A DNA stretch of 64,000 bases, taken from the NCBI GenBank assembly GCA_001724265.1, contig MEDY01000065.1:1-64000 (forward strand). The letters are read 5' to 3'. The stretch comes from Rhizaria sp. SCN 62-66. Lineage: Eukaryota. This document shows, one piece after another, positions 1 through 64,000 of the stretch. The notes under the pieces were generated by a model. The model had not been told where the DNA came from and ran no database searches. It worked only from the letters and a program-made list of their open reading frames with translations. Position numbers and translations under genes: made by a program. Positions within the stretch are counted from its first letter, which is position 1; every line of letters begins with the position of its first letter.

Positions 1-3000
1 CCGGTGACCGTGGCGGGCTTGGTGGCGCCGAACGCAGGGGCAGCCGCGGTCGCTGCAGTGGCAGGGGCGGGAGCAGCGCCAAACAGAGGCACAGCGGGCC
101 TCACAACAGTGGCGGCAGGAGCTGCGCTGAAGGCCGGCGCAGCGGGCTTGGCAGCAACGCCGCCGAACACGAACGCAGGCACTGCGGGCGCTGCGGGTTT
201 GGGGGCAACTGCCGTCGTTGCCGCAGGAGTAGCAGCAGCAAGCCCAGCAGGATCAGCAGCAGCAGTGGGCTTGGCTGCGCCGAAGCCGAAGCCAAGGTCG
301 GGACCGGAGGCGACCGCGGCAGGCTTCGCACTGGTCGGAGGAGGTGAGGCCGAGGCAGCAGCAGCGCCGAAGGAAAAGGACTTGGCCGCCGCCGAAGGCG
401 CAGTGGCATCGGAAGCAGCAGCTGTGGCAGCGGGCGCAGCAAAGCTCGTAAAAGCCGCGGCAGCATCGGCAGAAGCGGAGGCGCTAGCAGCGGCGGGCTT
501 GGCGCCAAAGGCGAAAGCGCCAAGCGACGCGCTCTTGACAGGCGGCGCCGCCGTGGGGGCAGTGAGGGCGGGAGCAGCGCCAAACAGAGGCACAGCGGGC
601 TTCACGACAGTGGTGGCAGCAAAGCTGGTAAAAGCCGTGGAATCAGAAGCAGAAGCAGAAGCAGGAGCCGGAGCCAGAGCCGGAGCCGGAGCGGCGGCCT
701 GAGCGGCAGCGGTGGTGGCAGGCTTGGACTCGGGCTTAGCCGGCGTCGTGAAGGAGAACGACGACGACGGCGCAGCAACAGGAGCGGCAGCAGGCGCGGG
801 CGCAGGCATCTCGGCGTCGGCGCCCGCAGTCGCGGCGGGCAGCGGCGGCAGCAGCAGCGCGGTGCCCGCGGCGCGGGGCGGCGAGGTCATCAGACTCTCG
901 GCTGTGCCGCGCTGCTGCGCGGGCGGGCCCGTGGCGCGCACGCGTGTGATGATGCCGAACACGTCGTCGTCGTCACCGCTGTCATCGCCGTCGTCGACGT
1001 CGCTCGCGCTCTCGTCCTCCTCGCGGTCGAGGCGGCGCACGACGCTGGGGCTCTTCTTGGCGCTGGCGCTGCCGCTGGGGCTGGGGCTGCCGCCGCCGTG
1101 CTTGGGCTTGACGGCGCTGGGGGGCGCGGAGCGCTTGCCGCGGCCCGTCGCGGCGGCGCTGCCCGCGGAAGGCGACGTGAGCGTGTACAGCGCGTGCAGC
1201 GACGTCGGCAGCGACGACACGAACGCGGGCGCCTGCGCAGCGCCAGACGCGCGGTCGTCCTTGCTTTCACTCGCGGCCGCCGTGCTCGCGCGCTTGCTCT
1301 TGTCGCCGCCGGCCCTCTTGGCGGCGGCCTTGGCGGCGGCCTTGGCGGCGGCCTTGGCGGCGCGTTCGGCCGGCGTGGCGTCGAGGTCGATCGCACGCTT
1401 GATCTCGCCGCGGGCCAGCGCGGCCTCGAGGCGCGCCAGACGCGTCGACAGACTGGCCACGGCGGCGCGCTGCGTCGCGGTCACCGCGTCCACGGCAGCC
1501 AGCAGCGCGGCGACCTCCTCGCTCTCGTCGCCGGCGGTCGCGGCGCGGGGGCGCGGCGCAGTGGAAGGAGAGACGGGGACGAGGGCGCTGCTCGGGAGCG
1601 GGTTGTGGTCAATGAGAGCGCTCACAGTCACCGTGGTCGGCGGCGCGCCGGCGCCGTCGTAGCCGCTTCCGCTGCCGTTGGCGGCGGGCGCGGGCGCGGA
1701 GTCGAGGCGCAGGCGGGCTACCTCGGCCACAAGAGCCTCAGGCGCAGAGGCCACGCCCGCGCTGGCAGCAGCGGCGGCGGCGGCCGAGGAGGCGGCGGGG
1801 CGGAAGGGGCGCGCGACGAGCGCGGCGGTCAGTGCGGCGGTCGCGGCAGCCAGGGCGGCCGCGGGGGTCGCCGCAGGCGCGGCGACGGCAACAGGGGTCG
1901 CAACAGGCTCATACACAGCGGAAGACGCGGCGCTGGACTTGGCGGGCGTCGCCAAAACGATCACAGCGCCCGTGCTGGCGCTGGCCCCGCTGCCGGGGGC
2001 GGCGGACGCGGTCTTGCGGCGGCCGAGCTTTGCGGAGAGCGCGGGCGACTGGGGCGCCAGCGTGAACAATGTCGCGGGGAAGCGCAGCAGCGGCGTCACC
2101 GCGCCCGCAGCGGCGCTGCCTCCGAGCTGCGCGCGCGCGGGGGTCGCGGGCAGGCCGCCGCTGGCAGCGCTGGCCTCAGCGGCAGCGTCAGCGCCGGCCT
2201 CGGCCGCGGTGGTGGCAGCGGCGGCGGCGGTGAAGGCGGCGGCGAGGTTGCCCTTGAGAACGCCAGGCCCAGCGGCAGCCACGGCAGCGGTGGGGCCAGA
2301 GCTCGAGGTGACAGCAGCAGGAGTTGCCGCTGCGTGCTTGGCGGCGGACTGGGCGGCCGAGTCGGGCGCCACGCGTGGCGCGACGCCGCCACGCGCGGGA
2401 GTAGCGAGCGAGCCGTACCGGGACCCAATGCCCGCGGCACCGGCGCCGGCGAGGTTGCGGGTGTCGACCGCGAAGGAGCGCAACCGCAGCGCGCCCTGCG
2501 CCGGCGTCACGGTGCCCGCGCCGCCTAGCGGGGCGAGACCGGGCGCGCCGGCGTGGGCGAGCGCGGGTGCGCGGCCGTGCGTCGGAGTCGCTGCGGCGTG
2601 CGCGAAGGCGGGCGCGGGGCGGGCGGCAAAGCTGACGCCGCCGAGGGGCGCGCCAACCGCGCGCTCGACCGTGGCGGCGACGGCACGGCGGGCCGAGACG
2701 TGATGAGCGAACGACAGCGCGGCGCTCGCGGAGCCGGCACCCTGGAAGGCCGCCGAGGCCGCGGGGGCGCGCGTGAAGGCCGCGCGCTGCAGCTGCAGCG
2801 TAAGCGCGTTGGTGGAGCGCGAGAGCACGGCCTCGAGCGCGCTGAGTCCGCTGTGCACGCGGGAGCGCAGCAGGTCAAGCATGTCGCGGCGGCGCGCGGA
2901 AGGGCCGTCGAGCGGGCGCAGCTGCAGCTGTAGCGCGAGAGCAGAGGCGGCGCGCGCACGCACGCTGCTCTTCTTCTGCTTCTTCGCGTGGTCGCCCTGC

Positions 3001-6000
3001 TTCGCGGCCGCAGCGTTGTCGTCGTCGTCGTCGTCGTCGTCCGAGTCAAGGAGCGTGGCAGCGAGGTCCGTGACATCGGACCGGAGCTTCGACGCCGCGC
3101 GCAGGCGCCCGGCCACCGCGGCGGCCTCGCTCTCCTGCGCGGCGCACGTGGTCGTGAGCTTCGCCACGGCGGCCTCGAGCACGCCCAACGCACTCGGCAG
3201 CGCCGCGACCTCGGCCCAGCGGACCGTCGCCGCCGTCGGCTCGCTTTGGCTTGCGCTGTCGCTAGCGCCGGCGCTGGCGTCCGCGGCGGCGGCGGCGGCG
3301 GCGGCGGCCTGGGCGATAAAGGGCGCCGCCGTGGCGGCCGAGTCAGCCACGGTGCTGCGCAGCGCGTCGACCTGGGTCGCGATGTCGATCAGGATCCCGC
3401 GCATCGCGGTGTTGAGCTCGCCCTTGGTGACCGCGCCAGCGCCAGAGCCGGCGGACACGGCGCCGCTGCCACCACCCAGCGGGGCCGGAGCGGCGGCCGT
3501 GGCGGCCGGGACCGAGACGCCCGCGGTGATGTCCGCCTTGGAGGGCCACTTGGCCGCCACGGCAGCGGGCCGCGGCGCCAAGGCGAAGGCGGCGGCGGCA
3601 GAGGCGGCGGATGCAGAGACGCCCGCGGCCGCGGCAGCGCGCGCGGCGTCAGTCGACAGCTGTTGCAAAGACGCGGCGGCCGCGGCGTCTGCCACTGCGT
3701 CGGCGTCAGCCACAGTGGGCGCAGGAGCATTAGACGCAGCGGTCACTGCCGAGGACGCCTTGTTCGCCGCCAATGCCAAAGACGTGGCGGCGGCAGCAGC
3801 AGCGGTCGCGACAGCCACAGCGGCGGAGGCAGCGGCCTCGTCGTCGTCGGCGCCGCCGCCGGCCCCAGTGCGAGACTTGCTCAACAGCGAGAGGTCGACA
3901 TCGAGCACGGCGACGGTGCCAGCGTCCACGGCAGCAGCAGGCGCGACAGCAGGCGCGACAACAGGCGCGATAACAGCTGGAGCAGTAGCTGTGTCCGCAG
4001 AAGCAATAGAGCTCGAGCCAAAGCCAACGCCAAAGCCGGCGCTGGGGGTCGCCACAGGCTTGACGGCACCGAAAGCGGCAGCGGCTGGTGTAGCAGCGAA
4101 AGCGGTCGCCGTCGCGGGGGCAGACGTCGGGCCAAAGCCGAATGTGGGCTTGGTCTGCGTCGAGGGAGCGGCAGCACCAAAGCCGAAGCTAGGCTTAGAG
4201 TCAGCCGCAGTAGCCGGAGTCGCTGCAGTGGAGGCAGCGCTAGAGCTGAACGAGACTGGGGCGGTCGAGAGGACTGGGGCAGCAGCGCCGCCGAAGCTGA
4301 GACCACCTTGTGCAGGAGGACCAGCGCTCTTAGAACCAAAAGCACTTGCGGTAAAAGACCCAGAAGAGGTAAACGCAGGTGCAGTAGAGCTCCCCAAAGA
4401 ACCAGAGTCGCCGAATACGGGCTTTGGGGCGTCAGTCGTAGGCTTAACAGCCTCCGTACCAGGGGTTGCAGCGACGGATCCAAAGCTAAGGGCGGGCTTA
4501 ATCGCAGTCGCGCCGCCAAACGTGAACGCGGGGGCTGCGGGAGCAGGCACAGCATCAACAGGGGCCTCAGCAGCTGCAACAGGTGCAACTGTGGACTCAA
4601 CAGTGGCGGCATCGGCAGCAGCAGACTCAGCAGCGGGAGCAGCAGATTCAGCAGCCTCAGCAGCAGCCTCAGCAACCGTCTCGGCCGCAGCCTCCGCAAC
4701 CGCCTCGGCCGCAGCCTCCGCAGCAGCAGGCTTGAGCTCAGCAGCACTGCCACTGCCTGCGGCGGCCTCGGCCGAAGCCGTGCCGGGCGCCAAGAGCGCC
4801 TGCACGGGGCCCGCGGCGCACGCGGCCGCGAGCGCAGGAACCGTGGCGCCGCCCCCGGTGGCCGCGAGGCGCACGGCGGCGTCGGTGTCCGCGGCGTCGA
4901 CGAGCGAGGCCACTTCGTCCGCAGACAGCGCGGCCACCACCTGCGCCACGGCGTCGCGCGCCGCGCCCGCGCTCGCGGCGGAGCCCGCAGCGGCGAGCGC
5001 GGCGGCGACGCGCGGCCAGAGCGCGGGGACGAGGCCGGCGGGCGCGTACTGCGCGAGCGCGGCGCGGGCGTGCGCGCGCGTCTGCTGCTCCTGCTCCGCC
5101 GCGGCGGCCTCGGCGGCGGCGTCGCGGTCGTCGACGACGTGCATGAACACCCAAAGCAGCCCGTCGGTGGTGAGCGAGCACACAAGCGGCGCGGGCGGCA
5201 GCGCGGCGGCGCCCAGCTCCTCGGCCGCGGAGGGCATTAGAAAGCCGTCGACGTTGGCGCTGGGTGACACAGCCGTGGTGAGGTCGAGTACGGTGGAGAT
5301 CGGGAAGGCCGAGTCCATCATCTGCAGCGATGCGAACAGCGGCGGCTCCAAGTCCCAGCGCGACCACAGCGCGGGCGCCAGCGCCGCAGCCGCGCGCGCG
5401 CCGACGGAGCCGATGCTGGCCTTGCCGTCGGCGCTGGCGTTGCTGTTGGAGTCGGCGGCGGCGAGCGCGAGCTGCTCCTGCGCGGTGCTCCCGGCGGTCA
5501 GCGCGGTGACGGTGGCGGCGTTGGGGACGCCGAAGCGCGCCAGCTCGGCGGCGGCGGCCACGGCAGCGGGCGCCAGCGGCTGGCCGGCGCCGGCGGGAAG
5601 CTTGGCGTAGACGGGGAGGAAGTTGCCCTTCTTCTTAGGATCCTCGACCTCGCCCGAGGTGAACCACGCGTCCAGCGGGCCCGTGAAGAAAGGCGCCGCG
5701 CAGCCCGTGGTGGTGCCCGTCACGGAGCCCCAGCGTGGGTTGGCCGCCAGCGCGAAGGCCAGCGGGCGGCGGACCGCGGCGGCGCGGCCGGAGCGCGGGT
5801 ATCGGCGGGCCAGCATGTCCTCGAAGGTCCGCGAGAGGGTCAGGGGCACCGAGAGGCGGCAGTCCGAGGCGGCTTCGGCGCTGATATCGCCGAACGACAG
5901 CACGCGGCGCGGCGCGGTCTCGCTGGCGCCGAGCGAAAGCAGCAGCAACTCGGCGCTGTCGACGCGCTCCGTGAGCACCGCGCGCAGGAGCGAGTCCGAC

Positions 6001-7154
6001 GGGTCCGTCTGCACGGTCATGGGGCCGGCCTCGGTCGCCACAGTCGCTGTTGCGGGTCGCTCGGTCCCTGCAGCGGCGGGGCCGGGGTACGTGAGCGTGT
6101 GTGCCAGCACGGCGGCGAGCTGGCGGGTGCGCCCGAGCATCAGGACGCCCGGTGCGACAACGGTCATCTCGGCGACGACGGCGGCGCGCGCGTCGGCGTA
6201 GTCGGCAGCGTTGCGCGCGACGTCCTCGCGCAGCGCCATCGCGGGCAGCGACGCCGCGGACGCGGCCACGGCCACGGCGGCGCCGCCGGCGAGGGGCGAG
6301 AAGGCCAGGATGCTGCCGGCGAGGGGGCCCGCGCCGCCAGCGCCGACGGGGGCTGCGGCGAACAGGAACGCGCCCTGTGCGGGCGCGGTAGAGCCCGAGA
6401 CAGTGACGCCGCCGCTGTAGTCGGCGGGGCTATAGCTGGGGTCGAAGCACACAGCGGTGAGCGGGCTCTGCGGCTTGGCCAGCGCCTCGGGCAGCGCGAC
6501 GGGCGCGGCGGTGCCGGCGGCGGCGTCGACCTGCACGGCCGAGGCCGCGCCCGCGTCGCCGAGCATCATGAACACGGCCTGCGCGCCCCAGCAAGTCGCC
6601 ACGTCGGCAATGCTCTCTGTGGCCGGCGTGGAGCACAGCAGCGGCTGCGATTCGCGGTCAACGACGGCCTCGGGGTCGGCTTCAAGAGCCTCCGCGGCGG
6701 CCGTGGCGAGCGCGTCGACGGCGGCAGCGGCGGCGGAGGTGGCGAAGAAGTAGTGCGCGGTCGACGTGGAGACGGCGAAGATGCGCTCACAGCGGGAGAA
6801 GGACACGTTCCACACCATGTCATCGTCAGCGAACGCCGCAGCGGGTAAATCAAGTGGGATCGCGGCGTTGGGATTCAGCGTGAAGTTGTTGTGGCCGTCG
6901 TTGGTGTCAAGGCCAAGCGAGTCGATCACGGCGGCCGTGGCAGCGACGCTGGCTCCCTGGGGCGTGGCGATCACCATCAGCCCGTACTTGTTCGACGTCG
7001 CAAGCAGCGAACGCGTGTAAGGGTGAAAGCAGTGAATGCTATCGGCGTCGCGAATCGAAGAGGGAACCGCGATCTTGTTCACGAGACGAATCTCGTGATG
7101 CCTGTTCGCCAAAGTCGGCGCCGTCGCAGCGGCTGAAGTCGATGGGGAAGACAT
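1..7154 (-). CDS. NUP214: Nucleoporin Nup214/Nup159-like (N-terminal beta-propeller, coiled coil, FG repeats); 3' end lies outside the window
   Basis: Not in the ORF track because it runs off the left edge. Manual translation from ATG 7154 gives MSSPSTSAAATAPTLANRHHEIRLVNK...YTRSLLATSNKYGLMVIATP, matching the Nup214 'SLLAVSNKYGL' motif. Many PxFG/FGFG repeats at about 1-600 and 4000-4550. The long + strand Ala-rich ORFs here are its antisense shadows. Confidence 0.85.
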   Translation of the reverse strand, partial: MSSPSTSAAATAPTLANRHHEIRLVNKIAVPSSIRDADSIHCFHPYTRSLLATSNKYGLMVIATPQGASVAATAAVIDSLGLDTNDGHNNFTLNPNAAIPLDLPAAAFADDDMVWNVSFSRCERIFAVSTSTAHYFFATSAAAAAVDALATAAAEALEADPEAVVDRESQPLLCSTPATESIADVATCWGAQAVFMMLGDAGAASAVQVDAAAGTAAPVALPEALAKPQSPLTAVCFDPSYSPADYSGGVTVSGSTAPAQGAFLFAAAPVGAGGAGPLAGSILAFSPLAGGAAVAVAASAASLPAMALREDVARNAADYADARAAVVAEMTVVAPGVLMLGRTRQLAAVLAHTLTYPGPAAAGTERPATATVATEAGPMTVQTDPSDSLLRAVLTERVDSAELLLLSLGASETAPRRVLSFGDISAEAASDCRLSVPLTLSRTFEDMLARRYPRSGRAAAVRRPLAFALAANPRWGSVTGTTTGCAAPFFTGPLDAWFTSGEVEDPKKKGNFLPVYAKLPAGAGQPLAPAAVAAAAELARFGVPNAATVTALTAGSTAQEQLALAAADSNSNASADGKASIGSVGARAAAALAPALWSRWDLEPPLFASLQMMDSAFPISTVLDLTTAVSPSANVDGFLMPSAAEELGAAALPPAPLVCSLTTDGLLWVFMHVVDDRDAAAEAAAAEQEQQTRAHARAALAQYAPAGLVPALWPRVAAALAAAGSAASAGAARDAVAQVVAALSADEVASLVDAADTDAAVRLAATGGGATVPALAAACAAGPVQALLAPGTASAEAAAGSGSAAELKPAAAEAAAEAVAEAAAETVAEAAAEAAESAAPAAESAAADAATVESTVAPVAAAEAPVDAVPAPAAPAFTFGGATAIKPALSFGSVAATPGTEAVKPTTDAPKPVFGDSGSLGSSTAPAFTSSGSFTASAFGSKSAGPPAQGGLSFGGAAAPVLSTAPVSFSSSAASTAATPATAADSKPSFGFGAAAPSTQTKPTFGFGPTSAPATATAFAATPAAAAFGAVKPVATPSAGFGVGFGSSSIASADTATAPAVIAPVVAPAVAPAAAVDAGTVAVLDVDLSLLSKSRTGAGGGADDDEAAASAAVAVATAAAAAATSLALAANKASSAVTAASNAPAPTVADADAVADAAAAASLQQLSTDAARAAAAAGVSASAASAAAAFALAPRPAAVAAKWPSKADITAGVSVPAATAAAPAPLGGGSGAVSAGSGAGAVTKGELNTAMRGILIDIATQVDALRSTVADSAATAAPFIAQAAAAAAAAADASAGASDSASQSEPTAATVRWAEVAALPSALGVLEAAVAKLTTTCAAQESEAAAVAGRLRAASKLRSDVTDLAATLLDSDDDDDDDDNAAAAKQGDHAKKQKKSSVRARAASALALQLQLRPLDGPSARRRDMLDLLRSRVHSGLSALEAVLSRSTNALTLQLQRAAFTRAPAASAAFQGAGSASAALSFAHHVSARRAVAATVERAVGAPLGGVSFAARPAPAFAHAAATPTHGRAPALAHAGAPGLAPLGGAGTVTPAQGALRLRSFAVDTRNLAGAGAAGIGSRYGSLATPARGGVAPRVAPDSAAQSAAKHAAATPAAVTSSSGPTAAVAAAGPGVLKGNLAAAFTAAAAATTAAEAGADAAAEASAASGGLPATPARAQLGGSAAAGAVTPLLRFPATLFTLAPQSPALSAKLGRRKTASAAPGSGASASTGAVIVLATPAKSSAASSAVYEPVATPVAVAAPAATPAAALAAATAALTAALVARPFRPAASSAAAAAAASAGVASAPEALVAEVARLRLDSAPAPAANGSGSGYDGAGAPPTTVTVSALIDHNPLPSSALVPVSPSTAPRPRAATAGDESEEVAALLAAVDAVTATQRAAVASLSTRLARLEAALARGEIKRAIDLDATPAERAAKAAAKAAAKAAAKRAGGDKSKRASTAAASESKDDRASGAAQAPAFVSSLPTSLHALYTLTSPSAGSAAATGRGKRSAPPSAVKPKHGGGSPSPSGSASAKKSPSVVRRLDREEDESASDVDDGDDSGDDDDVFGIITRVRATGPPAQQRGTAESLMTSPPRAAGTALLLPPLPAATAGADAEMPAPAPAAAPVAAPSSSFSFTTPAKPESKPATTAAAQAAAPAPALAPAPASASASDSTAFTSFAATTVVKPAVPLFGAAPALTAPTAAPPVKSASLGAFAFGAKPAAASASASADAAAAFTSFAAPAATAAASDATAPSAAAKSFSFGAAAASASPPPTSAKPAAVASGPDLGFGFGAAKPTAAADPAGLAAATPAATTAVAPKPAAPAVPAFVFGGVAAKPAAPAFSAAPAATVVRPAVPLFGAAPAPATAATAAAPAFGATKPATVT
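68..622 (+). repeat. Internal duplication of an FG-repeat unit in Nup214 (about 68-118 and 568-618)
   Basis: GCGGGAGCAGCGCCAAACAGAGGCACAGCGGGC occurs twice, followed by near-identical flanks; it encodes PAVPLFGAAPA. Confidence 0.85.
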
Positions 7155-7742
7155 TCAGTTGATGAGCCGGCGCGCTGCGAAGCGACCCGAGACGGGGGTT
7201 TAAGGCGGGCGCGCGCGCAGGAAAGTGAAAAAGTGTGTCTAAAGCGAAGACTGAGCGAGGAGACCCAACAAAGTGAGTGGGCCTGTCTGGCAAGCGCGGG
7301 ATCTGGAATGTGGTGAGGGTGAAGTTCGGGGTGAGTATAGTCGATCTCTCGGTGACGCAAACAGGGCGTGGACTGTATGTGACGGGATAGATAAAACAAA
7401 AATGAAAGTGTCTCTGCAAGAACGGGTCTGAAATTGTAATTCAGAAACCAGCGCACGTTATTTGCGCATCAATCTCAAGACTCCCTTATACCCACCACAG
7501 CGTCCGTTGTTGTTGTGCGGACGGCGACTGGCTGGTGGTCGGAAAAAAAATCAAATCATTTCTCGTCGGACTCCGACAGAGAGTCGGGATGCCGCGGCCA
7601 AGAGCCTGACTTCAAGAAAACCGTCATTCTGGTTGACTCGTGCCCCAACTCCTGCTTTTATTGCTAGTGTTGTACACTTTTCGCTTCGGACAAACTCTCT
7701 TTATTTTCGTGTGATCGTTTCCGCGTCATAAGAAGGCTACCA

Positions 7743-9628
<1,886 letters not shown>

Positions 9629-10472
9629 GCGTGCGCGCTCTGACGCCGCCTTGAACCACCCGAAGTCAAGCCGCTTGCTCTCGCTGCGTGCGTCGCTGCT
9701 CCACTGTCAAGCCGCTGACTTTTCCTTCTACTTATCTTATATGAACGCGATTTATATCCATTCTACTGTCCACATAGTCTTTCTTTTCTCTATTCTTTCA
9801 GAACTTTTTCAATTCATCAACTTTGTCTCGTTCGCAGTCGCAGTAACATAGCACGCAACCGCTGCAACATAGTTTCATTCGATACACAGCCTTTTAACCT
9901 TCACTTATTTTCTTCGCTGCAACACTGTAATAAAACGGCACTTAAAATGATGTTTTGAAATTGTTTTTGTATTTTGTATTTGTATTTCATTTTGGTAAGT
10001 AGGGGGTCGATGCCACTGCGCCCGCTAAGTTGAGTCTACGATATTGTTGCAGTTATTCGAATCGAAGTTAATCTATCTAGCTAATCTGTCTGTTATGTTT
10101 GTTTCGTATGAACATCGGTTGCATGGCAGGGCGTTTTTGTGTTGTTTGGTTTTGTGTTGGGGGGGTTACTATGTTATCGGTAGGGGAGACTATGGACAAG
10201 CGCGGCACACAATCGTGTTTTTGGCCGAGCTTGCTAGTTCTTGGTCTCAAATTAATGAAATGTGGGAGACAAGAGAGCGAGCATAAAGCGAACGGACGCG
10301 CGCGTGTAGTGTTGCGACTTGGGCATCACACAGCAGCAGCAACAATCGCGAGGCCCTTGGCCTGCGTTGTTGTTGCTGCTGCGGCTGGCTCCCAGGCACA
10401 GACACCACATGGAGTGCGCGCGACTCGGTCAACACAATACTCGTCACCAGCGCTCACGGATGACAAACGCAC

Positions 10473-11244
10473 TTAACCGAAGGTGTTCTCGCCGGAGTAA
10501 GTGACGTAGAGGAAACCGTCGCTGTCGGCGTGGTCCTTGTAGACCTGAGCCATGCCGGTGGACATGGCGAGGAGCTGCTTGTTGACGAAGATGAAGATCG
10601 CCTTCTCCGAGGGCACCTTGATACGCTTGCGGATGACGTAGAGGAACTGGCCGACGGTGAGGTCGTTGGGGACAAGGTACTTCTGCTTCTCGATCTCGGG
10701 GACGTCAGACTTGGCAGCCTTCTCCGCGATGACGGGGATGCGGTCAGGGTAGCGCTCACGAATACGAGACGACTCCGCGTAACGGCGCTCTGAAAAAAGA
10801 AAACGACAAAAATAGTGTAAGAAAAGTCAAATGGAGGAAATGAGCATTGTTTGATGGAACGGAATGTGCGAAGTGAGGCAGGAAAAGCGCATGAAGGGAG
10901 CGTTTCATGGGAGGGAAGAGCTGTTTCTGGATCGTGGTCAAACGCAAAGAACGCAATGTGGCGTCTTTCACAACAGAATCCCGCACATGAGCCCAAAATG
11001 ACACCATATGCCACATGAGGCGAGCTTGCATGACTACAGCCACAAGGGGTATCGCAATCTGGGGAGACCTTGTTGCCCTTTTGTGCATGACTAAACAGGC
11101 ACGAGCGACGGGGTCACACCAGGGACTGGCTCCTTCGAGAAAAGTGTTCATTGCATGCATTCACGACCATAGACAGGAGAAAGAATTTGCAGAAAATATA
11201 CTTGGCAACGTACCCTTGTCGTACTTGTTCTTGAAAGCCTGCAT
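10473..11244 (-). CDS. ATG8: ATG8/GABARAP ubiquitin-like autophagy protein; exons 11244-11214 and 10789-10473
   Basis: [34 protein letters not shown]...[21 protein letters not shown]...[15 protein letters not shown]. Intron GTACGT...TTTCAG. Stop TAA. Confidence 0.97.
10935..11169 (-). ncRNA. Candidate structured element in the ATG8 intron
   Basis: The ends of the element pair as a long interrupted stem (UGGUC/GACCA, GAAUGCA/UGCGUUU, UGCAAUG/CAUUGCG). It contains internal hairpins and a repeated 10-mer. Confidence 0.4.
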
Positions 11245-11973
11245 ATTGAGTGTTAAGCTCAACTACTGCTGATTCGAAAGGTTTTCCAACTCCCCTCGTT
11301 GATGAGCCAACGAACCCACCACAAAAAAAAAGTGCGCCAGTGAAGGAAAAACTCGTTTGTGGTGGATATCAAAAAACAGCTCCAGCGTCTTAAAATATGT
11401 CTATAATTGCATTCTACAAATTGATTCGTACTAGCTAACTTGTTTTCTATTACCTTAGTAAGACTTCATTTTCACTCTCAACTGTTACCCTCGAGAAAGA
11501 CGGGTAAAGATTTGCAATTCTGGAATGTACCACAAACAGATGCGTTGGTGAGAGAAGAAAAGCATTCACTATTCGCACTACATCTTGAATATAGCACCTC
11601 AATGAGTGTTTGTTATGTACACTTTGCTTTGAGCTTCAGATCCGATGTTAAACGAGGCTTGTCTGACGCATCAAGAGCACGCACAGTCATCTTGATCGGC
11701 GAACTTCAAGTTGTCTTAGGTTTCAAAACAGATTGTGTAGCTGCGATACACCGTCAAACTGCGTTAGCGTTTGTTGCAGATATACAAACTACTATTACAA
11801 TTGTGATATATGTTAAAATCACCCACTAATAGTAAAGGTACGTTTCAGATCAAGTTGACACTTCTCAGTTGTTTTGTTGCCTCAGTCAATCCTATAGAAA
11901 ACATAATGTACAGTCGTAAAGATGAGCTTACCATCAACAACATCAAACATACTACATATTGCAATATTTTTCC

Positions 11974-13729
11974 ATGTCACAATTTGACGTTGCAACTTTT
12001 GCTTTGGATATAGATGCAGGAGAGGCTTCCACATCTCCTGGGGATGGTAGCCCTCCAAACAGCCCGCGCCCATCGCGCCCCGATGTTGATCCCGCCGTCA
12101 GCAACGTCGCTGCTGCCGCCCACTCCCCTGCGCATTTATCTTCAAGCTCACTCTGTGCACCCCGTGTTTTATCAAGTTTGGGCGGCGCTCCACGACTCCC
12201 AGCCTACCACCCTCCGTCATCCTCATCCGCTGCGGCCGCGGGCGCAGTGCTTGACATGCTCGCTGTCGACGTGGCATACGCAGCCGCGACCGCTGCTGCC
12301 GCCCTCGCGCTTGGCGGCCCACTCAGTCACATTGCTGTTCTCTTGTCAACAACGCAAGATTCTGACACAGGCGCGGTCCGGCTTGGTGCGAGCACTTTGG
12401 CGTCATCACTGGCGTCCGTCGCCTCCTCAGCGGCAACCTTCGCTGATACGTGCTTCAGAGCTGCCGCGCGTGCCGCTGCTGCAGCATCCACCACTGGCGT
12501 TGCACCACTAGAAGCCGCAGCAGAGGCGTATCTTGTTGCTGCAACTGCTGCGTTGCCTGCGCTCGCGTCCGCGCATAAACGACACATTGCGACAGTTTTG
12601 CCACCAGTTCATCGCGCCAACCGCAATGCGCACCACAACAACAGCAGCGGGGACAAGTCAGTCAGCATGTTTGCGGCTTTAGCAGCGTTGTGTTGTTGCC
12701 CTAGCACGCTAACTGTGCTGCATCGCGCGCTGCCTGTGGGTGTGTCGGCCGTGGTCCAGGCCTGCACCAGTGCAGTCGCGCAAGCCACAGCACATTCCGC
12801 GACGCAGTCGGTCACGCAACATGTCACGCAGTCCGTTCCGCAGCCTGGTGCGCAATCTGCAAACGGGCGCGCTGCGCTAACTATGGATGTAGCTGTGACA
12901 GTGGTGGACGCTGGGAGTCCGCGACAGCCGAGCTTTGCAGCCGTCCGGGCCCCAACAGACGGTCTCTGCAGCCATCTTCACAACACCAACGCCGAAAGTA
13001 GAGACACCCTAAACACAGGGAACGCATCGCATCGTGCGGGGCTTTGCGGCAGCGCCAGTGTTGGGCTCTGCGGCCGTGGTCCTAGCGGCCTCAGACACGA
13101 GCGATCCTGGTTGCCGCAGTGGCTGCAACCCTCATCCGATGACGCTGACGGCGTTGCGCTGTGCCGCGCTGTCGGTGTCGCAGCAAGCAAGCTAACTGCA
13201 GCATTTAGTGCCCCAGGAGCCGCCATGCGTGTAATCGAGCTACCACTGCGGCGCATGCCGACGCTTGAGCTGATGCTGCTGCGAGTTGCCGTCTTTGCTC
13301 CAGCTTTGTTGCTGACACCTTCCCAACCCATCAACGCTTCGAACTGTAGCTATCACAACAAGTTTAGTTCGGCCAGAGTTTCAAATGTAAGTAAGAACGA
13401 CGCAGCGCATACGCTTGCAATTGCAGCAGCTGCCCTGGCTGCGCGTGTGCGTCCTGCCTCCGTGCGGGCAACAGCTGTCTTATCGCGTGCTGCCGCAGTC
13501 GGCGCGCTTGTGGCCGCACAAGAAGCCGCAGCGTGGGCAACGCTCGCTCGCTCAGGCGCTGTTCCAGCGGCTGCACCGACGGTAGCGTCGGGCTGGGCTG
13601 CTGGATACGGTGCGCTGTTGCGCCTGAACGCACTCTCGAGCTCAAGCTTTATTGCGTCAAACAACAAGGCACCAGTACGGAGGCAGCGCAATGTGACACA
13701 GCAGCAGCAGCGGCAGCAGCAGCAACAAC

Positions 13730-13760
<31 letters not shown>

Positions 13761-16700
13761 GCAGCAACAACAGCAACAACAGCAACGGTACAGTGCTGGA
13801 GATGTAACAGTAGGAACGCAAGTCCAACAGCAGCATGCAAGCGCAAGTGTAATGACAGTACATGTGCCTCTTTCTGCTGGAACACCTGTGGCACAAAGAG
13901 TCGATACATGTATCAAAGATGTCAGTCTTAACACAATCAACACTAGCGCAGCTGCAGCTGCTCTTGATATATCGCGTGCAGCAAATATGACAGCAAATAG
14001 TGGTGTAATTTTCCGTGATGGCAGCCAACCTGCTGTTAGCAGTATCGACATTAACAATGACGAGTTCTGCGCGAGTCACAGTTTAAACAACAGTGACTAG
14101 TCTGATTGCGAGCCACACACTCCGCCCGCGGCCGCTGTGCTGCGTCTGCTTGCAAGCAAGCAAGCCACTGCCACGCCAAGAACTACAGCGGGAGTCACAA
14201 CGGCAAACACTGCGACAAGCTCAACAAATTCCGCGTCAAGCTCTAGCAGTAGTTTGACAGCGACGGCGCCCACTGCTGTCCCGCTACTACGTCTACCAAG
14301 CAACAACAGCCAAGATCGTTCTGCGCCACGCCTGCCTGTGACGCCGCGTCCGCCAGTGCTTACACCCGCAGCCGCAGCTGCTGTTCTTGCTGCTAACGCT
14401 GCTACAGATGCCGCAGTAGCTGCAGCAACGGCTGCGCGCGCCGTTGAGGCAAACATTTCTGCTGTGCGCCAAGGCGCACGTGTTTGGCGACTGTGGGCGC
14501 AAGGCAGGATGGTTGAAAGCGTGGAAACAGTACTGTGTGGAGTTTTTAGGCAGAGGGCCTTTGTGTACAGCCAACCCCCGCTGCAGCCGCCTGTGCCACA
14601 ACCAGTTTCACAACAACAACGACAGCAACAACAGCTGCAGGCCGATGTTGGGCCCCCTTCTCGTGTATGTGCAGCAGCGCAAGCAGTACCGCATTCAAAT
14701 AAGAAAGTTGGTCGCGATATGATGGCACAAGACAAGCGTGCGCAGCAGCAAGAGCAGCGTCTTGCTGCTCTAGTGCAACAGCAGCAACAACATTATGCTA
14801 AGCCCATGCCTAAGCAGGAACAGCACGTTCAGGTTCATGGCATAAACGACAATGCATTTAAGAGTGCCGTCGGTGGTGGCATCTTACATCGCAAACCTGC
14901 ATTTGCCCACAGCCTACCTGGCGGAGCTAGCGGCAATATTAACGGCAGTGGTGCTGACCGAGCTGGCGAGAGTGTCGCCGACCGTCGTCGACGCTGGCGT
15001 GCGCACTTGGCAGAGGTACAACTCGAACGTGTTGCTGCAGTCGAAGAGGCTGTTGCAAAAGAGGCTGAGGCGCGTGCAAACGCAAACCTCCAGCGGCTTG
15101 AACCGGAGCAGAAGCAGCAACAGCAGTGCAAGAGTGTAAGTGTTGGTGATGGCGAGCTCTGGGGCGAGCGTGCGCTGGCTGGCGATCCAGATGGCTACCG
15201 CGTACAACGCGTAGCTCGCGCGCCATATGTCGGTCCCGTTCAGCCTGTTTCTGCCGCGTCAGAACAAGCTTGTGTAGACGCGATCGAAGGCGTGGTGGCC
15301 GCAGCAGTGCCAACTCTTGGCCTGAGCAGCGGCGGCAACAGCAGCAGTGCTCGCCCACCGCGACACCCGCAACACATGCTTGCGTCGTACTCAGCCGCCT
15401 CCGTCGCAGCTTCGGCAGCATATGATGCAGTCAACTGCGCAAGCGGCTTGATGTGTCCTGAATGTGGCGCTCGTGGCGGATCTGGAGCCGCAGCAGGTTA
15501 CGATTGTAGTAGTGGCAATGACTATCTTGACGGCGTTGCTGGGTGCCACTGCGGCGCGGGTGAGCGTGCAACAGTGCGCGTCGGCATGCCGTGTGAGTGT
15601 GGCGTTTGGCCGTGCTATTCAGAGCAATGGGCTGCAGTCGAGCAGGCAGAGGCTGCAGTTGAAGCGGCGCTAAAAAGGGCAAAGAGTCGGAGTGCGCACA
15701 ATCAAAACAATGCTTGTGAGAATATCAATGGCAAGGATCGCAACATTGTTGTCATTCGCGCCCGCCCCAGCGATTTAAACAGTGGTCACGATCAAAACAA
15801 CAATCGTGATAACAACAGAGATTCCCCGCAAGCGGTGGGTAATGGCAGTGGTGTTGGCAGTCACAAGAGTAATAAGAAGGGTGGACTCTTGTCACGGATC
15901 TTTGGCTGTGTCAACACGCCTGACGACGACGACGATGAAGAAGACGAGTTGGTTATGCCAGCAGAAGACGGCAATTTTATTGTTGATAGTCGCATTGCTG
16001 CGCGGCAAGAGCGCGTGCGGCAACGACAGCAAGAGCGTAGGCATCAACAGGAGCGCGCCGAGTCCAAGAAAAACAAGAAGAGCAATCAAGGCAACGACAA
16101 AGCGGGGGCTGCGGATGGCGTTGTGGGATCCAGTACACTTGCTGCGCAACATTGTGTGCACGTTGTTGGGCCAGGTGTTGCTGAACAGTCCTCGTGTACA
16201 CCTCGATCAAGCAGCGCCGTGAAGCGTGAACGAATGTGTCGTGTGCTGCTGTGCACCGACGCCGTTATTATGCTGGAGGCATAGCCCGCGGCAGTGAATG
16301 TGGCAAATGCAACAGGAGCTGTGACAGCAGCACGTCAAGCACTGATTGAGTCGTTGGGTCTCAGCAATACAGCTCCTGCTGCGAGTGTAAGTGCGTGTGC
16401 CATCGATGCACAGTGCGCTCCAAGCGCGCAGGGGAGCAAACTTTCAGCCAGTAGCAACTTCATAGAAGTTGCTGCAAGTGCATTTAACACCAATACTGAA
16501 GCGTGTGCAGGTGAAATGTTGATGTGGTCAGCTTCGGCATTGAATGACAAGAATGGATGTAGCGGTGCAGTGCGTGGTATGTTTATATGTTCATGGCTTC
16601 ACGAAGAAAATGTGCGCAAGATCACAATTAACAAATGTATCTGTGTTTTTGTAATAATATCCCTAAAACAGCTTGTTGATTCAAAAATAACTCATGTGCT

Positions 16701-18456
16701 CTTTCTTGATGTTTAGGTTATGCATCATTATGCGATGTTACGTTCATGCCATTGTGGTTGCCACCAGTAAACCCAGACAGGCCTATTTTTGGTCCACAAA
16801 GCCTACCGCCACTGCCCATTGCAGCTGGTGCTTTGCCTGCGCGCACACCATTGCATGTAGCCCCGTTTCCATGGACTGTGGGCACAGTGACAGTTTGTGC
16901 GCCACTGCACCCTGCGCCGTCACGAACACGACTCATCCCCGCAGTTGTGCTGACGCCAACCACACCTGCAGCTGCAGCTGCGCTCACCGGAGCAGCGGAC
17001 TATGATGCACACCGCACGCCACTGCCACCGCCTGCACTTGGCTCTGGTGCGGCAGTCGGCGCGTGGCCGGGCGCAATCGTGATGAACTTTGGCACGGTCA
17101 GGGAGCGCGACCGCTGGCTTCACAAGGCCCGCGCATTGCAACACGTACGTGTCGACTTAAAAAAAAAACACCAAATTTCTGAGTTTTAAATTGGTCTACG
17201 TCTTATAAGCTCTTGTTTGTGTACTTTTTTTTTGTTGTTTTCAGTACTTGAAGGTATACATTCCACGTGACTCAGACCTGGGTCGACCACTGTGTACGGA
17301 CGCGGTGACTTCATTTTCACTCAAAAAGATAGCTTCAGAGTCGCGCGTACAGTCACGCATTAGAGCTCAACAAATGACGACGCGGACAGAAGAGTCTGGT
17401 GTTACTGGAGTTGCGCCAGTTGCAGCTGTTGCTGCTAGTGCTGCCGTTATCGGTTCTGCAGTTGGCGACGCACGCACGGAATCTGTCATAGAACAGTGCA
17501 ATACGACTAAGAATCCTCTCAAAACTAGCTCTAGCATGTCAAGCGCACCTACACTGCCGCTGAGTGCCGCAAAAGCATTAGAGTCAAACGTGAACGGCAA
17601 CAGCACTGCGAGCGGCGGAAAATCCGCAAGTTCGTTTGAGGCTGCAAAAACTGACATGAGTTGCGCGGCTACGGTGCCTCTTGCTAGCAACGTTGCGCGT
17701 GACATTTCTGTTGACAGTAATGTTGCGCGCACAAGCAGTAGTTTATCCGCTGTGCCTGCCGAGGCAGTCACGAAGATGCCACAGTATCATAGCGTCGTCG
17801 CGCAGTCCTCCTTTGAAACCCTACCAGTCAACAACGACTCTGCACCTTCAGATCCCGCAACAACATCAGAAACAGCGTCTATAAACGGCAACGCTGGGGC
17901 TGTTAGTGGAGTCACAACAAGCTTCTAAGACGAGTTGCCTGCTGTAGCGCCAGCAGCGTCTGTAACCGCAGTATTGAGCATTGCTACAGTGCACAGAGAG
18001 TATGCGCCTCAGGAAAGAGGAGAAGAAGAAAAAGAAAAAGAAAAAGAAAAAGAAGAAGAAGAAGAAGAAGATGGCCGCATTCCTCTGCGCGCGCCCTCAT
18101 CAAGTCTTGTAGCTGCAACAACAAAGCTTGTTGTTACTGCCGCTGTTACAACTGACGTGTCAAATAATTCATATGTTGTCGCGAGTCATTGCGCTGACCA
18201 TGAGAGTGGTGCAACCGTTCATGCTTGTGGCGCACGCGCAGCACCCCGCTGTAGTCTGCGTGTATGCCCGCCAGGCGCGCTTCCGCTTGCTCCTGCTTGG
18301 GAGACCGCTGAGAGTGACTATGACGTTGACGCAGACGACGCTGATGTTGATGTGGCAAAAACCTCTGCGACCTCTGCCCACGAGAGCATTGCAACTGCTA
18401 ACACTAATAATGAAGATAAGCAAATGAACGCGGATAGCAGCAACTATGGCAATTGA
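11974..18456 (+). CDS. Large low-complexity protein with degenerate RhoGEF DH remnant and split PH domain; in-frame TAG at 14098 and 16282, in-frame TAA at 17926; introns 16577-16716 and 17145-17244
   Basis: ORFs 11959, 14137 and 16294 share one frame. Two GTAYGT...AG introns join 16746 and 17248 in frame. VIELPLRRMPTLELMLLRV resembles the DH motif LIxPVQRIPRYxLLL. RERMCRVLLCTDAVIML and IVMNFGTVRERDRWLHKA resemble PH beta2 and the C-terminal helix. The true end (17928 or 18456) and the start are uncertain. Confidence 0.6.
13699..13790 (+). repeat. CAG/CAA trinucleotide tract encoding poly-Gln
   Basis: (CAG)n(CAA)n run in frame within the DH-PH gene. Confidence 0.9.
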
Positions 18457-18832
18457 AAAGCAAAACTCACACTGCAAACCAGGACCGGAGCAGCAGCGAA
18501 CAGTGATTGAAAAATAGGTGGAGATAAATTTTGGTTTGATTTGTATATACCGTACGATTTGGTTACTAAAACCTCAGATAATACATTACCTACTACTTAA
18601 AAATACATATAGAAAAGTAAATACAGCAAAATCCACACAATGTAACCTTTGTTTTTCGAACATCTAACATAACAGACAAGGTGGTCCACGTTGGACGGCC
18701 GTGTACACCCTCATAATAAGTTCATCCTTCCGTATCCCTGACTCTCTACTTGTTCACTCACTCACTTTGTCACAGTCACTTGTCAACCACATATTCGCTC
18801 CGCTTGATTTGCTTTGCTAGCGAACAACGACT

Positions 18833-21800
18833 TTAAGCAGTGGCAACCTCGAGGTTGGTCATGAGCGCCTGCTGGAGCTCGCCATCGAGCTGGGCAGCAA
18901 TGGCCTCGACCTGGCCGGGGCAGAGCTGTCCGATGTGGAACACCCACTGGCGCAACAACGCGCGGTTATTAACACTGAGCTCGCTGCTGGCGAAGTAGTT
19001 AGCGACGGCGAAGATGATCTGCGGCATGGCATCGGCGCAGTGCGAGGGCGCGGCCTCCCACAGCTTGGGCAGGTACGGAATCGTGTTGTTCATCTCCTGC
19101 CAGTCATCGCGGAAGGCCAAGTTGGGCAGCAGAGCCGCCATCACAGCGTCCAGAGGCACCAGCGCGGACTGCAGCGCAGTGATCTTGACCAGAGCCGCGA
19201 CGGCGTTGTCGGCGGCGCCGGCGGCCTGGACAATGAGGTCCTTACGGTCCGGGGTCGCCGCGGGCACGGCAAGGGCGCGCGGGATAATGCCGGCGATGTT
19301 GGCCACAGCCTCAGTGAGCTGCTGCGGGGTGATGTAGTTGGTGGCGGTGTTGATGACGATGACGCCGATAAGGTACGCAGCGTGACGCTGCATGTCCAGC
19401 GACGCATCGTTGAGGAATGTGAGGCCGAGGCGGACGAGCTCGAGGCCGTGCTCGTGCTGCTGCGGGCCGAGATGCTCGACGAGGTCAGCGATGGTGCCAA
19501 GAACACCGGTGCGGAAGTTGATGATACGGCGCGGGTCGGTGAACTCGGTCATGGGGCCGAAGATCTGGTTGAAGAACGGCAGAAGCTCGCCACCCATGCA
19601 GCGGACTAGTGCAGAGAGGAGGTTGCAGTAGGCCTCAATAACGGTGAGGTTGTTAGTGGAACCAATGTCGTTGTGAGCCTTGTCAACCTACAAAAGTCAA
19701 AGGAATAAAGAGCGAAGAATGAATTTAGATAGATGCAAGTGTGTGAGATTGTAATATCAACAACAAAAAATGGGCGCAAAAAAAATGACGCAAACAACCA
19801 CCAAAATAATAAATCAGTCGAAAACAAAGCATTATAGCCGCTGTTCGTTGTGAATGAATGTTGATTGATCCTACGTACCTGGCAGCCAGAATCCTCCTTA
19901 GCCATGTCGCCGAGTACGATGAAGAGATCGCGCAGCACCTGGCCCTCCTCCTCGTCCTCAGGGTCGTTCTCGGGGAGCATCGCCATGCCGTAGACGTCGA
20001 GCAGCAGCCCGTAGGTGCCCATTGCGGCGGCCACGACCGAGGGCTCAGTGTCGACGATGATGGTCTCGCACATGGCGTCGCGGATCGCGTCGACGAGCGA
20101 GGCGTGCGTCTCAGGCAGCGGCGTCACCGTGCCCTTGACCCACTTGTCCTCCAAGGGGTGGTTGTTGCGCAGCCACTCGACGAGAATGCCGAAGGTCTCG
20201 ACAATGACCGTGCGCAGCGGGGCGAAGGGCATGTGCATGATCTCGAGCGACGCGTTGAGCAGGTCCTCCAGGATATCGTTCTCAAACCCGTCGCCGAGCG
20301 AGGTGAGCGACTGCTGCACGAGACGGAACGCCTCGAGCTTGGCCTCGAGCGCGGGCACGTTGCAGCGCAGGTCGTCAGTGTCGAACGGAGTGTAGTCGTC
20401 GACAGCCTCGTCCTCGTTGCCCTCGCCGTCCTCGAGCGAGCCCGGCTTGGCGAGCTTCTTGATCGCCGACATCGCGGGGTCCGTGTCGGCCTCGTCGTCG
20501 TCGGAGCTCGAGTCAGAGAGGCCGGCAATGTTGCCCTCCTCCTCGTCGCCCTCGTCGATGTCGAAGCCGTCGGAAGAGTTGATCTGCGCCAGCGCCAGCT
20601 GCAGCATGGGCGTGACGAGCTCCTTCGGGGTGTTGGCGCCCCAGGCCTCGACGATCTTGCGCATGAACACAAACGAGAGGTCGTGCAGCGTCGAGTCGTC
20701 AATCGTGAAGCCCTCGATCACAAACTTGAAGAGAAGCGGGACGGAGTCGTCCCAGTTGACGACGCCGACGGCGGAGGCCATGTGGCCTATGCACTCGGTC
20801 GCGCGGGCGCGGATCGTGATGAACTCCTCCTCGTCACGCGTGAGCCACACGCGGACAATGGCCATCATGGGCGCAAAGTGGGGCAGGAAAGCCTTGCCCA
20901 TGACGTCGGCGACGGAGCGGAGCACGGAGATCATCATGACGTGCATCTCGAGGTTCGTGGTGGCGAACACGCGCTGCACCTCGCCGATGATGGCGTCGGC
21001 GTACGCGTTGAGATCCTCGCCGAGCTCGTTCGTGAAGGCCTCGAGCGCCATGCAGCACTTGCGGTGCACGAGCGAGTCCTCGGCCGGGTTGGCGAGGATG
21101 CTGAGCAGACGCTGCATGATTTCAGCGTGCATTGGCACCAGGATCGACGAAAGCGACTCGGCGTTGTTGCAGATCATGAGGCATGCGGCCGTGCGCACCG
21201 TCACCGACGGGTCCGAGAGGAGGCTGACGGCGTGGCGCGCAAGCTCGGCGGCGGCGCGGCCCTGCTCGTACTCGAGCATGACGTCCGTGCAGCCGTTGGA
21301 GAGGGAGGCGAGCAGCACGAGGCCGCCCTTGCGGTGGAGCTCGTGCTCCGAGATGAGGTACTGCATGATGCAGGGCAGGAACGCGGTAAACACCTGATCC
21401 TGCGGCAGCGTGGCCATCATCGGCATGATGAGGTCCAGCGCCATGGACTGCGGCGTCGTCTCCTGCTCCGAGTCGAAGACGTCGTGGGCGAACTCGACCA
21501 CGATCTGCGCGATCGTCTGTACCAGCGGGGCGGCGAGATTGAGGCGCGTGATGACGCCGGGGCGAGCGCGGAGGATCTGCACGCAGAGCGTGGCGGCCAT
21601 CGCGCGGTACCGCATGTCGGCCTCGGCGTCGACCATGAGCGTGTTCATAATGGTCCAGATCTGCGTCAGCGCCTCGTCCGTGATGGGGATCATGGGGCCC
21701 GAGGAGTTGTAGAAGACGGAGAAGACGGACATGAGCGAGTTGTCGTCGTTCTCCTCGATCAGCGTCGGCACGAGCGTGATGAGCGCGGCGACGACCTGGG

Positions 21801-22488
21801 TGATGAGGCCGATCTCGTCCGCCTCGAGGTAGCGCGAAAAGGCAATGTCGACACCCTTGATGGCGTAGTTGCGCACGCGCGGCTCCGTGGACGAGATGAG
21901 CTGCAGGCACGTGTTCTTGACCGTCGCGGCGTGGGGCTCGAGCGCAGAGGACGCGCGCTTGACGAGGCGGGTGAGCAGGAACATGCACGACTCCTGGACC
22001 TTGATGTCCGCCGAGGAAGTGCCCTGGAAGACGAAGGGAATGAGCTCGGGCCACTCGTCCTGGAGCTTGTTCTTCAAGTCGTGTTGCGCAATACTACTGA
22101 TGACGCCGACGGTGGAGTTGCGCACATTGCGGTTCTCCTCGATGGGCAGGCAAGAGAGCAGCGCAGAGCGGATCATACTGCGGAGGTCTGGGGTGAGGCG
22201 GGGCCAGTGCGTGCGCATGCGCTTGTGGAGGAGAATAGCCGAGAGCTGGCGCGTGTGAGCCGAGGGGGACTCGGTAAGCTGCTGCATCAGCGCGGGCACG
22301 CACGCGGGGGTCTCGATGAACTTACGCAGGATGCGCACGGCCTGAGCGAGGATGTCGTTGTCGGGCACAGCCATCATGCCGAGGACTTCGGCGAGCTGGG
22401 CGGCATCGGTCGGGAGCTGGACCTCGGCCTTCTTCACCTTGGTGCCCGTCTTCTTCTTCAGCCCAGAGGCCTTACGGCGAGGCGGCAT
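18833..22488 (-). CDS. IPO4: Importin-4/Kap123-like karyopherin beta; exons 22488-19879 and 19687-18833
   Basis: IBN_N start (VPDNDILAQAV...RQLSAILLHKRMRTHW), HEAT repeats, RARATECIGHMA and DNAVAAL. Intron GTACGT...TGTAG restores the frame. Stop TAA. Confidence 0.85.
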
Positions 22489-23978
22489 CGTGAAGCGCTA
22501 CGTAAGGAGCAAGTGAGCAAGTTGTGTTCGCGACGGAGTGGCGAGAGGGTTGCGGAGGTGACGGAAAAACATGAGTCTGAAACATAAAGGTGCGATCAAT
22601 CCGCAGAAATAATGTAACTAATGTAGATATTAGAAACGAGTGCCGCATGGGAACGATGTGCCATGTGTTCAGAGGCCTTAACGCTGGCGCAATAAGCGCA
22701 TGGCGTGAACAAGGACGGTGCTGTGACGGCAACTTTTGCGCGCCTCCTTGAGAACCAGTAGATAAAGCTCAAGCCTTCCTCAAAACAGCATATAAATTAA
22801 ACAGGTGTTATTTCGGCAATTTTCATACTGCATTAAAACACTGAAACTCCATTTCATGATGCACGCATGGCGCTGTAATCCAGCAAACAAGGCCCGCATT
22901 GCGGACCCCTTGCCGCAGTGCACACTGGGCGCGAGAGTCAGACCGGTGACTGTGAGCGCGCCGTGACAGAGACGTGGAGCGTAACCGAGCAATGTGAACA
23001 ATAGGAGAAGAGTAAGGAGTAAATAAAAAGAAAAATAGTGTTTTGTTGTTGGTAGATATTAAGTGTATTGTGTGAGAATGCGATTGCGGAGCTGCTGTCT
23101 GCTCTGAGAAATTGATTAGTACATTTTTGTACAATGCGGCGTTTAAAAGATAGGTAAAAGGTATTTTTGTTCTTTGCGGCTTTTTCGAGGGGTGTACAAG
23201 AACTGCACACTTCATGGAAAACTGTTTCTCGAGACAAACGAATTAATTGAGACAAAGAAGATCAAGATCACGATCACGAGGGAAAATAGCTTAGGTTGGT
23301 TTAGAGAAACCAAGGGTCGCTAACCCCCCTTCCGGGTTGCCCCTCTGCTTCTGCGCTGAGCTGAACTGAAACAACCACCGAGCGCCGGAGTAGTCGAGTC
23401 AGGGATGCTACATGTGTAGCGTTGGCGGCGAGAGGGTGGCAGTGCAGTGCAGGGCAGTGTGCGTAGTGGTTCGGAGTGATGATCGAGAGGATACGATAAG
23501 AAAGAGGGGTCGTGACCTAGGAGACGACTGCGTCACGTCTTGAGACGAAAAACGGACGAGACAGCAGTGCAGTGAAGGGCTACAGCTACGTTAAGTGACA
23601 GTTGTGGAGTGAAAGAAAACATCGTAGAAAAGCAGATCGCTGATCGACATTTGCACCCTCACACTCTCGCGCACTCACTCACCTACTCGCAAATGCATTT
23701 TACTCATACGAAACATACATTTGAAGAGCACTCGCGAGCGTTGTGAGAATTGAAACCAAAATGTGCGCGCGCAACCGCAGATAGGTTTGTCACCTATTGC
23801 AGATTCGCAACTGAAGACTGAAACTTAGCTGGCCGTCGGGAGTCAGGCAGACAGATAAAGCAAGCAAACATGCAGGCAGAAGTACACTTGTGTGCTTTCG
23901 TACGCAAGTGACTGACCAACTCTGCTGAGTGAATGAATTCCTGAATGTCGGGCTGCCTGACGGAGGTCGACGGCCCGC

Positions 23979-25031
23979 TTACTGCGCGTTCTCACTGATC
24001 TTGAGCTGCGAGAAGGACGCGCAGGTCTCGAGGTCCTTAAGGTCTTCCTTGACGCTGTCGTTGCGCTTCGAGCTGGGGAGGCCCTTGACGTAGTCGATGA
24101 AGAAGGAGACGTGCTCGGGCGTGATGTTGGCGCCGTTGGCCGACTGCTGGATGGCGCGGGAGACGCAGCGGGCGACCTGGCGATACACCTCGTCCTTCTG
24201 CAGCTGAGTCAGGCCGTCGACCTGGTCGGCGTTCTGGAAGCACTGCATCTGCTTGACGAAGCCGTGCTCGGCGACCCAAGCGAGGCCGGCCTTAGAGTCG
24301 GTGAGCTTGGCGACAGCCACGGCGGCGTTGACGCGGATGTCGGCGCGCGCGGTCGAGGCAAGGGACGCGGTCAGGGTGGCCTCGAGGCGCTCGGAAATTT
24401 TGTTGTCGTCGAGGAGGGCGGCGATGTGCTCGGCGCTGGACTCGGACTCGAAGACGGAGGCGACGAGCAGCAGGCCCTCGGCCGCGGTGGAGGACGCGAC
24501 GCTGGAGGCAACGTTGAGGGCGACGTTGAGCGAGTCGCGAGCATCCTCGATGGTCGCGACAGGGGCCTCAGTGCCAGCAGGGAACGAAAGCGCGGGGGGC
24601 TTGAACGAGTGAGCCTCAGTCTTAGTGGTGCAGCCAATGTCGGACTTAGCGAAGAGCTGCTTCATCTCGCGGTAGAACTCGGAGAACTCGATTGAGCATC
24701 CAGAGACGCGGGCGAACTCAACGACGGTCTGAGCCATCGAGTCGGCGTTCTTGTCATCGGTGAAGATATTGATCTCGAAGTTGACCTGGGAGCCAGACTT
24801 GTAGAGGACGCCCTCGAGAGAACTGTCGTTGCCCTTGCGGCAGTCAGCCTCGGTGCGCTCACTGAGGTTTGCGAGGAACTTCTCGATGTTGACTTCCTTG
24901 TCCGCGATGAAGCTGGTCTCACGACGGTACCAGCCGGGAAGAGCAGGGTGGATAGACTTTACCTCAACCTTGGGAGCGTTCCGGTAGGCGGGGCCACGAG
25001 AAATCTCGGCGTTAAAAGCACGGTTGGACAT
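23979..25031 (-). CDS. Protein with KA1-like domain followed by a helical/ARM-like region, no kinase domain
   Basis: VNFEINIFTD...VVEFARVSGCSIEFSEFYREMKQ resembles the KA1 fold. Strong codon bias. The ATG follows a splice acceptor directly. Stop TAA. Confidence 0.6.
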   Translation of the reverse strand: MSNRAFNAEISRGPAYRNAPKVEVKSIHPALPGWYRRETSFIADKEVNIEKFLANLSERTEADCRKGNDSSLEGVLYKSGSQVNFEINIFTDDKNADSMAQTVVEFARVSGCSIEFSEFYREMKQLFAKSDIGCTTKTEAHSFKPPALSFPAGTEAPVATIEDARDSLNVALNVASSVASSTAAEGLLLVASVFESESSAEHIAALLDDNKISERLEATLTASLASTARADIRVNAAVAVAKLTDSKAGLAWVAEHGFVKQMQCFQNADQVDGLTQLQKDEVYRQVARCVSRAIQQSANGANITPEHVSFFIDYVKGLPSSKRNDSVKEDLKDLETCASFSQLKISENAQ

Positions 25032-26609
25032 CTGAATAGGAAAGCTATGCGAGGCGGGAGTCCAGAGAATGGAAGATGTGACTTTGAGTAAGGTGGGTTT
25101 GTTTGGCGGATTTCTTTTCTAAACACATTTACGCGATTCAAGCGCGATGAAGCGCTTTCAGAAAATTGGAACCAATATTAATTTGGTTTGCTGTTATCTT
25201 TTGCAATTGAAACAATACTCGATGTGTCGTCAGCGAAGCACCTAATAGAAAATTGCCAATTTCGAGGATTGGCACCGACGTTCCATCGAACTCCAAGAAA
25301 CCGTTCGTGGTGAAATCAAAACACGGCCTAACTTTAATTCAAAACACACTTTTGTTTGTGGTGAAATTGAAAATCCTGCATTTTAGACACATATATGAGA
25401 ACTTAGTGACAAATTATGGTGATGAAAAACTATATTGACCTCGATATTTTCTAGATGCATGATATTAAGACCAAACAGAGTGAAGTAAGAGTCTAAAAAG
25501 ATCTTTGTATTTTTGTGGAAAGCTCCGGAAGATGGTCAAGACGCTGGGAATAAACACCACAAACGGGTGGCAAAGGCGGACGCAAAAGCAAATCAGGGAC
25601 AACCCCATGATGTTCTACAGTACCACCAAACAAGTGCCACCATGTTAACGTCCAAAATGCAAAGCCTTTGATTAAGGCAAGTTGTGAAGCAGACTCATCC
25701 CTTTGAACTCATCCCTTCATCCCTTTGAACTAAAGAGAAGTCCACAAAGTGGCCTCGCAACCTTCGCAGACAGTCAGTCACTCTATGACATCTGAGAAAA
25801 AACGTAGAAAAATAGAAGAAACACATCACTTAGTGAGTTAATGGTCGTCAAAGTGTCGATGGAGAGAGTGTGGAACGGATTGGTTTTGAAAGAGGGGTTG
25901 ATTTGGGTTCAGTTGTATACTATCAATATGTTCATCTTCTCAACTGCGACATCGAGATCAAACTAGAGGTGTCAGTTATAGTACTCATCATATGAAAATC
26001 AGTTCCTCAGGCACCGCAGAAGAACTGCGAGGCCGGAGCGCAAAGTGGTGCTGAGAGAGTGGAGAGAGACAACGTACCGTGATGGCAGAGGCCTCCAGCT
26101 AGCGACATAAATCGTAACAGGAGCACATATAAAAAGAAAAACAAACGTATCACGTTTCGAAAGAGCTCATGAACGCTGTTTTGTCTTTATAGCGTGATGC
26201 GAAGAAACACTTTAAAGGTAATTCTTTATGCCGCTCACAAGTCACGGCATCAAGCCAGACCTGCGGTCGGACCGAAGTGACTGTGAGAGGGGAGGCTGGC
26301 GGCCAGACTAAAAGCAGCCTGTGAGGGTTGGGTTCGAGGGCCTGTGAGGGCGGCTTTGAAGCGGGCTTTGCGAACCAGAGGAGCCTTATCTGGAGCTGTT
26401 GTTAATTGCCTGGTTTATTTGCGTTGGATTTTAGTATGTATGTTGTTGATGGCGCTCTGTGACGTCGTTGCATGCCGCATCGGAGGGGTGTTTGTGCCGC
26501 TCCCGATGAGCACTTGGTGCCCCCTCTCTCCCCCTTTCTCCCGCGCCCTTTTCTCATGCTCTCGCCTCGCTGTTTGCCCTTACTCCCCACTCAGTGTCTC
26601 TGCGTCAGG

Positions 26610-27619
26610 ATGAAGTCGCAGATTTTTCTCTTGCTGGCGTCGCTCGCCATTGCGCTTACGCAGTGTGGTACGTACTTTCTCTCGTCGGGTCCCACTTTCC
26701 TTGTCCCCTTTGCTTCGTCTTCTCCTACGCTGTCCCCTCGCCGCCCAAGCGCTTTTCACCTTTTCATTGCGCTTCCTTACGACTCCAACTCTACTCTTCT
26801 ATTGCTGACTACCTTTTTTTTACTGTGCTGTTCTTGTTTTGCTTCGTAATCTCCGTCCCACTTTCAGCGGCCATGTCCCTCAAGACTGAGGTGGAGGCCT
26901 TCCCCCCCGTTGTGTTCACCTACAACGTGACGGCCTGCGATGGCTGCAAGTTCGGCTGCCGCACCAAGTTCGACCGCGTTCACATCACCGAGCGCAAGGC
27001 GTGCCGTGCGGATTGCGACAAGCAGGAGTTCTGCGTTGTCTACTCTCCCGTCGAGACCAAGCCCGACCCTGTGTCTGTGTACACAGTCAACCCCGTTCTG
27101 GCTCGTGCGGCCCTCGGCGCCATCAGCTCTGGTGCCCTCAACGAGACTCAGCTTCTTGCTGCCAACAACAACGCTACCCAGGCCCTCATCAACCTCGTGA
27201 CTCCCGCCCCCAAGGAGTACGTCGGCGCTGAGGAGAAGCCCGCCGACGCGGCCACCTTCTTCAAGAAGCTCCAGCAGTACATCGAGTGGAAGACTGTCCA
27301 GGACCAGAAGGCCGACAACGTCACCGCCCCCGAGTACAAGGAGGAGGACGTCCTCCCCCAGATCCCCGTCGTGTGCGTCGAGTGCGTGCGCAAGGTGATG
27401 GGTCCCGGCGAGACCATCCTCGCCCACATCACCGACCTCCCCCGCCACAACCTCACTCTGCCCCCCCCCAAGAAGAACGAGACCACCCCCATCAGCAATG
27501 TCACTGAGGCCCCCGTTGCCGCTCCCCCCTCGGTCACCGTCCCCATTGACAACACCAAGCCTGCTGAGGGCACCACCAATTCCCCCATCATTGATGCCCC
27601 CGCCCTTAACAACTTCTAA
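26610..27619 (+). CDS. Secreted Cys-containing, Pro/Thr-rich glycoprotein of unknown family; exons 26610-26667 and 26868-27619
   Basis: Signal peptide MKSQIFLLLASLAIALTQCA; CDGC..C...C..DC....FC cluster and a CVEC motif; several NxT sequons; strong C-ending codon bias. Confidence 0.8.
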
Positions 27620-28343
27620 GTAACTTATCCGCGGATAAAGACTTGAAGTTTGGAAGTGGATGCTGATGGTGTGCGTGTGATAGTGTGTGTATATGTGTGG
27701 GTGATCCGTCGGTGATCACGAGATGTGAAAAGAAAGCCGCAGTACAACTCACCCCGTACCAGTGGCGATCTTCGGAAGTGCGCTCTTTCTTTTTGATAGC
27801 AACAACTACCTACCACCGCGAATACTCGTGCCCGTGTTTGTAGTGACTTTAGATAAGAGTAAATCGAGTGCGTATGAGCATGACAACGAAAGGCAAAGGC
27901 TTTTTACGTGCGTGTGCTTTGCTCCGCTGCCCCATCACTGTGCAGTGACTTTAACTGTGCACGATGCAATGGAGTGAGAATTGTTCGATGGTTTTAATAA
28001 CAACAAACTCGTCACATAACACACGAATGTCATTTTTTTGTCGTTCTAGTGCGGAATACATAATACAAAGCTTGAAAATCCAAAGCAAAGACCTCAAGTC
28101 CACTCAACTCATTCCTGTATTTTGTTTGACATGTGTTTGAATTATGGTTATATTGTTTATTGTCGGGCTCTTTTTGATAATTAAGACAACGGAGAGCATT
28201 GACGGCTCCTAAAGCCGAGATCTACTATGAATCACATGTTTTGTTTGCTCAAATCATCTTGCTTGAGCTCATCTCCTCCAACCAGTCCACGAAACCTCTG
28301 CACAACCTCTTGTGTGTGCCCGTGCCTGCTCCTGGTTGCTTAC

Positions 28344-29905
28344 TTAGAAGGCGGGCATGGGGGGCAGGCGGTCAAGAATGGTGAGGAACGCATGGGTCCA
28401 GTGGTTCACCGTGTTCTCGTACATCTGCACGCCGCTGGGGTTGAACTGCGTGAAACACTGCTCCTGCTGGCCCGTCACGGGCAGCGCGAAGCCGTTGGCC
28501 GTGACGCTCTGCGCGGCCCGCTCGCCCGCCGCGGAGACGGTGGTGTCGAGCTCGAGCGCGACGAGGCCCTCCAGCTCAGCGCTGGGCGCGAACGTGCCGG
28601 GATTGGACAGGCACGAGTGCCCGCGGCGGGGCTTGGGCGCCACCGACGCCGCGAGCTCGAGCGCGATGACGTCGTCCTCAGCCTCGGACTCGGCGTCAGC
28701 GTCAGCGTCGGCGTCAGAGTCGGCGTCACTGTCAGCGTCGGCCTCGGAGTCGTGCTCATGCTCGTGGTCGTGCTCGTGCTCATGTTCATGGTCGTGGTCA
28801 GCGGACGCCTCGAACAGGGCGCTCATGTCCATCTCCTCCTCGCTGGCGCTGCCGGACTCGGTGTCAACCTTGGCGCTTGACTCGACCAGCGAGGCGGAGC
28901 GCGCATTGGCGTAGTTCTGACCGTCCCAGATCTCGAACGCGAACGAGTAGGGCACGCGCAGGGTCTCGAAGGCGTAGTCGAGGCAGTTGCCGGGGCAGAG
29001 GTAGTTGAGCTCCTTGGCGGCAGCGCCGACGCCGCAGCGACAGTAGTTCTGGTTCACGTCGCGAAGGATGTCAATCATAGTGCGGCGGCCAGTGTAGAGG
29101 TACTTAGCCAGCCGGCGGTCGCCCATGTTGACCATATCGTCCTTGGTGTAGGCGAACGGCGTGTACATGCCCAGCGCGCCAGAGTGGATTGACATGAACA
29201 CGTTGGGGCGGAACGAGGACACCACGTCGCGCACGAAGCGGGTCTCGCGCTCCGAGAAGGCCGCGGGGCCCGAAGCGGTCGACTTGGCCGTCTCGAGGTG
29301 CCAACCGATGTTCCAGTTGCGGTTCAGGTCGACGTGGTTGGCGTTAGTGCGGTGGCAGAACTGGCCGCGCTCGACGATGCGGCGGCCGTCGGGGTTCACA
29401 ATGGGGAACACGAGGAAGGTGTACTTCTTCAGCGCAGCCGCAGCGCGCGCGCGCATCGCGGCGTCTCCCGCCTTGCCGCAGAGCACCGAGAGCATGCGGA
29501 GCGAAGTCTCGGGGGAGATGAGCTCGCGAGCGTGCTCGCCGAAGAGCATGGCGACGCGCTGGGGGCCACCGAGCACCTTGACGGTCATCAGCGAGACGCC
29601 ATGGTGGGTCTCAGTCCTAGAGTAAGTGACGAAGAAATAATACAGAGGAACTGTGAGCGCTGCAGAGAAGGGAACGACAAGCAGAGTGCTGTCAAAGGAG
29701 TGTGTTGGACGGAGAAAAAGGAAGGTCTGGGAGAGGGGAGACAGGAGTGGACGTACTTGACAGCCATAATTGGACACTCCTTAGCAAGGGCCTGAACCTT
29801 TGCTGCAATGGCATCAGTGGAGTGGTACGGCTCCAGGCTGAACGGGCTCACGAGACCCAGGGCAGCACCCAAGAGAGCTAAGAGGATGACAGAGAGGAAC
29901 TTCAT
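28344..29905 (-). CDS. Secreted M14 zinc carboxypeptidase; exons 29905-29757 and 29616-28344
   Basis: Signal peptide MKFLSVILLALLGAALG; motifs GEHARE, NPDGR, VDLNRNW, SIHSG and FAFEI. Intron GTACGT...CTCTAG. Stop TAA. Confidence 0.92.
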
Positions 29906-30358
29906 CCGGGTCACTGGTGTGAGATTTTTTGTCCCACTGATCGATAAAAGAAAGATATAAATACCCCTGTAAGTGTAAAAACCTACAGACGACTGTTTAT
30001 GTTCTTTGCTCGCCACCCAGCCGCGCATTTGACGCCTCAAGATCACCCTCGAGCCCCCTTGCAAGCGGCCTAATTTTTCCGACCTGGTTGCTGGCCGGCC
30101 AGGCTGTGTACAAGTTAGTCCTAAATAAAGAGCGCTCGGAAGTGACTTTAAGTCGGTATATGTATTTATTTGTGGCCCTTTGTCGAATATCAGTAAGAAT
30201 ACAACTTGTTCTTCTTTATCATGGGTTTAATTCATTTCTAAACGTGTTATATATCCCCGCAAACGCACGTGTTAAGTTAGTCAAAGCTCTCGCTCTTATG
30301 CGCGCTGACATATCAACCACACGCATGCAAGTGGGTGGCTTCACGTTTCATATCGTGC

Positions 30359-33300
30359 TCACTGCGGGATGTACACGCGGCCGCCCTTGCGCTTGAGCAC
30401 GTGAACCTCGGCCTTGAGGGCGTCGATCTCCTTCTCCTGCAGCTGCACGAGGTGCAGCAGCTCGCGGCGCTCGGCCTCGGCCTGCTCGTCCGCCGGCGAC
30501 GCGTCCGTCACGTGCACGTTCTTAGTCGTCTTGTTCAGCTGCGTCTCGAGCGCGTATTGCGCACGCGTGAGCTTGGCAACCTGCTCAAGCAGGCGCGTGT
30601 TCTTGGCTGTGACGGAAGTCAAGTCGTCCTTGGCGGCCTGCACGCGGTTGTCCCACTCATGTAGCTTGCGCGACGCGGCCTCCTCCATGGAGCGCAACTT
30701 GGAGCGCAGCCCCACGGCGGCCTCGTCCTCGCCCACGGTCGCCAGCACCGAGAGATCGATGACTTGGCCGAACTTAAGCCGCTGGACGTCCTCGCAGTGC
30801 TGTTTCTCGGCAGTGATCTGGGCCTTCTTCTGTTCGATATCCTTCATCAGCGTACGGCGCGCGCGCTTGAGCTCCTTGATCTGCACCGACAGCGCGGCCT
30901 GCTCCTCATCGAGCTCGGAGATGCGGTGACGCAGACGACGCAGTCCGGAGACTGTGAAGACCACCGACGATGACAGTGTAGACGGCAGCACCAGCCGGCC
31001 GGTCGCACCAGCGCCAGACTCGGCGCCATTGTAGCCACTCGCGGCGGCAGCGGCCGCAGGGTCGGACTCCTCAGGGACGAGGTTGCAGATTTGTGACAGA
31101 CGCAGCGGCAGCGTGACCTGGACCTGATTAAGCGCCTGCTGCTTCTCGCCCTGGAACGCGTCGATGTCGGCGCGCACGACGTCGAGATCGCGGTCAACCG
31201 CGCGCTCACGCGTCTGGTGGCGCTCGTACGTCTTCTCCAACTCGCCGATTTGCCGGCGCAGGCCTTCGCGGATCGTGTCTTGCTCCAGCCGGCGCGCGCG
31301 CAGCTCGAGAACCTTCTCAAAGGCCGCAGCATCGCAGCCGGGCGGGCAGCCGCCGTCCTCATCGTCGGACAGATCGCTATCGTCGCCGCTCTCCATGTCC
31401 TCGTCATCATCGCTGTATGCGTCGCGGCCGCGCGAGGACGACGACGCGGGTCCGTCGTCGTCCTGGCCGCGCTTGCGGCGCACACGGCGCATGTACGCAC
31501 GCAGAAGCTGTGCGTAGAGCTCGCTCATCTTGCCATCGGCAACAACAGTGCCCGCGGCAGACGCGGCAGCAGCGTCGGCGCCCTTGGCGACGAGCTCAAA
31601 CTCGGCGCTAAGCTGGCGGTCGCGCGCGGCACACGCCTCGACGTCGGCGAGCTTACCGTTAAGCGCGCGCTCGCACATCGCCAAGTCGGCGATGACCTGC
31701 GCCTTGAGCGCGGTGGCCTTGGTAAGGCGCGCGGTGAGCACGCCCTCCTGCTCCGCGCAGTCGCGCAGCAAGATGAGCTCCTCGTACAGCGTAATGAGAC
31801 GCAGCTCGGTCGACTTGACGTCGGTGTCGAGCTTGCTCTTCTCCACACGCAGACGCAGCACGGCATCGTCGAACGCGGCGACCGCGAGATCCATGCGCGC
31901 AGTCAGCTCGCGACGCTCGTCGGCCAGCAGACGCAGCCGCTGCGCCTCCTGCGAGGCTTCCATGGCGCTGCGCGGGACGAGCGCGAGACGCTCGGCATGG
32001 AGGTCGCGGCGCTCCTGCAGCAGCAGCGCGCGCTCGGCCGCCGCGGACGCTAGGGAGGGCTGCGCGCCGGCGCCAGCGGTCGCGCCCACGGCCACCATTG
32101 CAGCCGCAGCCGAAGCCGCGCTGGCGTTGGTGACCGTGGGCGCGGCAGGCGCGTCGGACATGCCGCCGTAGAGATCCTGGGGGGTCATCTTGGCGTTGTC
32201 CTCGCGCGCCCGCTGCACGCGGAGCGCCTCTTGCTCGGCCTGCCATTGCGCGAACTTCTCCAGGTCAGCGTCGGTGGAGCGATCGCGGTGCTCAGGCCAC
32301 TCGGCGGGGTCCGTCGTGGGCACGAACACGGGTTCAGCAATGCCCAACGCGGCGTTGAGCTCGCGCACGCGCGTGCCGTCTGCGCGGAGCTGCGTCGTGA
32401 GCGCGGCCTTGATGCGGCGCAGCGCGAGTACGCGCTCGTTCATCTCCATTTTGAGCATGTGCACGGCCTCCTGCAGCAGCACCATCTGGCGGCGCTTGTT
32501 CGTAACCGTCGCGCGGCGCGCCTCAGGCACCTTGAGCGCCGGGTCCGCCTTAAGCGCGTAGTCGCCGAGGTGCTGCTCCGCGAAGACGATCGCAGCCATG
32601 TCCGCAGCGTTGTGTGCGAGGCGGTCGGGCCGCGCCGCGCGGAGCAGCTGCAGCTGCTGGCGGCGCTGCTCGCGCTCCGCACGGCGCTGCGCAGCGTCCC
32701 AGCCGGCGCCGGAGCCGCCAGCGCCGGTCTTGCTTGCCGGGCCGCCTGCACCGCCAGTAGTGGCGGAGGCCGAGGCGATGCCAGCGCCGGCGAGCGCGGC
32801 CGAGGACGCACTAGCGCCGTCGGCAATCGCGCGCACGGTCTGCAGCAGCCGCAGCGGGTCCGCCGCGCCACCAGCAGCAGTGGCGGCAGCAGCAGCGGCC
32901 TCGGCGTCGTCGCCACCCGCGGCGGCGGCCGACAGAGCGGCCTCGCCGTTGGCGGCGCCGTTGGCGTCGGGCTCGGCCAGGAGCGCGCGGACCTGCTTGA
33001 TGGCGGCCGTCAGGAACGCCGGCAGCGCGGGCGTGCGGTAGGTGCTCACGGTCATGCCGGAGCGGAACGCGCGGAGGCGCACGCATTCGACCTGGATCGG
33101 GGCGAGGAAGCGGGCGCGCAGCTTGGCCAGCGCGACGGCATGTTTCTCGCTCTCCCAGGCCAGCTCGCGCTGCACCTCCTCGACCTTGACGGCGGCCTCG
33201 TGCTCGAACTGCTGGCGCAGACGGGGATCGAGCTCGAAAGAACTGCGCGCGAGCCGCTGCGAGGGCTCCAGCAGCGCGTTTTGCTTGAGCAAGTATGCGA

Positions 33301-36300
33301 ACTCGGCGCGCAGCTCGTCGATCTCGCGGCGCACGTACTCCTTCTTCTTGTCCGCCAGCGCGACGCGCTCGTCGACCTCCTGCTGCTGCTTGGCCTGCTC
33401 CAGCGAATAGTTGCCCAGCACTTCGGGGACGTCGCGCTCGCCCGCGCCGACGCCGCCGTCGCCGCCCGCGGCGTCGTCGTCGCCCACGGGCGCGGGCAGC
33501 GGCACGGCGACCGCGGCGTGGTACCGCTGCATCAGACTCACATCGCCCTGCGCGGCGGCCTCGCGAGCAGCCGCGAGCTCGCGCTGCCGCGCGGCGCGGG
33601 CCTCGAGCGCGGCGAGGTGCTTGCCGCGCTCGACCTCCTGCGCGACCGCAGGCGCCGATGCCGCGGCGAGCAGCGCGACGGCGTGCTCGCGGTCCGCCAT
33701 GCGCAGTGCGAGCGCGACGTCGTGGAGCACGGCGAAGAAGTTGCCGTCGGCGCCCGCGGAGAGGATGAAGCGCTCGTCGAAGGTCGAGGCCAGCGCGCGG
33801 ACGGCGCCGCCGTGGCCTGAGTGCAGGTGCGAGTGGAAGAAGAACTGAATGTCGGCCACAGGGCGGATCTGCACCGAGCCGTGCGCGGTGCCCGCGAGCA
33901 GCAGGGAGCCGCGAGCGGAGTAGTTGAGCGCGGTCACGGGGCCGACGCCGGGGCCCAGCGGCAGCGAGCGGGCGGGCTCGGCCGCGCCGGCGCCGGAGCC
34001 AGATGCAGCGGCGGCGGTCGCAGCGGCCGCGGCAGCCACGGTGGATGCGGCGCCGACGCCGGCACCGGCGGTCCACTGGTACTCATGCAGCGCCTGGTAC
34101 TTAGCCCAGGGCGCGACGAGCACGGAGCCGGGGACGGGCCCGCGGACGACGTGGCCCGCCTGGGCACCAGTGAACACCTCGTCGTCTCCGCCGCTGCCCG
34201 CGTTGTCCGCGGAGGCCTTGGCGACCACGGCGCCGGCGCTGGCGCCGCTGCTGTCGGCGTTGTTGCTGTCCTCGACGTGCATGGAGGCATCGTCGAAGGC
34301 GCAGTAGAATGGCCACTGGCCTGGCGCGGGCACGGCGGGCACCGCGCTGCCGTGCGCGGGCGCGGGCGGGTGGCGCACGTACATCAGGCACGACACGGCG
34401 TCGGCGCGCGTGTCGGGCAGCAACTCCTCCTGGACCGCGGCAGACGAGGCCGCAGCGGCGGCGGCGGCAGCGGCGGCGGCCGAGGCGTCGCCCCCGTCGG
34501 CGCTGGCTGCAGCGGCCTCAGCGGCAGCCGCGGCGGCCGCAGCCTCGGCCTCCTCGTCGGGCGGCAGGCGGCAGAGCGCGGGGACCTGCGGGCGCATGGT
34601 GCGCGTGGCGAGCGAAATGAGGTACGTCTCGCGCGCGGCCTCGGGCGGGTACGCGTGAGGCAGCGGGCGCGCGACCTGGAACACCAGCGGGCCGCGCGCG
34701 AAGAGGACGTGCTGCGAGTCGGGCGCCCACTGCAGCGACACGATCGGGGGCTGCTGCGCCTGCGCCGCGGCGCTCGTGGCGGCGGAGGCGGCGGCAGCCG
34801 CGGCGTCGCCCGAGCCAGAGCCGGAGCCGGAGCCGGAGGAGCCGGACGAGCCAGATGCGGCCGAGCCGGAGCTGGTGGTCGTGGGGACCGTGGTGCCGGC
34901 GCCCGGCGCGGTCTGGATGAAGCCGATGGGCGCCAGCGCGGAACCGCCGGCGAGGACCTCGAAGAAGAACACGGTGCCATCGGCGCCCGCGGTGGCGAGC
35001 TGCGAGCCGTCGGGTGCGAAAGCAAAGCCCACGACGGGGCCCGAGTGCGGGCGCGCGGCGGCGCGGAGCACGAAGCCCGACGACGTGCGCGCCAGGATGC
35101 GGACGACGCCGTCCGCGAAGCCCACGGCAACAAGGTTGCCGCCCGCGGTGGCTGCGTCGGCCGCGGAAAGCGCGGCGGGCGGCGCGTCGGGCGAGAGCGT
35201 GTGCGCAACCGAGGGCGGGGCCCAGGCCTGCGCGGTGGCGGCAACGGGAAACTTACGCGCGAAGAGCTGGCGGCCGCCGTGGACGTCCCAGCAGCGCACG
35301 GTGCCGTCACTGCCGGCCGTGACGGCCGTGTGCGCAAAGGGGGACGCGGCCAGGCCCGTGATGGGGCCCGCGTGGACGGTAAGCAGCGGCTCGGGGCGGG
35401 AGCCGGCGAGCAGCGGGAGGCGGAAGAGTCCGCCGCGCTTGTTGAGGATGACCCAGTGGTCGTCGCCGCGGAGCATGGCGCCCACGGCGACGTCAGGGCC
35501 CAGGAAGATCTCCTCCGTGGGCTCCACGGCCAGGATCAAATCCTCGGACGCCGCCTCGGCGAACTCGAACGTGTCGAGCGGCCAGGTGCGGAGATACCCG
35601 TCATCGCCGGCAGTGAGCACTTCGCGGCCCCGGAGCTCGACGAACTCGATCGCGCCCGCGTGGCACGGCCGGCCGTCGGCGCGCTGCAGCTGCAGCTGCA
35701 CGAGCCCGCCGTCCCAGACCAGGAGCGAGCCGCGCTCGGTGCCGGAGACGACCTTGCCGTCGGGCAGCTCGGTGAAGGCCGCGATATCCGAGAGCTCGAC
35801 GGCGCCGAACTTTCCGATCGCGCCCTGGAGCTTGAGGCCCGTGAAGGTGCGCGACATCTGCCAAAAGCGGATGTGGCCCTGGCCCGAGGTCTGCAACCGC
35901 GCCTCGTTGCGGGGCGAGAACTGGACGCGGAAGACGTCCTGTGAGAACGCCTTTGTGCGAAGCGTGACGCGCTCGTTGGCCCAGTCCCAGAGCACGAGCG
36001 AGTAGTCGGGCGCGGCGCCCACGGACGCAAGCTTGGAGCCCGACGGGGAGAAGGTGACCGATGTAAAGGCGAGCTCGGTGCCGCCGCGGAGGATGCGCAC
36101 GACCTGCAACGCGGGCCAGGAGTAGATGTAGATGTTGGGCCGCGAGCCCGTCTCGGCGACGGCGAAGTACTGCTTCGACGGGTGCACCGCGACGGCGCCC
36201 ACGCCGGCGCCGGGGGACTGGTCGTGGCCGAAGACGATCTCCTGCTTGCCGGTGAAGAGGTCGAGCGTCTGCACCGTGTGGCCCACGGCGAACAGGAGCA

Positions 36301-37096
36301 CGCCGACATCGATGTAGTGCAGGTTGGCGCGGCGGTGGCACTCGAGGCCGAAGGAGCGGTGCAGCTGCAGGTGCTCGGGCGGCAGCTCAAACACGCGCGG
36401 GTGGCGCGAAAGCTCGGACGCGTCGTCCGGGTAGACAAACGACGCCGGGAACGAGGACGAGGTGGCCGTCATGGCCGCATCCGAGTCCAGGGTGCTGCTA
36501 GAGCTGGAGCTGGAGCTGGAGGTAGCGGAGAAAGAGGACGATGAGGGTGAGGCGGCCGGCATGGGCGCGGGCTTACTGTGAGAAGGAGAGGGTGAAGGGG
36601 AAGCAGAGCTGGCAGCAGGCGCAGGCGCAGCGGCAGCGGCCGTCGCAGCAGCGGCGGCAGCAATCGCGGCGGCAGCAGCAGCCTCAGCCTCGGGGTTAGA
36701 CTCAGCCTCAAATTCAGCGTCCGTGTCAGCGTCCGCATCACCGTCGGCAGCAGCCGTAGCCTGGGCATCGGCAGCAGCGTCTGCGTCGACGTCGGGGTCA
36801 AAGGACGCACCGCCGCCGCCGCCGCCATTCATGAGAGCACGATCGTCGTTGTTGTCGTTGCCGTTATCGTCGTTGCCGTAGTACGCGTCGCCCTCAACGC
36901 CGGAAGCAGGGGGAAGGTCATAGCCGTCCGCGTCAGGATCGGCATCGGCGTCGGGGTTGTTGGCGTCATAGTACTGACCGCCGTCGTCGCCGCCGTCGTC
37001 GCCTTCGAAGACGTTGTTGTTGTGGAGGTAGTTGTCGCCGTCGTGCTCGCCCAGGCCCACCTCATCGAGGGGACTGCGGGGAGGAGACGAAGACAT
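30359..37096 (-). CDS. CFAP44: Cilia- and flagella-associated protein 44 (WDR52), apparently single exon
   Basis: SFGLECHRRANLH, KLASVGAAPDYSLVLWDW, LRTKAFSQDVFRV, GHIRFWQMSRTFTGLKLQG, then C-terminal coiled coils ending LKRKGG. Start taken at MSSSPP. Stop TGA. Confidence 0.93.
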   Translation of the reverse strand: MSSSPPRSPLDEVGLGEHDGDNYLHNNNVFEGDDGGDDGGQYYDANNPDADADPDADGYDLPPASGVEGDAYYGNDDNGNDNNDDRALMNGGGGGGASFDPDVDADAAADAQATAAADGDADADTDAEFEAESNPEAEAAAAAAIAAAAAATAAAAAPAPAASSASPSPSPSHSKPAPMPAASPSSSSFSATSSSSSSSSSTLDSDAAMTATSSSFPASFVYPDDASELSRHPRVFELPPEHLQLHRSFGLECHRRANLHYIDVGVLLFAVGHTVQTLDLFTGKQEIVFGHDQSPGAGVGAVAVHPSKQYFAVAETGSRPNIYIYSWPALQVVRILRGGTELAFTSVTFSPSGSKLASVGAAPDYSLVLWDWANERVTLRTKAFSQDVFRVQFSPRNEARLQTSGQGHIRFWQMSRTFTGLKLQGAIGKFGAVELSDIAAFTELPDGKVVSGTERGSLLVWDGGLVQLQLQRADGRPCHAGAIEFVELRGREVLTAGDDGYLRTWPLDTFEFAEAASEDLILAVEPTEEIFLGPDVAVGAMLRGDDHWVILNKRGGLFRLPLLAGSRPEPLLTVHAGPITGLAASPFAHTAVTAGSDGTVRCWDVHGGRQLFARKFPVAATAQAWAPPSVAHTLSPDAPPAALSAADAATAGGNLVAVGFADGVVRILARTSSGFVLRAAARPHSGPVVGFAFAPDGSQLATAGADGTVFFFEVLAGGSALAPIGFIQTAPGAGTTVPTTTSSGSAASGSSGSSGSGSGSGSGDAAAAAASAATSAAAQAQQPPIVSLQWAPDSQHVLFARGPLVFQVARPLPHAYPPEAARETYLISLATRTMRPQVPALCRLPPDEEAEAAAAAAAAEAAAASADGGDASAAAAAAAAAAASSAAVQEELLPDTRADAVSCLMYVRHPPAPAHGSAVPAVPAPGQWPFYCAFDDASMHVEDSNNADSSGASAGAVVAKASADNAGSGGDDEVFTGAQAGHVVRGPVPGSVLVAPWAKYQALHEYQWTAGAGVGAASTVAAAAAATAAAASGSGAGAAEPARSLPLGPGVGPVTALNYSARGSLLLAGTAHGSVQIRPVADIQFFFHSHLHSGHGGAVRALASTFDERFILSAGADGNFFAVLHDVALALRMADREHAVALLAAASAPAVAQEVERGKHLAALEARAARQRELAAAREAAAQGDVSLMQRYHAAVAVPLPAPVGDDDAAGGDGGVGAGERDVPEVLGNYSLEQAKQQQEVDERVALADKKKEYVRREIDELRAEFAYLLKQNALLEPSQRLARSSFELDPRLRQQFEHEAAVKVEEVQRELAWESEKHAVALAKLRARFLAPIQVECVRLRAFRSGMTVSTYRTPALPAFLTAAIKQVRALLAEPDANGAANGEAALSAAAAGGDDAEAAAAAATAAGGAADPLRLLQTVRAIADGASASSAALAGAGIASASATTGGAGGPASKTGAGGSGAGWDAAQRRAEREQRRQQLQLLRAARPDRLAHNAADMAAIVFAEQHLGDYALKADPALKVPEARRATVTNKRRQMVLLQEAVHMLKMEMNERVLALRRIKAALTTQLRADGTRVRELNAALGIAEPVFVPTTDPAEWPEHRDRSTDADLEKFAQWQAEQEALRVQRAREDNAKMTPQDLYGGMSDAPAAPTVTNASAASAAAAMVAVGATAGAGAQPSLASAAAERALLLQERRDLHAERLALVPRSAMEASQEAQRLRLLADERRELTARMDLAVAAFDDAVLRLRVEKSKLDTDVKSTELRLITLYEELILLRDCAEQEGVLTARLTKATALKAQVIADLAMCERALNGKLADVEACAARDRQLSAEFELVAKGADAAAASAAGTVVADGKMSELYAQLLRAYMRRVRRKRGQDDDGPASSSSRGRDAYSDDDEDMESGDDSDLSDDEDGGCPPGCDAAAFEKVLELRARRLEQDTIREGLRRQIGELEKTYERHQTRERAVDRDLDVVRADIDAFQGEKQQALNQVQVTLPLRLSQICNLVPEESDPAAAAAASGYNGAESGAGATGRLVLPSTLSSSVVFTVSGLRRLRHRISELDEEQAALSVQIKELKRARRTLMKDIEQKKAQITAEKQHCEDVQRLKFGQVIDLSVLATVGEDEAAVGLRSKLRSMEEAASRKLHEWDNRVQAAKDDLTSVTAKNTRLLEQVAKLTRAQYALETQLNKTTKNVHVTDASPADEQAEAERRELLHLVQLQEKEIDALKAEVHVLKRKGGRVYIPQ

Positions 37097-37906
37097 CTCC
37101 GGAGAGGCTGCGCAAGAAAGGGACAACGTTGGCAAAAGCGCAAAATCAGATCGCAGAGAGTGTGAGAGGTGTGCAAAAGGGAGTTGTTAAGGCTTTCCAC
37201 TGGCTTGTCGGTGGGGTTGACCATCCAGATGCCAGTGCAGAACACAGGCAGGGCGTGCTTTGAATAGAAAACGAAAATTTGATCATAAGAGTAGATATGT
37301 CGAAACGTATTATAGCTGTGAACAAAGCGCACTGGATTTTTAAATGATGCAAAATCCTGTCGGAAAGATCGGCCGTTTTGAAAACGGTCGGGGTGGAGCC
37401 CACGGTCAGTAACGACCGCGAGAGGTCAACGCCGCTGGTTCTTCGCACATCTATACCGCACTAACGCGCCGCAGGTGTTGCACACGCTTTGTAATTTAGA
37501 TGTTTCGAGTGATTTTTTTTACTGTATTTTTACTCTCTGCGTCTAAGGCGTCTCTTTTGTGACGGTTATGTCTCAAACCAGGTGTCCCTCCGCCCTCCCT
37601 TTTAACCGTTCGCTCACCGCGTCCTTACCCTTTTTGCCACGCCGCTCCCTGCAGTCTCCCGTCCGGCCACCGGGTCATCAGCCTTGCCCTCTTGGCTGTC
37701 TTCCCTTTCCGCCGCCCCGCGCCTCCGTACCTAGGCCCGGAGTTCCGCCCCGCCCCGTTTCGCGTCCAGAGCTCGCACCGCAGCGGTCCCGTCCCTGCCT
37801 TGCTTCTCTCGCTCAGCCGCTCACAGAGACACCTCGTCTAGCACACTCGTCGCTTCACGCCGTTGCCGCAGCCCCCGTTGCTGCTGCCCGTTTCGCGCTC
37901 GTCCCG

Positions 37907-38801
37907 ATGCTGGCCCCCGTGCTGCTGGCAGCGCCAAGCCTGCTGCTGTACCGCGTCCCCAACGACATCTTCATCGCCTCCGCCGTCTGCCTGGGCTTCT
38001 ACATCGCCATCGTCGCGCTCCGCCTCGTGTACATGTCGGCGGAGAACCCACGGATGTGGCACCATGAGGAAACCGCGCGCGCCGCCTGGTCGATCCCGGT
38101 GCTCCGCGTGACGGCCATCCTGGCGCTCATCTGCGCGCTCTTCCTCATCGGCCGCGTCGACATCTCGCTCACGCGCTGGATGTTCAACCCCATGTCGCTC
38201 AACAAGGGCTCGTGGAACATTATCCGCGTTATGGTCTCGCTTGTGCTGCCTATCTGCGCCGCGCTCATCAACACGAACCCGGTGTTCCGCATCTTCTCGG
38301 CCTTCGCCTTCCCGGCGTTGGGCATGATGGACCTGCTTAGCCAGGTCGACATCGCCGGACAGATCTACTGCATCGACCAGGTACGGCGCTCGACTACGAC
38401 GCAGCGCGCGTTTCATCACGACTTGGTATAGCTCATCCTTTGTGTTTCGTTTTGTATCATTGATTGCCTCCTCGATATTTCACTTTATTCGCTCACATTC
38501 TTCTCTTGTTTCTTTTTGCTAATTTTTACTTTGCGTGCTCGCTAAACAGGGCACGTGTGCGGATAGCAACGGCCTGTCGACGTTGTACCTGTGGATGTAC
38601 CGCGACCTGGTCGGCATCATGCTTAACGTCTGCGGCACCACGCTCTCCTGGTACCTCTGGGGCTGGCTCGGCTTCTGCACCAACGAGATCTACATCCCGC
38701 GCTACGAGCACCGCGTGCTCACCGCGGAGCTCTCGGGCATGAAGCTCAAGAAGCGCAAGGTGCGCCGCCGCCTTGGTGACGGTGAATTTATTGACTGGTG
38801 A
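37907..38801 (+). CDS. Unknown multi-pass membrane protein; exons about 37907-38380 and 38550-38801
   Basis: GC3-rich codons, about 5-6 hydrophobic segments, in-frame intron GTACGG...AACAG. Start uncertain because the frame is open upstream to 37559. Stop TGA. Confidence 0.7.
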
Positions 38802-39539
38802 ACGGAAACAACACCACAAACAACAACATGTACACGATCATCTGCTTAAAGTGTACGTGTAGTACTAAGACGACTAACTTGCCTTTAAAATGAGGTTTCG
38901 TTGTTTGAAACCTAAGCCTAGGTGAAGCAAAAGGTCGCTGCAGGGCCATTATTGCCCCAAATACGCCCCTTTTTAAACTCTTAAGTTCTCTTCTTCTCTC
39001 GGTGTCGGTGGCAGTCAAGTCTGATTCACCAGCCGCGTGAGTTGTATATGAGTTTGTTTTGTCTTTAAGCTCAAGCAATAAAATATAAACTAGTAAGTCT
39101 TACAATATGATGTATAATCGTAAAATCAAACGTTTTTCATGTGGGTGGTCTTGATATACACTTAACTCAGCGCTCTTTGTTGTCGCGGTGCAGACGCTCA
39201 GCGAGCTGACAGGTCCGACCTACCGGCGGCTTCTCGAAACGTCAACTTGAAAAAAATATCACACATTGAAAAGTTTGGATACGAGCCATTTTACCCTCGC
39301 ATGATTGAAAATGACAAGCAATTTGCCTTGAATCTGTTCATACTTACCTCTTCTAAAAATATACTTCAAGATGTAACGTCTTGGTTGCGTAACAGGTACA
39401 CCAAAGCTTACCCCCTCTCAGCCGCTGACTCTCACGCATCTGACACTTGTCGTTTCCCTCTGCTCCACCGCTTCCTGTCCTAGAACAAGCAACCTCTCCC
39501 CAACATAGTAGCCCTGTGGTCGTCCCTCACTTTTCCACA

Positions 39540-42027
39540 ATGGCCTCCGTTGCTTCGTCTTCATCCTCCGCGTTGTCTGTGCACAACACAGCCTCCCGCG
39601 CACCAGTGGCGACCACTGTGTCGGTGAGCCCGGCAACGGCGAAGCTCGTCTCGCTCTCAAGCCGCCTTCTCCGCGAGATCAACGGCGAGCTTGACGCCTC
39701 TACGTCGACATCTGTGTCCGCGTCCGATTCCCCGAATGGCGTGAGCAGCTTTGCGGCGCGCCTCAAGACATTCGTCTGGAAGCGCAGCGCGATCTGGAGT
39801 CCCCGCGGCGGCGAGCTCTCTCTCCCGCCCAACGGCGCTGCCGCCGCTCTACACGCCGATGGCAGCGAGGTCGTCGCACTACCGTTTCCCGTGGCGGACC
39901 CGGCGGAGCTGGAGGCGATTCTGTCCGACTCCGAGGTCGTGGCTCGTATGCAAGCGGGCGTGAGCGCCGTGTCCCGCTCTGTGCTTCCGCTGCTGCAGCA
40001 GATCGACGCCGCATTCATCGCCATCACTAAGGAGCAGCAGGCGCGGCCCCGGCGCAGCGGCGCGACGGCGCAGCTTGCCGTGCCGCCCTCGACCTTCCAC
40101 ATCGGCCTCGCCTACCGTGCCATCAAGCAAGAGCTCAAGTACGTAATGTCACGACTTGAAGTGAAAATGACTTTCGTCGCCGCACTCGTCTTTCACTGAA
40201 TATATTTGTTTTAGCACATGTTTGTACCTTCATTATGTGTGATTCTCACAAATCAAGCCCACTTCTTACTTGTTTTCTCTTTTTCCTTCGCCTCTCTGCT
40301 CTGTGTCTCGCAGCGACTCAATCGAGAACTTCGGCAAGTGCCGCAACGAGTTCATCTCGTCGCTGCGCTGTCCATCCGCGCGCACTGAGGCCCGCGACGG
40401 CATGGCGGTGCTGTTCGAGCGCGTCGAAGACTGGTTCGGTCGCCTGGAGGCCCTCAGCAGCTTCTGCAAGCCGGACCCTGTCCCGGTGGCCCCCGTCGCG
40501 CTCGCCGCCTCGGTCCCCGGCCAGCCCGCCGCCGCGGCCGCGGCCGCGTACGGTCAACACGCGCACGGGCACGCCGCGGTGGGCGTGACCGAGTTCGTGG
40601 ACATGCTCGCGCCGGAGACGACGGCGGAGCACGAGGCGTTGGGCGTGCGCATCTCGCAGTGGGTGGACCAGGGCCGCTTCATGGTCAAGGTCGAGAACGT
40701 CGGCGCGCACCGCGTGCATCTCACCGACGGGCTCATCACCATGCCGCAGCGCCACGTCACCGCGATTTGCCGCGACTCGGTCGGCGCCGGGCGCCGCGGT
40801 CGCCGCGGGCACCGCGACGGGCACAACGGCAGCCGCGCTCGCGGGCCCAGCGGCGGCCGCGCTCGCGGCGGGCACCGCCACGGCCAACACAGCGACACTG
40901 ACAGTGACAGCGGCAGCAATGAAGGCCGCAGCGAGAGCGACAGGCATGACAACAGCAGCGACGATGAGGGCGACAACGACGACCTGGACGGGAAGAAGTG
41001 GCTGGACCTGGTGCACATCGACCGCGTGCTGACGCCCTTCCCGCAGCGCCAGGCCAACATCCGCGCGCGCATCGCGCAGGCGCAGCAGCGCCTCGCCGCG
41101 TTCCCGACCTTCCAGAGCACGCTGCGCGGCGTGTCCGACTCGGCGATCGTCACCGCGGCGGGCTACGCCGTCCCGCTGGCGGACGCCGCGGCCGTGCGCC
41201 GCGAGGAGGAGAGCTGGCGCGCGCAGCGGGAGCTCGACCTCGCGCAGGTCGCCACTGGTGCCGCCGAGATGGAGACGCCCGCGTTCATCTGCTTCGCCTT
41301 TGCGCCGTCGGGCGCCTCGGTCAACACGGCCGCCGCGGAGCTCGAGGCGCGCGAACAGCGCCGCCGCCGCGCGGCCGCCAAGGCCGCCGCCAAACAGACC
41401 GCTGGCGCGGAGGTTGGCGCTAAGTACAATGGCAGCGGCAAGCGCATCAAGGCCGCGACTGCGACAGACGGCGCCGGTGCGGCTGAGCCCGCGGCTGGCA
41501 AGGGCGCCGCAGTGCCTACCGGCAGCCTGCTCCGCGGCCCCGGCGCCAGCAGCAACGGCAATAGCGCTGACGTTGACTTCGGCGACGGCGACGGCGAGTT
41601 CGAGGGCGACGACGAGAACCGGGGGATTGTGCAGCTTGCCGGCCGCCGCACTCACGGCGGCAACGCCAAGGGCCTGGGCAACAGCAACCTCGCTGGCGCA
41701 GGCGTTGGTGTGAGCGGCGGGCTTGTCAAGCCCAAGCTCGACAACACTGCGACTGCAACTGGGGTGTTGTCGCAGGAGTCGCCCCGCAAGCGGTCGATCC
41801 GCGACACCTCCGACTCGGGCGCCGGCGACAGCGACGACGACGGCGACGGCAGCCTGAGTCGCAGCAGCGGGCGCAGCAGCGGCAGCAGCACTGCAATGAG
41901 TGATAGCGACGAAGCCGCGGTGGCCGCAGCAAACAACAACAACAACAGCAGCCGCAGCAGGAGCCGTGTTGCGCGGGAGCCGCGGCCGATCATGTCATCG
42001 AGCTTCAAGGTCCGCGTCATCGTCTAA
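39540..42027 (+). CDS. Unknown protein; exons about 39540-40138 and 40314-42027
   Basis: Two GC3-rich ORFs joined in frame by intron GTACGT...CGCAG (ELN|DSIENFGK). No family recognised. Stop TAA. Confidence 0.7.
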
Positions 42028-42406
42028 GCGTGTATTATGTGTAAGCACTGCATGTGCTTACATTGCAGATATGATAATCACAAAGTACAGGTAACAATAG
42101 CAGCGTGTTACTCTGTAACAACATGCAACATGCAAATTTTGCTTTGAACGATTGCATGCGCACAAGTGTATGAATTAACTTGATAAGCATCGGGGGAAAG
42201 AAGAACAGTAGCAAATGTATTGACAAAGAAGGTCGACGCAGAATAAGTTCGCGCCGATAAAAATAAACGTAAATGAAACTCAATTCAGCTAAACATACCA
42301 CACTGTAGGTTAAATAAACCTCCCTCAGTCTGACGAACAGTCAGGATAACGGCACTGCATTGCTGCTCCGTATTGCCTCGCTCACCGATACTCGTGGGCA
42401 CCTCAC

Positions 42407-45400
42407 TCACTCGGCGACGTCGTCGTCGGTCTCCTCCCTGATCTTGTGGAGCCCCGAGCGCACGACGAGCTCGTGCAGGCGCCGCTGCGAGGCCGAGCTG
42501 CGGCCCGCCTTAAGCGCCGCCAGCGGGCTCGCGCCAGGCGCCAGCGCCAGAGGGGCGGAGATGATGGGTGCCACGCTGGAGCCGGAGCCTGAGTGGGCGT
42601 GTCCTGGCGGCGCAAGGTGGTGCCCGTAGCCGTGGCCGTGGCTGTGGCCGTGGCCGGACGGCGACGCGCCGGCGCTGCCGCCGGGGCGCGAGGGCAGACT
42701 GCCGCCGCGGGGCCGCGCGGGGGCGCTGCAGTCGCCGAGACTGCGCCTGCTCGTCACGTCGTCGTCGTCGTCGTCGTCGCCGTAGCCGTTGTCGTCGCCG
42801 TCATCGTAATCGTTGTTGTCGCCCGAGGAAGAGCACTCGCCGCCGTCGTCGCCGTCGTTATAGGCGCCGAGGCTGTGAGAGTGCGAGCGCTGGTTGTGGT
42901 AGCTGTCCACTTCGTCGTGGTACTCGTAGTCGCCGTAGGGGTCGTACGCGTCGCCGCCGCCGCCGACGCCGCCGCCGCCGCCCGCACCCAGGATCCCGCT
43001 GCCGCCGCAGTCGATGTCGTAGTATGAGTCCAGCGCGGCGCGGGAGCGCGACGAGTGCAGACTCGGCGGCCGCGGCAGGCGGGCGAAGGCCTCGGCGGCC
43101 GGGTCCGTCGGCTGCGAGGACGACTGCTGCAACGACTGCAGCTGCTGCTGGGACTGAGACTGAGACAGGGACTGTTGAGGCTGGTGTTGGAGTTGCGTGT
43201 ACTGAGGGGCCGCGTCGGTGAAGCTTGCCGGCGCCGCCGTGGTCACAGGGCCTGTCGCAGCGCCAATTGCAAAGACTGAGACTGTGGAAGGGCTGGATAG
43301 CGGCAAGGGCACAGTCGCGGGCTCCGTCGATGCGGAGGTCACGGTGACGGTAAACGCTGCCACTGACGCTGGCGCAGGCGCGAGAGACGCGGGAATGTTA
43401 ATGTCACTGCCAAAACTGGCACTGCCAGCGTTGACGTCAGAGTGTGTCACGCCACGACTGGTTGAGTTGTAGTGAATTGCACCGGGAGACAGCGTGGCCA
43501 AGCCTGCGACCAACGCGGTGACCGCTTTCGTGGTTGGGGACAAGACGGCAGCGAGAGACACAGCAGAGGATGTGGGCGCAGCAGTGGTGATACTGGTACT
43601 GCTGGGCACCTAAGGCTGTGGTGGTGGCTGCGACTGGGACTGGGCCTGTGAGCCGCTGTTGCTGATGATTGTGGTACCAAAAGACGACGGAGCCGCCTAC
43701 AACTGTTGCGGCTTAGCAGCATCGCTAGCACTCGCAGGTGTACTGACTGCAGGCTTCGTACCATCGGACTTCGCAACAGCAGCAAGAGCAGCAGCAGCAG
43801 CAGCAGCCGTAGCAGCCGTAGCAGCCGCCGTAGCAGCGGCGTCCGCGCTACTATTAGTGCTGCCGTCAGTGATGTCGTGGTCCTTGTTGTTGTTATCGTT
43901 GTTGCTGTCCGCGTGGTCGCGCGCGAGGTCCGGGCAGCGCATCGCGCGCCTCATGGCCGCCGCGGCCTCGTCCGCAGGCAGGTAGCGCACCACCTCAAGC
44001 AGCCAGCGGCCGACGGCCTCGGAGTCGACGCCCGCGGCCGCCGCGGCCGAGGACGCGGCGCGCGCCGCAAGCACGAGGCTGCTGGGGCTAGCGCCGAGCC
44101 CGGGGCCCGCGCCGGAGGCCGAGTCCTTGCCCTCGCGCCCGCGGCGCCGGCTGCGGCCGCTCTTGCCGCTCTTGCGCCTGCGCCGAGACCCGTCGCCGTT
44201 GTCGCTGCTATCGCTATCATACACGTCATATTCACTGCTGCTGACCTTGCTGTTGCTGCCGCCGTCAACGACACCTGCGCTCTCGGCAGAGTTGCTGTTG
44301 GCAGTGGCTGCGCCAACGCTCGCGTCAGGGTTGTTGTCGTTCTTGTTGGAGTCCGAGACCTGCTCGTACACAGCCATCTTGGGGTTGTCGACCGCGGGCG
44401 GCGCCGAAGGGAACTCAAGCCGCCGGCCACCGGAGCCGAAGAGAAAGCGCAGCAGCGCGAAGTACGACGGCCGCAGCAGCAGCACGGGCCACGTGAGGTA
44501 GGCCGTCAGCATCACACCCGAGGAGATGGCGAAGAGCAGCTCGGGGAAGAGTCTCGGCGTGCGGGGCAGCCACGGCACTGCCGACAGCGGCGTGCGCACG
44601 AACCCGCGGCCGGCCTTGACCGCGGCGGAGGCCGCAGCAGTCGCGGCGGCCACGGCTGGGGAGGACGCGGACGCAGCGCGCGCGGCGGCAAAGGTGGCCG
44701 CGGCGGCGCGCGCCCCGGCGGGCGTGGCGCCCCAGCGCGCAAAGCACATGGCCTTGAGGCAGTGCGAGGCGGAGAAAAGCGCGAGCTCAATGCGGCGCTC
44801 CTTCTTCTCGAACAGCACGGCCGCCAGCGCGGAGAGCCCCACAGACAGCGGCATGGTAAGGTGATGGAAGCTCAGCGCGTGCAGCCGCGATGATAGCCAC
44901 AGGCGCGGCGCCGCGCCCAGGGATGACGCGACGGCAGCGGCGGCCGCAGCGGCGGCGTGCGCGTTGGGCGGCTGCGCGAGCGCGCGCGCGGGGGCCGGCG
45001 CGACGCCGCGCGCGAGCGCGGTGATGACCCCGCGCACAGCGCAGGCGGCGGCGTAAGCGCCCACGGTCATGGTGCCGAAGAAGAGCGAAGAGCGTGCGAT
45101 GTTGAGCAGCAGCGACTTGAGCGCGGCCGTGATCGCGGCGCGGCGGTCCTTGGCGCGCGCCAGCCCGCGCGCGCGGAACACGAGCAGCGGGATAAGGTAC
45201 ACGGGCAGGTACGTCTTAAGCGCGGTCTTGAGCACCGAGGGGATCTGCTCCAGGTGCCCGCGCACGCAGCTGTGCGGGTTGTTGGCGTGCAGAACCTGGC
45301 ACGCAAGCGAGTGGCGGTCGTGCAGGCTGTACAGCTGCGGCTGGTTCTTGGTGGCGCGGAAGGCGTTGGCCACGCGCACCAGGTCGTCAGGCAGCAGCGA

Positions 45401-47281
45401 TGGGACCAGCGACGCGCACGGCACCGGCGGCGGGTTGTTGGCCTAAGAAAACGAGTAAAAAACAAAAAGAATGGAAGATGTGAGGGTAAAACTCGACTTG
45501 GAGCAATAACACAATAAGATAACAGAACAACACAAAATTTCGCGTACCTGACTGTGGACAGCGCACGCGCTCTCGAACGTGGCGGGCAGCATGTATGGCG
45601 CAGGGAGCGTCGCCGCCGCGCCAGCAGAGGTCGCCGTGGCAGCAGCGACGGCCGCCGTCGCCGCCGCAGTGGCGGCCGAGACCACCTCAGTGCCTCCGCT
45701 CGTGGACGTGGACGTGCTGACGACGGTGCCTGCGAGCGTGAGCGGCGAGGTCACGAACGTGGTGCCGAAGGTACGCGCCAGGTCGCGCTCCAGCATCAGC
45801 GCGTCGCGATCGCGGAACGCGGCCTCCGCGGCCGCGCCGGCGCCGCTCGCGGCCGCAGTCGCCGTCACGGCGGCCGCGCCGGCCGCACCACCCGCAGCGC
45901 CCGCGTCGGCGAGGGTGGGGTTGAGCAGAGGGATGCCCGGCGCGGTCTGCCAGCCGTTGACGACTGGCACGCGGCGCGCAAGCAGCAGCGGCGCCGTGGC
46001 CGCGGCCGGAGGCCCGCCCGCCGCGACGGGCGGCACAAACGCGCTCGTCTTGCTCAGCGTGAACGAGACCAGCGGCGGCAGCGCGCGGCCGGCGCCCGCG
46101 GCGACCGCGGCGGCGTTAGCGGCGGCGGACCCGGCCGCGGGCGCGCGCGGGCCGGGGACGGTGCCGGAGTGGATGTAGGCCAGCACGGGCAGCGAGCCGG
46201 AGCGGGAGCCGGTGTTGTTGTCGAGGAAGGCCGCGTAGCTGGGGTCGAGCCGCTCGCGCCGAAAGACCCACGTCCACGTGATGTGCGCGGTGCAGAGCGC
46301 GAAAAGCGCCGAGTCGGCGTGCGGCACCTCGGGCACGAGCCCATAGAGGCGCGCACAACGCACGAGCACCTCGGCGGCGCGGACCACGAGGAACACAGCG
46401 ACGTCGAGCCGGGACGAGCGCGGGAGACAGAGGATCGCCAGGAAGCCGGCGACGGATCCCGCCATGAGCGAGTGCACCGGGTGGTGCCGCACGAAGCCGC
46501 CCTTGTTGTGGCCGTGGCGCGAGCGATGCTTGCTGTTGCGGACGCGGCGGCGAAGCGCGGCGCGGCGGCGGCGGCGGCGCGCGGTGGCCTCGTCCTCACC
46601 GTCAACAGCGGCAGCGTCGCAGTCGCCGTCGGCGTCGGCCTTGGCGTCCGCGTCGGTGCTGTTGTACTCATTGTCGGGCTCGGTGCGGTCGAGCAGACTC
46701 ATGACGCCCTCGAACACGGCCAGCAGCGCGGCCAGGAAGCAGCCGTACCGGCCCGGCATCACGATAAACTTAGAAAAGTTGCTCTTGTCGAGCAGGATGC
46801 GCAGGATCACGCCAGGATTGCCGCCCGAGCGCAGCAGCGAAGGTACGAGCGCGAGCGCCAGCTTGAGGCCCGCCGCGATGGCGAAGCCCTTGCCGGCGCG
46901 CCGCAGGAAGCGGGCCAGCGCGCGGCGTAGCGCGGACATAGCGTTGTGAAGCTGCGCGCGGGATGGAGGAGGAAACGCGGAAGAGTGTGGCGTAGCAGCG
47001 GACGAGCTCGAGCTCGAACTATGGCTCGCGCCAGAAGCAGGGGAAGTGTCAGAGCCCGGAGAGTTGTTGACTGTGGGACTCGAGCTTGGACTGGATGCTT
47101 CGGCGGCAGCGCTGGCGGCGCGGGCATCGTCATCAGTGTCCGAGGCCGAGGTTGCAGAAGCTGAGGAAGAGGTTGAGGTCGAGGCCGAGACGCCAGAGCG
47201 CGCGCGCGCTGAGATGATGTAGGGGAGCTGGCTGAGACGGCGGCCGTAGCTCTGCCAGCGCGTGAGGCCGACTAAGTCCAT
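42407..47281 (-). CDS. TMEM135: TMEM135-like (Tim17/PXMP4 superfamily) membrane protein with long disordered C-terminal tail containing two in-frame TAG codons (43697-43699, 43610-43612); intron 45547-45443
   Basis: DSALFALCTAHITWTWVFRRERLDPSYAAFL, CQVLH...C, KTYLPVYLIPLLVFR, RSSLF and FEKKERRIELALF. The 400-aa downstream ORF has coding-type codon use, no ATG, and is in the same frame. Stop TGA. Confidence 0.8.
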
Positions 47282-48223
47282 CGCAGCAAGGTGGGCGCGC
47301 GGGGGCGCGGGGTGAAAACGGTGGGGAGGTTTGGGGAAAAGAAGTGGAGACGGAACTGTGCTAGGCGAGAGGGCAATGGGTGGACGCGTGAGGTGGTGAG
47401 AGGCATCATCATGGTGGGGCAGATACGGCCAGAATGCACATGCAAGGAGTCCCTTTTTCGGCACAAATAGAAGTTCAATTTGTGTTACAAATAACAGTTA
47501 ACATGGGCACACTTCTCCGACAGACTCCGACAGCGTGTGTGAGCCGGCAGGCCGTGTTCCGTGGCGCAGGACGACAGAGGGTTCAGTTATCGTCATAAAT
47601 GTGTGAGTAGAGGGATTTCGCAAGTGATACATCGTGCCAACATCGGTAGACTTGATTACAAGTACCCATAGGCGTGATATAGCTGGAAATAAAAAGATGT
47701 CTGAAATAACATGCGGGAACAATGGAAATTACTCTCGAGATGAAAGTTGCCTTGCCAAGCCGTCGTCAGCTGTTGGCCAGCGACGGATCGGGACATTGTG
47801 ACTGAGAGGTTCAAAACTGCCTCGTGTATCTCATTCCAATGACCGTCACTCGCTATTTGAACATTATTCTGTGACTTTTTGTTAGATTTTATACACTTTC
47901 TTCTTGTGACACTTGCTCAAATGGACAGGGTGCGATGTATTTCACCTCGCTTCAAGACTGACCACAAGAGATTGATATCGGTCTTCGTCCCATCGGAATC
48001 AACGCCAACACCCGCACACAGCGTGTCCCATGTGGGTCATAACCTCGAACACCGATTTACTCGTTAGTGCTCATGCAATATCCACTACGTATTTGATCAT
48101 GTCTGCTCATATACTTTCTCTAAACCTCTATCTTCTGCATCTCTCCTCGTCCTTCCTTGCCACGTCCCCAATGACCGTCGTCCTTGCTTCGTCCTGCCTC
48201 TGCATCCTGGCTCCACAGTCGCT

Positions 48224-48801
48224 ATGTCCGCCTCCTCTGCGCCAGGCGAGACTGTTGTGGCCGTTGATGCGGTGCCGAACCCGCTTATCGCAGCCGTTGC
48301 GCCTGTCCCGTCTGACCTCAAAGGTACGTCGATCACATTGATCACATGCTTAACATCGCAATGCGCCTCACCAAACACTCGCAATCGCGTGTCATGCTTG
48401 TCTATCGGACATATACTTCTGTTTATACTTTTAAGCGCATTACAAAACTTTCACATTCTATAATCAATATATCACATCCTTTGAACACAAACACTAACAT
48501 CCTTGCTTTCTTTTCCTATCTCTCTCTTTGCTCGCTCGCAGTCACCATCCACTTCCGCCCTGTGGCCAACGCGGGCATCCTGCAGGACCCGAAGATCCGC
48601 GCCCCTGCTGCGCGGCCCTTCTCCGTGCTGGCCGCGCACCTCCGCGCGCGACTCAAGCTCGCCCCCAGCGAAGGGCTGTACCTCTACATCAACTCGGCAT
48701 TCCTCCCCGCGCCCGACGCCGTCATCGGCGACCTCTACGGCAGCTTCGCCGTCGGCGGGGAGCTCACCGTTAACTACGCGCTCATGCAGGCGTGGGGGTG
48801 A
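48224..48801 (+). CDS. ATG12: ATG12 ubiquitin-like autophagy protein; exons 48224-48323 and 48542-48801
   Basis: KVTIHFRPVANAGIL...LYLYINSAFLPAPDAVIGDLYGSF...LTVNYALMQAWG*. Intron GTACGT...CGCAG. Confidence 0.95.
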
Positions 48802-49175
48802 ACGTCTGCAGTGTGCGGTTGCTCTCAGGCGCGCGGCAGCCAGAGAGCAAAGAATGAGGTGTTTGGAGCAAACTGAAGATCCAATGAAATATTCGCAAGG
48901 GCCTGTGAGGATATCACCAGCTATATAGCACAATTTTAAAGGCATTTATACATAGTTTTTACTACTATTGATACCGTACTTCACTGAATCACGAAAATAT
49001 ATTAGCCTAGTAGAGAAATCTTTGTTTTATTTTCCACCACAAACGCGTTTTAGTGCGGCAAATGAGCTTGCTGTGCGCTGTGGCAGGCGGTTGGGGGGTG
49101 GGCCGAGGTCAGGTTTCACGGCTCGGCAAGGTGCTTTTTTGTATTGCTTAAACGCACGTACACGTACCGTATACA

Positions 49176-52100
49176 ATGGCTTCTACTAAGGCCGGCGTCA
49201 AGCTGCGCGAAGTTAGTCTTGGCAAGCGTAAGATTTCTCCCGATGAGTTTATCTCCATCGTCGTGGGCGACAACATTGACATCCAGCTCAACTCGGCGTC
49301 GGTCGAGGAGCTCGACAAGGCGAGTAAGAAGCGCTTTCCTCCCATCAAGGTCGAGGACCACCTCAGCGCGTTCCCCGACGCCCTCACGGCCGACAACACC
49401 ATGTGCCGCATCGGCACCCGCAGCGTGCTTGCTCTGCGCGTGATTTCCTTCCTCCAGGGCCGCGCCGCCGTGCGTCCGCAGGTCGTCGAGGCGCTCGTCG
49501 CGCTCCTCAACAAGGACATCTGCCCGCTGCTGCCGGCGCCGCGCCTCGCCTCGGACGTCCAGGTTATGTCCGCGCTTGTCGCCGCCTTTACCGCCCCCGC
49601 CACGGCGCCCTGCTTCGTCGGCACCAAGACCGTGCCGTTCACCACCGTCGCCGAGGCCTGCGCCGCCGCCGGCGTCACGCTGCCCGAGCTCAACCCCAAC
49701 GAGGTCAAGCGCATGACCATGGGCGTGCTGCCCGCGCAGGCGCTCGCCGCGCAGGCCGCGTACCGCGCCAAGGCCGCCGCCGTGCTGGCCGACGCCGTCG
49801 CCGGTCTCTCGCTCGAGGCCCTCGGCGCCTTCACCGAGCCCTTCCAGCAGGCCTACCACGACGTCGCACGCCCCTACGTCACCGCCATGGAGGTCGCCGC
49901 GCTCGTCCGCTACATGCTCGAGGGTTCCGGTAACGTTAACAAGTCCAAGGCCAAGACTCAGGTATGTTCTATTTCGCAAGATCTGTTCGATCTGCAAATC
50001 CTTGTGTCCTCTCGTGTTGCGATTTGTTTGAGCATTAATACTGCGCTTTATTTCGCATCCTCGCAACGAAACCATTGTATTCTCTATTTCCTAACAAAAA
50101 TGTTTTCTTTAATCTCTATGTCGCCTATTCTGCGCTTTATAACAACGCACAGGACCCCGCATGCTTCCGCGAGATCCCCCTCGTCTCGGCGGGCCTGCGC
50201 GACGCCGCCGCTTCGGCGATCTCGGCCGCGCGCGTCGAGCTTAACTCCGCCGAGGCCGCGGGCATGGTCCTCGACTGGCAGCACGACCCCGCCTTCACGG
50301 CGCAGCTGTTGGCGCAGACCGCGGCCTCGCTGGCCGCCGCGCTGCGCACGTCGATGTCGCAGTCGCTCGCGCGCTCGGCCGCGCTCGTCGCCGCCGTCAC
50401 CGCCGCGGGCACCGCGGACCTGGCCTCGGCCACCGCGGGCGCCGCAGACCACGCCGCAGTGCTGGCCGCCATCGCCGCGCGCTCCGCCGCCGTCTCGGCC
50501 TCGGCCGCGGCCGCCTACGCCGACGCGACCTCGACCGCGGCCGCCGCGGGCACCGTCGTGTCGGGCGCGGTGCGGCTCGCCGCCGCGCTCGAGGCCGCCG
50601 TGGCGCTCGAGGCCGCGGCCGCGCTGCACGTGCTCAACGCGCGCGAGGCCGCCGCCGTCGAGGCCGCGGGCAAGGCTGCCGCGGTCAAGCGCGAGGCCGT
50701 GCTCAAGCGCATCGCCGACTGGCAGGCGCTCGACGCAAAGGCTGTCGCCGAGGGCACCGCGCGCCCCGACCCCAAGAAGTGCCCCCCGGCTCCGGCCCCG
50801 CTGGACGCCGCGGCCGGCGCCGCCAAGGGCAAGGGCCTGGTGATGGGCGCCGGCGCCGGCAAGGTGCTTGAGGTGCTCTCGGAGGCCGTCAAGACCGCCG
50901 CCGCGGCCGCGGGCGCGAGCGACGCGGCCGCCACCGGCTTCGCGGCGGGCGCCGTGGGCGGCGACGTCTTCGCGACCGTCGTGTCGGCCGCACTGACGGG
51001 CGTGAAGCCGCAGCTGGCGGAGCGCGTGGCGGCCGCGGTGGCCGTGGTGAACCAGACGGCGCTGCCGAAGCTGCCCAAGGGCACGCGCGACGCCGACCCC
51101 GAGCTCATGGCGATCCGCGAGAAGACCTTCGGCATGATCACCGAGATCTTCCAGGTACGACGCAACAGAAACTCGATATATCTTCAATTGATAAAAAGAA
51201 GACTTACTAATCTTGTTCGTGTGAATAATCGAGTTCTTACTTTACAACTTGTATCTTTGTTTCTTTAAATTAGGCCCACGGTGGCGTCGGCATCGACACG
51301 CCCGTGTTCGAGCGCAAGGAAATCCTGACCGGCAAGTACGGCGAGGACTCTAAGCTCATCTACGACCTGGCTTCGCAGGGCGGTGAGATCCTCTCGCTGC
51401 GCTACGACCTCACCGTGCCCTTCGCGCGTTACTGCGCTGCCAACGGCGTGAGCAACATCAAGCGTTACCACATCGCCAAGGTTTACCGCCGCGACAAGCC
51501 CGTCATGGCCAAGGGCCGCTTCCGCGAGTTCTTCCAGTGCGACTACGACATCGCCGGCACGTATCCGCCCATGGTGGCCGACGCTGAGGCGCTCAAGGTC
51601 ATGTCCGACATTCTGTCTAAGGTCGGCATCGGCGCCTTCAAGATCAAGCTCTCGCACCGCAAGCTGCTCGACGCCGTCATGACCGGTACGTGCAAATCAC
51701 GATTATATTGACACTTTGTTCGCATATTTACCTTTAATTGTTCTAAAATTGTCGTCTTCAAGTCTTATGTTGTAAATGGGATATGATCCGAAACACATTT
51801 TGTTCACACACAAATGGTTGTGCTCTATTCTCTCTTGACAGTCTGCGGCGTCCCCGCCGACAACCTGCGCCCGATCTGCTCGGCCGTGGACAAGCTCGAC
51901 AAGGAGCCCTGGTCTGTGGTGCGCGACGAGATGGTGCTGGAGAAGGGCCTGGCCGAGGACGTGGCGGACCGCCTGGAGCGCTACGTCACGCTCCCCCCCA
52001 CCGCCGTGGCCGGCGACTCCTCCGCGCCCGGCGCGCTGACGCCTTACCAGCTGCTGGCGCAACTCGAGGCCGACGCCGCGCTGGCCGCGTCCCCGTCGGC

Positions 52101-52782
52101 CCAGGCTGCGTTCGCGGACCTGCGCCTGCTGTTCGACTACCTGGACGCCATGGAGGGGCTCGACCGCGTGTCGCTGGACCTCTCGCTCGCGCGCGGCCTC
52201 GACTACTACACGGGCCTCATCTACGAGGCTGTGTTCCTGGAGGAGGGCCAGGTCGGCTCCGTCGCCGCGGGCGGCCGCTACGACGGGCTGCTGGGCATGT
52301 TCTCGGGCAAGTCTGTCCCCGCGGTCGGCATGTCGATCGGCATCGAGCGCATCATGTCGATCCTCGAGAATAAGGCCAAGGCGGCCAACCGCGCCATCAA
52401 GACGACCAAGACCACTGTGCTGGTCGCCTCGGTCGGCAACGACCTGCTCAAGGAGCGCATGAAGCTGGCGGCCGAGCTGTGGCGCGCGGGCATCCCCACC
52501 GAGTTCCTCTACGCCGAGAACCCCAACATCCGCAAGCAGATGGAGTACGCGTTCGACGGGCAGATTCCCGTCGTGGCATGGCTCGGCGAGGACGAGCTTA
52601 AGGCCGGCGTCGTCACCGTCAAGACCCTCACAGCCGACAAGGAGGCGCAGACCGAGGCGCGCTCCGTGCCGCGCGGCGAGATCGTAGACACGCTCAAGGA
52701 GATTATCGCCGCGCTGCCCAAGGACCAGATCTTCACCGCTCCTGCTCCCGCCGCCGCGGGCGAGGCGCAGCCCAGCGCGTAA
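49176..52782 (+). CDS. HARS: Cytosolic histidyl-tRNA synthetase with N-terminal histidine-ammonia-lyase-like domain; exons 49176-49961, 50153-51154, 51274-51685, 51842-52782
   Basis: [63 protein letters not shown] and an anticodon-binding domain. Three GTAYG introns keep the frame. Stop TAA. Confidence 0.95.
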
Positions 52783-53010
52783 TTAACTCGTTGAGGTGTG
52801 TTGCTGTTGGCTGGAGTTGTGTGTGCATGTGCACAGTTAATTGAATAATAATTGTTGTCGTGTTGGCGTTTATTGAGAAAGCAAGATAAAAATAAAGAAA
52901 ATAATGAGTAAAATACTTTGTATAAAGACTAACTAGACGGGTTTTACATGAATTAAACAATGTAGATGCAAACCCGAAACATTCCAGGTGTGAAACTTTC
53001 GTGTTTGCAC

Positions 53011-56000
53011 TTAGATGCGAGCGCGCGCCTGTGCAAAATGCGTGTACTTAAGCATCACACTTGCAGGGTCAACACTATTGTTGCTGCTACCAATTGCAGC
53101 TTGGGCCCTACTTTTATCTGCAGCGGCGATGGCGTGTTGCAATGCGCACAGCACAGCGCCGCGACACAGCGACGTGATGCGGGCGCAGCTAAAACCGCGG
53201 CACTGAACAGAGAGAGGAAAAGAGTCACATCGGGGGAAATGTCGTAAGTTAGTGAATGAAATGGAACTGAAGCTTGATGTGTTAAAAAATAGTTGTGATG
53301 CAAGATATCCAGGCGATAAAATCGTACCATAGTTGCGATGATGTGCTCCAAGTCGACGTCGGGTCCCAGCGTCACGGCCTTGAGCGCGTACAGCGCAATG
53401 TCCTTGGCGTCCTCCGCGCTGGGCAGCGGCACTGCGACGACTTCGTCGAGACGGCCGGGGCGCAGCAGCGCGGCGTCGACGCTGGAGCGCAGGCGGGACG
53501 TCGCGATGACGAACACCCCGCGGCGGGCCTCGATGCCGTCGAGCTCGTTGAGCAGCGTGGACAGAATGCGCGCCTCGACGCCTATGAAAAAGCGCAACAG
53601 AAAATATAAATCATTTTGTCGGTGAAAATATAAGAAAGACCAAAATTGAACAGTGAAACTCAACATATACAAACAAAGAAACGAGTTGTGACGTACCGGT
53701 CGTTGACGCTGATGCCACAGCGCGGTTGGGAGCAATGACGTCCACCTCGTCAATAATCACGACGCACGGCGCCGCATCGGCCGCGCGCCTAAACACCGCC
53801 CGCAGCACGCGCTCGCTCTCGCCCAGAAAGCGCTGCAGCACGTCGGCGCAGCCCAGCCGCAGCACGGCCAGCCCGGACGCCTCGGCGAGCGCGGCGGCGA
53901 GGCGCGTCTTGCCCACGCCCGAAGGCCCGTGCAGCAGCAGGCCCTGCGGCGGGCGCGCGCCGAGCCGCGCCGCCGTGTCCGCGCGCCGCCAGTGCGAGAC
54001 GAGCAGCGACAGCCGCACCTTGAGCTCTGGGTAGCCCGCGATGTCAGCGAGCCCCACAGTGGCCGTGGCGCTGCCGCTGACGGGCAGGGACGCGGCGGCA
54101 GCCGCGGCCGCGGCGGCGCCGTCGCGCGCGGCCGCCGCGGCACGGGTCTGCGTGGCAGCAGCGGCCACTGAGGACAGCGACAGGGGCGCGGGGGAACTCT
54201 CGCTCTCGTCAGATTCAGTCACTGCAGCACTCGTGTTGCCACCGGCGCTCGAGGCAGAAGTGTGCTGCGTCAGAGCGGCGGCGGCGGCGGCGCGCGCCCA
54301 AGCCTCCGTGGCCGCCACGACGTCGCCCGCGGCGAGGCCGGCGGTGGCGCGGGCCACAGCGGCCGCCGCAGTCAGGAGACCGCGCAGGGGCACGGGCAAC
54401 TGAGACGAACAGTGTGCGGCGTTGCAGAGAGATAGAGCAGCGGTGACGCGGGCAGCAGGGCTCGCGCTCGAGTGAGTGAGCGCTGAGAGCGTTGTGATGA
54501 TGTCGGTCTCAAGCGGCGGCAACGCAGGCGCGCGCACAACATCAGTGCTGCTGTTCGAGTGCGTCTCTAGATACCACTCCCTGAATGCCAGCGCCAAATC
54601 ATCAAACCCAATCACAGCATCGACACTCGCGCCAGGGTCGGCCGTGCGCGCCGCCAGCGCAGCAAGCGCGGCGACCGCGGTGTCCTCTTCCTCGCTGGGG
54701 GCAACCGTGAGCCGCAGCGCGGCGGGCGCGGCGGGGCGCAGCGACCGCAGCAGCGCAGTCATCGTCGCCATTGCGGGGGTCGCCGAACGCACAGCAGAGC
54801 TCGCGGTGCTGGCAGTCGCCGTCTCCGTCGCAGCCAGCGTTGTTGTCGTGAGTGCGGGGGCGAGCGTGTGCATGGCCAGCAGCGCGCGGTCCGTGGCGGA
54901 GGGCAGCGGGACGGCAAAAATTGGGATTGCGCCCGCGCCGACGACAGGCGCCACATCCGCAACACTCTGCCGCTGCTTCTGTTGTTCTAGTGAAGTACTG
55001 GAAGGCAGCGGCGCGTCGTCGCCGAGTGTGAGCAGCGCGCGCAGGGCTCGTGGCAGCGCCGTGTGGCGCGACACAAGCACTACCGACACCGGGGACGCGG
55101 CCACCACAGTCTCAGCAGCAGCAGAGCGGCCGTGAGCAGCGGTGGCGGGGAGCTGGTAGGCGAGGGACCGGACGAAGGCGGTGAGGAGGGCGCCCATGCT
55201 GCTGTCGGGCGCGGCGGCCACGCCCTGCTTCCCCTTCCCGGTGCCATGAGACCCGGAGCCGGAGCTCTTGCTGCCTGCGTCAGAGCTGTTGTTGCCGCTC
55301 TCGTCGTCACCATCTTCGTCGTCAAACGGGGAAGGGATGACGGCGTCGACGTCGTCCACGACGACGACTACGCCGACAGCGCCCTTGGACGCCGCTGCCA
55401 ACAGCAACGACAACGGCTGCGACGAAGACTGCGACTGTGCGAGTGCGAGCAAAGGCACGGCTGCAGCGGCCGCGGCGGAGACTGCGGCTGCGGCCGCGGC
55501 GACGGCGGCCGTCCACGCTGCGACGACGGCGTCCGCGGTGGCGTGCTGGCCGGCGGCCGCAGCGGCGGCGGTTGCAGCGGGCGCGGCCGCGGCGGAAGCT
55601 GCAGCAGCAGTTGATGCTGTAGCAGCGGCAGTTGCAGCAGCAACAGCAGCGTCAGCAACATCATCACTCGTGACTAAACTTCTGCTGCTGCTGCTGCTTT
55701 GCGCGTGCTTAATGTAGGCCGCGGCGGCGCCCAAGGCCGGCGCGGGCGTGTAAGTGACCGTGGGCACCCCGGTCAGCAGGTCGCGTGCGGACACGGTCAC
55801 GCGCGCCCACGGGCCGTGCACTGGCCCCACACTACTGTTTGTGCCCGCACTCGCACTCGAGTCTGAGGCGGCAGAGGCTGGAGCGGAGGCGAGGGACGAC
55901 GCGCGGGACTTGCCGCCGCGCGCGGGGCCCGTAAGCACGCACGCCGCGGGCGACACGCGCACGACCGGGCTGACGTTGTTGGCGTTGCTACTGTCAGCGT

Positions 56001-57108
56001 TGTTGCTGTCGCCGTCTCCGGGGGGACTCAGCGCGAAGGCGGCGGCGCGCGCGGGCGTGAAAAGGAGCGACTGGAGCAGGTGCGCGCGCAACGACGGCAC
56101 GGCAGCGGCCACGGGGGCGGGAAACGCAGGCGCAGAGGCGACGGCGACAGAAGAGGTGGAGACAGAGCTTGCTGACTGCAACCCATCATGCCTCCGTTGT
56201 TGCGCGGAAGGAACTGTTGGCAGCATGACAGCTGACGTGTTGCTGTCAACTGCATACACAGGCGCAGCCGCGGTGAAGAGTACGGGGCAATGGGCGTGGA
56301 ACCAGTACACACGCGTCAGGTAGCGCACAGGCACGCACGCCAACAAAGGCTGCTGCGCGACAGCAGCTGCGTCGGTGGAGCTGTGGGTGCTGGCACTGGC
56401 ATCGGCTTCAGCGGCGGCGGCGGCGGTCGCGAGCGGGAATCCAGCCAGCTGCCTCGCCAGCAGCGCGGCCAGACGTGGCCCGCAGCGGTGCTCGCCCTCG
56501 CCCGTACTCCCGCCCTCACAGACATCACTGTTGCTGCTGCCGCTGTTGCTGTTAGCGCGAGTGTCGTTGAGGGTCGCGGGCAGGTGCGTGCGGATGAGCT
56601 CCGGCAGCGGCGCGCTGCCCGCCACCGCGGATAGCACCAGCCGCCGCGCCGGCCCGGCCGCGTCCGCACCTGCCGCGCTCGCAGCAGCCGTCGCGACGAC
56701 GGCCGGGGTCGGGACGGCGAGCGGGAGGGAGAGCCGGAGCCCGTTGCGCGCGGCGGCCGGCAGCAGTGCGCAGAGCGAGGCGTGCGCGTCATCGGATAGC
56801 AAAACCTCGTCCACAGACAGTGCGGGGTCAGGGACAAGCCGCAGCAGCGGGAAGAGGCGCTCCGGCGCAGCCGCAGCGGGCGCAGAGGACTGGTGCGCGG
56901 AGCTGGCAGCAGCGGCGCAGGACGCGGCGGCCGCGGCGGCGAAGACTGCGAAGCTGAACGGAAGCAGCGAGGAGTGCGGGGAAAAGTGGGCAGGGGAGAG
57001 CCAACACGTGTGCGCAGGCTGTGGGGATGTCGGACAGTTGCGCGGAAGCGCAGTGATGGGCAGCTCAAGCTGAGGGCCGGAGGCCGCAGCGAGGGCTGCG
57101 GAGTCCAT
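53011..57108 (-). CDS. CDC48/AFG2-family AAA ATPase, closest by motif to SPATA5L1/AFG2B; exons 57108-53697, 53581-53328, 53202-53011
   Basis: Intact second AAA module (GLLLHGPSGVGKT, IIDEVD, ARILSTLLNELDG, DAALLRPGRLD, lid CRGFSCARITSLCR). Degenerate first module (GPARGGKS, VVVVDDVD). Stop TAA. Confidence 0.8.
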
Positions 57109-57326
57109 CCTAGGTCGGGAATAAAAAGTTGTGTCTTGATGTCGTGAGCAGCTTCTCAGAAAGTATTAATAACTGAGCATATATAAAATATATAAACAGC
57201 TAATTTTGTGTTTATCTTTTCCGCTTTAACGGACTCCCTGCGTATTTCCAGCCTTTGTCGAAGACAGGTCAACTCAATTAGCTCTCTCAACTGCTCTCTG
57301 CATTTGCAGTCGCCTCCCTCAGACTG

Positions 57327-57974
57327 ATGTCTGCTCTGCGCGCGGTGCTCGCTCTCCAACTCGGCGCTGTCTGCGTCTTTTTGGTCGTGATCCTCGCGCT
57401 GGGCGCCCCTGCCGGCTCGCTCGTCGCGCTCTCCCGCGCGCTGGCGTTGGCGGCGCTGTTGTCGCTCACCTCAGTGGCTCCCACCAACTGTTTGCTCAAG
57501 GGTGACCTGGGAGCGCTTCTGCGACTCTGGCTCTGTCCACACGGCCCTGCCGCCGCGCTCACGCTTTCCCAAGCTAACACCGACGCTGATATCGCTTCAT
57601 CATCGTCTCTGACAAGTCTAACACAGCATCAGCAGCAACAGCAGTGCTGTACTGAGTTGACTCAGATGCTAATGTCTCCTTTCACAGTCTCAGCGGCGGC
57701 GCACGCGCGCGCGGCGGAGCTCGACGCCGCTTCGCCGCTTGCCTCCCGCGTTGCGCTGCTCGCCGTCGTGCGCGCCGCGGCCGCGGGGAGCGTGCTGCTC
57801 GCCTGGGCCGCCTCGGTGTACACCATCCTCGACGGCGAGACCATCTTGCAGGTGTTTCCGGTCGCCAGCGCAGGCGGCGCCGTCGCGGGCGCCGTCGCAG
57901 GCAGCGCTGTTGGCTTAGTTGTAGAGGCTTATACACGGCGTCCAGGCGCCGCAGCCACGAAGCGCAGTGATTAA
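57327..57974 (+). CDS. PIGF: PIG-F/Gpi11-like GPI biosynthesis protein (divergent)
   Basis: ILALGAP...LLSLTSVAP...GSVLLAWAASVYTILDGETILQVFPVASAGGA follows the PIG-F pattern LFGAP...GAWxGAxxxPLDWxxxWQxWP. The 5' end is uncertain. Confidence 0.7.
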   Translation: MSALRAVLALQLGAVCVFLVVILALGAPAGSLVALSRALALAALLSLTSVAPTNCLLKGDLGALLRLWLCPHGPAAALTLSQANTDADIASSSSLTSLTQHQQQQQCCTELTQMLMSPFTVSAAAHARAAELDAASPLASRVALLAVVRAAAAGSVLLAWAASVYTILDGETILQVFPVASAGGAVAGAVAGSAVGLVVEAYTRRPGAAATKRSD

Positions 57975-58446
57975 GCGCGGTTTTTAACGCCTTACATAGC
58001 TTGTTCCAAATGTTACATAGACTCACTTGAAGCTGCGGAGACTTCAATTAGTGTTAATCTTGGAGTTTGATTATTCTCAACACCGATTCGAATACATAGT
58101 TTTTCTTCAAATGACGTTATCAAGCAGACTATGCCATCAATTTATCGATCCAAATGTTCATTCTAAAAGTTCATGTTGTATGGATGATACCAGCCTAAAT
58201 GCACATATTGTCTGTCTGCTGTGTTTCTAACTGCTGCAGCAGCAGCATGAATAACAATCACAGTGGACCTGTTGGCCTGAACTAATCCTCTTATCGTTTT
58301 TGTCTCGTGATCACCAGTACTCGTGTGAGCTCACAGTCACATTTTCACAGTCACTCTGCTCAAAGCCTTGTCCTGCACTCATATCGCAATCGCATAGCAC
58401 GCACGTTCTTCAGAGGCTCGAGTTCACAGTGAAAGCAGTGCCCCGC

Positions 58447-59167
58447 TCAGTAGAGGTAGACGGCGAAGACGGCGGCGCAGCAGTAGAGCGAGTCCGACAT
58501 GAAGAGCGCCTCGGCCATGGAGTCCGTCTTGGCGTCCCACAGGCAGCGCGCGCCGAAGCGCAGGCCCGCGCCGCGCTGCTCGCCGATCAACACCTGGACA
58601 AGGAACTTGTAGCGCGGGAGCGACAGGCCTGAACGGAGAGTTGAACAGGTAGACGAACAAGAGGGGCAAAGGAGAGGCGCGAAAGGAACGGATGAAGAGA
58701 ACAGCGTGAGGAATGAGTTTAGAATATGAAGATCGCACATCGATATAAAATGTGCAATGTTTGGTACAATAATAGTATAATCTCAGTATGAAAGCGCGAT
58801 CTTGTCGCTCGAGCGCGGTTATGGCTGCGTACTCTGCATCTCGGTCTTGATCGCGGCGGCGAGCGTGTTGGTCAGCTGCGTCGTCGCAGACGGGTCATAA
58901 GTCACGCCCGTGAGCTGCTCCTTGAGCAGGGCCTCAATCATCGCCTTAGCCTTGAGCGGCTTGAACCTGTGGGGGGCAAACATACGAGAAAACATGACGG
59001 GTGAGCGTGGGCAAATGCAAGGAAAGAGGCCGGAAGCGGAAGTAAGGAAACGAAGGGTGAGCGGAGACGTACGTGTTCTGCGGGAGAGGACCGGTCTGGT
59101 ACTTTTCATCCTCAGGGGAATGCGCGGGAGCCACAGGGGCAGCGGCAGGGGCGGCCACGTCAGACAT
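58447..59167 (-). CDS. TCTEX1D2: Tctex-1 family dynein light chain (TCTEX1D2/DYNLT2B-like); exons 59167-59073, 58966-58833, 58628-58447
   Basis: LPRYKFLVQVLIGEQRGAGLRFGARCLWDAKTDSMA...SLYCCAAVFAVYLY*. Two GTACG introns. Stop TGA. Confidence 0.88.
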
Positions 59168-59724
59168 AGGGCGGGTGGGCGGGCGGGACAGGCGGCCGGG
59201 GCAAGCTAGAAGACGGTGCTAGGGCGCGAGGAAGACGAGCGGTTGAAGGAGCTAAACGGAGAGGATAAATGTAGGCTGTAAGAAAATTGAAAAAGCATAA
59301 TAGCAAAAACAGCGACTTCAGTTTGATATTCCACGCCTGCGTCAAAATGACGTCTGAGAAAGTCATTATCATATGTAAAAGTAAACTTGTTTCGAACTCT
59401 GAGTTGGGGACCAGGGATTTTCTGTAACCGCTCGAGTCTTTTTTGTTTTAAGCAGATCGACATGACCTGAACGTCAGCGTTGATGTTTTTGATTTGCTAT
59501 GATTTTATATCTTTTTGGTTGTACTTTTCTCTTTTTATGTTCTCCAGAAACCTTCCTATATCTCACAAGCGCCGTGTTAACCAATCCACCCGTTGCCAAT
59601 GCCTCCACTCTCCTCGACTCCTAATCGCACTCTCACCCTCGATGTGCTCCATGCTGCTCTCATTCCCTTGCCTGCTCCCACCGCCTCCTTGCTGAAATTA
59701 TTCTCTTACGCTGCCCTAGGAAGC

Positions 59725-60559
59725 ATGGCTACAACTCCCAGCATGTACCTGCGTCTCAAGCGGCATGAGCAGACCGTGTTCATCGCCTGCAACCCCAGTA
59801 TGTGACATTATTATCAACGTGCTCTATATATATCGGATCTTTATGGGAACTGAATGCAGAATAGCTCTCCTATTACACTTTTCTTCTCTTTAAACTCATA
59901 ACTCTTGCTCCTTTGGCTGTTGGCTCATTCTATCACCATTTCAAATTCACTCCCTTCACACAAACACACACATACACACAGAGGAGCAAGTCGGCAAGAT
60001 TAAACTCCGTCTCTGCGCGATCCTGGACAAGGAGCCCGACGACGTGCGCCTCTTTCCCTTCCTGACCGACGAGGAGAAAGTTGCCCTGCACGAGGCCCAG
60101 ATGGAGCAGAAGCGCCTCAAGCTCGAAGACGTGGCCCGCCGCCGCCGCGCCGCGCGCGCCGAGAAGAACAAGAACAACAAGGTCGCCGCGGCCGCGAAGC
60201 GCAACCAACCGGTGGAAGAGGCGCCGCTGCGCGTGGAGCTGCGCCCCGAGGACATCGAGCCGCTGGTGATCCACCCGCTGCCCGAGGACCGGTCGCTCGA
60301 GGTGCTGCACATCCCCGCCGACGCGGTCGTCTTCTTCGTCTTCCGTGTCGACCCCGACAGCGAGGACTTCGAACCCATCTGCGTCGAGGGCTTCCAGGTG
60401 CCGCCGCCCGTGGCGCCCAGCGAGGAGGCGACCGGCGACGCGCAGGACGGCGCCGAGGCCGACGGTGGCGCGGGCGCGGGCGCCGGTACTGGTTCGGCTG
60501 CTGCGCCGGCGGCAGGGGCGAGGGCGGGCGAGCAGGGGGCAGAGGTCGGCAGTGAGTGA
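59725..60559 (+). CDS. ELOB: Elongin-B-like ubiquitin-fold protein with a charged insertion; exons 59725-59797 and 59982-60559
   Basis: MYLRLKRHEQTVFIACNPKEQVGKIKLRLCAILDKEPDDVRLF...VFFVFRVDPDSEDFEPICVE resembles the Elongin B N- and C-terminal segments. Confidence 0.7.
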
Positions 60560-61355
60560 GTGAGTGAGTGGGTGAGTTAGGGAGAGACTGTGAGCAAGTG
60601 ACCGTGAACATGCAGCGAAACTTAGTTAATCTGGTGAGCAAAGCCTCGTTGGGCCAGAACAATTATCGTGTGTCTGTAACGTCAGGTCATAAAATACAAA
60701 TAGAATATGAATTAACCGTCTGGAATGCATTTTGAAAAAGAAAACAAGACGAAGTCGAGACATACATGGAGTATATTTTGTGTGTAAAAGAGTGATCTGT
60801 TTATTGTTGATTCACTTTGGTCGTTTCAAGCGTGACGCCTCCAATATGACGGCGTTCTAAGACGTTTAACCATGAGAAGAGCAATGTACATTTATATAAT
60901 ACGCGTTTTAGTTTGTGTCATAACAGGGCGTAAGTTGATAAGCTCACCTGTGATAACACGTACGCACAAATGCGGATTACAGCAACTCACGTAGATCCCC
61001 AGGTGCTGATCATAAAAAGAAAAATGAATAGAAAACTGACAATAAAACACAACCTATGATTGTTATGGCAAAAACACACCGAATTTGTCTGTAACATAAT
61101 AAGAATATCAAAAAATGTCTAAGTAACTCGCATTTGTTTGTAACAGATGCGTTTGCATACAATGTTAGCTACGCAAGAAAAAGAAAAAGTAGTCATTGTA
61201 GTAATTGTGATTAATAGGTGGCTCTAAACCAACATGAGTCAATATTAGCGACGAAAACACGACGATGCTGCTTCGTATAAGACGTCTCACGGGATGCAAC
61301 AAAGTCAGTCGTTGTTGCTGTCTCATAGTTCATAGAGCTTATCTTGTCAACATCT

Positions 61356-64000
61356 TCAATTGATGTTGTTGCCGTTGTATCCGTTGTGGCTGTTGCTGAA
61401 GGAACTGCCACCACGAACACCCACAACACCGGTGCCGGCACCCTGGCTCGACCCTTGCCTGCTCAGCGACGGCGACCCTGTTTGCGAGCCGCTGCGGCCG
61501 TTGGCGAAACCGTGACCGCGACCGCTGTTGCTCCCACTGACATTCGCGTTGTTGTTGTTGTTGTTATTGATGTGGTGATTGTTGTGATAGCTATTGCTGT
61601 GGCCGAGGCTAGGGCCGGGTACGGCGCCCACGAGAGAGCTGCGCGACATAACCGCGGACCCCGGCTTCGCACCCAGCGGGCTGCCGCTGTCATTCCGGAT
61701 CCCGCGGTTGTGCCCGAGGCTGCCGCTCGTGTTGTTGTTGGTGAAGCTGCTGCTATAGTTGATCGTGTTGTAGCTGTTGCGGCTCGCTTCAGTTGCAGCA
61801 GCAGCAGCTGCAGCGGCGGCAGCGGCGGCGGAAGATGGCGGCATGTAGCTGCCAGGACTCGCGTAACCGTGGTTGTTATTGTTGATCGCAAACGGTGATT
61901 GCGAGCGGATAATCTGCACAGGCGACTGGCCGCGGTTGAGCGGCGTCTTACCATCCGCGAGCTCCACAGGGCCGTACGCGCGACGCCGGCCAGACAGGCT
62001 TTGAGGGACGCTGCTGTTAAGACTGGTGACGCCGAGGCCGCCACTACCGCTATCGCTATCGTTGTCACCGCCGTAGCCGCCGTAGTCGCCGTTATACGCG
62101 ACCGCGGCGCCAATGCCGACCTGGCTGCCGGCGCTGATGACACTGAAGCTGCCGCTACGGCTGTGGCTACGGCTGCCCTGCTGGCTGTTGCTCCTGCTCA
62201 GAATCATCGCGCCTCCTGCGGCGCCCCCTATGGCGACTGTGACGGGCTCAGTCTTGGTCCCACCGCGTTTGCGCCCGCTCGACGACACAGCGACAACGGC
62301 TGAATCGCGGGAGCGAGTGCTTTTGCTGGCGCCAGCAAGGCGCGCAGCGACTTTGGCCTCCGCGTGCACGGCAGCGGACTTGAGCGAGCGGCAGCGCGTG
62401 CAGAGCAGGCGGTGCGTGAAGAGAATTGAGCCGCCGACCATGAAGGCCGACGCAAAGACGCCGAGCGTGATAAGCCAGAGACGCATGGACTCCTCCACGT
62501 CGTCCGGAATGATCGCGATTGTGTCCAGCGAGAAGATGTAGTGCGCGTCCGAAACCGAGAACGGCTCCGGATCGGGGTCCTTATCGCCAACAACAACGCT
62601 GCCATAGGTGCGCACATGAGCGTATCTAGCGTCATCATTGGTGCTGTACGCGCTGACCGTCTTGTTCGCGTCGCTGGTGCGCGTAGCATCGATCACAGCA
62701 ACACGCGCGCGGCCGCAGGGCTCGGGGCAGCGCGCGCGAATCTGAATCACACCGCTGCCGTCGGCGAGCTCGCTGGCAACTGCGCCCAGCACCGCCAGAT
62801 CGTCTGGCGCGCGCGGAAGCGTCTCGTCGACGTCGGCCGCGGAGCCGTCGCCAGAGCGCAAGTCGGCCGGGATCAGCACGAAGCGCAGCGGGAGCGCTGC
62901 GAGGGAGACTGCGGCGGCGGCGGAGACGGTGGCAGTGGAGGATGCGGAAGGGAACGGGGAGGAGTAGTGCAGAGTGATCAGATATTGGTCAATGTACACA
63001 ATCTTGCCGGGAGTCTTGTCGCCCAAAGCGCCTTCATTAACACTCTCGTTAACACTGTTGTCGTCATTCAGAGTGCTCGGAGCAGCAGCGTTGAGCTTGT
63101 CGTTGTAGATCATCACAATCTCGACTGACGTCACGGTCACACGAGGCACGCGCGCCAGCGCCACCGTCGCCACAGTGGAGCCAGCGGCGTCGTGAAGCGT
63201 CGCCGTCGCCGCGGGCGCAAAGGGCAGCGCGCGGGACAAAAGGGACGGGCGGCACTGCAGCTGTGTGCCTGCGTCTGCACTGAGATGAGCAGCGTTCGCA
63301 GTCACGGTGTGATGCGTGACTGTGACCGTAGTATAGGGCGTCGGCGTGAGCTCTGGCACTGGCGCGATAATAGCGCAAGGCAGACCGTCGATCGCAACCG
63401 CGGAGATTGCATCAAGCCCAGCGCCGTAGAACGTGAGAGGGAACATCTGGTCCTCCTCCTTCTCTGCAGACCGAGACTGTGAGAGCGACAGAGACTGAGA
63501 CTGGGCAGGTGTCGGCGTCGGGGGGACCGTGTCCGGGAAGAGCATCGGAGACTCTGTGCCCGCCACCCACGTGGCGTCACTCGCCGCGCCGATAACTAAC
63601 GGCGCGCCCGTCGCCGCGGACGCAGCGATGGCGGAGCGCGCGTAGGGCGCCGCGACGGGCGCGAGCGCGGCGACGCCGGCAGCCTCGGGCGTGTGGTGCA
63701 GCGCCGAGTGCGAGGAGACGAGCGGGAAACCGGTCGCGGCCCAGTATACGACGATCGGCAGAGTCAGCACGCTGAAGGGCTCCTGGGACGCGGTGAGGCG
63801 TCCTGCGTTCAGAGTGTAAGCTGCGGTCGCGGGGTGGCGAGTGAAGAGTGACGTGAGGTTTTGAGGGACAGTGAGAACAAACACAGCGGTGGCAGCGGCG
63901 TGCGCGTCCGCGTCTTCACTGTAACTTCCACCAGCGCTCAGTTCATCACTGATGTTAGAGGAAGAAAACGTAGACTGTTTGAGCGTTTGACGGTCGAGAG
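61356..64000 (-). CDS. Single-pass membrane protein with beta-rich (IPT/TIG-like) ectodomain and Ser/Gly/Asn-rich cytoplasmic tail; 5' end lies outside the window
   Basis: Frame is open to the window edge. LTFYGAGLDAISAVAIDGLPC...TQLQC is TIG-like; transmembrane segment LWLITLGVFASAFMVGGSILF. Stop TGA. Confidence 0.7.
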   Translation of the reverse strand, partial: LDRQTLKQSTFSSSNISDELSAGGSYSEDADAHAAATAVFVLTVPQNLTSLFTRHPATAAYTLNAGRLTASQEPFSVLTLPIVVYWAATGFPLVSSHSALHHTPEAAGVAALAPVAAPYARSAIAASAATGAPLVIGAASDATWVAGTESPMLFPDTVPPTPTPAQSQSLSLSQSRSAEKEEDQMFPLTFYGAGLDAISAVAIDGLPCAIIAPVPELTPTPYTTVTVTHHTVTANAAHLSADAGTQLQCRPSLLSRALPFAPAATATLHDAAGSTVATVALARVPRVTVTSVEIVMIYNDKLNAAAPSTLNDDNSVNESVNEGALGDKTPGKIVYIDQYLITLHYSSPFPSASSTATVSAAAAVSLAALPLRFVLIPADLRSGDGSAADVDETLPRAPDDLAVLGAVASELADGSGVIQIRARCPEPCGRARVAVIDATRTSDANKTVSAYSTNDDARYAHVRTYGSVVVGDKDPDPEPFSVSDAHYIFSLDTIAIIPDDVEESMRLWLITLGVFASAFMVGGSILFTHRLLCTRCRSLKSAAVHAEAKVAARLAGASKSTRSRDSAVVAVSSSGRKRGGTKTEPVTVAIGGAAGGAMILSRSNSQQGSRSHSRSGSFSVISAGSQVGIGAAVAYNGDYGGYGGDNDSDSGSGGLGVTSLNSSVPQSLSGRRRAYGPVELADGKTPLNRGQSPVQIIRSQSPFAINNNNHGYASPGSYMPPSSAAAAAAAAAAAATEASRNSYNTINYSSSFTNNNTSGSLGHNRGIRNDSGSPLGAKPGSAVMSRSSLVGAVPGPSLGHSNSYHNNHHINNNNNNNANVSGSNSGRGHGFANGRSGSQTGSPSLSRQGSSQGAGTGVVGVRGGSSFSNSHNGYNGNNIN

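Follow-up and report, generated by a model that had tools for sequence, protein, structure and literature searches.

Isolated in-frame TAGs in two genes suggest a translated UAG codon in an uncultured wastewater eukaryote

On balance, UAG appears to be translated, perhaps as glutamine, in the DNA studied here, a 64-kb stretch (the window) from an uncultured, GC-rich, intron-poor wastewater eukaryote. Two otherwise stop-free reading frames are broken by four TAGs, and TAG is missing from the gene ends. The preliminary description had proposed that UAG is a sense codon or is read through. All tests within the window agree with a translated UAG and with UAA and UGA as stops, but none of the TAGs stands at a conserved site.

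The two frames, referred to as gene A and gene B, extend over ~1,690 and ~1,590 codons, respectively. In gene A, on the plus strand, the frame from 11926 to 16716 is broken solely by TAGs at 14098..14100 (context AGTGAC TAG TCTGAT) and 16282..16284 (GAGGCA TAG CCCGCG). The frame of gene B, on the minus strand from 47497 to 42407, is broken only by TAGs at 43697..43699 (CAGTTG TAG GCGGCT) and 43610..43612 (CAGCCT TAG GTGCCC) and by a third TAG, at 45443, which ends a predicted intron and is an acceptor, not a codon. The coding frames of both genes are free of TAA, TGA and frameshifts, whereas the five remaining frames over the same segments carry 4–39 stops per 400–727 codons. For gene A in particular, zero TAA or TGA in 1,690 codons compares with 7–39 stops per 707–727 codons in its other frames, counted over two long segments. 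These observations bear out the earlier account of four isolated in-frame TAGs in two genes without frameshifts, followed by coding-like sequence: all four are present in the window DNA where that account had placed them, and coding signals persist past each.

The TAG load is low and uneven. Only four are found in ~15,800 stop-to-stop codons of gene models, all confined to two of the 18 genes, and the other 16 genes contain none in ~12,500 codons (tally over the 64-kb window). If TAGs were spread by gene length, an arithmetic estimate puts the chance of all of them falling in two of 18 genes at ~0.002. All four lie in disordered, orphan or low-complexity parts of their genes. A Pfam search placed none of the four in a domain, and none is at a conserved position, the latter as the preliminary description had also concluded.

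Since the window is metagenome-derived, perhaps from run X1, we considered whether the TAGs might be an assembly or sequencing artefact, and compared the two gene A sites with contigs from other samples and studies (X3 and X4). TAG 14098 is retained in an independent DNA contig from run X3 covering 13809-15824 with 0 differences, and TAG 16282 in an X4 DNA contig covering 15011-16359, whose 6 differences all lie elsewhere. With the adjoining conserved genes also intact, an artefact seems extremely improbable.

We then turned to how genes end. Of the 18 interpretable gene ends in the window, ten are TAA, eight are TGA and none is TAG, a recount that adds one TGA end to the 17 ends (ten TAA, seven TGA) tallied before and leaves TAG absent. 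The probability of observing no TAG among 18 ends is 0.015 if TAG is assigned its share of the stop trinucleotides in the window (0.21), and ranges from 0.015 to 0.05 for shares of 0.21 to 0.15. Three conserved control genes show that the other two codons terminate, as had been claimed. METAP2 (..SRGFDY*) stops on TAA at 9626..9628 (+), and query residues 1-172 align up to the last residue of human MetAP2 chains; ATG8 (..NTFG*) stops on TAA at 10473..10475 (-), with its Pfam profile matched over 1-104 of 104 positions and ending on the last residue. Likewise, ATG12 (..QAWG*) stops on TGA at 48799..48801 (+), where the APG12 Pfam profile (2-87 of 87) ends on the last residue. All three thus end exactly at the C-terminus of their family, and no gene model contains an in-frame TAA or TGA. 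The base following the stop is a purine at 16 of the 18 true stops; after the four in-frame TAGs it is T, C, G and G. Three further TAGs were examined and set aside. An importin open reading frame that ends on TAG 19606 was rejected as a terminator, the TAG being explained by an RNA-supported intron at 19688-19878; TAG 38429 is inside a GTACGG intron; and TAG 7665 lies upstream of the METAP2 start. A search for relatives' DNA that used the importin aligned with a 55%-identical JGI protein yielded no locus in metagenome_contigs or genome_contigs, and PDB and Atlas comparisons of METAP2 and the importin did not usefully place the lineage.

Gene A codes for an orphan protein predicted to be disordered (Atlas model pLDDT 0.38) and has a GC3 of ~0.5. 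Its main exon (11974..16576, +) lacks in-frame TAA and TGA and is followed by a 140-nt intron (16577..16716, +, GTATGT..TTTAG) and a last exon (16717..17189, +). The 5' limit is uncertain: position 11839 has a GTACG donor, and an ATATAG that resembles an acceptor ends at 12013. An X5 RNA contig is spliced across the 140-nt intron, downstream of TAG 16282 (joint 16575>16716, GT..AG, cut +1), and the TAG-bearing frame is open for 97 + 157 codons, the 157 lying after the splice and running to TAA 17187. TAG 16714, which falls in the gene A frame, is the acceptor of this RNA-supported intron and not a codon. The RNA contigs of gene A are placed on either side of the in-frame TAGs. When translated with TAG as Q, gene A had no match among proteins of 843-2,685 aa, and in a HMMER search of 1.84 billion representatives its sole match was the window's own 715-aa open reading frame. 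We suspected that a PH-like domain might span both TAG 16282 and the intron, and Pfam returned nothing for it even at E up to 10. A 733-nt skip (12178>12912) in one X5 contig was judged an artefact and not an intron, given its TG..GC ends and 4-letter overlap.

The strain changes listed for gene A include at least six synonymous, at least six non-synonymous and at least one nonsense, while those listed for METAP2, the importin and g23979 are synonymous in 7/7 cases; four ATG8 changes 39-48 letters from a contig end were left out of this comparison. In the X4 strain a CAA>TAA change at 11980 hits the third codon of gene A when the gene is modelled from its first ATG. This TAA may sit in a 5' intron or UTR, or gene A could be dispensable.

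Gene B encodes a membrane protein, with exon 1 at 45548..47281 (-), a predicted 105-nt intron at 45443..45547 (-, GTACGC..CTTAG, T fraction 0.50) and exon 2 at 42407..45442 (-), which ends on TGA 42407. Exon 2 comprises 581 codons before TAG 43697, 28 between the two TAGs and 400 after TAG 43610, and a weak TMEM135 match lies in the 581 codons on the 5' side. The 400-codon tail scores 0.38 bits/codon for codon usage, against 0.44 before the TAGs, and its GC at codon positions 1/2/3 is.66/.59/.82, against.68/.59/.85. The 429 codons downstream of TAG 43697 contain no in-frame ATG. A homologue search over the TAG region of gene B found only the window's own tail, and the 29 letters surrounding TAG 43697, with any codon allowed in place of the TAG, had no match in metagenome_contigs. 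The tail protein has three cluster members from other assemblies, all 100% identical to it, and none crosses the TAGs.

If UAG is translated, its amino acid is perhaps reasonably guessed to be glutamine on sequence context, because TAG 43610 takes a Q position in a run of X-Q dipeptides, at a place where Q occurs in five of the six preceding dipeptides. The earlier preference for glutamine is to this extent reasonable, although the amino acid is not fixed by it. Under this reading UAG would no longer be a terminator and would be translated, with UAA and UGA ending all genes, a UAG-only change like that of Iotanema. At each of the four TAGs ribosomes would insert an amino acid and proceed. The gene A product would then be ~1,690 residues long, and gene B would give a membrane protein of ~1,590 residues that ends in a long disordered tail. 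The decoder would be a tRNA whose anticodon is CUA, a mutated tRNA-Gln being the simplest candidate, or else a near-cognate tRNA-Gln, and eRF1 would presumably have lost or weakened its recognition of UAG; ARAGORN found no tRNAs within the 64-kb window. The great rarity of TAG and its restriction to disordered, fast-evolving sequence would mean either that the change is young or that its decoding is still inefficient. We tentatively put forward, as a conceivable though doubtful scenario, that reassignment is seen here in an early or intermediate phase, in a lineage of GC-rich wastewater protists not sampled before. UAG would be gone from gene ends while its capture as a sense codon (probably for glutamine, through C>T change of CAG) was just starting, with tolerance so far limited to disordered, fast-evolving segments of genes under weak constraint.

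The main competing explanation retains the standard code and holds that both genes were recently truncated by nonsense mutation of the CAG>TAG type, after which the untranslated tails gained a second TAG, making them young pseudogenes or shortened working genes. Two TAGs apiece in only two genes would also be expected if decay had followed a first nonsense mutation, and all the sites lie in weakly constrained, disordered sequence. The membrane domains of gene B all precede TAG 43697, and the gene A strain changes, including the X4 TAA at codon 3, fit as well. Of the stops that nonsense mutation can create in these genes, TAG is also the most probable (0.38 for gene A, 0.68 for gene B). Finding TAG at all four sites is only weakly unexpected (P=0.067 if nonsense mutations in them are random). 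On the other hand, truncation would require ~2.6 kb of gene A and 1.3 kb of gene B, supposedly neutral and repeat-rich, to have stayed free of frameshifts, TAA and TGA. It would also have to accommodate the undiminished codon bias and the identical cluster members of the gene B tail, as well as an intron on the 3' side of TAG 16282 that is still spliced with the frame preserved. Truncation would, moreover, have to have happened twice, recently and independently, inside 64 kb, and the absence of TAG among 18 terminators would be left unexplained. General decay was likewise not apparent: internal TAA and TGA are absent from all gene models, neither gene has frameshifts, and in place of mixed lesions and lost codon bias or expression we found TAG only, codon bias kept and spliced RNA present. 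We therefore regard truncation as unlikely. Removal of the TAGs from RNA, by unrecognised in-frame introns or editing under the standard code, is a good deal less credible. GT..TAG segments with lengths that are multiples of 3 can enclose each TAG (14005-14100, 96 nt; 16219-16284, 66 nt; 43610-43747, 138 nt, all candidates drawn from sequence), the other TAGs in these frames (16714 and 45443) are intron acceptors, and the RNA contig evidence for gene A comes from the TAG flanks and the downstream intron. However, these candidates do not resemble the introns of this organism. They have a GC of 0.45-0.59, a T fraction of 0.19-0.27 and the donors GTAATT, GTGAAG and GTCAGT, none of the GTAYG form, whereas eight measured introns have a T fraction of 0.32-0.50 and the donors GTACG (seven) and GTATG (one), the HisRS donor being included in the donor tally. 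A GTACG donor does occur near the gene B TAGs, at 43761, but the segment it would give is 152 nt long, which is not divisible by 3, and its removal would disrupt the 400-codon coding frame. Among the gene A joints listed from two RNA runs, five real introns appear and no TAG-skipping joint does. Removal from RNA would again leave the absent TAG terminators unexplained.

It could also be that TAG still terminates elsewhere under the standard code, that these two genes have gene-specific or leaky readthrough by a near-cognate tRNA, and that the lack of TAG among the 18 ends is a sampling accident. The rarity of TAG and its limitation to two genes would suit this, and the probability of such an accident, as calculated above, is not overwhelmingly low. 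In known cases of programmed readthrough a single stop, set in a defined context or followed by an RNA structure, is passed to give a short extension. Such cases would share with the present genes translation past a UAG into a C-terminal extension. The genes here differ in that each has two TAGs and would require two successive readthrough events, and in that the extensions, at 430 to ~980 codons, would be very long beside those cases. The four sites share no context, since the base at +4 varies, and no stable structure was predicted downstream of any TAG (RNA fold z = +1.36, +0.43, -0.52 and -0.39). We give readthrough under the standard code little weight, and we continue to favor translation of UAG as part of the code.

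Such a code, if real, would be another case of a known, rare type. Changes that split the meanings of UAG and UAA are few, as the preliminary description had stated; they are known from only a handful of lineages (PMC5304391, PMC11687900). The closest is Iotanema spirale, for which Panek et al. 2017 (PMC5304391) report a nuclear code with UAG as glutamine and UAA and UGA as stops. They count 204 UAGs in 126 genes and find glutamine, with read support, at 22 of 28 hyperconserved sites; UAG is never a terminator, UAA accounting for 104 of 119 stops. The window resembles Iotanema, as portrayed there, in its in-frame UAGs, its UAA and UGA stops, its lack of UAG ends and the plausibility of glutamine, and UAA is the commonest stop in both (10/18 here). 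It differs from that portrayal in holding only four UAGs in two of 18 genes, a far lower density, none at a conserved position, and in its setting, a GC-rich wastewater lineage. Other UAG-only changes mentioned in these sources are those of the rhizarian exLh (UAG=Leu; PMC5304391), Scotinosphaera (UAG=Ser), phyllopharyngean ciliates and Protocruzia tuzeti (PMC11687900). As described there, these likewise decouple UAG from UAA in a nuclear genome, some with other amino acids, and their evidence is transcriptome- or genome-wide, compared with 64 kb here.

Each new split between UAG and UAA is informative about the way eRF1 and tRNAs tell the two codons apart and about how reassignment begins. 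If the present reading is true, a TAG absent from gene ends yet extremely rare inside genes would place this lineage nearer to the onset of such a change than the cases described so far, and would expose the order of events (loss of the UAG stop, alteration of eRF1, acquisition of a tRNA(CUA)) to direct examination. There is also a practical side. Gene callers using the standard code fragment these genes, whose 715-aa and 279-384-aa pieces stand as separate database proteins, and the eukaryotic bins recovered from wastewater metagenomes would carry wrong annotations as a result.

We scanned the coding frames of the window for internal stops with TAG, TAA or TGA taken as sense in turn. The four isolated in-frame TAGs claimed in the preliminary description were all found, two in gene A on the + strand (14098 and 16282; main exon 11974..16576, last exon 16717..17189) and two in gene B, a membrane protein gene on the - strand (43697 and 43610; exon 1 45548..47281, exon 2 42407..45442), and all other internal stops lay in an intron or 5' leader. 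The + strand frame from 11926 to 16716 is open save for TAG 14098 and TAG 16282; a further TAG, at 16714, serves as acceptor for an RNA-supported intron and is not a codon. The - strand frame from 47497 to 42407 is open save for TAG 45443, 43697 and 43610, the first of which is the end of the 105-nt gene B intron. Neither frame contains a TAA or TGA; neither needs a frameshift, as had been stated; and alternative frames across those segments carry 4–39 stops per 400–727 codons. Among DNA assembly runs from other samples, a contig of X3 covers 13809-15824 with 0 differences and thus carries TAG 14098, and one of X4 covers 15011-16359 with six differences, all away from 16282, and thus carries TAG 16282. 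We regard an artefact as highly improbable.

Eighteen gene ends were interpretable: 10 are TAA, 8 TGA and none TAG. The ten TAA and the absence of TAG had been noted before; the earlier figure of seven TGA in 17 ends is now 8 of 18. TAA and TGA are real stops, as proposed from METAP2, ATG8 and ATG12, because the matches of these genes reach the exact C-termini. The last METAP2 exon follows the human MetAP2 C-terminus position by position (..SRGFDY vs ..SRGDDY), and the ATG8 (1-104 of 104) and APG12 (2-87 of 87) profile matches both finish at the residue immediately ahead of the stop codon. Among the window's stop trinucleotides the share of TAG is 0.21, and at this value the probability of no TAG in 18 ends is 0.015 (0.054-0.002 at shares of 0.15-0.30). 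A purine follows 16 of the 18 true ends (G in 11, A in 5); the bases after the four in-frame TAGs are T, C, G and G. A purine here is a strong termination context, and TAA G is the commonest end.

Coding-like sequence continues past the TAGs in both genes. In gene A, 727 codons between the TAGs and 97 after TAG 16282 are without TAA or TGA, and GC1/2/3 beyond TAG 14098 is similar to that of the part ahead of it. An X5 RNA contig joins 16576 to 16717, and this splice sets the TAG-bearing frame in phase with 157 more open codons, ending in TAA at 17187. The 254 open codons after TAG 16282 are very unlikely to arise by chance at the stop density of neighbouring frames, ~1-7%. A stop at 16282 would lie ~290 nt upstream of the exon junction, where it would normally mark the transcript for decay. 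The nearest downstream in-frame ATGs are 137 codons past TAG 14098 and 78 codons past TAG 16282, so separate genes starting right behind these TAGs are unlikely. Gene B runs for 429 codons after TAG 43697 without a single in-frame ATG. A codon model built from the remaining genes of the window gives the 400-codon gene B tail 0.38 bits per codon, compared with 0.44 for both earlier parts; the other five frames of the tail score -0.44 to -1.20. GC1/2/3 is.66/.59/.82 in the tail vs.68/.59/.85 earlier.

Spliced contigs of X5, which also identify this run as RNA, back five introns, at 8586-9109 (+), 16577-16716 (+, gene A), 19688-19878 (-), 26668-26867 (+) and 10790-11213 (-), one of which is also backed by a second RNA run, X9. 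Together with three introns read from sequence, namely the gene B intron at 45443-45547 (-; GTACGC..CTTAG, T fraction 0.50) and the GTACG introns at 51687-51841 (+) and 53582-53696 (-), these form the measured set of eight. Their donors are GTACG in seven and GTATG in one, and they are T-rich (T fraction 0.32-0.50). The 5' splice site is highly uniform (G/GTACG), with further GTACG donors at 11839 and at 38381, the latter in an intron outside the eight (38381-38549); intron lengths are 105-524 nt and 3' ends are YAG. Such uniform signals could serve lineage placement and gene-finder training.

Removal of the TAGs as introns at the RNA level seems improbable. Every TAG does fit within a GT..TAG stretch (96, 66 or 138 nt), but with T fractions of 0.19-0.27 and donors GTAATT, GTGAAG and GTCAGT, these stretches differ from all eight measured introns. 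The sole GTACG near the gene B TAGs would define a 152-nt segment that shifts the frame and breaks the scoring 400-codon tail. RNA contigs lie on gene A to either side of its TAGs, and none of the joints that they listed there removes a TAG. We give just as little credence to leaky or gene-specific readthrough under the standard code: the four TAGs have no common context, and the 120 nt from each TAG contain no unusually stable structure (z = +1.36, +0.43, -0.52 and -0.39).

Recent truncation or decay is unlikely, if less so. Given how the two genes use codons, nonsense mutation at random would yield TAG with p = 0.38 in gene A and 0.68 in gene B, and four TAGs among four lesions (P = 0.067) are only weakly informative against decay; gene A is, moreover, weakly constrained, judging by its strain differences. 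The stronger argument against decay is that the repeat-rich tails are without any frameshift, TAA or TGA, while codon bias is retained and splicing is both retained and frame-preserving.

We lean slightly towards UAG being translated in this organism and no longer used as a terminator. This sense reading, put forward in the preliminary description, is partly supported, by the continued coding and the TAG-free gene ends, but the TAGs are very few. The four are the total among ~15,800 stop-to-stop codons of the gene models, and they are confined to 2 of 18 genes (chance ~0.002 if spread by gene length). No Pfam domain was found at any of the four sites, in line with the earlier remark that no conserved position is involved. 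The training genes use CAG 239 times, CAA 47 times and TAG never. A translated UAG would be a very rare codon in this organism; the change may then be young, or the codon may be decoded inefficiently, which only disordered sequence tolerates.

Glutamine is the simplest guess for the amino acid, since a single transition turns CAG, the Gln codon used most often in the training genes, into TAG. TAG 43610 occupies the Q position of SQ-AQ-SQ-SQ-PP-PQ-P[TAG], and TAG 43697 directly follows ..KPQQL. These facts equally fit plain CAG>TAG nonsense mutation, and the window does not fix the residue, as had been recognized. Described UAG-only changes with UAA as a stop include the rhizarian exLh (Leu) and Iotanema spirale (Gln) (PMC5304391), and Scotinosphaera (Ser), several phyllopharyngean ciliates and Protocruzia tuzeti, with Amoeboaphelidium protococcarum placed under UAR = Gln (PMC11687900). 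The closest described code is that of I. spirale, with Gln at 22 of 28 hyperconserved sites and 204 UAG codons in 126 genes (PMC5304391), compared with four TAGs in 2 of 18 genes here. A non-exhaustive literature search found no wastewater eukaryote with a UAG-only code. If true, ours would be one more case of a known, rare code type, possibly at an unusually early stage.

The window is GC-rich (0.51-0.75 per 4 kb) eukaryotic nuclear DNA, with ~19 genes and few, short introns in 64 kb. Pfam and PDB matches identified METAP2, ATG8, ATG12, an importin-4/Kap123-like protein, an M14 carboxypeptidase, a CFAP43-like WD40 protein, histidyl-tRNA synthetase, an AAA ATPase, PIG-F and Tctex-1. An open frame of 2,384 codons at 3-7154 (-; GC3 0.81) extends beyond the window start and gave no match in a Pfam search; TAG-bearing + strand ORFs there are its antisense frames. 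ATG8 (10473-10789, -) terminates exactly at the glycine used for conjugation (..NTFG*), which would therefore be exposed without cleavage by ATG4, and contig depth in RNA run X5 is by far the highest at this gene (196).

Gene A is an orphan of unusual codon usage. Its GC3 is ~0.5 (11974-17189, +) vs 0.75-0.9 in its neighbours, two very large protein searches (one of 1.84 billion representatives) returned no relatives, and its middle part comes out as disordered in the Atlas model (pLDDT 0.38). Bioreactor and wastewater metagenome assemblies from several studies, one of them perhaps the origin of this DNA, cover nearly all of the gene A stretch, and two RNA libraries cover it partially. The X4 differences listed for gene A comprise at least six synonymous, at least six non-synonymous and at least one nonsense change, hence its weak constraint; in METAP2, the importin and g23979, all seven listed are synonymous, leaving aside four ATG8 changes 39-48 letters from a contig end. 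The nonsense change is C>T at 11980 (CAA>TAA), codon 3 of the first-ATG model. The signals at 11839 (a GTACG donor) and at 12013 (the end of an acceptor-like ATATAG) point to a 5' intron (11839-12013), so the previously assigned start at 11974 is doubtful and probably wrong. One X5 contig skips 733 nt at 12178-12912; we rejected this as an intron for its non-canonical TG..GC ends and 4-letter overlap (TGGG). Template switching or faulty assembly probably produced the skip, though a deletion variant is possible. At 17159, X4 and the polyA RNA run X9 lack one nucleotide of an A run, which shifts the last ~10 codons to a TAA at 17206; the extreme C-terminus differs between strains. Between gene A and the importin lies a long, purine-rich simple repeat (GA/GAA-like, 17990-18080), which reads as EEKEKEKEKEEEEEE or poly-K depending on frame and at which X5 contigs seem cut.

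Follow-up and report, generated by a model that had tools for sequence, protein, structure and literature searches.

Two in-frame TAG codons in a TMEM135-like gene of a GC-rich eukaryote, and their possible translation

The window analysed here is a stretch of 64,000 nucleotides from Rhizaria sp. SCN 62-66 (GCA_001724265.1, MEDY01000065.1:1-64000). Its minus strand carries a TMEM135-like gene whose reading frame leads from an ATG at 47281 through one 105-nt intron to a TGA at 42409-42407 and comprises 1589 codons if two internal TAGs are read (Table 1). Three TAGs lie in this frame between 47281 and 42407. The one at 45445-45443 is the acceptor of intron 1; this intron is itself in frame, and the acceptor is the only in-frame stop inside it. 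The remaining pair (43699-43697 and 43612-43610) is spaced by 87 nt and is followed by 400 codons without methionine and a TGA, as an earlier note on this DNA had claimed. The frame around the pair reads ...AAKPQQL(TAG)AAPSSFGTTIISNSGSQAQSQSQPPPQP(TAG)VPSSTSITT... At the other end of the gene, the N-terminus encoded by exon 1 (MDLVGLTRWQS...) agrees with the MDL(I/V)SITRFES of its relatives P0003 and P0005. The segment that holds both TAGs had been described as a Gln-rich linker, which is true locally; overall it is rich in Ser, Thr, Ala, Pro and Gln. Its GC3 is 0.33-0.73 versus 0.8-0.97 on either side, and the score of the gene frame stays positive all along it. GC3 of the whole tail is 0.82, compared with 0.85 in the upstream ORF of 581 codons, in agreement with the typical GC3 bias noted before.

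Table 1. Features of the TMEM135-like gene, of candidate splice sites around its TAG codons and of a second gene with in-frame TAGs. Positions are counted from the first base of the window.
Feature	Position	Strand	Remarks
Exon 1, TMEM135-like gene	45548..47281	-	ATG 47281-47279; 578 codons
Intron 1	45443..45547	-	105 nt; GTACGC...TTCTTAG; T 0.50, G+C 0.34
Exon 2 to first TAG	43700..45442	-	581 codons; second TMEM135-like half and low-complexity stretch
Linker holding both TAGs	43201..43900	-	700 nt; Ser/Thr/Ala/Pro/Gln-rich; low GC3
GTACGA, match to donor consensus	43756..43761	-	within codons GGT ACG; out of frame with both TAG/G sites
In-frame GT..AG pair	43769-43602	-	168 nt
In-frame GT..AG pair GTCAGT..TTAG	43747-43610	-	138 nt
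Shortest of the in-frame GT..AG pairs spanning both TAGs, GTAGGC...CCCAG	43602..43700	-	99 nt; G+C 0.62, T 0.17
First in-frame TAG	43697..43699	-	codon 1160; next base G
Inter-TAG stretch (AAPSSFGTTIISNSGSQAQSQSQPPPQP)	43613..43696	-	28 codons
Second in-frame TAG	43610..43612	-	codon 1189; next base G
Tail	42410..43609	-	400 codons, no Met
Conserved tail-end motif GRSSASQRRLHELVVRSGLHKIREETDDDV	42416..42505	-	26/30 residues identical in P0033
TGA stop of TMEM135-like gene	42407..42409	-	followed by G; G+C then falls
Low-complexity gene, ORF	11974-16640	+	
First in-frame TAG of low-complexity gene	14098..14100	+	open flanks of 724 and 727 codons
Second in-frame TAG of low-complexity gene	16282..16284	+	about 143 more open codons

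A codon-usage score trained on the other genes of the window, with significance taken from dinucleotide shuffles, gave an unbroken coding signal in one frame from 44599 to 42439. The score reached z = 4.3 before the first TAG (43900-43700) and z = 4.9 in the segment that starts right after the second (43609-43283); consecutive parts of the tail gave z = 3.0 (43609-43505), 4.3 (43504-43283) and 3.6 (43282-43000), and in each of these stretches none of 500 shuffles reached the observed value. On the same score, verified introns and UTRs lie at about zero or lower in all frames. The 28 codons between the TAGs are a short stretch with a weak, non-significant signal (z = 1.42, reached by 40 of 500 shuffles), and the peptide in the gene frame is, among the three frames, the one that best resembles the flanking amino-acid make-up. 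Between 43900 and 43201 the gene frame holds two stops, versus 3 and 10 in the other frames (P(<=2) = 0.04 from shuffles), and this openness taken alone is weak evidence for coding.

The end of the tail is also found elsewhere. When 1.84 billion representative proteins were searched exhaustively with HMMER, the tail had a single non-self match, namely P0033, an ORF of 130 amino acids on an 8.7-kb metagenome contig of another organism. The two share the motif GRSSASQRRLxELVVRSGLxKIREET, and the identity over this motif (Table 1) implies that the tail end is under selection; the remainder of the alignment is only loosely similar. The tail is thus supported as real coding sequence in the frame of exon 2. 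Given the lack of a start codon and of any AT-rich spacer between it and exon 2, its expression has to depend on the upstream frame being read on into it, which bears out the earlier claim of a coding tail that lacks its own start. The missing Met and spacer and the identical frame also led us to reject a separate downstream gene. The fusion of such a tail to a TMEM135 domain was seen in no orthologue, in P0005 the C-terminus is not matched by the tail end (the best hit, E 0.089, falls in another region), and a scan of metagenome DNA with the tail alignment found no locus.

TMEM135 denotes a family of peroxisomal and mitochondrial membrane proteins (Pfam PF15982). The protein encoded by exon 2 matches PF15982 (TMEM135_C_rich, the N-terminal Cys-rich region) with 18.9-20 bits (E 0.0025-0.0011), which is below the curated cut-off of 27. 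The identification as TMEM135 made in the earlier note is therefore not secured by the protein's own match but receives support from its relatives, which match the family better: all five sequences of alignment A2, P0003 to P0006 included, match PF15982 at E <= 0.01 (best 4.1e-08). These relatives come from the same HMMER search, in which the query was the 1011-residue read-through of exon 2 and tail. It matched 44 proteins at E <= 0.001, among them two fragments from the same organism (P0001 and P0002) and P0003 to P0006 at E 2.6e-21 to 3.1e-15. P0003 to P0005 share with the gene either the MDL..TR(F/W) N-terminus or the layout of two halves plus tail, and in the distant relative P0004 the C-terminus lies about 110 residues past the membrane domain. 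The gene product resembles the family in its Cys-rich region followed by membrane helices and in its N-terminus, whereas low-complexity inserts and a tail that brings a conserved end of its own make it far longer (1159 or 1589 residues). Among metagenome DNA, a scan with the TMEM135 alignment found six distant loci, one of which (L001) is the contig encoding P0003, with a G+C of 0.35 and one ORF ending in TAA. Scans of genome contigs and of viral contigs found no DNA of relatives. A word search of proteins with the whole 1011-residue read-through gave no match, its 8000 scored candidates being probably crowded by low-complexity words, and neither did a word search of shorter proteins with the junction region (residues 556-700), which scores cluster representatives only, so that a variant that is spliced or free of TAG may be hidden.

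The window is part of a contig of about 192 kb, and the organism is represented by further contigs. Public data contain the two parts of the frame separately. An ORF that ends exactly at the first TAG (P0045, ...PQQL) and a tail ORF that begins after the second (P0046) each occur on three contigs of other public assemblies, and in run X2, a run of unstated kind, a contig is colinear over 43571-43771 with zero differences. A slip in a single assembly is therefore unlikely, but these data may have the source sample in common and so exclude little beyond it; X2 may be the source sample and is thus not independent. X2 is also colinear through intron 1 (45106-45618), that is, it behaves like DNA, and the one joint of this run nearby, which leads from 43381 to 43627 (side 22), has the ends GA..TG and does not look like splicing. 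In X1, a polyA metatranscriptome, none of the contigs listed spans 43496-43869 and no joint with splice-like ends was found there. One X1 contig of 153 nt is identical to 42747-42899 in the tail; such a library can contain DNA.

We then considered how TAG is used in the rest of the window. We counted as gene ends those coding ORFs after which G+C falls. There are 14 of them, a small sample; 9 end in TAA, 5 in TGA and none in TAG, as would be the case in a code in which UAG is sense and ends no genes. ORFs ending in TAG at 38431 (inside an intron, 38381-38550) and at 16284 (where coding continues) and those in antisense frames were left out of this tally. TAG is likewise absent from long ORFs, namely a CFAP43-like gene (2275 codons), a nucleoporin-like gene (about 2280), an AAA ATPase (1184), an importin (963) and the HisRS, M14 and M24 genes. 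Summed over conserved genes, the TAG-free stretches come to about 8,580 codons, and with the nucleoporin-like ORF to about 10,900; nowhere in the 64-kb window did we find a TAG at a conserved position of a conserved protein. Searches of the window with ARAGORN and Rfam detected not a single tRNA gene, and the eRF1 gene lies outside it. With the HisRS of the window as query, a search limited to proteins of 547-2000 aa gave metagenome matches at 62-68% identity; matches with a taxon name stood at about 42-53% and were mostly from green algae, with arthropods, a rodent, a bird-labelled record and a ciliate at 42-48%.

In-frame TAGs were found in one further gene, a low-complexity gene on the plus strand that had no match in a Pfam search. 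Scored with the gene's own codon table, the flanks of its first TAG gave z = 2.8 before (1/300 shuffles) and z = 3.2 after (0/300), and the sequence following its second TAG gave z = 3.1 (0/300). A 426-nt intron from 13675 to 14100, which would remove the first, was rejected in view of the coding signal (z = 2.8) that it would contain. The genes of the window thus hold four sense-strand in-frame stops that have coding signal before and after them and show no features of an intron, and all four are TAG; no comparable in-frame TAA or TGA was seen on the sense strands.

These observations suggest that both TAGs of the TMEM135-like gene are retained in the mature mRNA and translated, a reading to which, on sequence features, we give a little short of an even chance. 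The second gene with TAGs, the lack of TAG among the gene ends and the tail-end motif in a relative point the same way. The earlier note had gone further and taken both TAGs as decoded, with glutamine favoured. The parts of this claim that stood are the same-frame tail, the lack of a fitting consensus donor and a composition that is not intron-like; decoding itself and glutamine did not reach the same footing, and what we infer comprises the retention of the TAGs in the mRNA, their decoding and the decoding agent. With both TAGs retained and read, the gene would give a single 1589-residue protein made up of two TMEM135-like membrane halves, of a disordered linker of considerable length and of the tail with its conserved end motif. 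UAG would be read efficiently as an amino acid by a suppressor or cognate tRNA, through a weakened response of the release factor to UAG, or by both, and UAA and UGA would remain terminators. UAG would then be a rare sense codon, so far tolerated only in fast-evolving, disordered regions of low GC3.

The best competing explanation, which we regard as unlikely though it is the strongest of the alternatives, is a short atypical spliceosomal intron that removes both TAGs in frame and might be a stretch of coding sequence that was 'intronised' recently. Nine introns of the window were verified by frame shifts within conserved domains or by clear exon continuations (one each in the M24 peptidase, the gene at 26.6 kb, the AAA ATPase, the importin, the gene at 38.4 kb and the TMEM135-like gene, and three in HAL-HisRS). 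All nine have the donor G/GTAYG (8 GTACG, 1 GTATG; the slash marks the splice site), and the eight that were measured have a G+C of 0.30-0.50, a T content of 0.32-0.50 and pyrimidine-rich 3' ends. The sequence around the TAG pair offers much that such an intron would need. As many as 107 GT..AG pairs bypass both TAGs and keep the frame open, and acceptor-like YAG contexts occur at 43697 (TTGTAG/G), 43610 (CCTTAG/G) and 43602 (CCCAG/C), the TAG/G form of both TAGs being that of the acceptor in 4 of 8 verified introns. Candidates of 99-138 nt are close in length to the shortest verified intron (105 nt), and intron 1 of the same gene is in frame and has TAG as its sole in-frame stop. That the conserved genes lack TAG is as expected if TAG terminates in the usual way, and coding signal is weak over the 28 inter-TAG codons.

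However, none of these short candidates has the donor shared by all verified introns. The shorter in-frame candidates begin with GTAGGC, GTCAGT or GTCCGA and have a G+C of 0.59-0.62 and a T content of 0.17-0.19, so that they fail on the donor as compared with nine verified introns and on the AT-rich and T-rich body as compared with eight. The non-consensus pair GTAGGC...AG at 43700-43602 that the earlier note had listed is indeed present, with 99 nt, and the lack of a T-rich tract pointed out there is seen as well, with T at about 0.17-0.21 in this region against the values of the verified introns. In summary, the in-frame GT..AG pairs of 99-168 nt resemble ordinary introns of this genome in their TAG/G context and in keeping the frame, as intron 1 does, but lack the donor and the AT- and T-rich make-up. 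The only match to the donor consensus nearby, the GTACGA at 43761, gives an intron of 152 nt to the TAG at 43610 and shifts the frame, as stated before. Its junctions with the two TAGs are both out of frame; in-frame acceptors further downstream had been overlooked (43525, 43504, 43369, 43363, 43357, 43282, 43276 and 43252). Introns from 43761 to these acceptors, e.g. to 43504 or 43282, were rejected as unlikely, because the sequence that they remove, 43609-43505 or more, has a clear coding signal (z = 3.0 to 4.9). The 80 nt that follow this GTACGA have a G+C of 0.59 and a T content of 0.21, similar to exonic copies of GTACG. There are 94 copies of GTACG on both strands of the window, mostly exonic and most without intron-like sequence downstream, and the motif by itself is not diagnostic of a donor. 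Splicing is further disfavoured by the inter-TAG peptide, which has the same make-up as its flanks, and by the TAGs of the second gene, with which four odd introns over two genes would be required.

Less probable still, and in our view improbable, is that TAG is an ordinary stop and that the protein ends at 43697, the tail having been disabled recently by two changes of the CAG-to-TAG type or belonging to a truncated population allele, and the second gene decaying too. Each TAG is indeed one transition away from CAG, in a stretch that has seven CAG and one CAA. The base that follows each of them is G, as it is after 10 of 13 true stops in the window, and termination would therefore be expected to be favoured. 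The early end of P0004 shows that a protein with a short tail is viable in the family. The tail, however, keeps 400 open codons with a strong codon-usage signal and a motif that is conserved elsewhere, and it is free of frameshifts, TAA and TGA. Each of the four premature stops that the two genes contain is a TAG, and under neutral decay a second stop 29 codons after the first, with none in the following 400, has by position an estimated probability of about 7%. Least probable of all, and hardly to be expected, is a low-level, context-dependent programmed readthrough in which most ribosomes stop at 43697 and a minor extended isoform is made: isoforms extended in this way are known from other eukaryotes and the tail end is conserved, but two serial stops multiply the loss of product, the G after each TAG is the commonest base after true stops, and neither a known leaky context nor a stable RNA structure was found right after the stops (z = 0.12, -1.34, 1.38 and -0.34 for the 100 nt from each of the four TAGs).

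The translation of both TAGs is the preferred reading, and a small share of the probability falls to none of the four readings. Nuclear codes in which only UAG is reassigned have been described by Panek et al. (2017, PMC5304391), with UAG standing for Gln in Iotanema spirale (204 in-frame UAGs over 126 genes) and for Leu in Rhizaria sp. exLh (71 in-frame UAGs over 8 proteins). The gene described here resembles these codes in having in-frame UAG while UAA and UGA still terminate, and Iotanema also in that UAG was not seen there as a terminator (PMC5304391). In contrast, UAG is described as frequent in both organisms and as present at conserved positions of conserved proteins (PMC5304391), whereas in our window, with about 20 genes, we count four UAGs, none at an alignable position and each within disordered low-complexity sequence. 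Reassignments of UAG are also reported for phyllopharyngean ciliates (PMC11687900), where UAG is similarly treated unlike the other stop codons. The window, however, does not look ciliate-like, since its coding sequence is GC-rich, with a GC3 of 0.8-0.9, and TAA is the main terminator.

That Gln would be the amino acid inserted is a guess. It builds on the single C-to-T step that leads from CAG to TAG and on a local Q-x-Q pattern around the pair. The preference for Gln in the earlier note was not upheld, since no TAG falls at a conserved aligned position and the two TAGs of the second gene (14098 and 16282) stand outside a Gln context. If UAG is read here, it is a rare and not an established sense codon, because conserved genes are free of TAG and other facts named above stand against an established one. 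Tentatively, and with less confidence than in the translation of the two TAGs as such, we suggest that the DNA derives from an uncultured, GC-rich, flagellated eukaryote, present in runs labelled as activated sludge, that is early in a change of UAG from stop to sense: UAG would have been lost as a terminator and regained at a few disordered sites of low GC3, and UAA and UGA would still terminate.

Gene callers split genes of this kind, and public protein sets accordingly hold the two parts apart, as P0045 and P0046. Should the TAGs be spliced out instead, the region would contain an intron that departs from splice signals which this intron-poor genome otherwise keeps strictly. To our knowledge, nuclear code changes restricted to UAG are very rare among eukaryotic lineages, and where they occur the codon is already frequent. 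If our reading is true, a UAG that no longer ends genes and yet occurs at only a few tolerant sites would be a natural snapshot of early codon reassignment, the phase in which predictions differ between the 'codon capture' and the 'ambiguous intermediate' model.

None of the 14 gene ends in the window, each taken as a coding ORF followed by a fall in G+C, uses TAG. Nine end in TAA and five in TGA, and a G directly follows the stop in 10 of the 13 gene ends listed. In-frame TAGs occur in a second gene (at 14098 and 16282), a low-complexity ORF for which no Pfam match was found. Its codon usage, with low GC3 and an abundance of CAA, differs from that of the adjoining genes. This gene may continue past the ORF, with additional exons as far as about 18456.

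P0001, a public protein from the same organism that corresponds to a fragment of exon 2 of the TMEM135-like gene, closes with the residues QIGRAHV and a stop, and differs there from the window sequence. We take these residues to resemble a translated sequencing adapter; if this reading is right, the end would be an artefact of the public assembly of P0001 and not a variant.

Features of the window, with positions and strand
Feature	Positions	Strand
Nucleoporin-like open frame, >2,200 codons, running past window edge	1-7190	-
Large low-complexity ORF	11974-16640	+
Importin-beta family protein	18833-22497	-
CFAP43-like WD40 protein, single exon, 2275 codons	30359-37186	-
Histidyl-tRNA synthetase with N-terminal aromatic amino-acid lyase part (PF00221)	49152-52782	+
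AAA ATPase	53011-57165	-
Verified intron	8586-9109	+
Verified intron	26668-26867	+
Verified intron	38381-38550	+
Verified intron	49962-50152	+
Verified intron	51155-51273	+
Verified intron	51686-51841	+
Verified intron	19878-19688	-
Verified intron (TMEM135-like gene)	45547-45443	-
Verified intron	53696-53582	-

At 105-524 nt the verified introns are short, and their AT/T-rich sequence sits between GC-rich exons. Their 5' splice site reads G/GTACG in eight of nine cases and G/GTATG in the remaining one, with TAG/G or CAG as acceptors. The 5' splice site of the source genome is unusually strict, and the genome is intron-poor.

Among the neighbouring genes, the PF00221-histidyl-tRNA synthetase fusion is also present in many database homologues, green algae included. 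The frame at the window edge has a structured N-terminal part followed by FG/FGFG repeats, and resembles an FG-nucleoporin. The G+C of 72-76% in this stretch leaves all six frames mostly open. The CFAP43-like gene implies that the source organism is flagellated.
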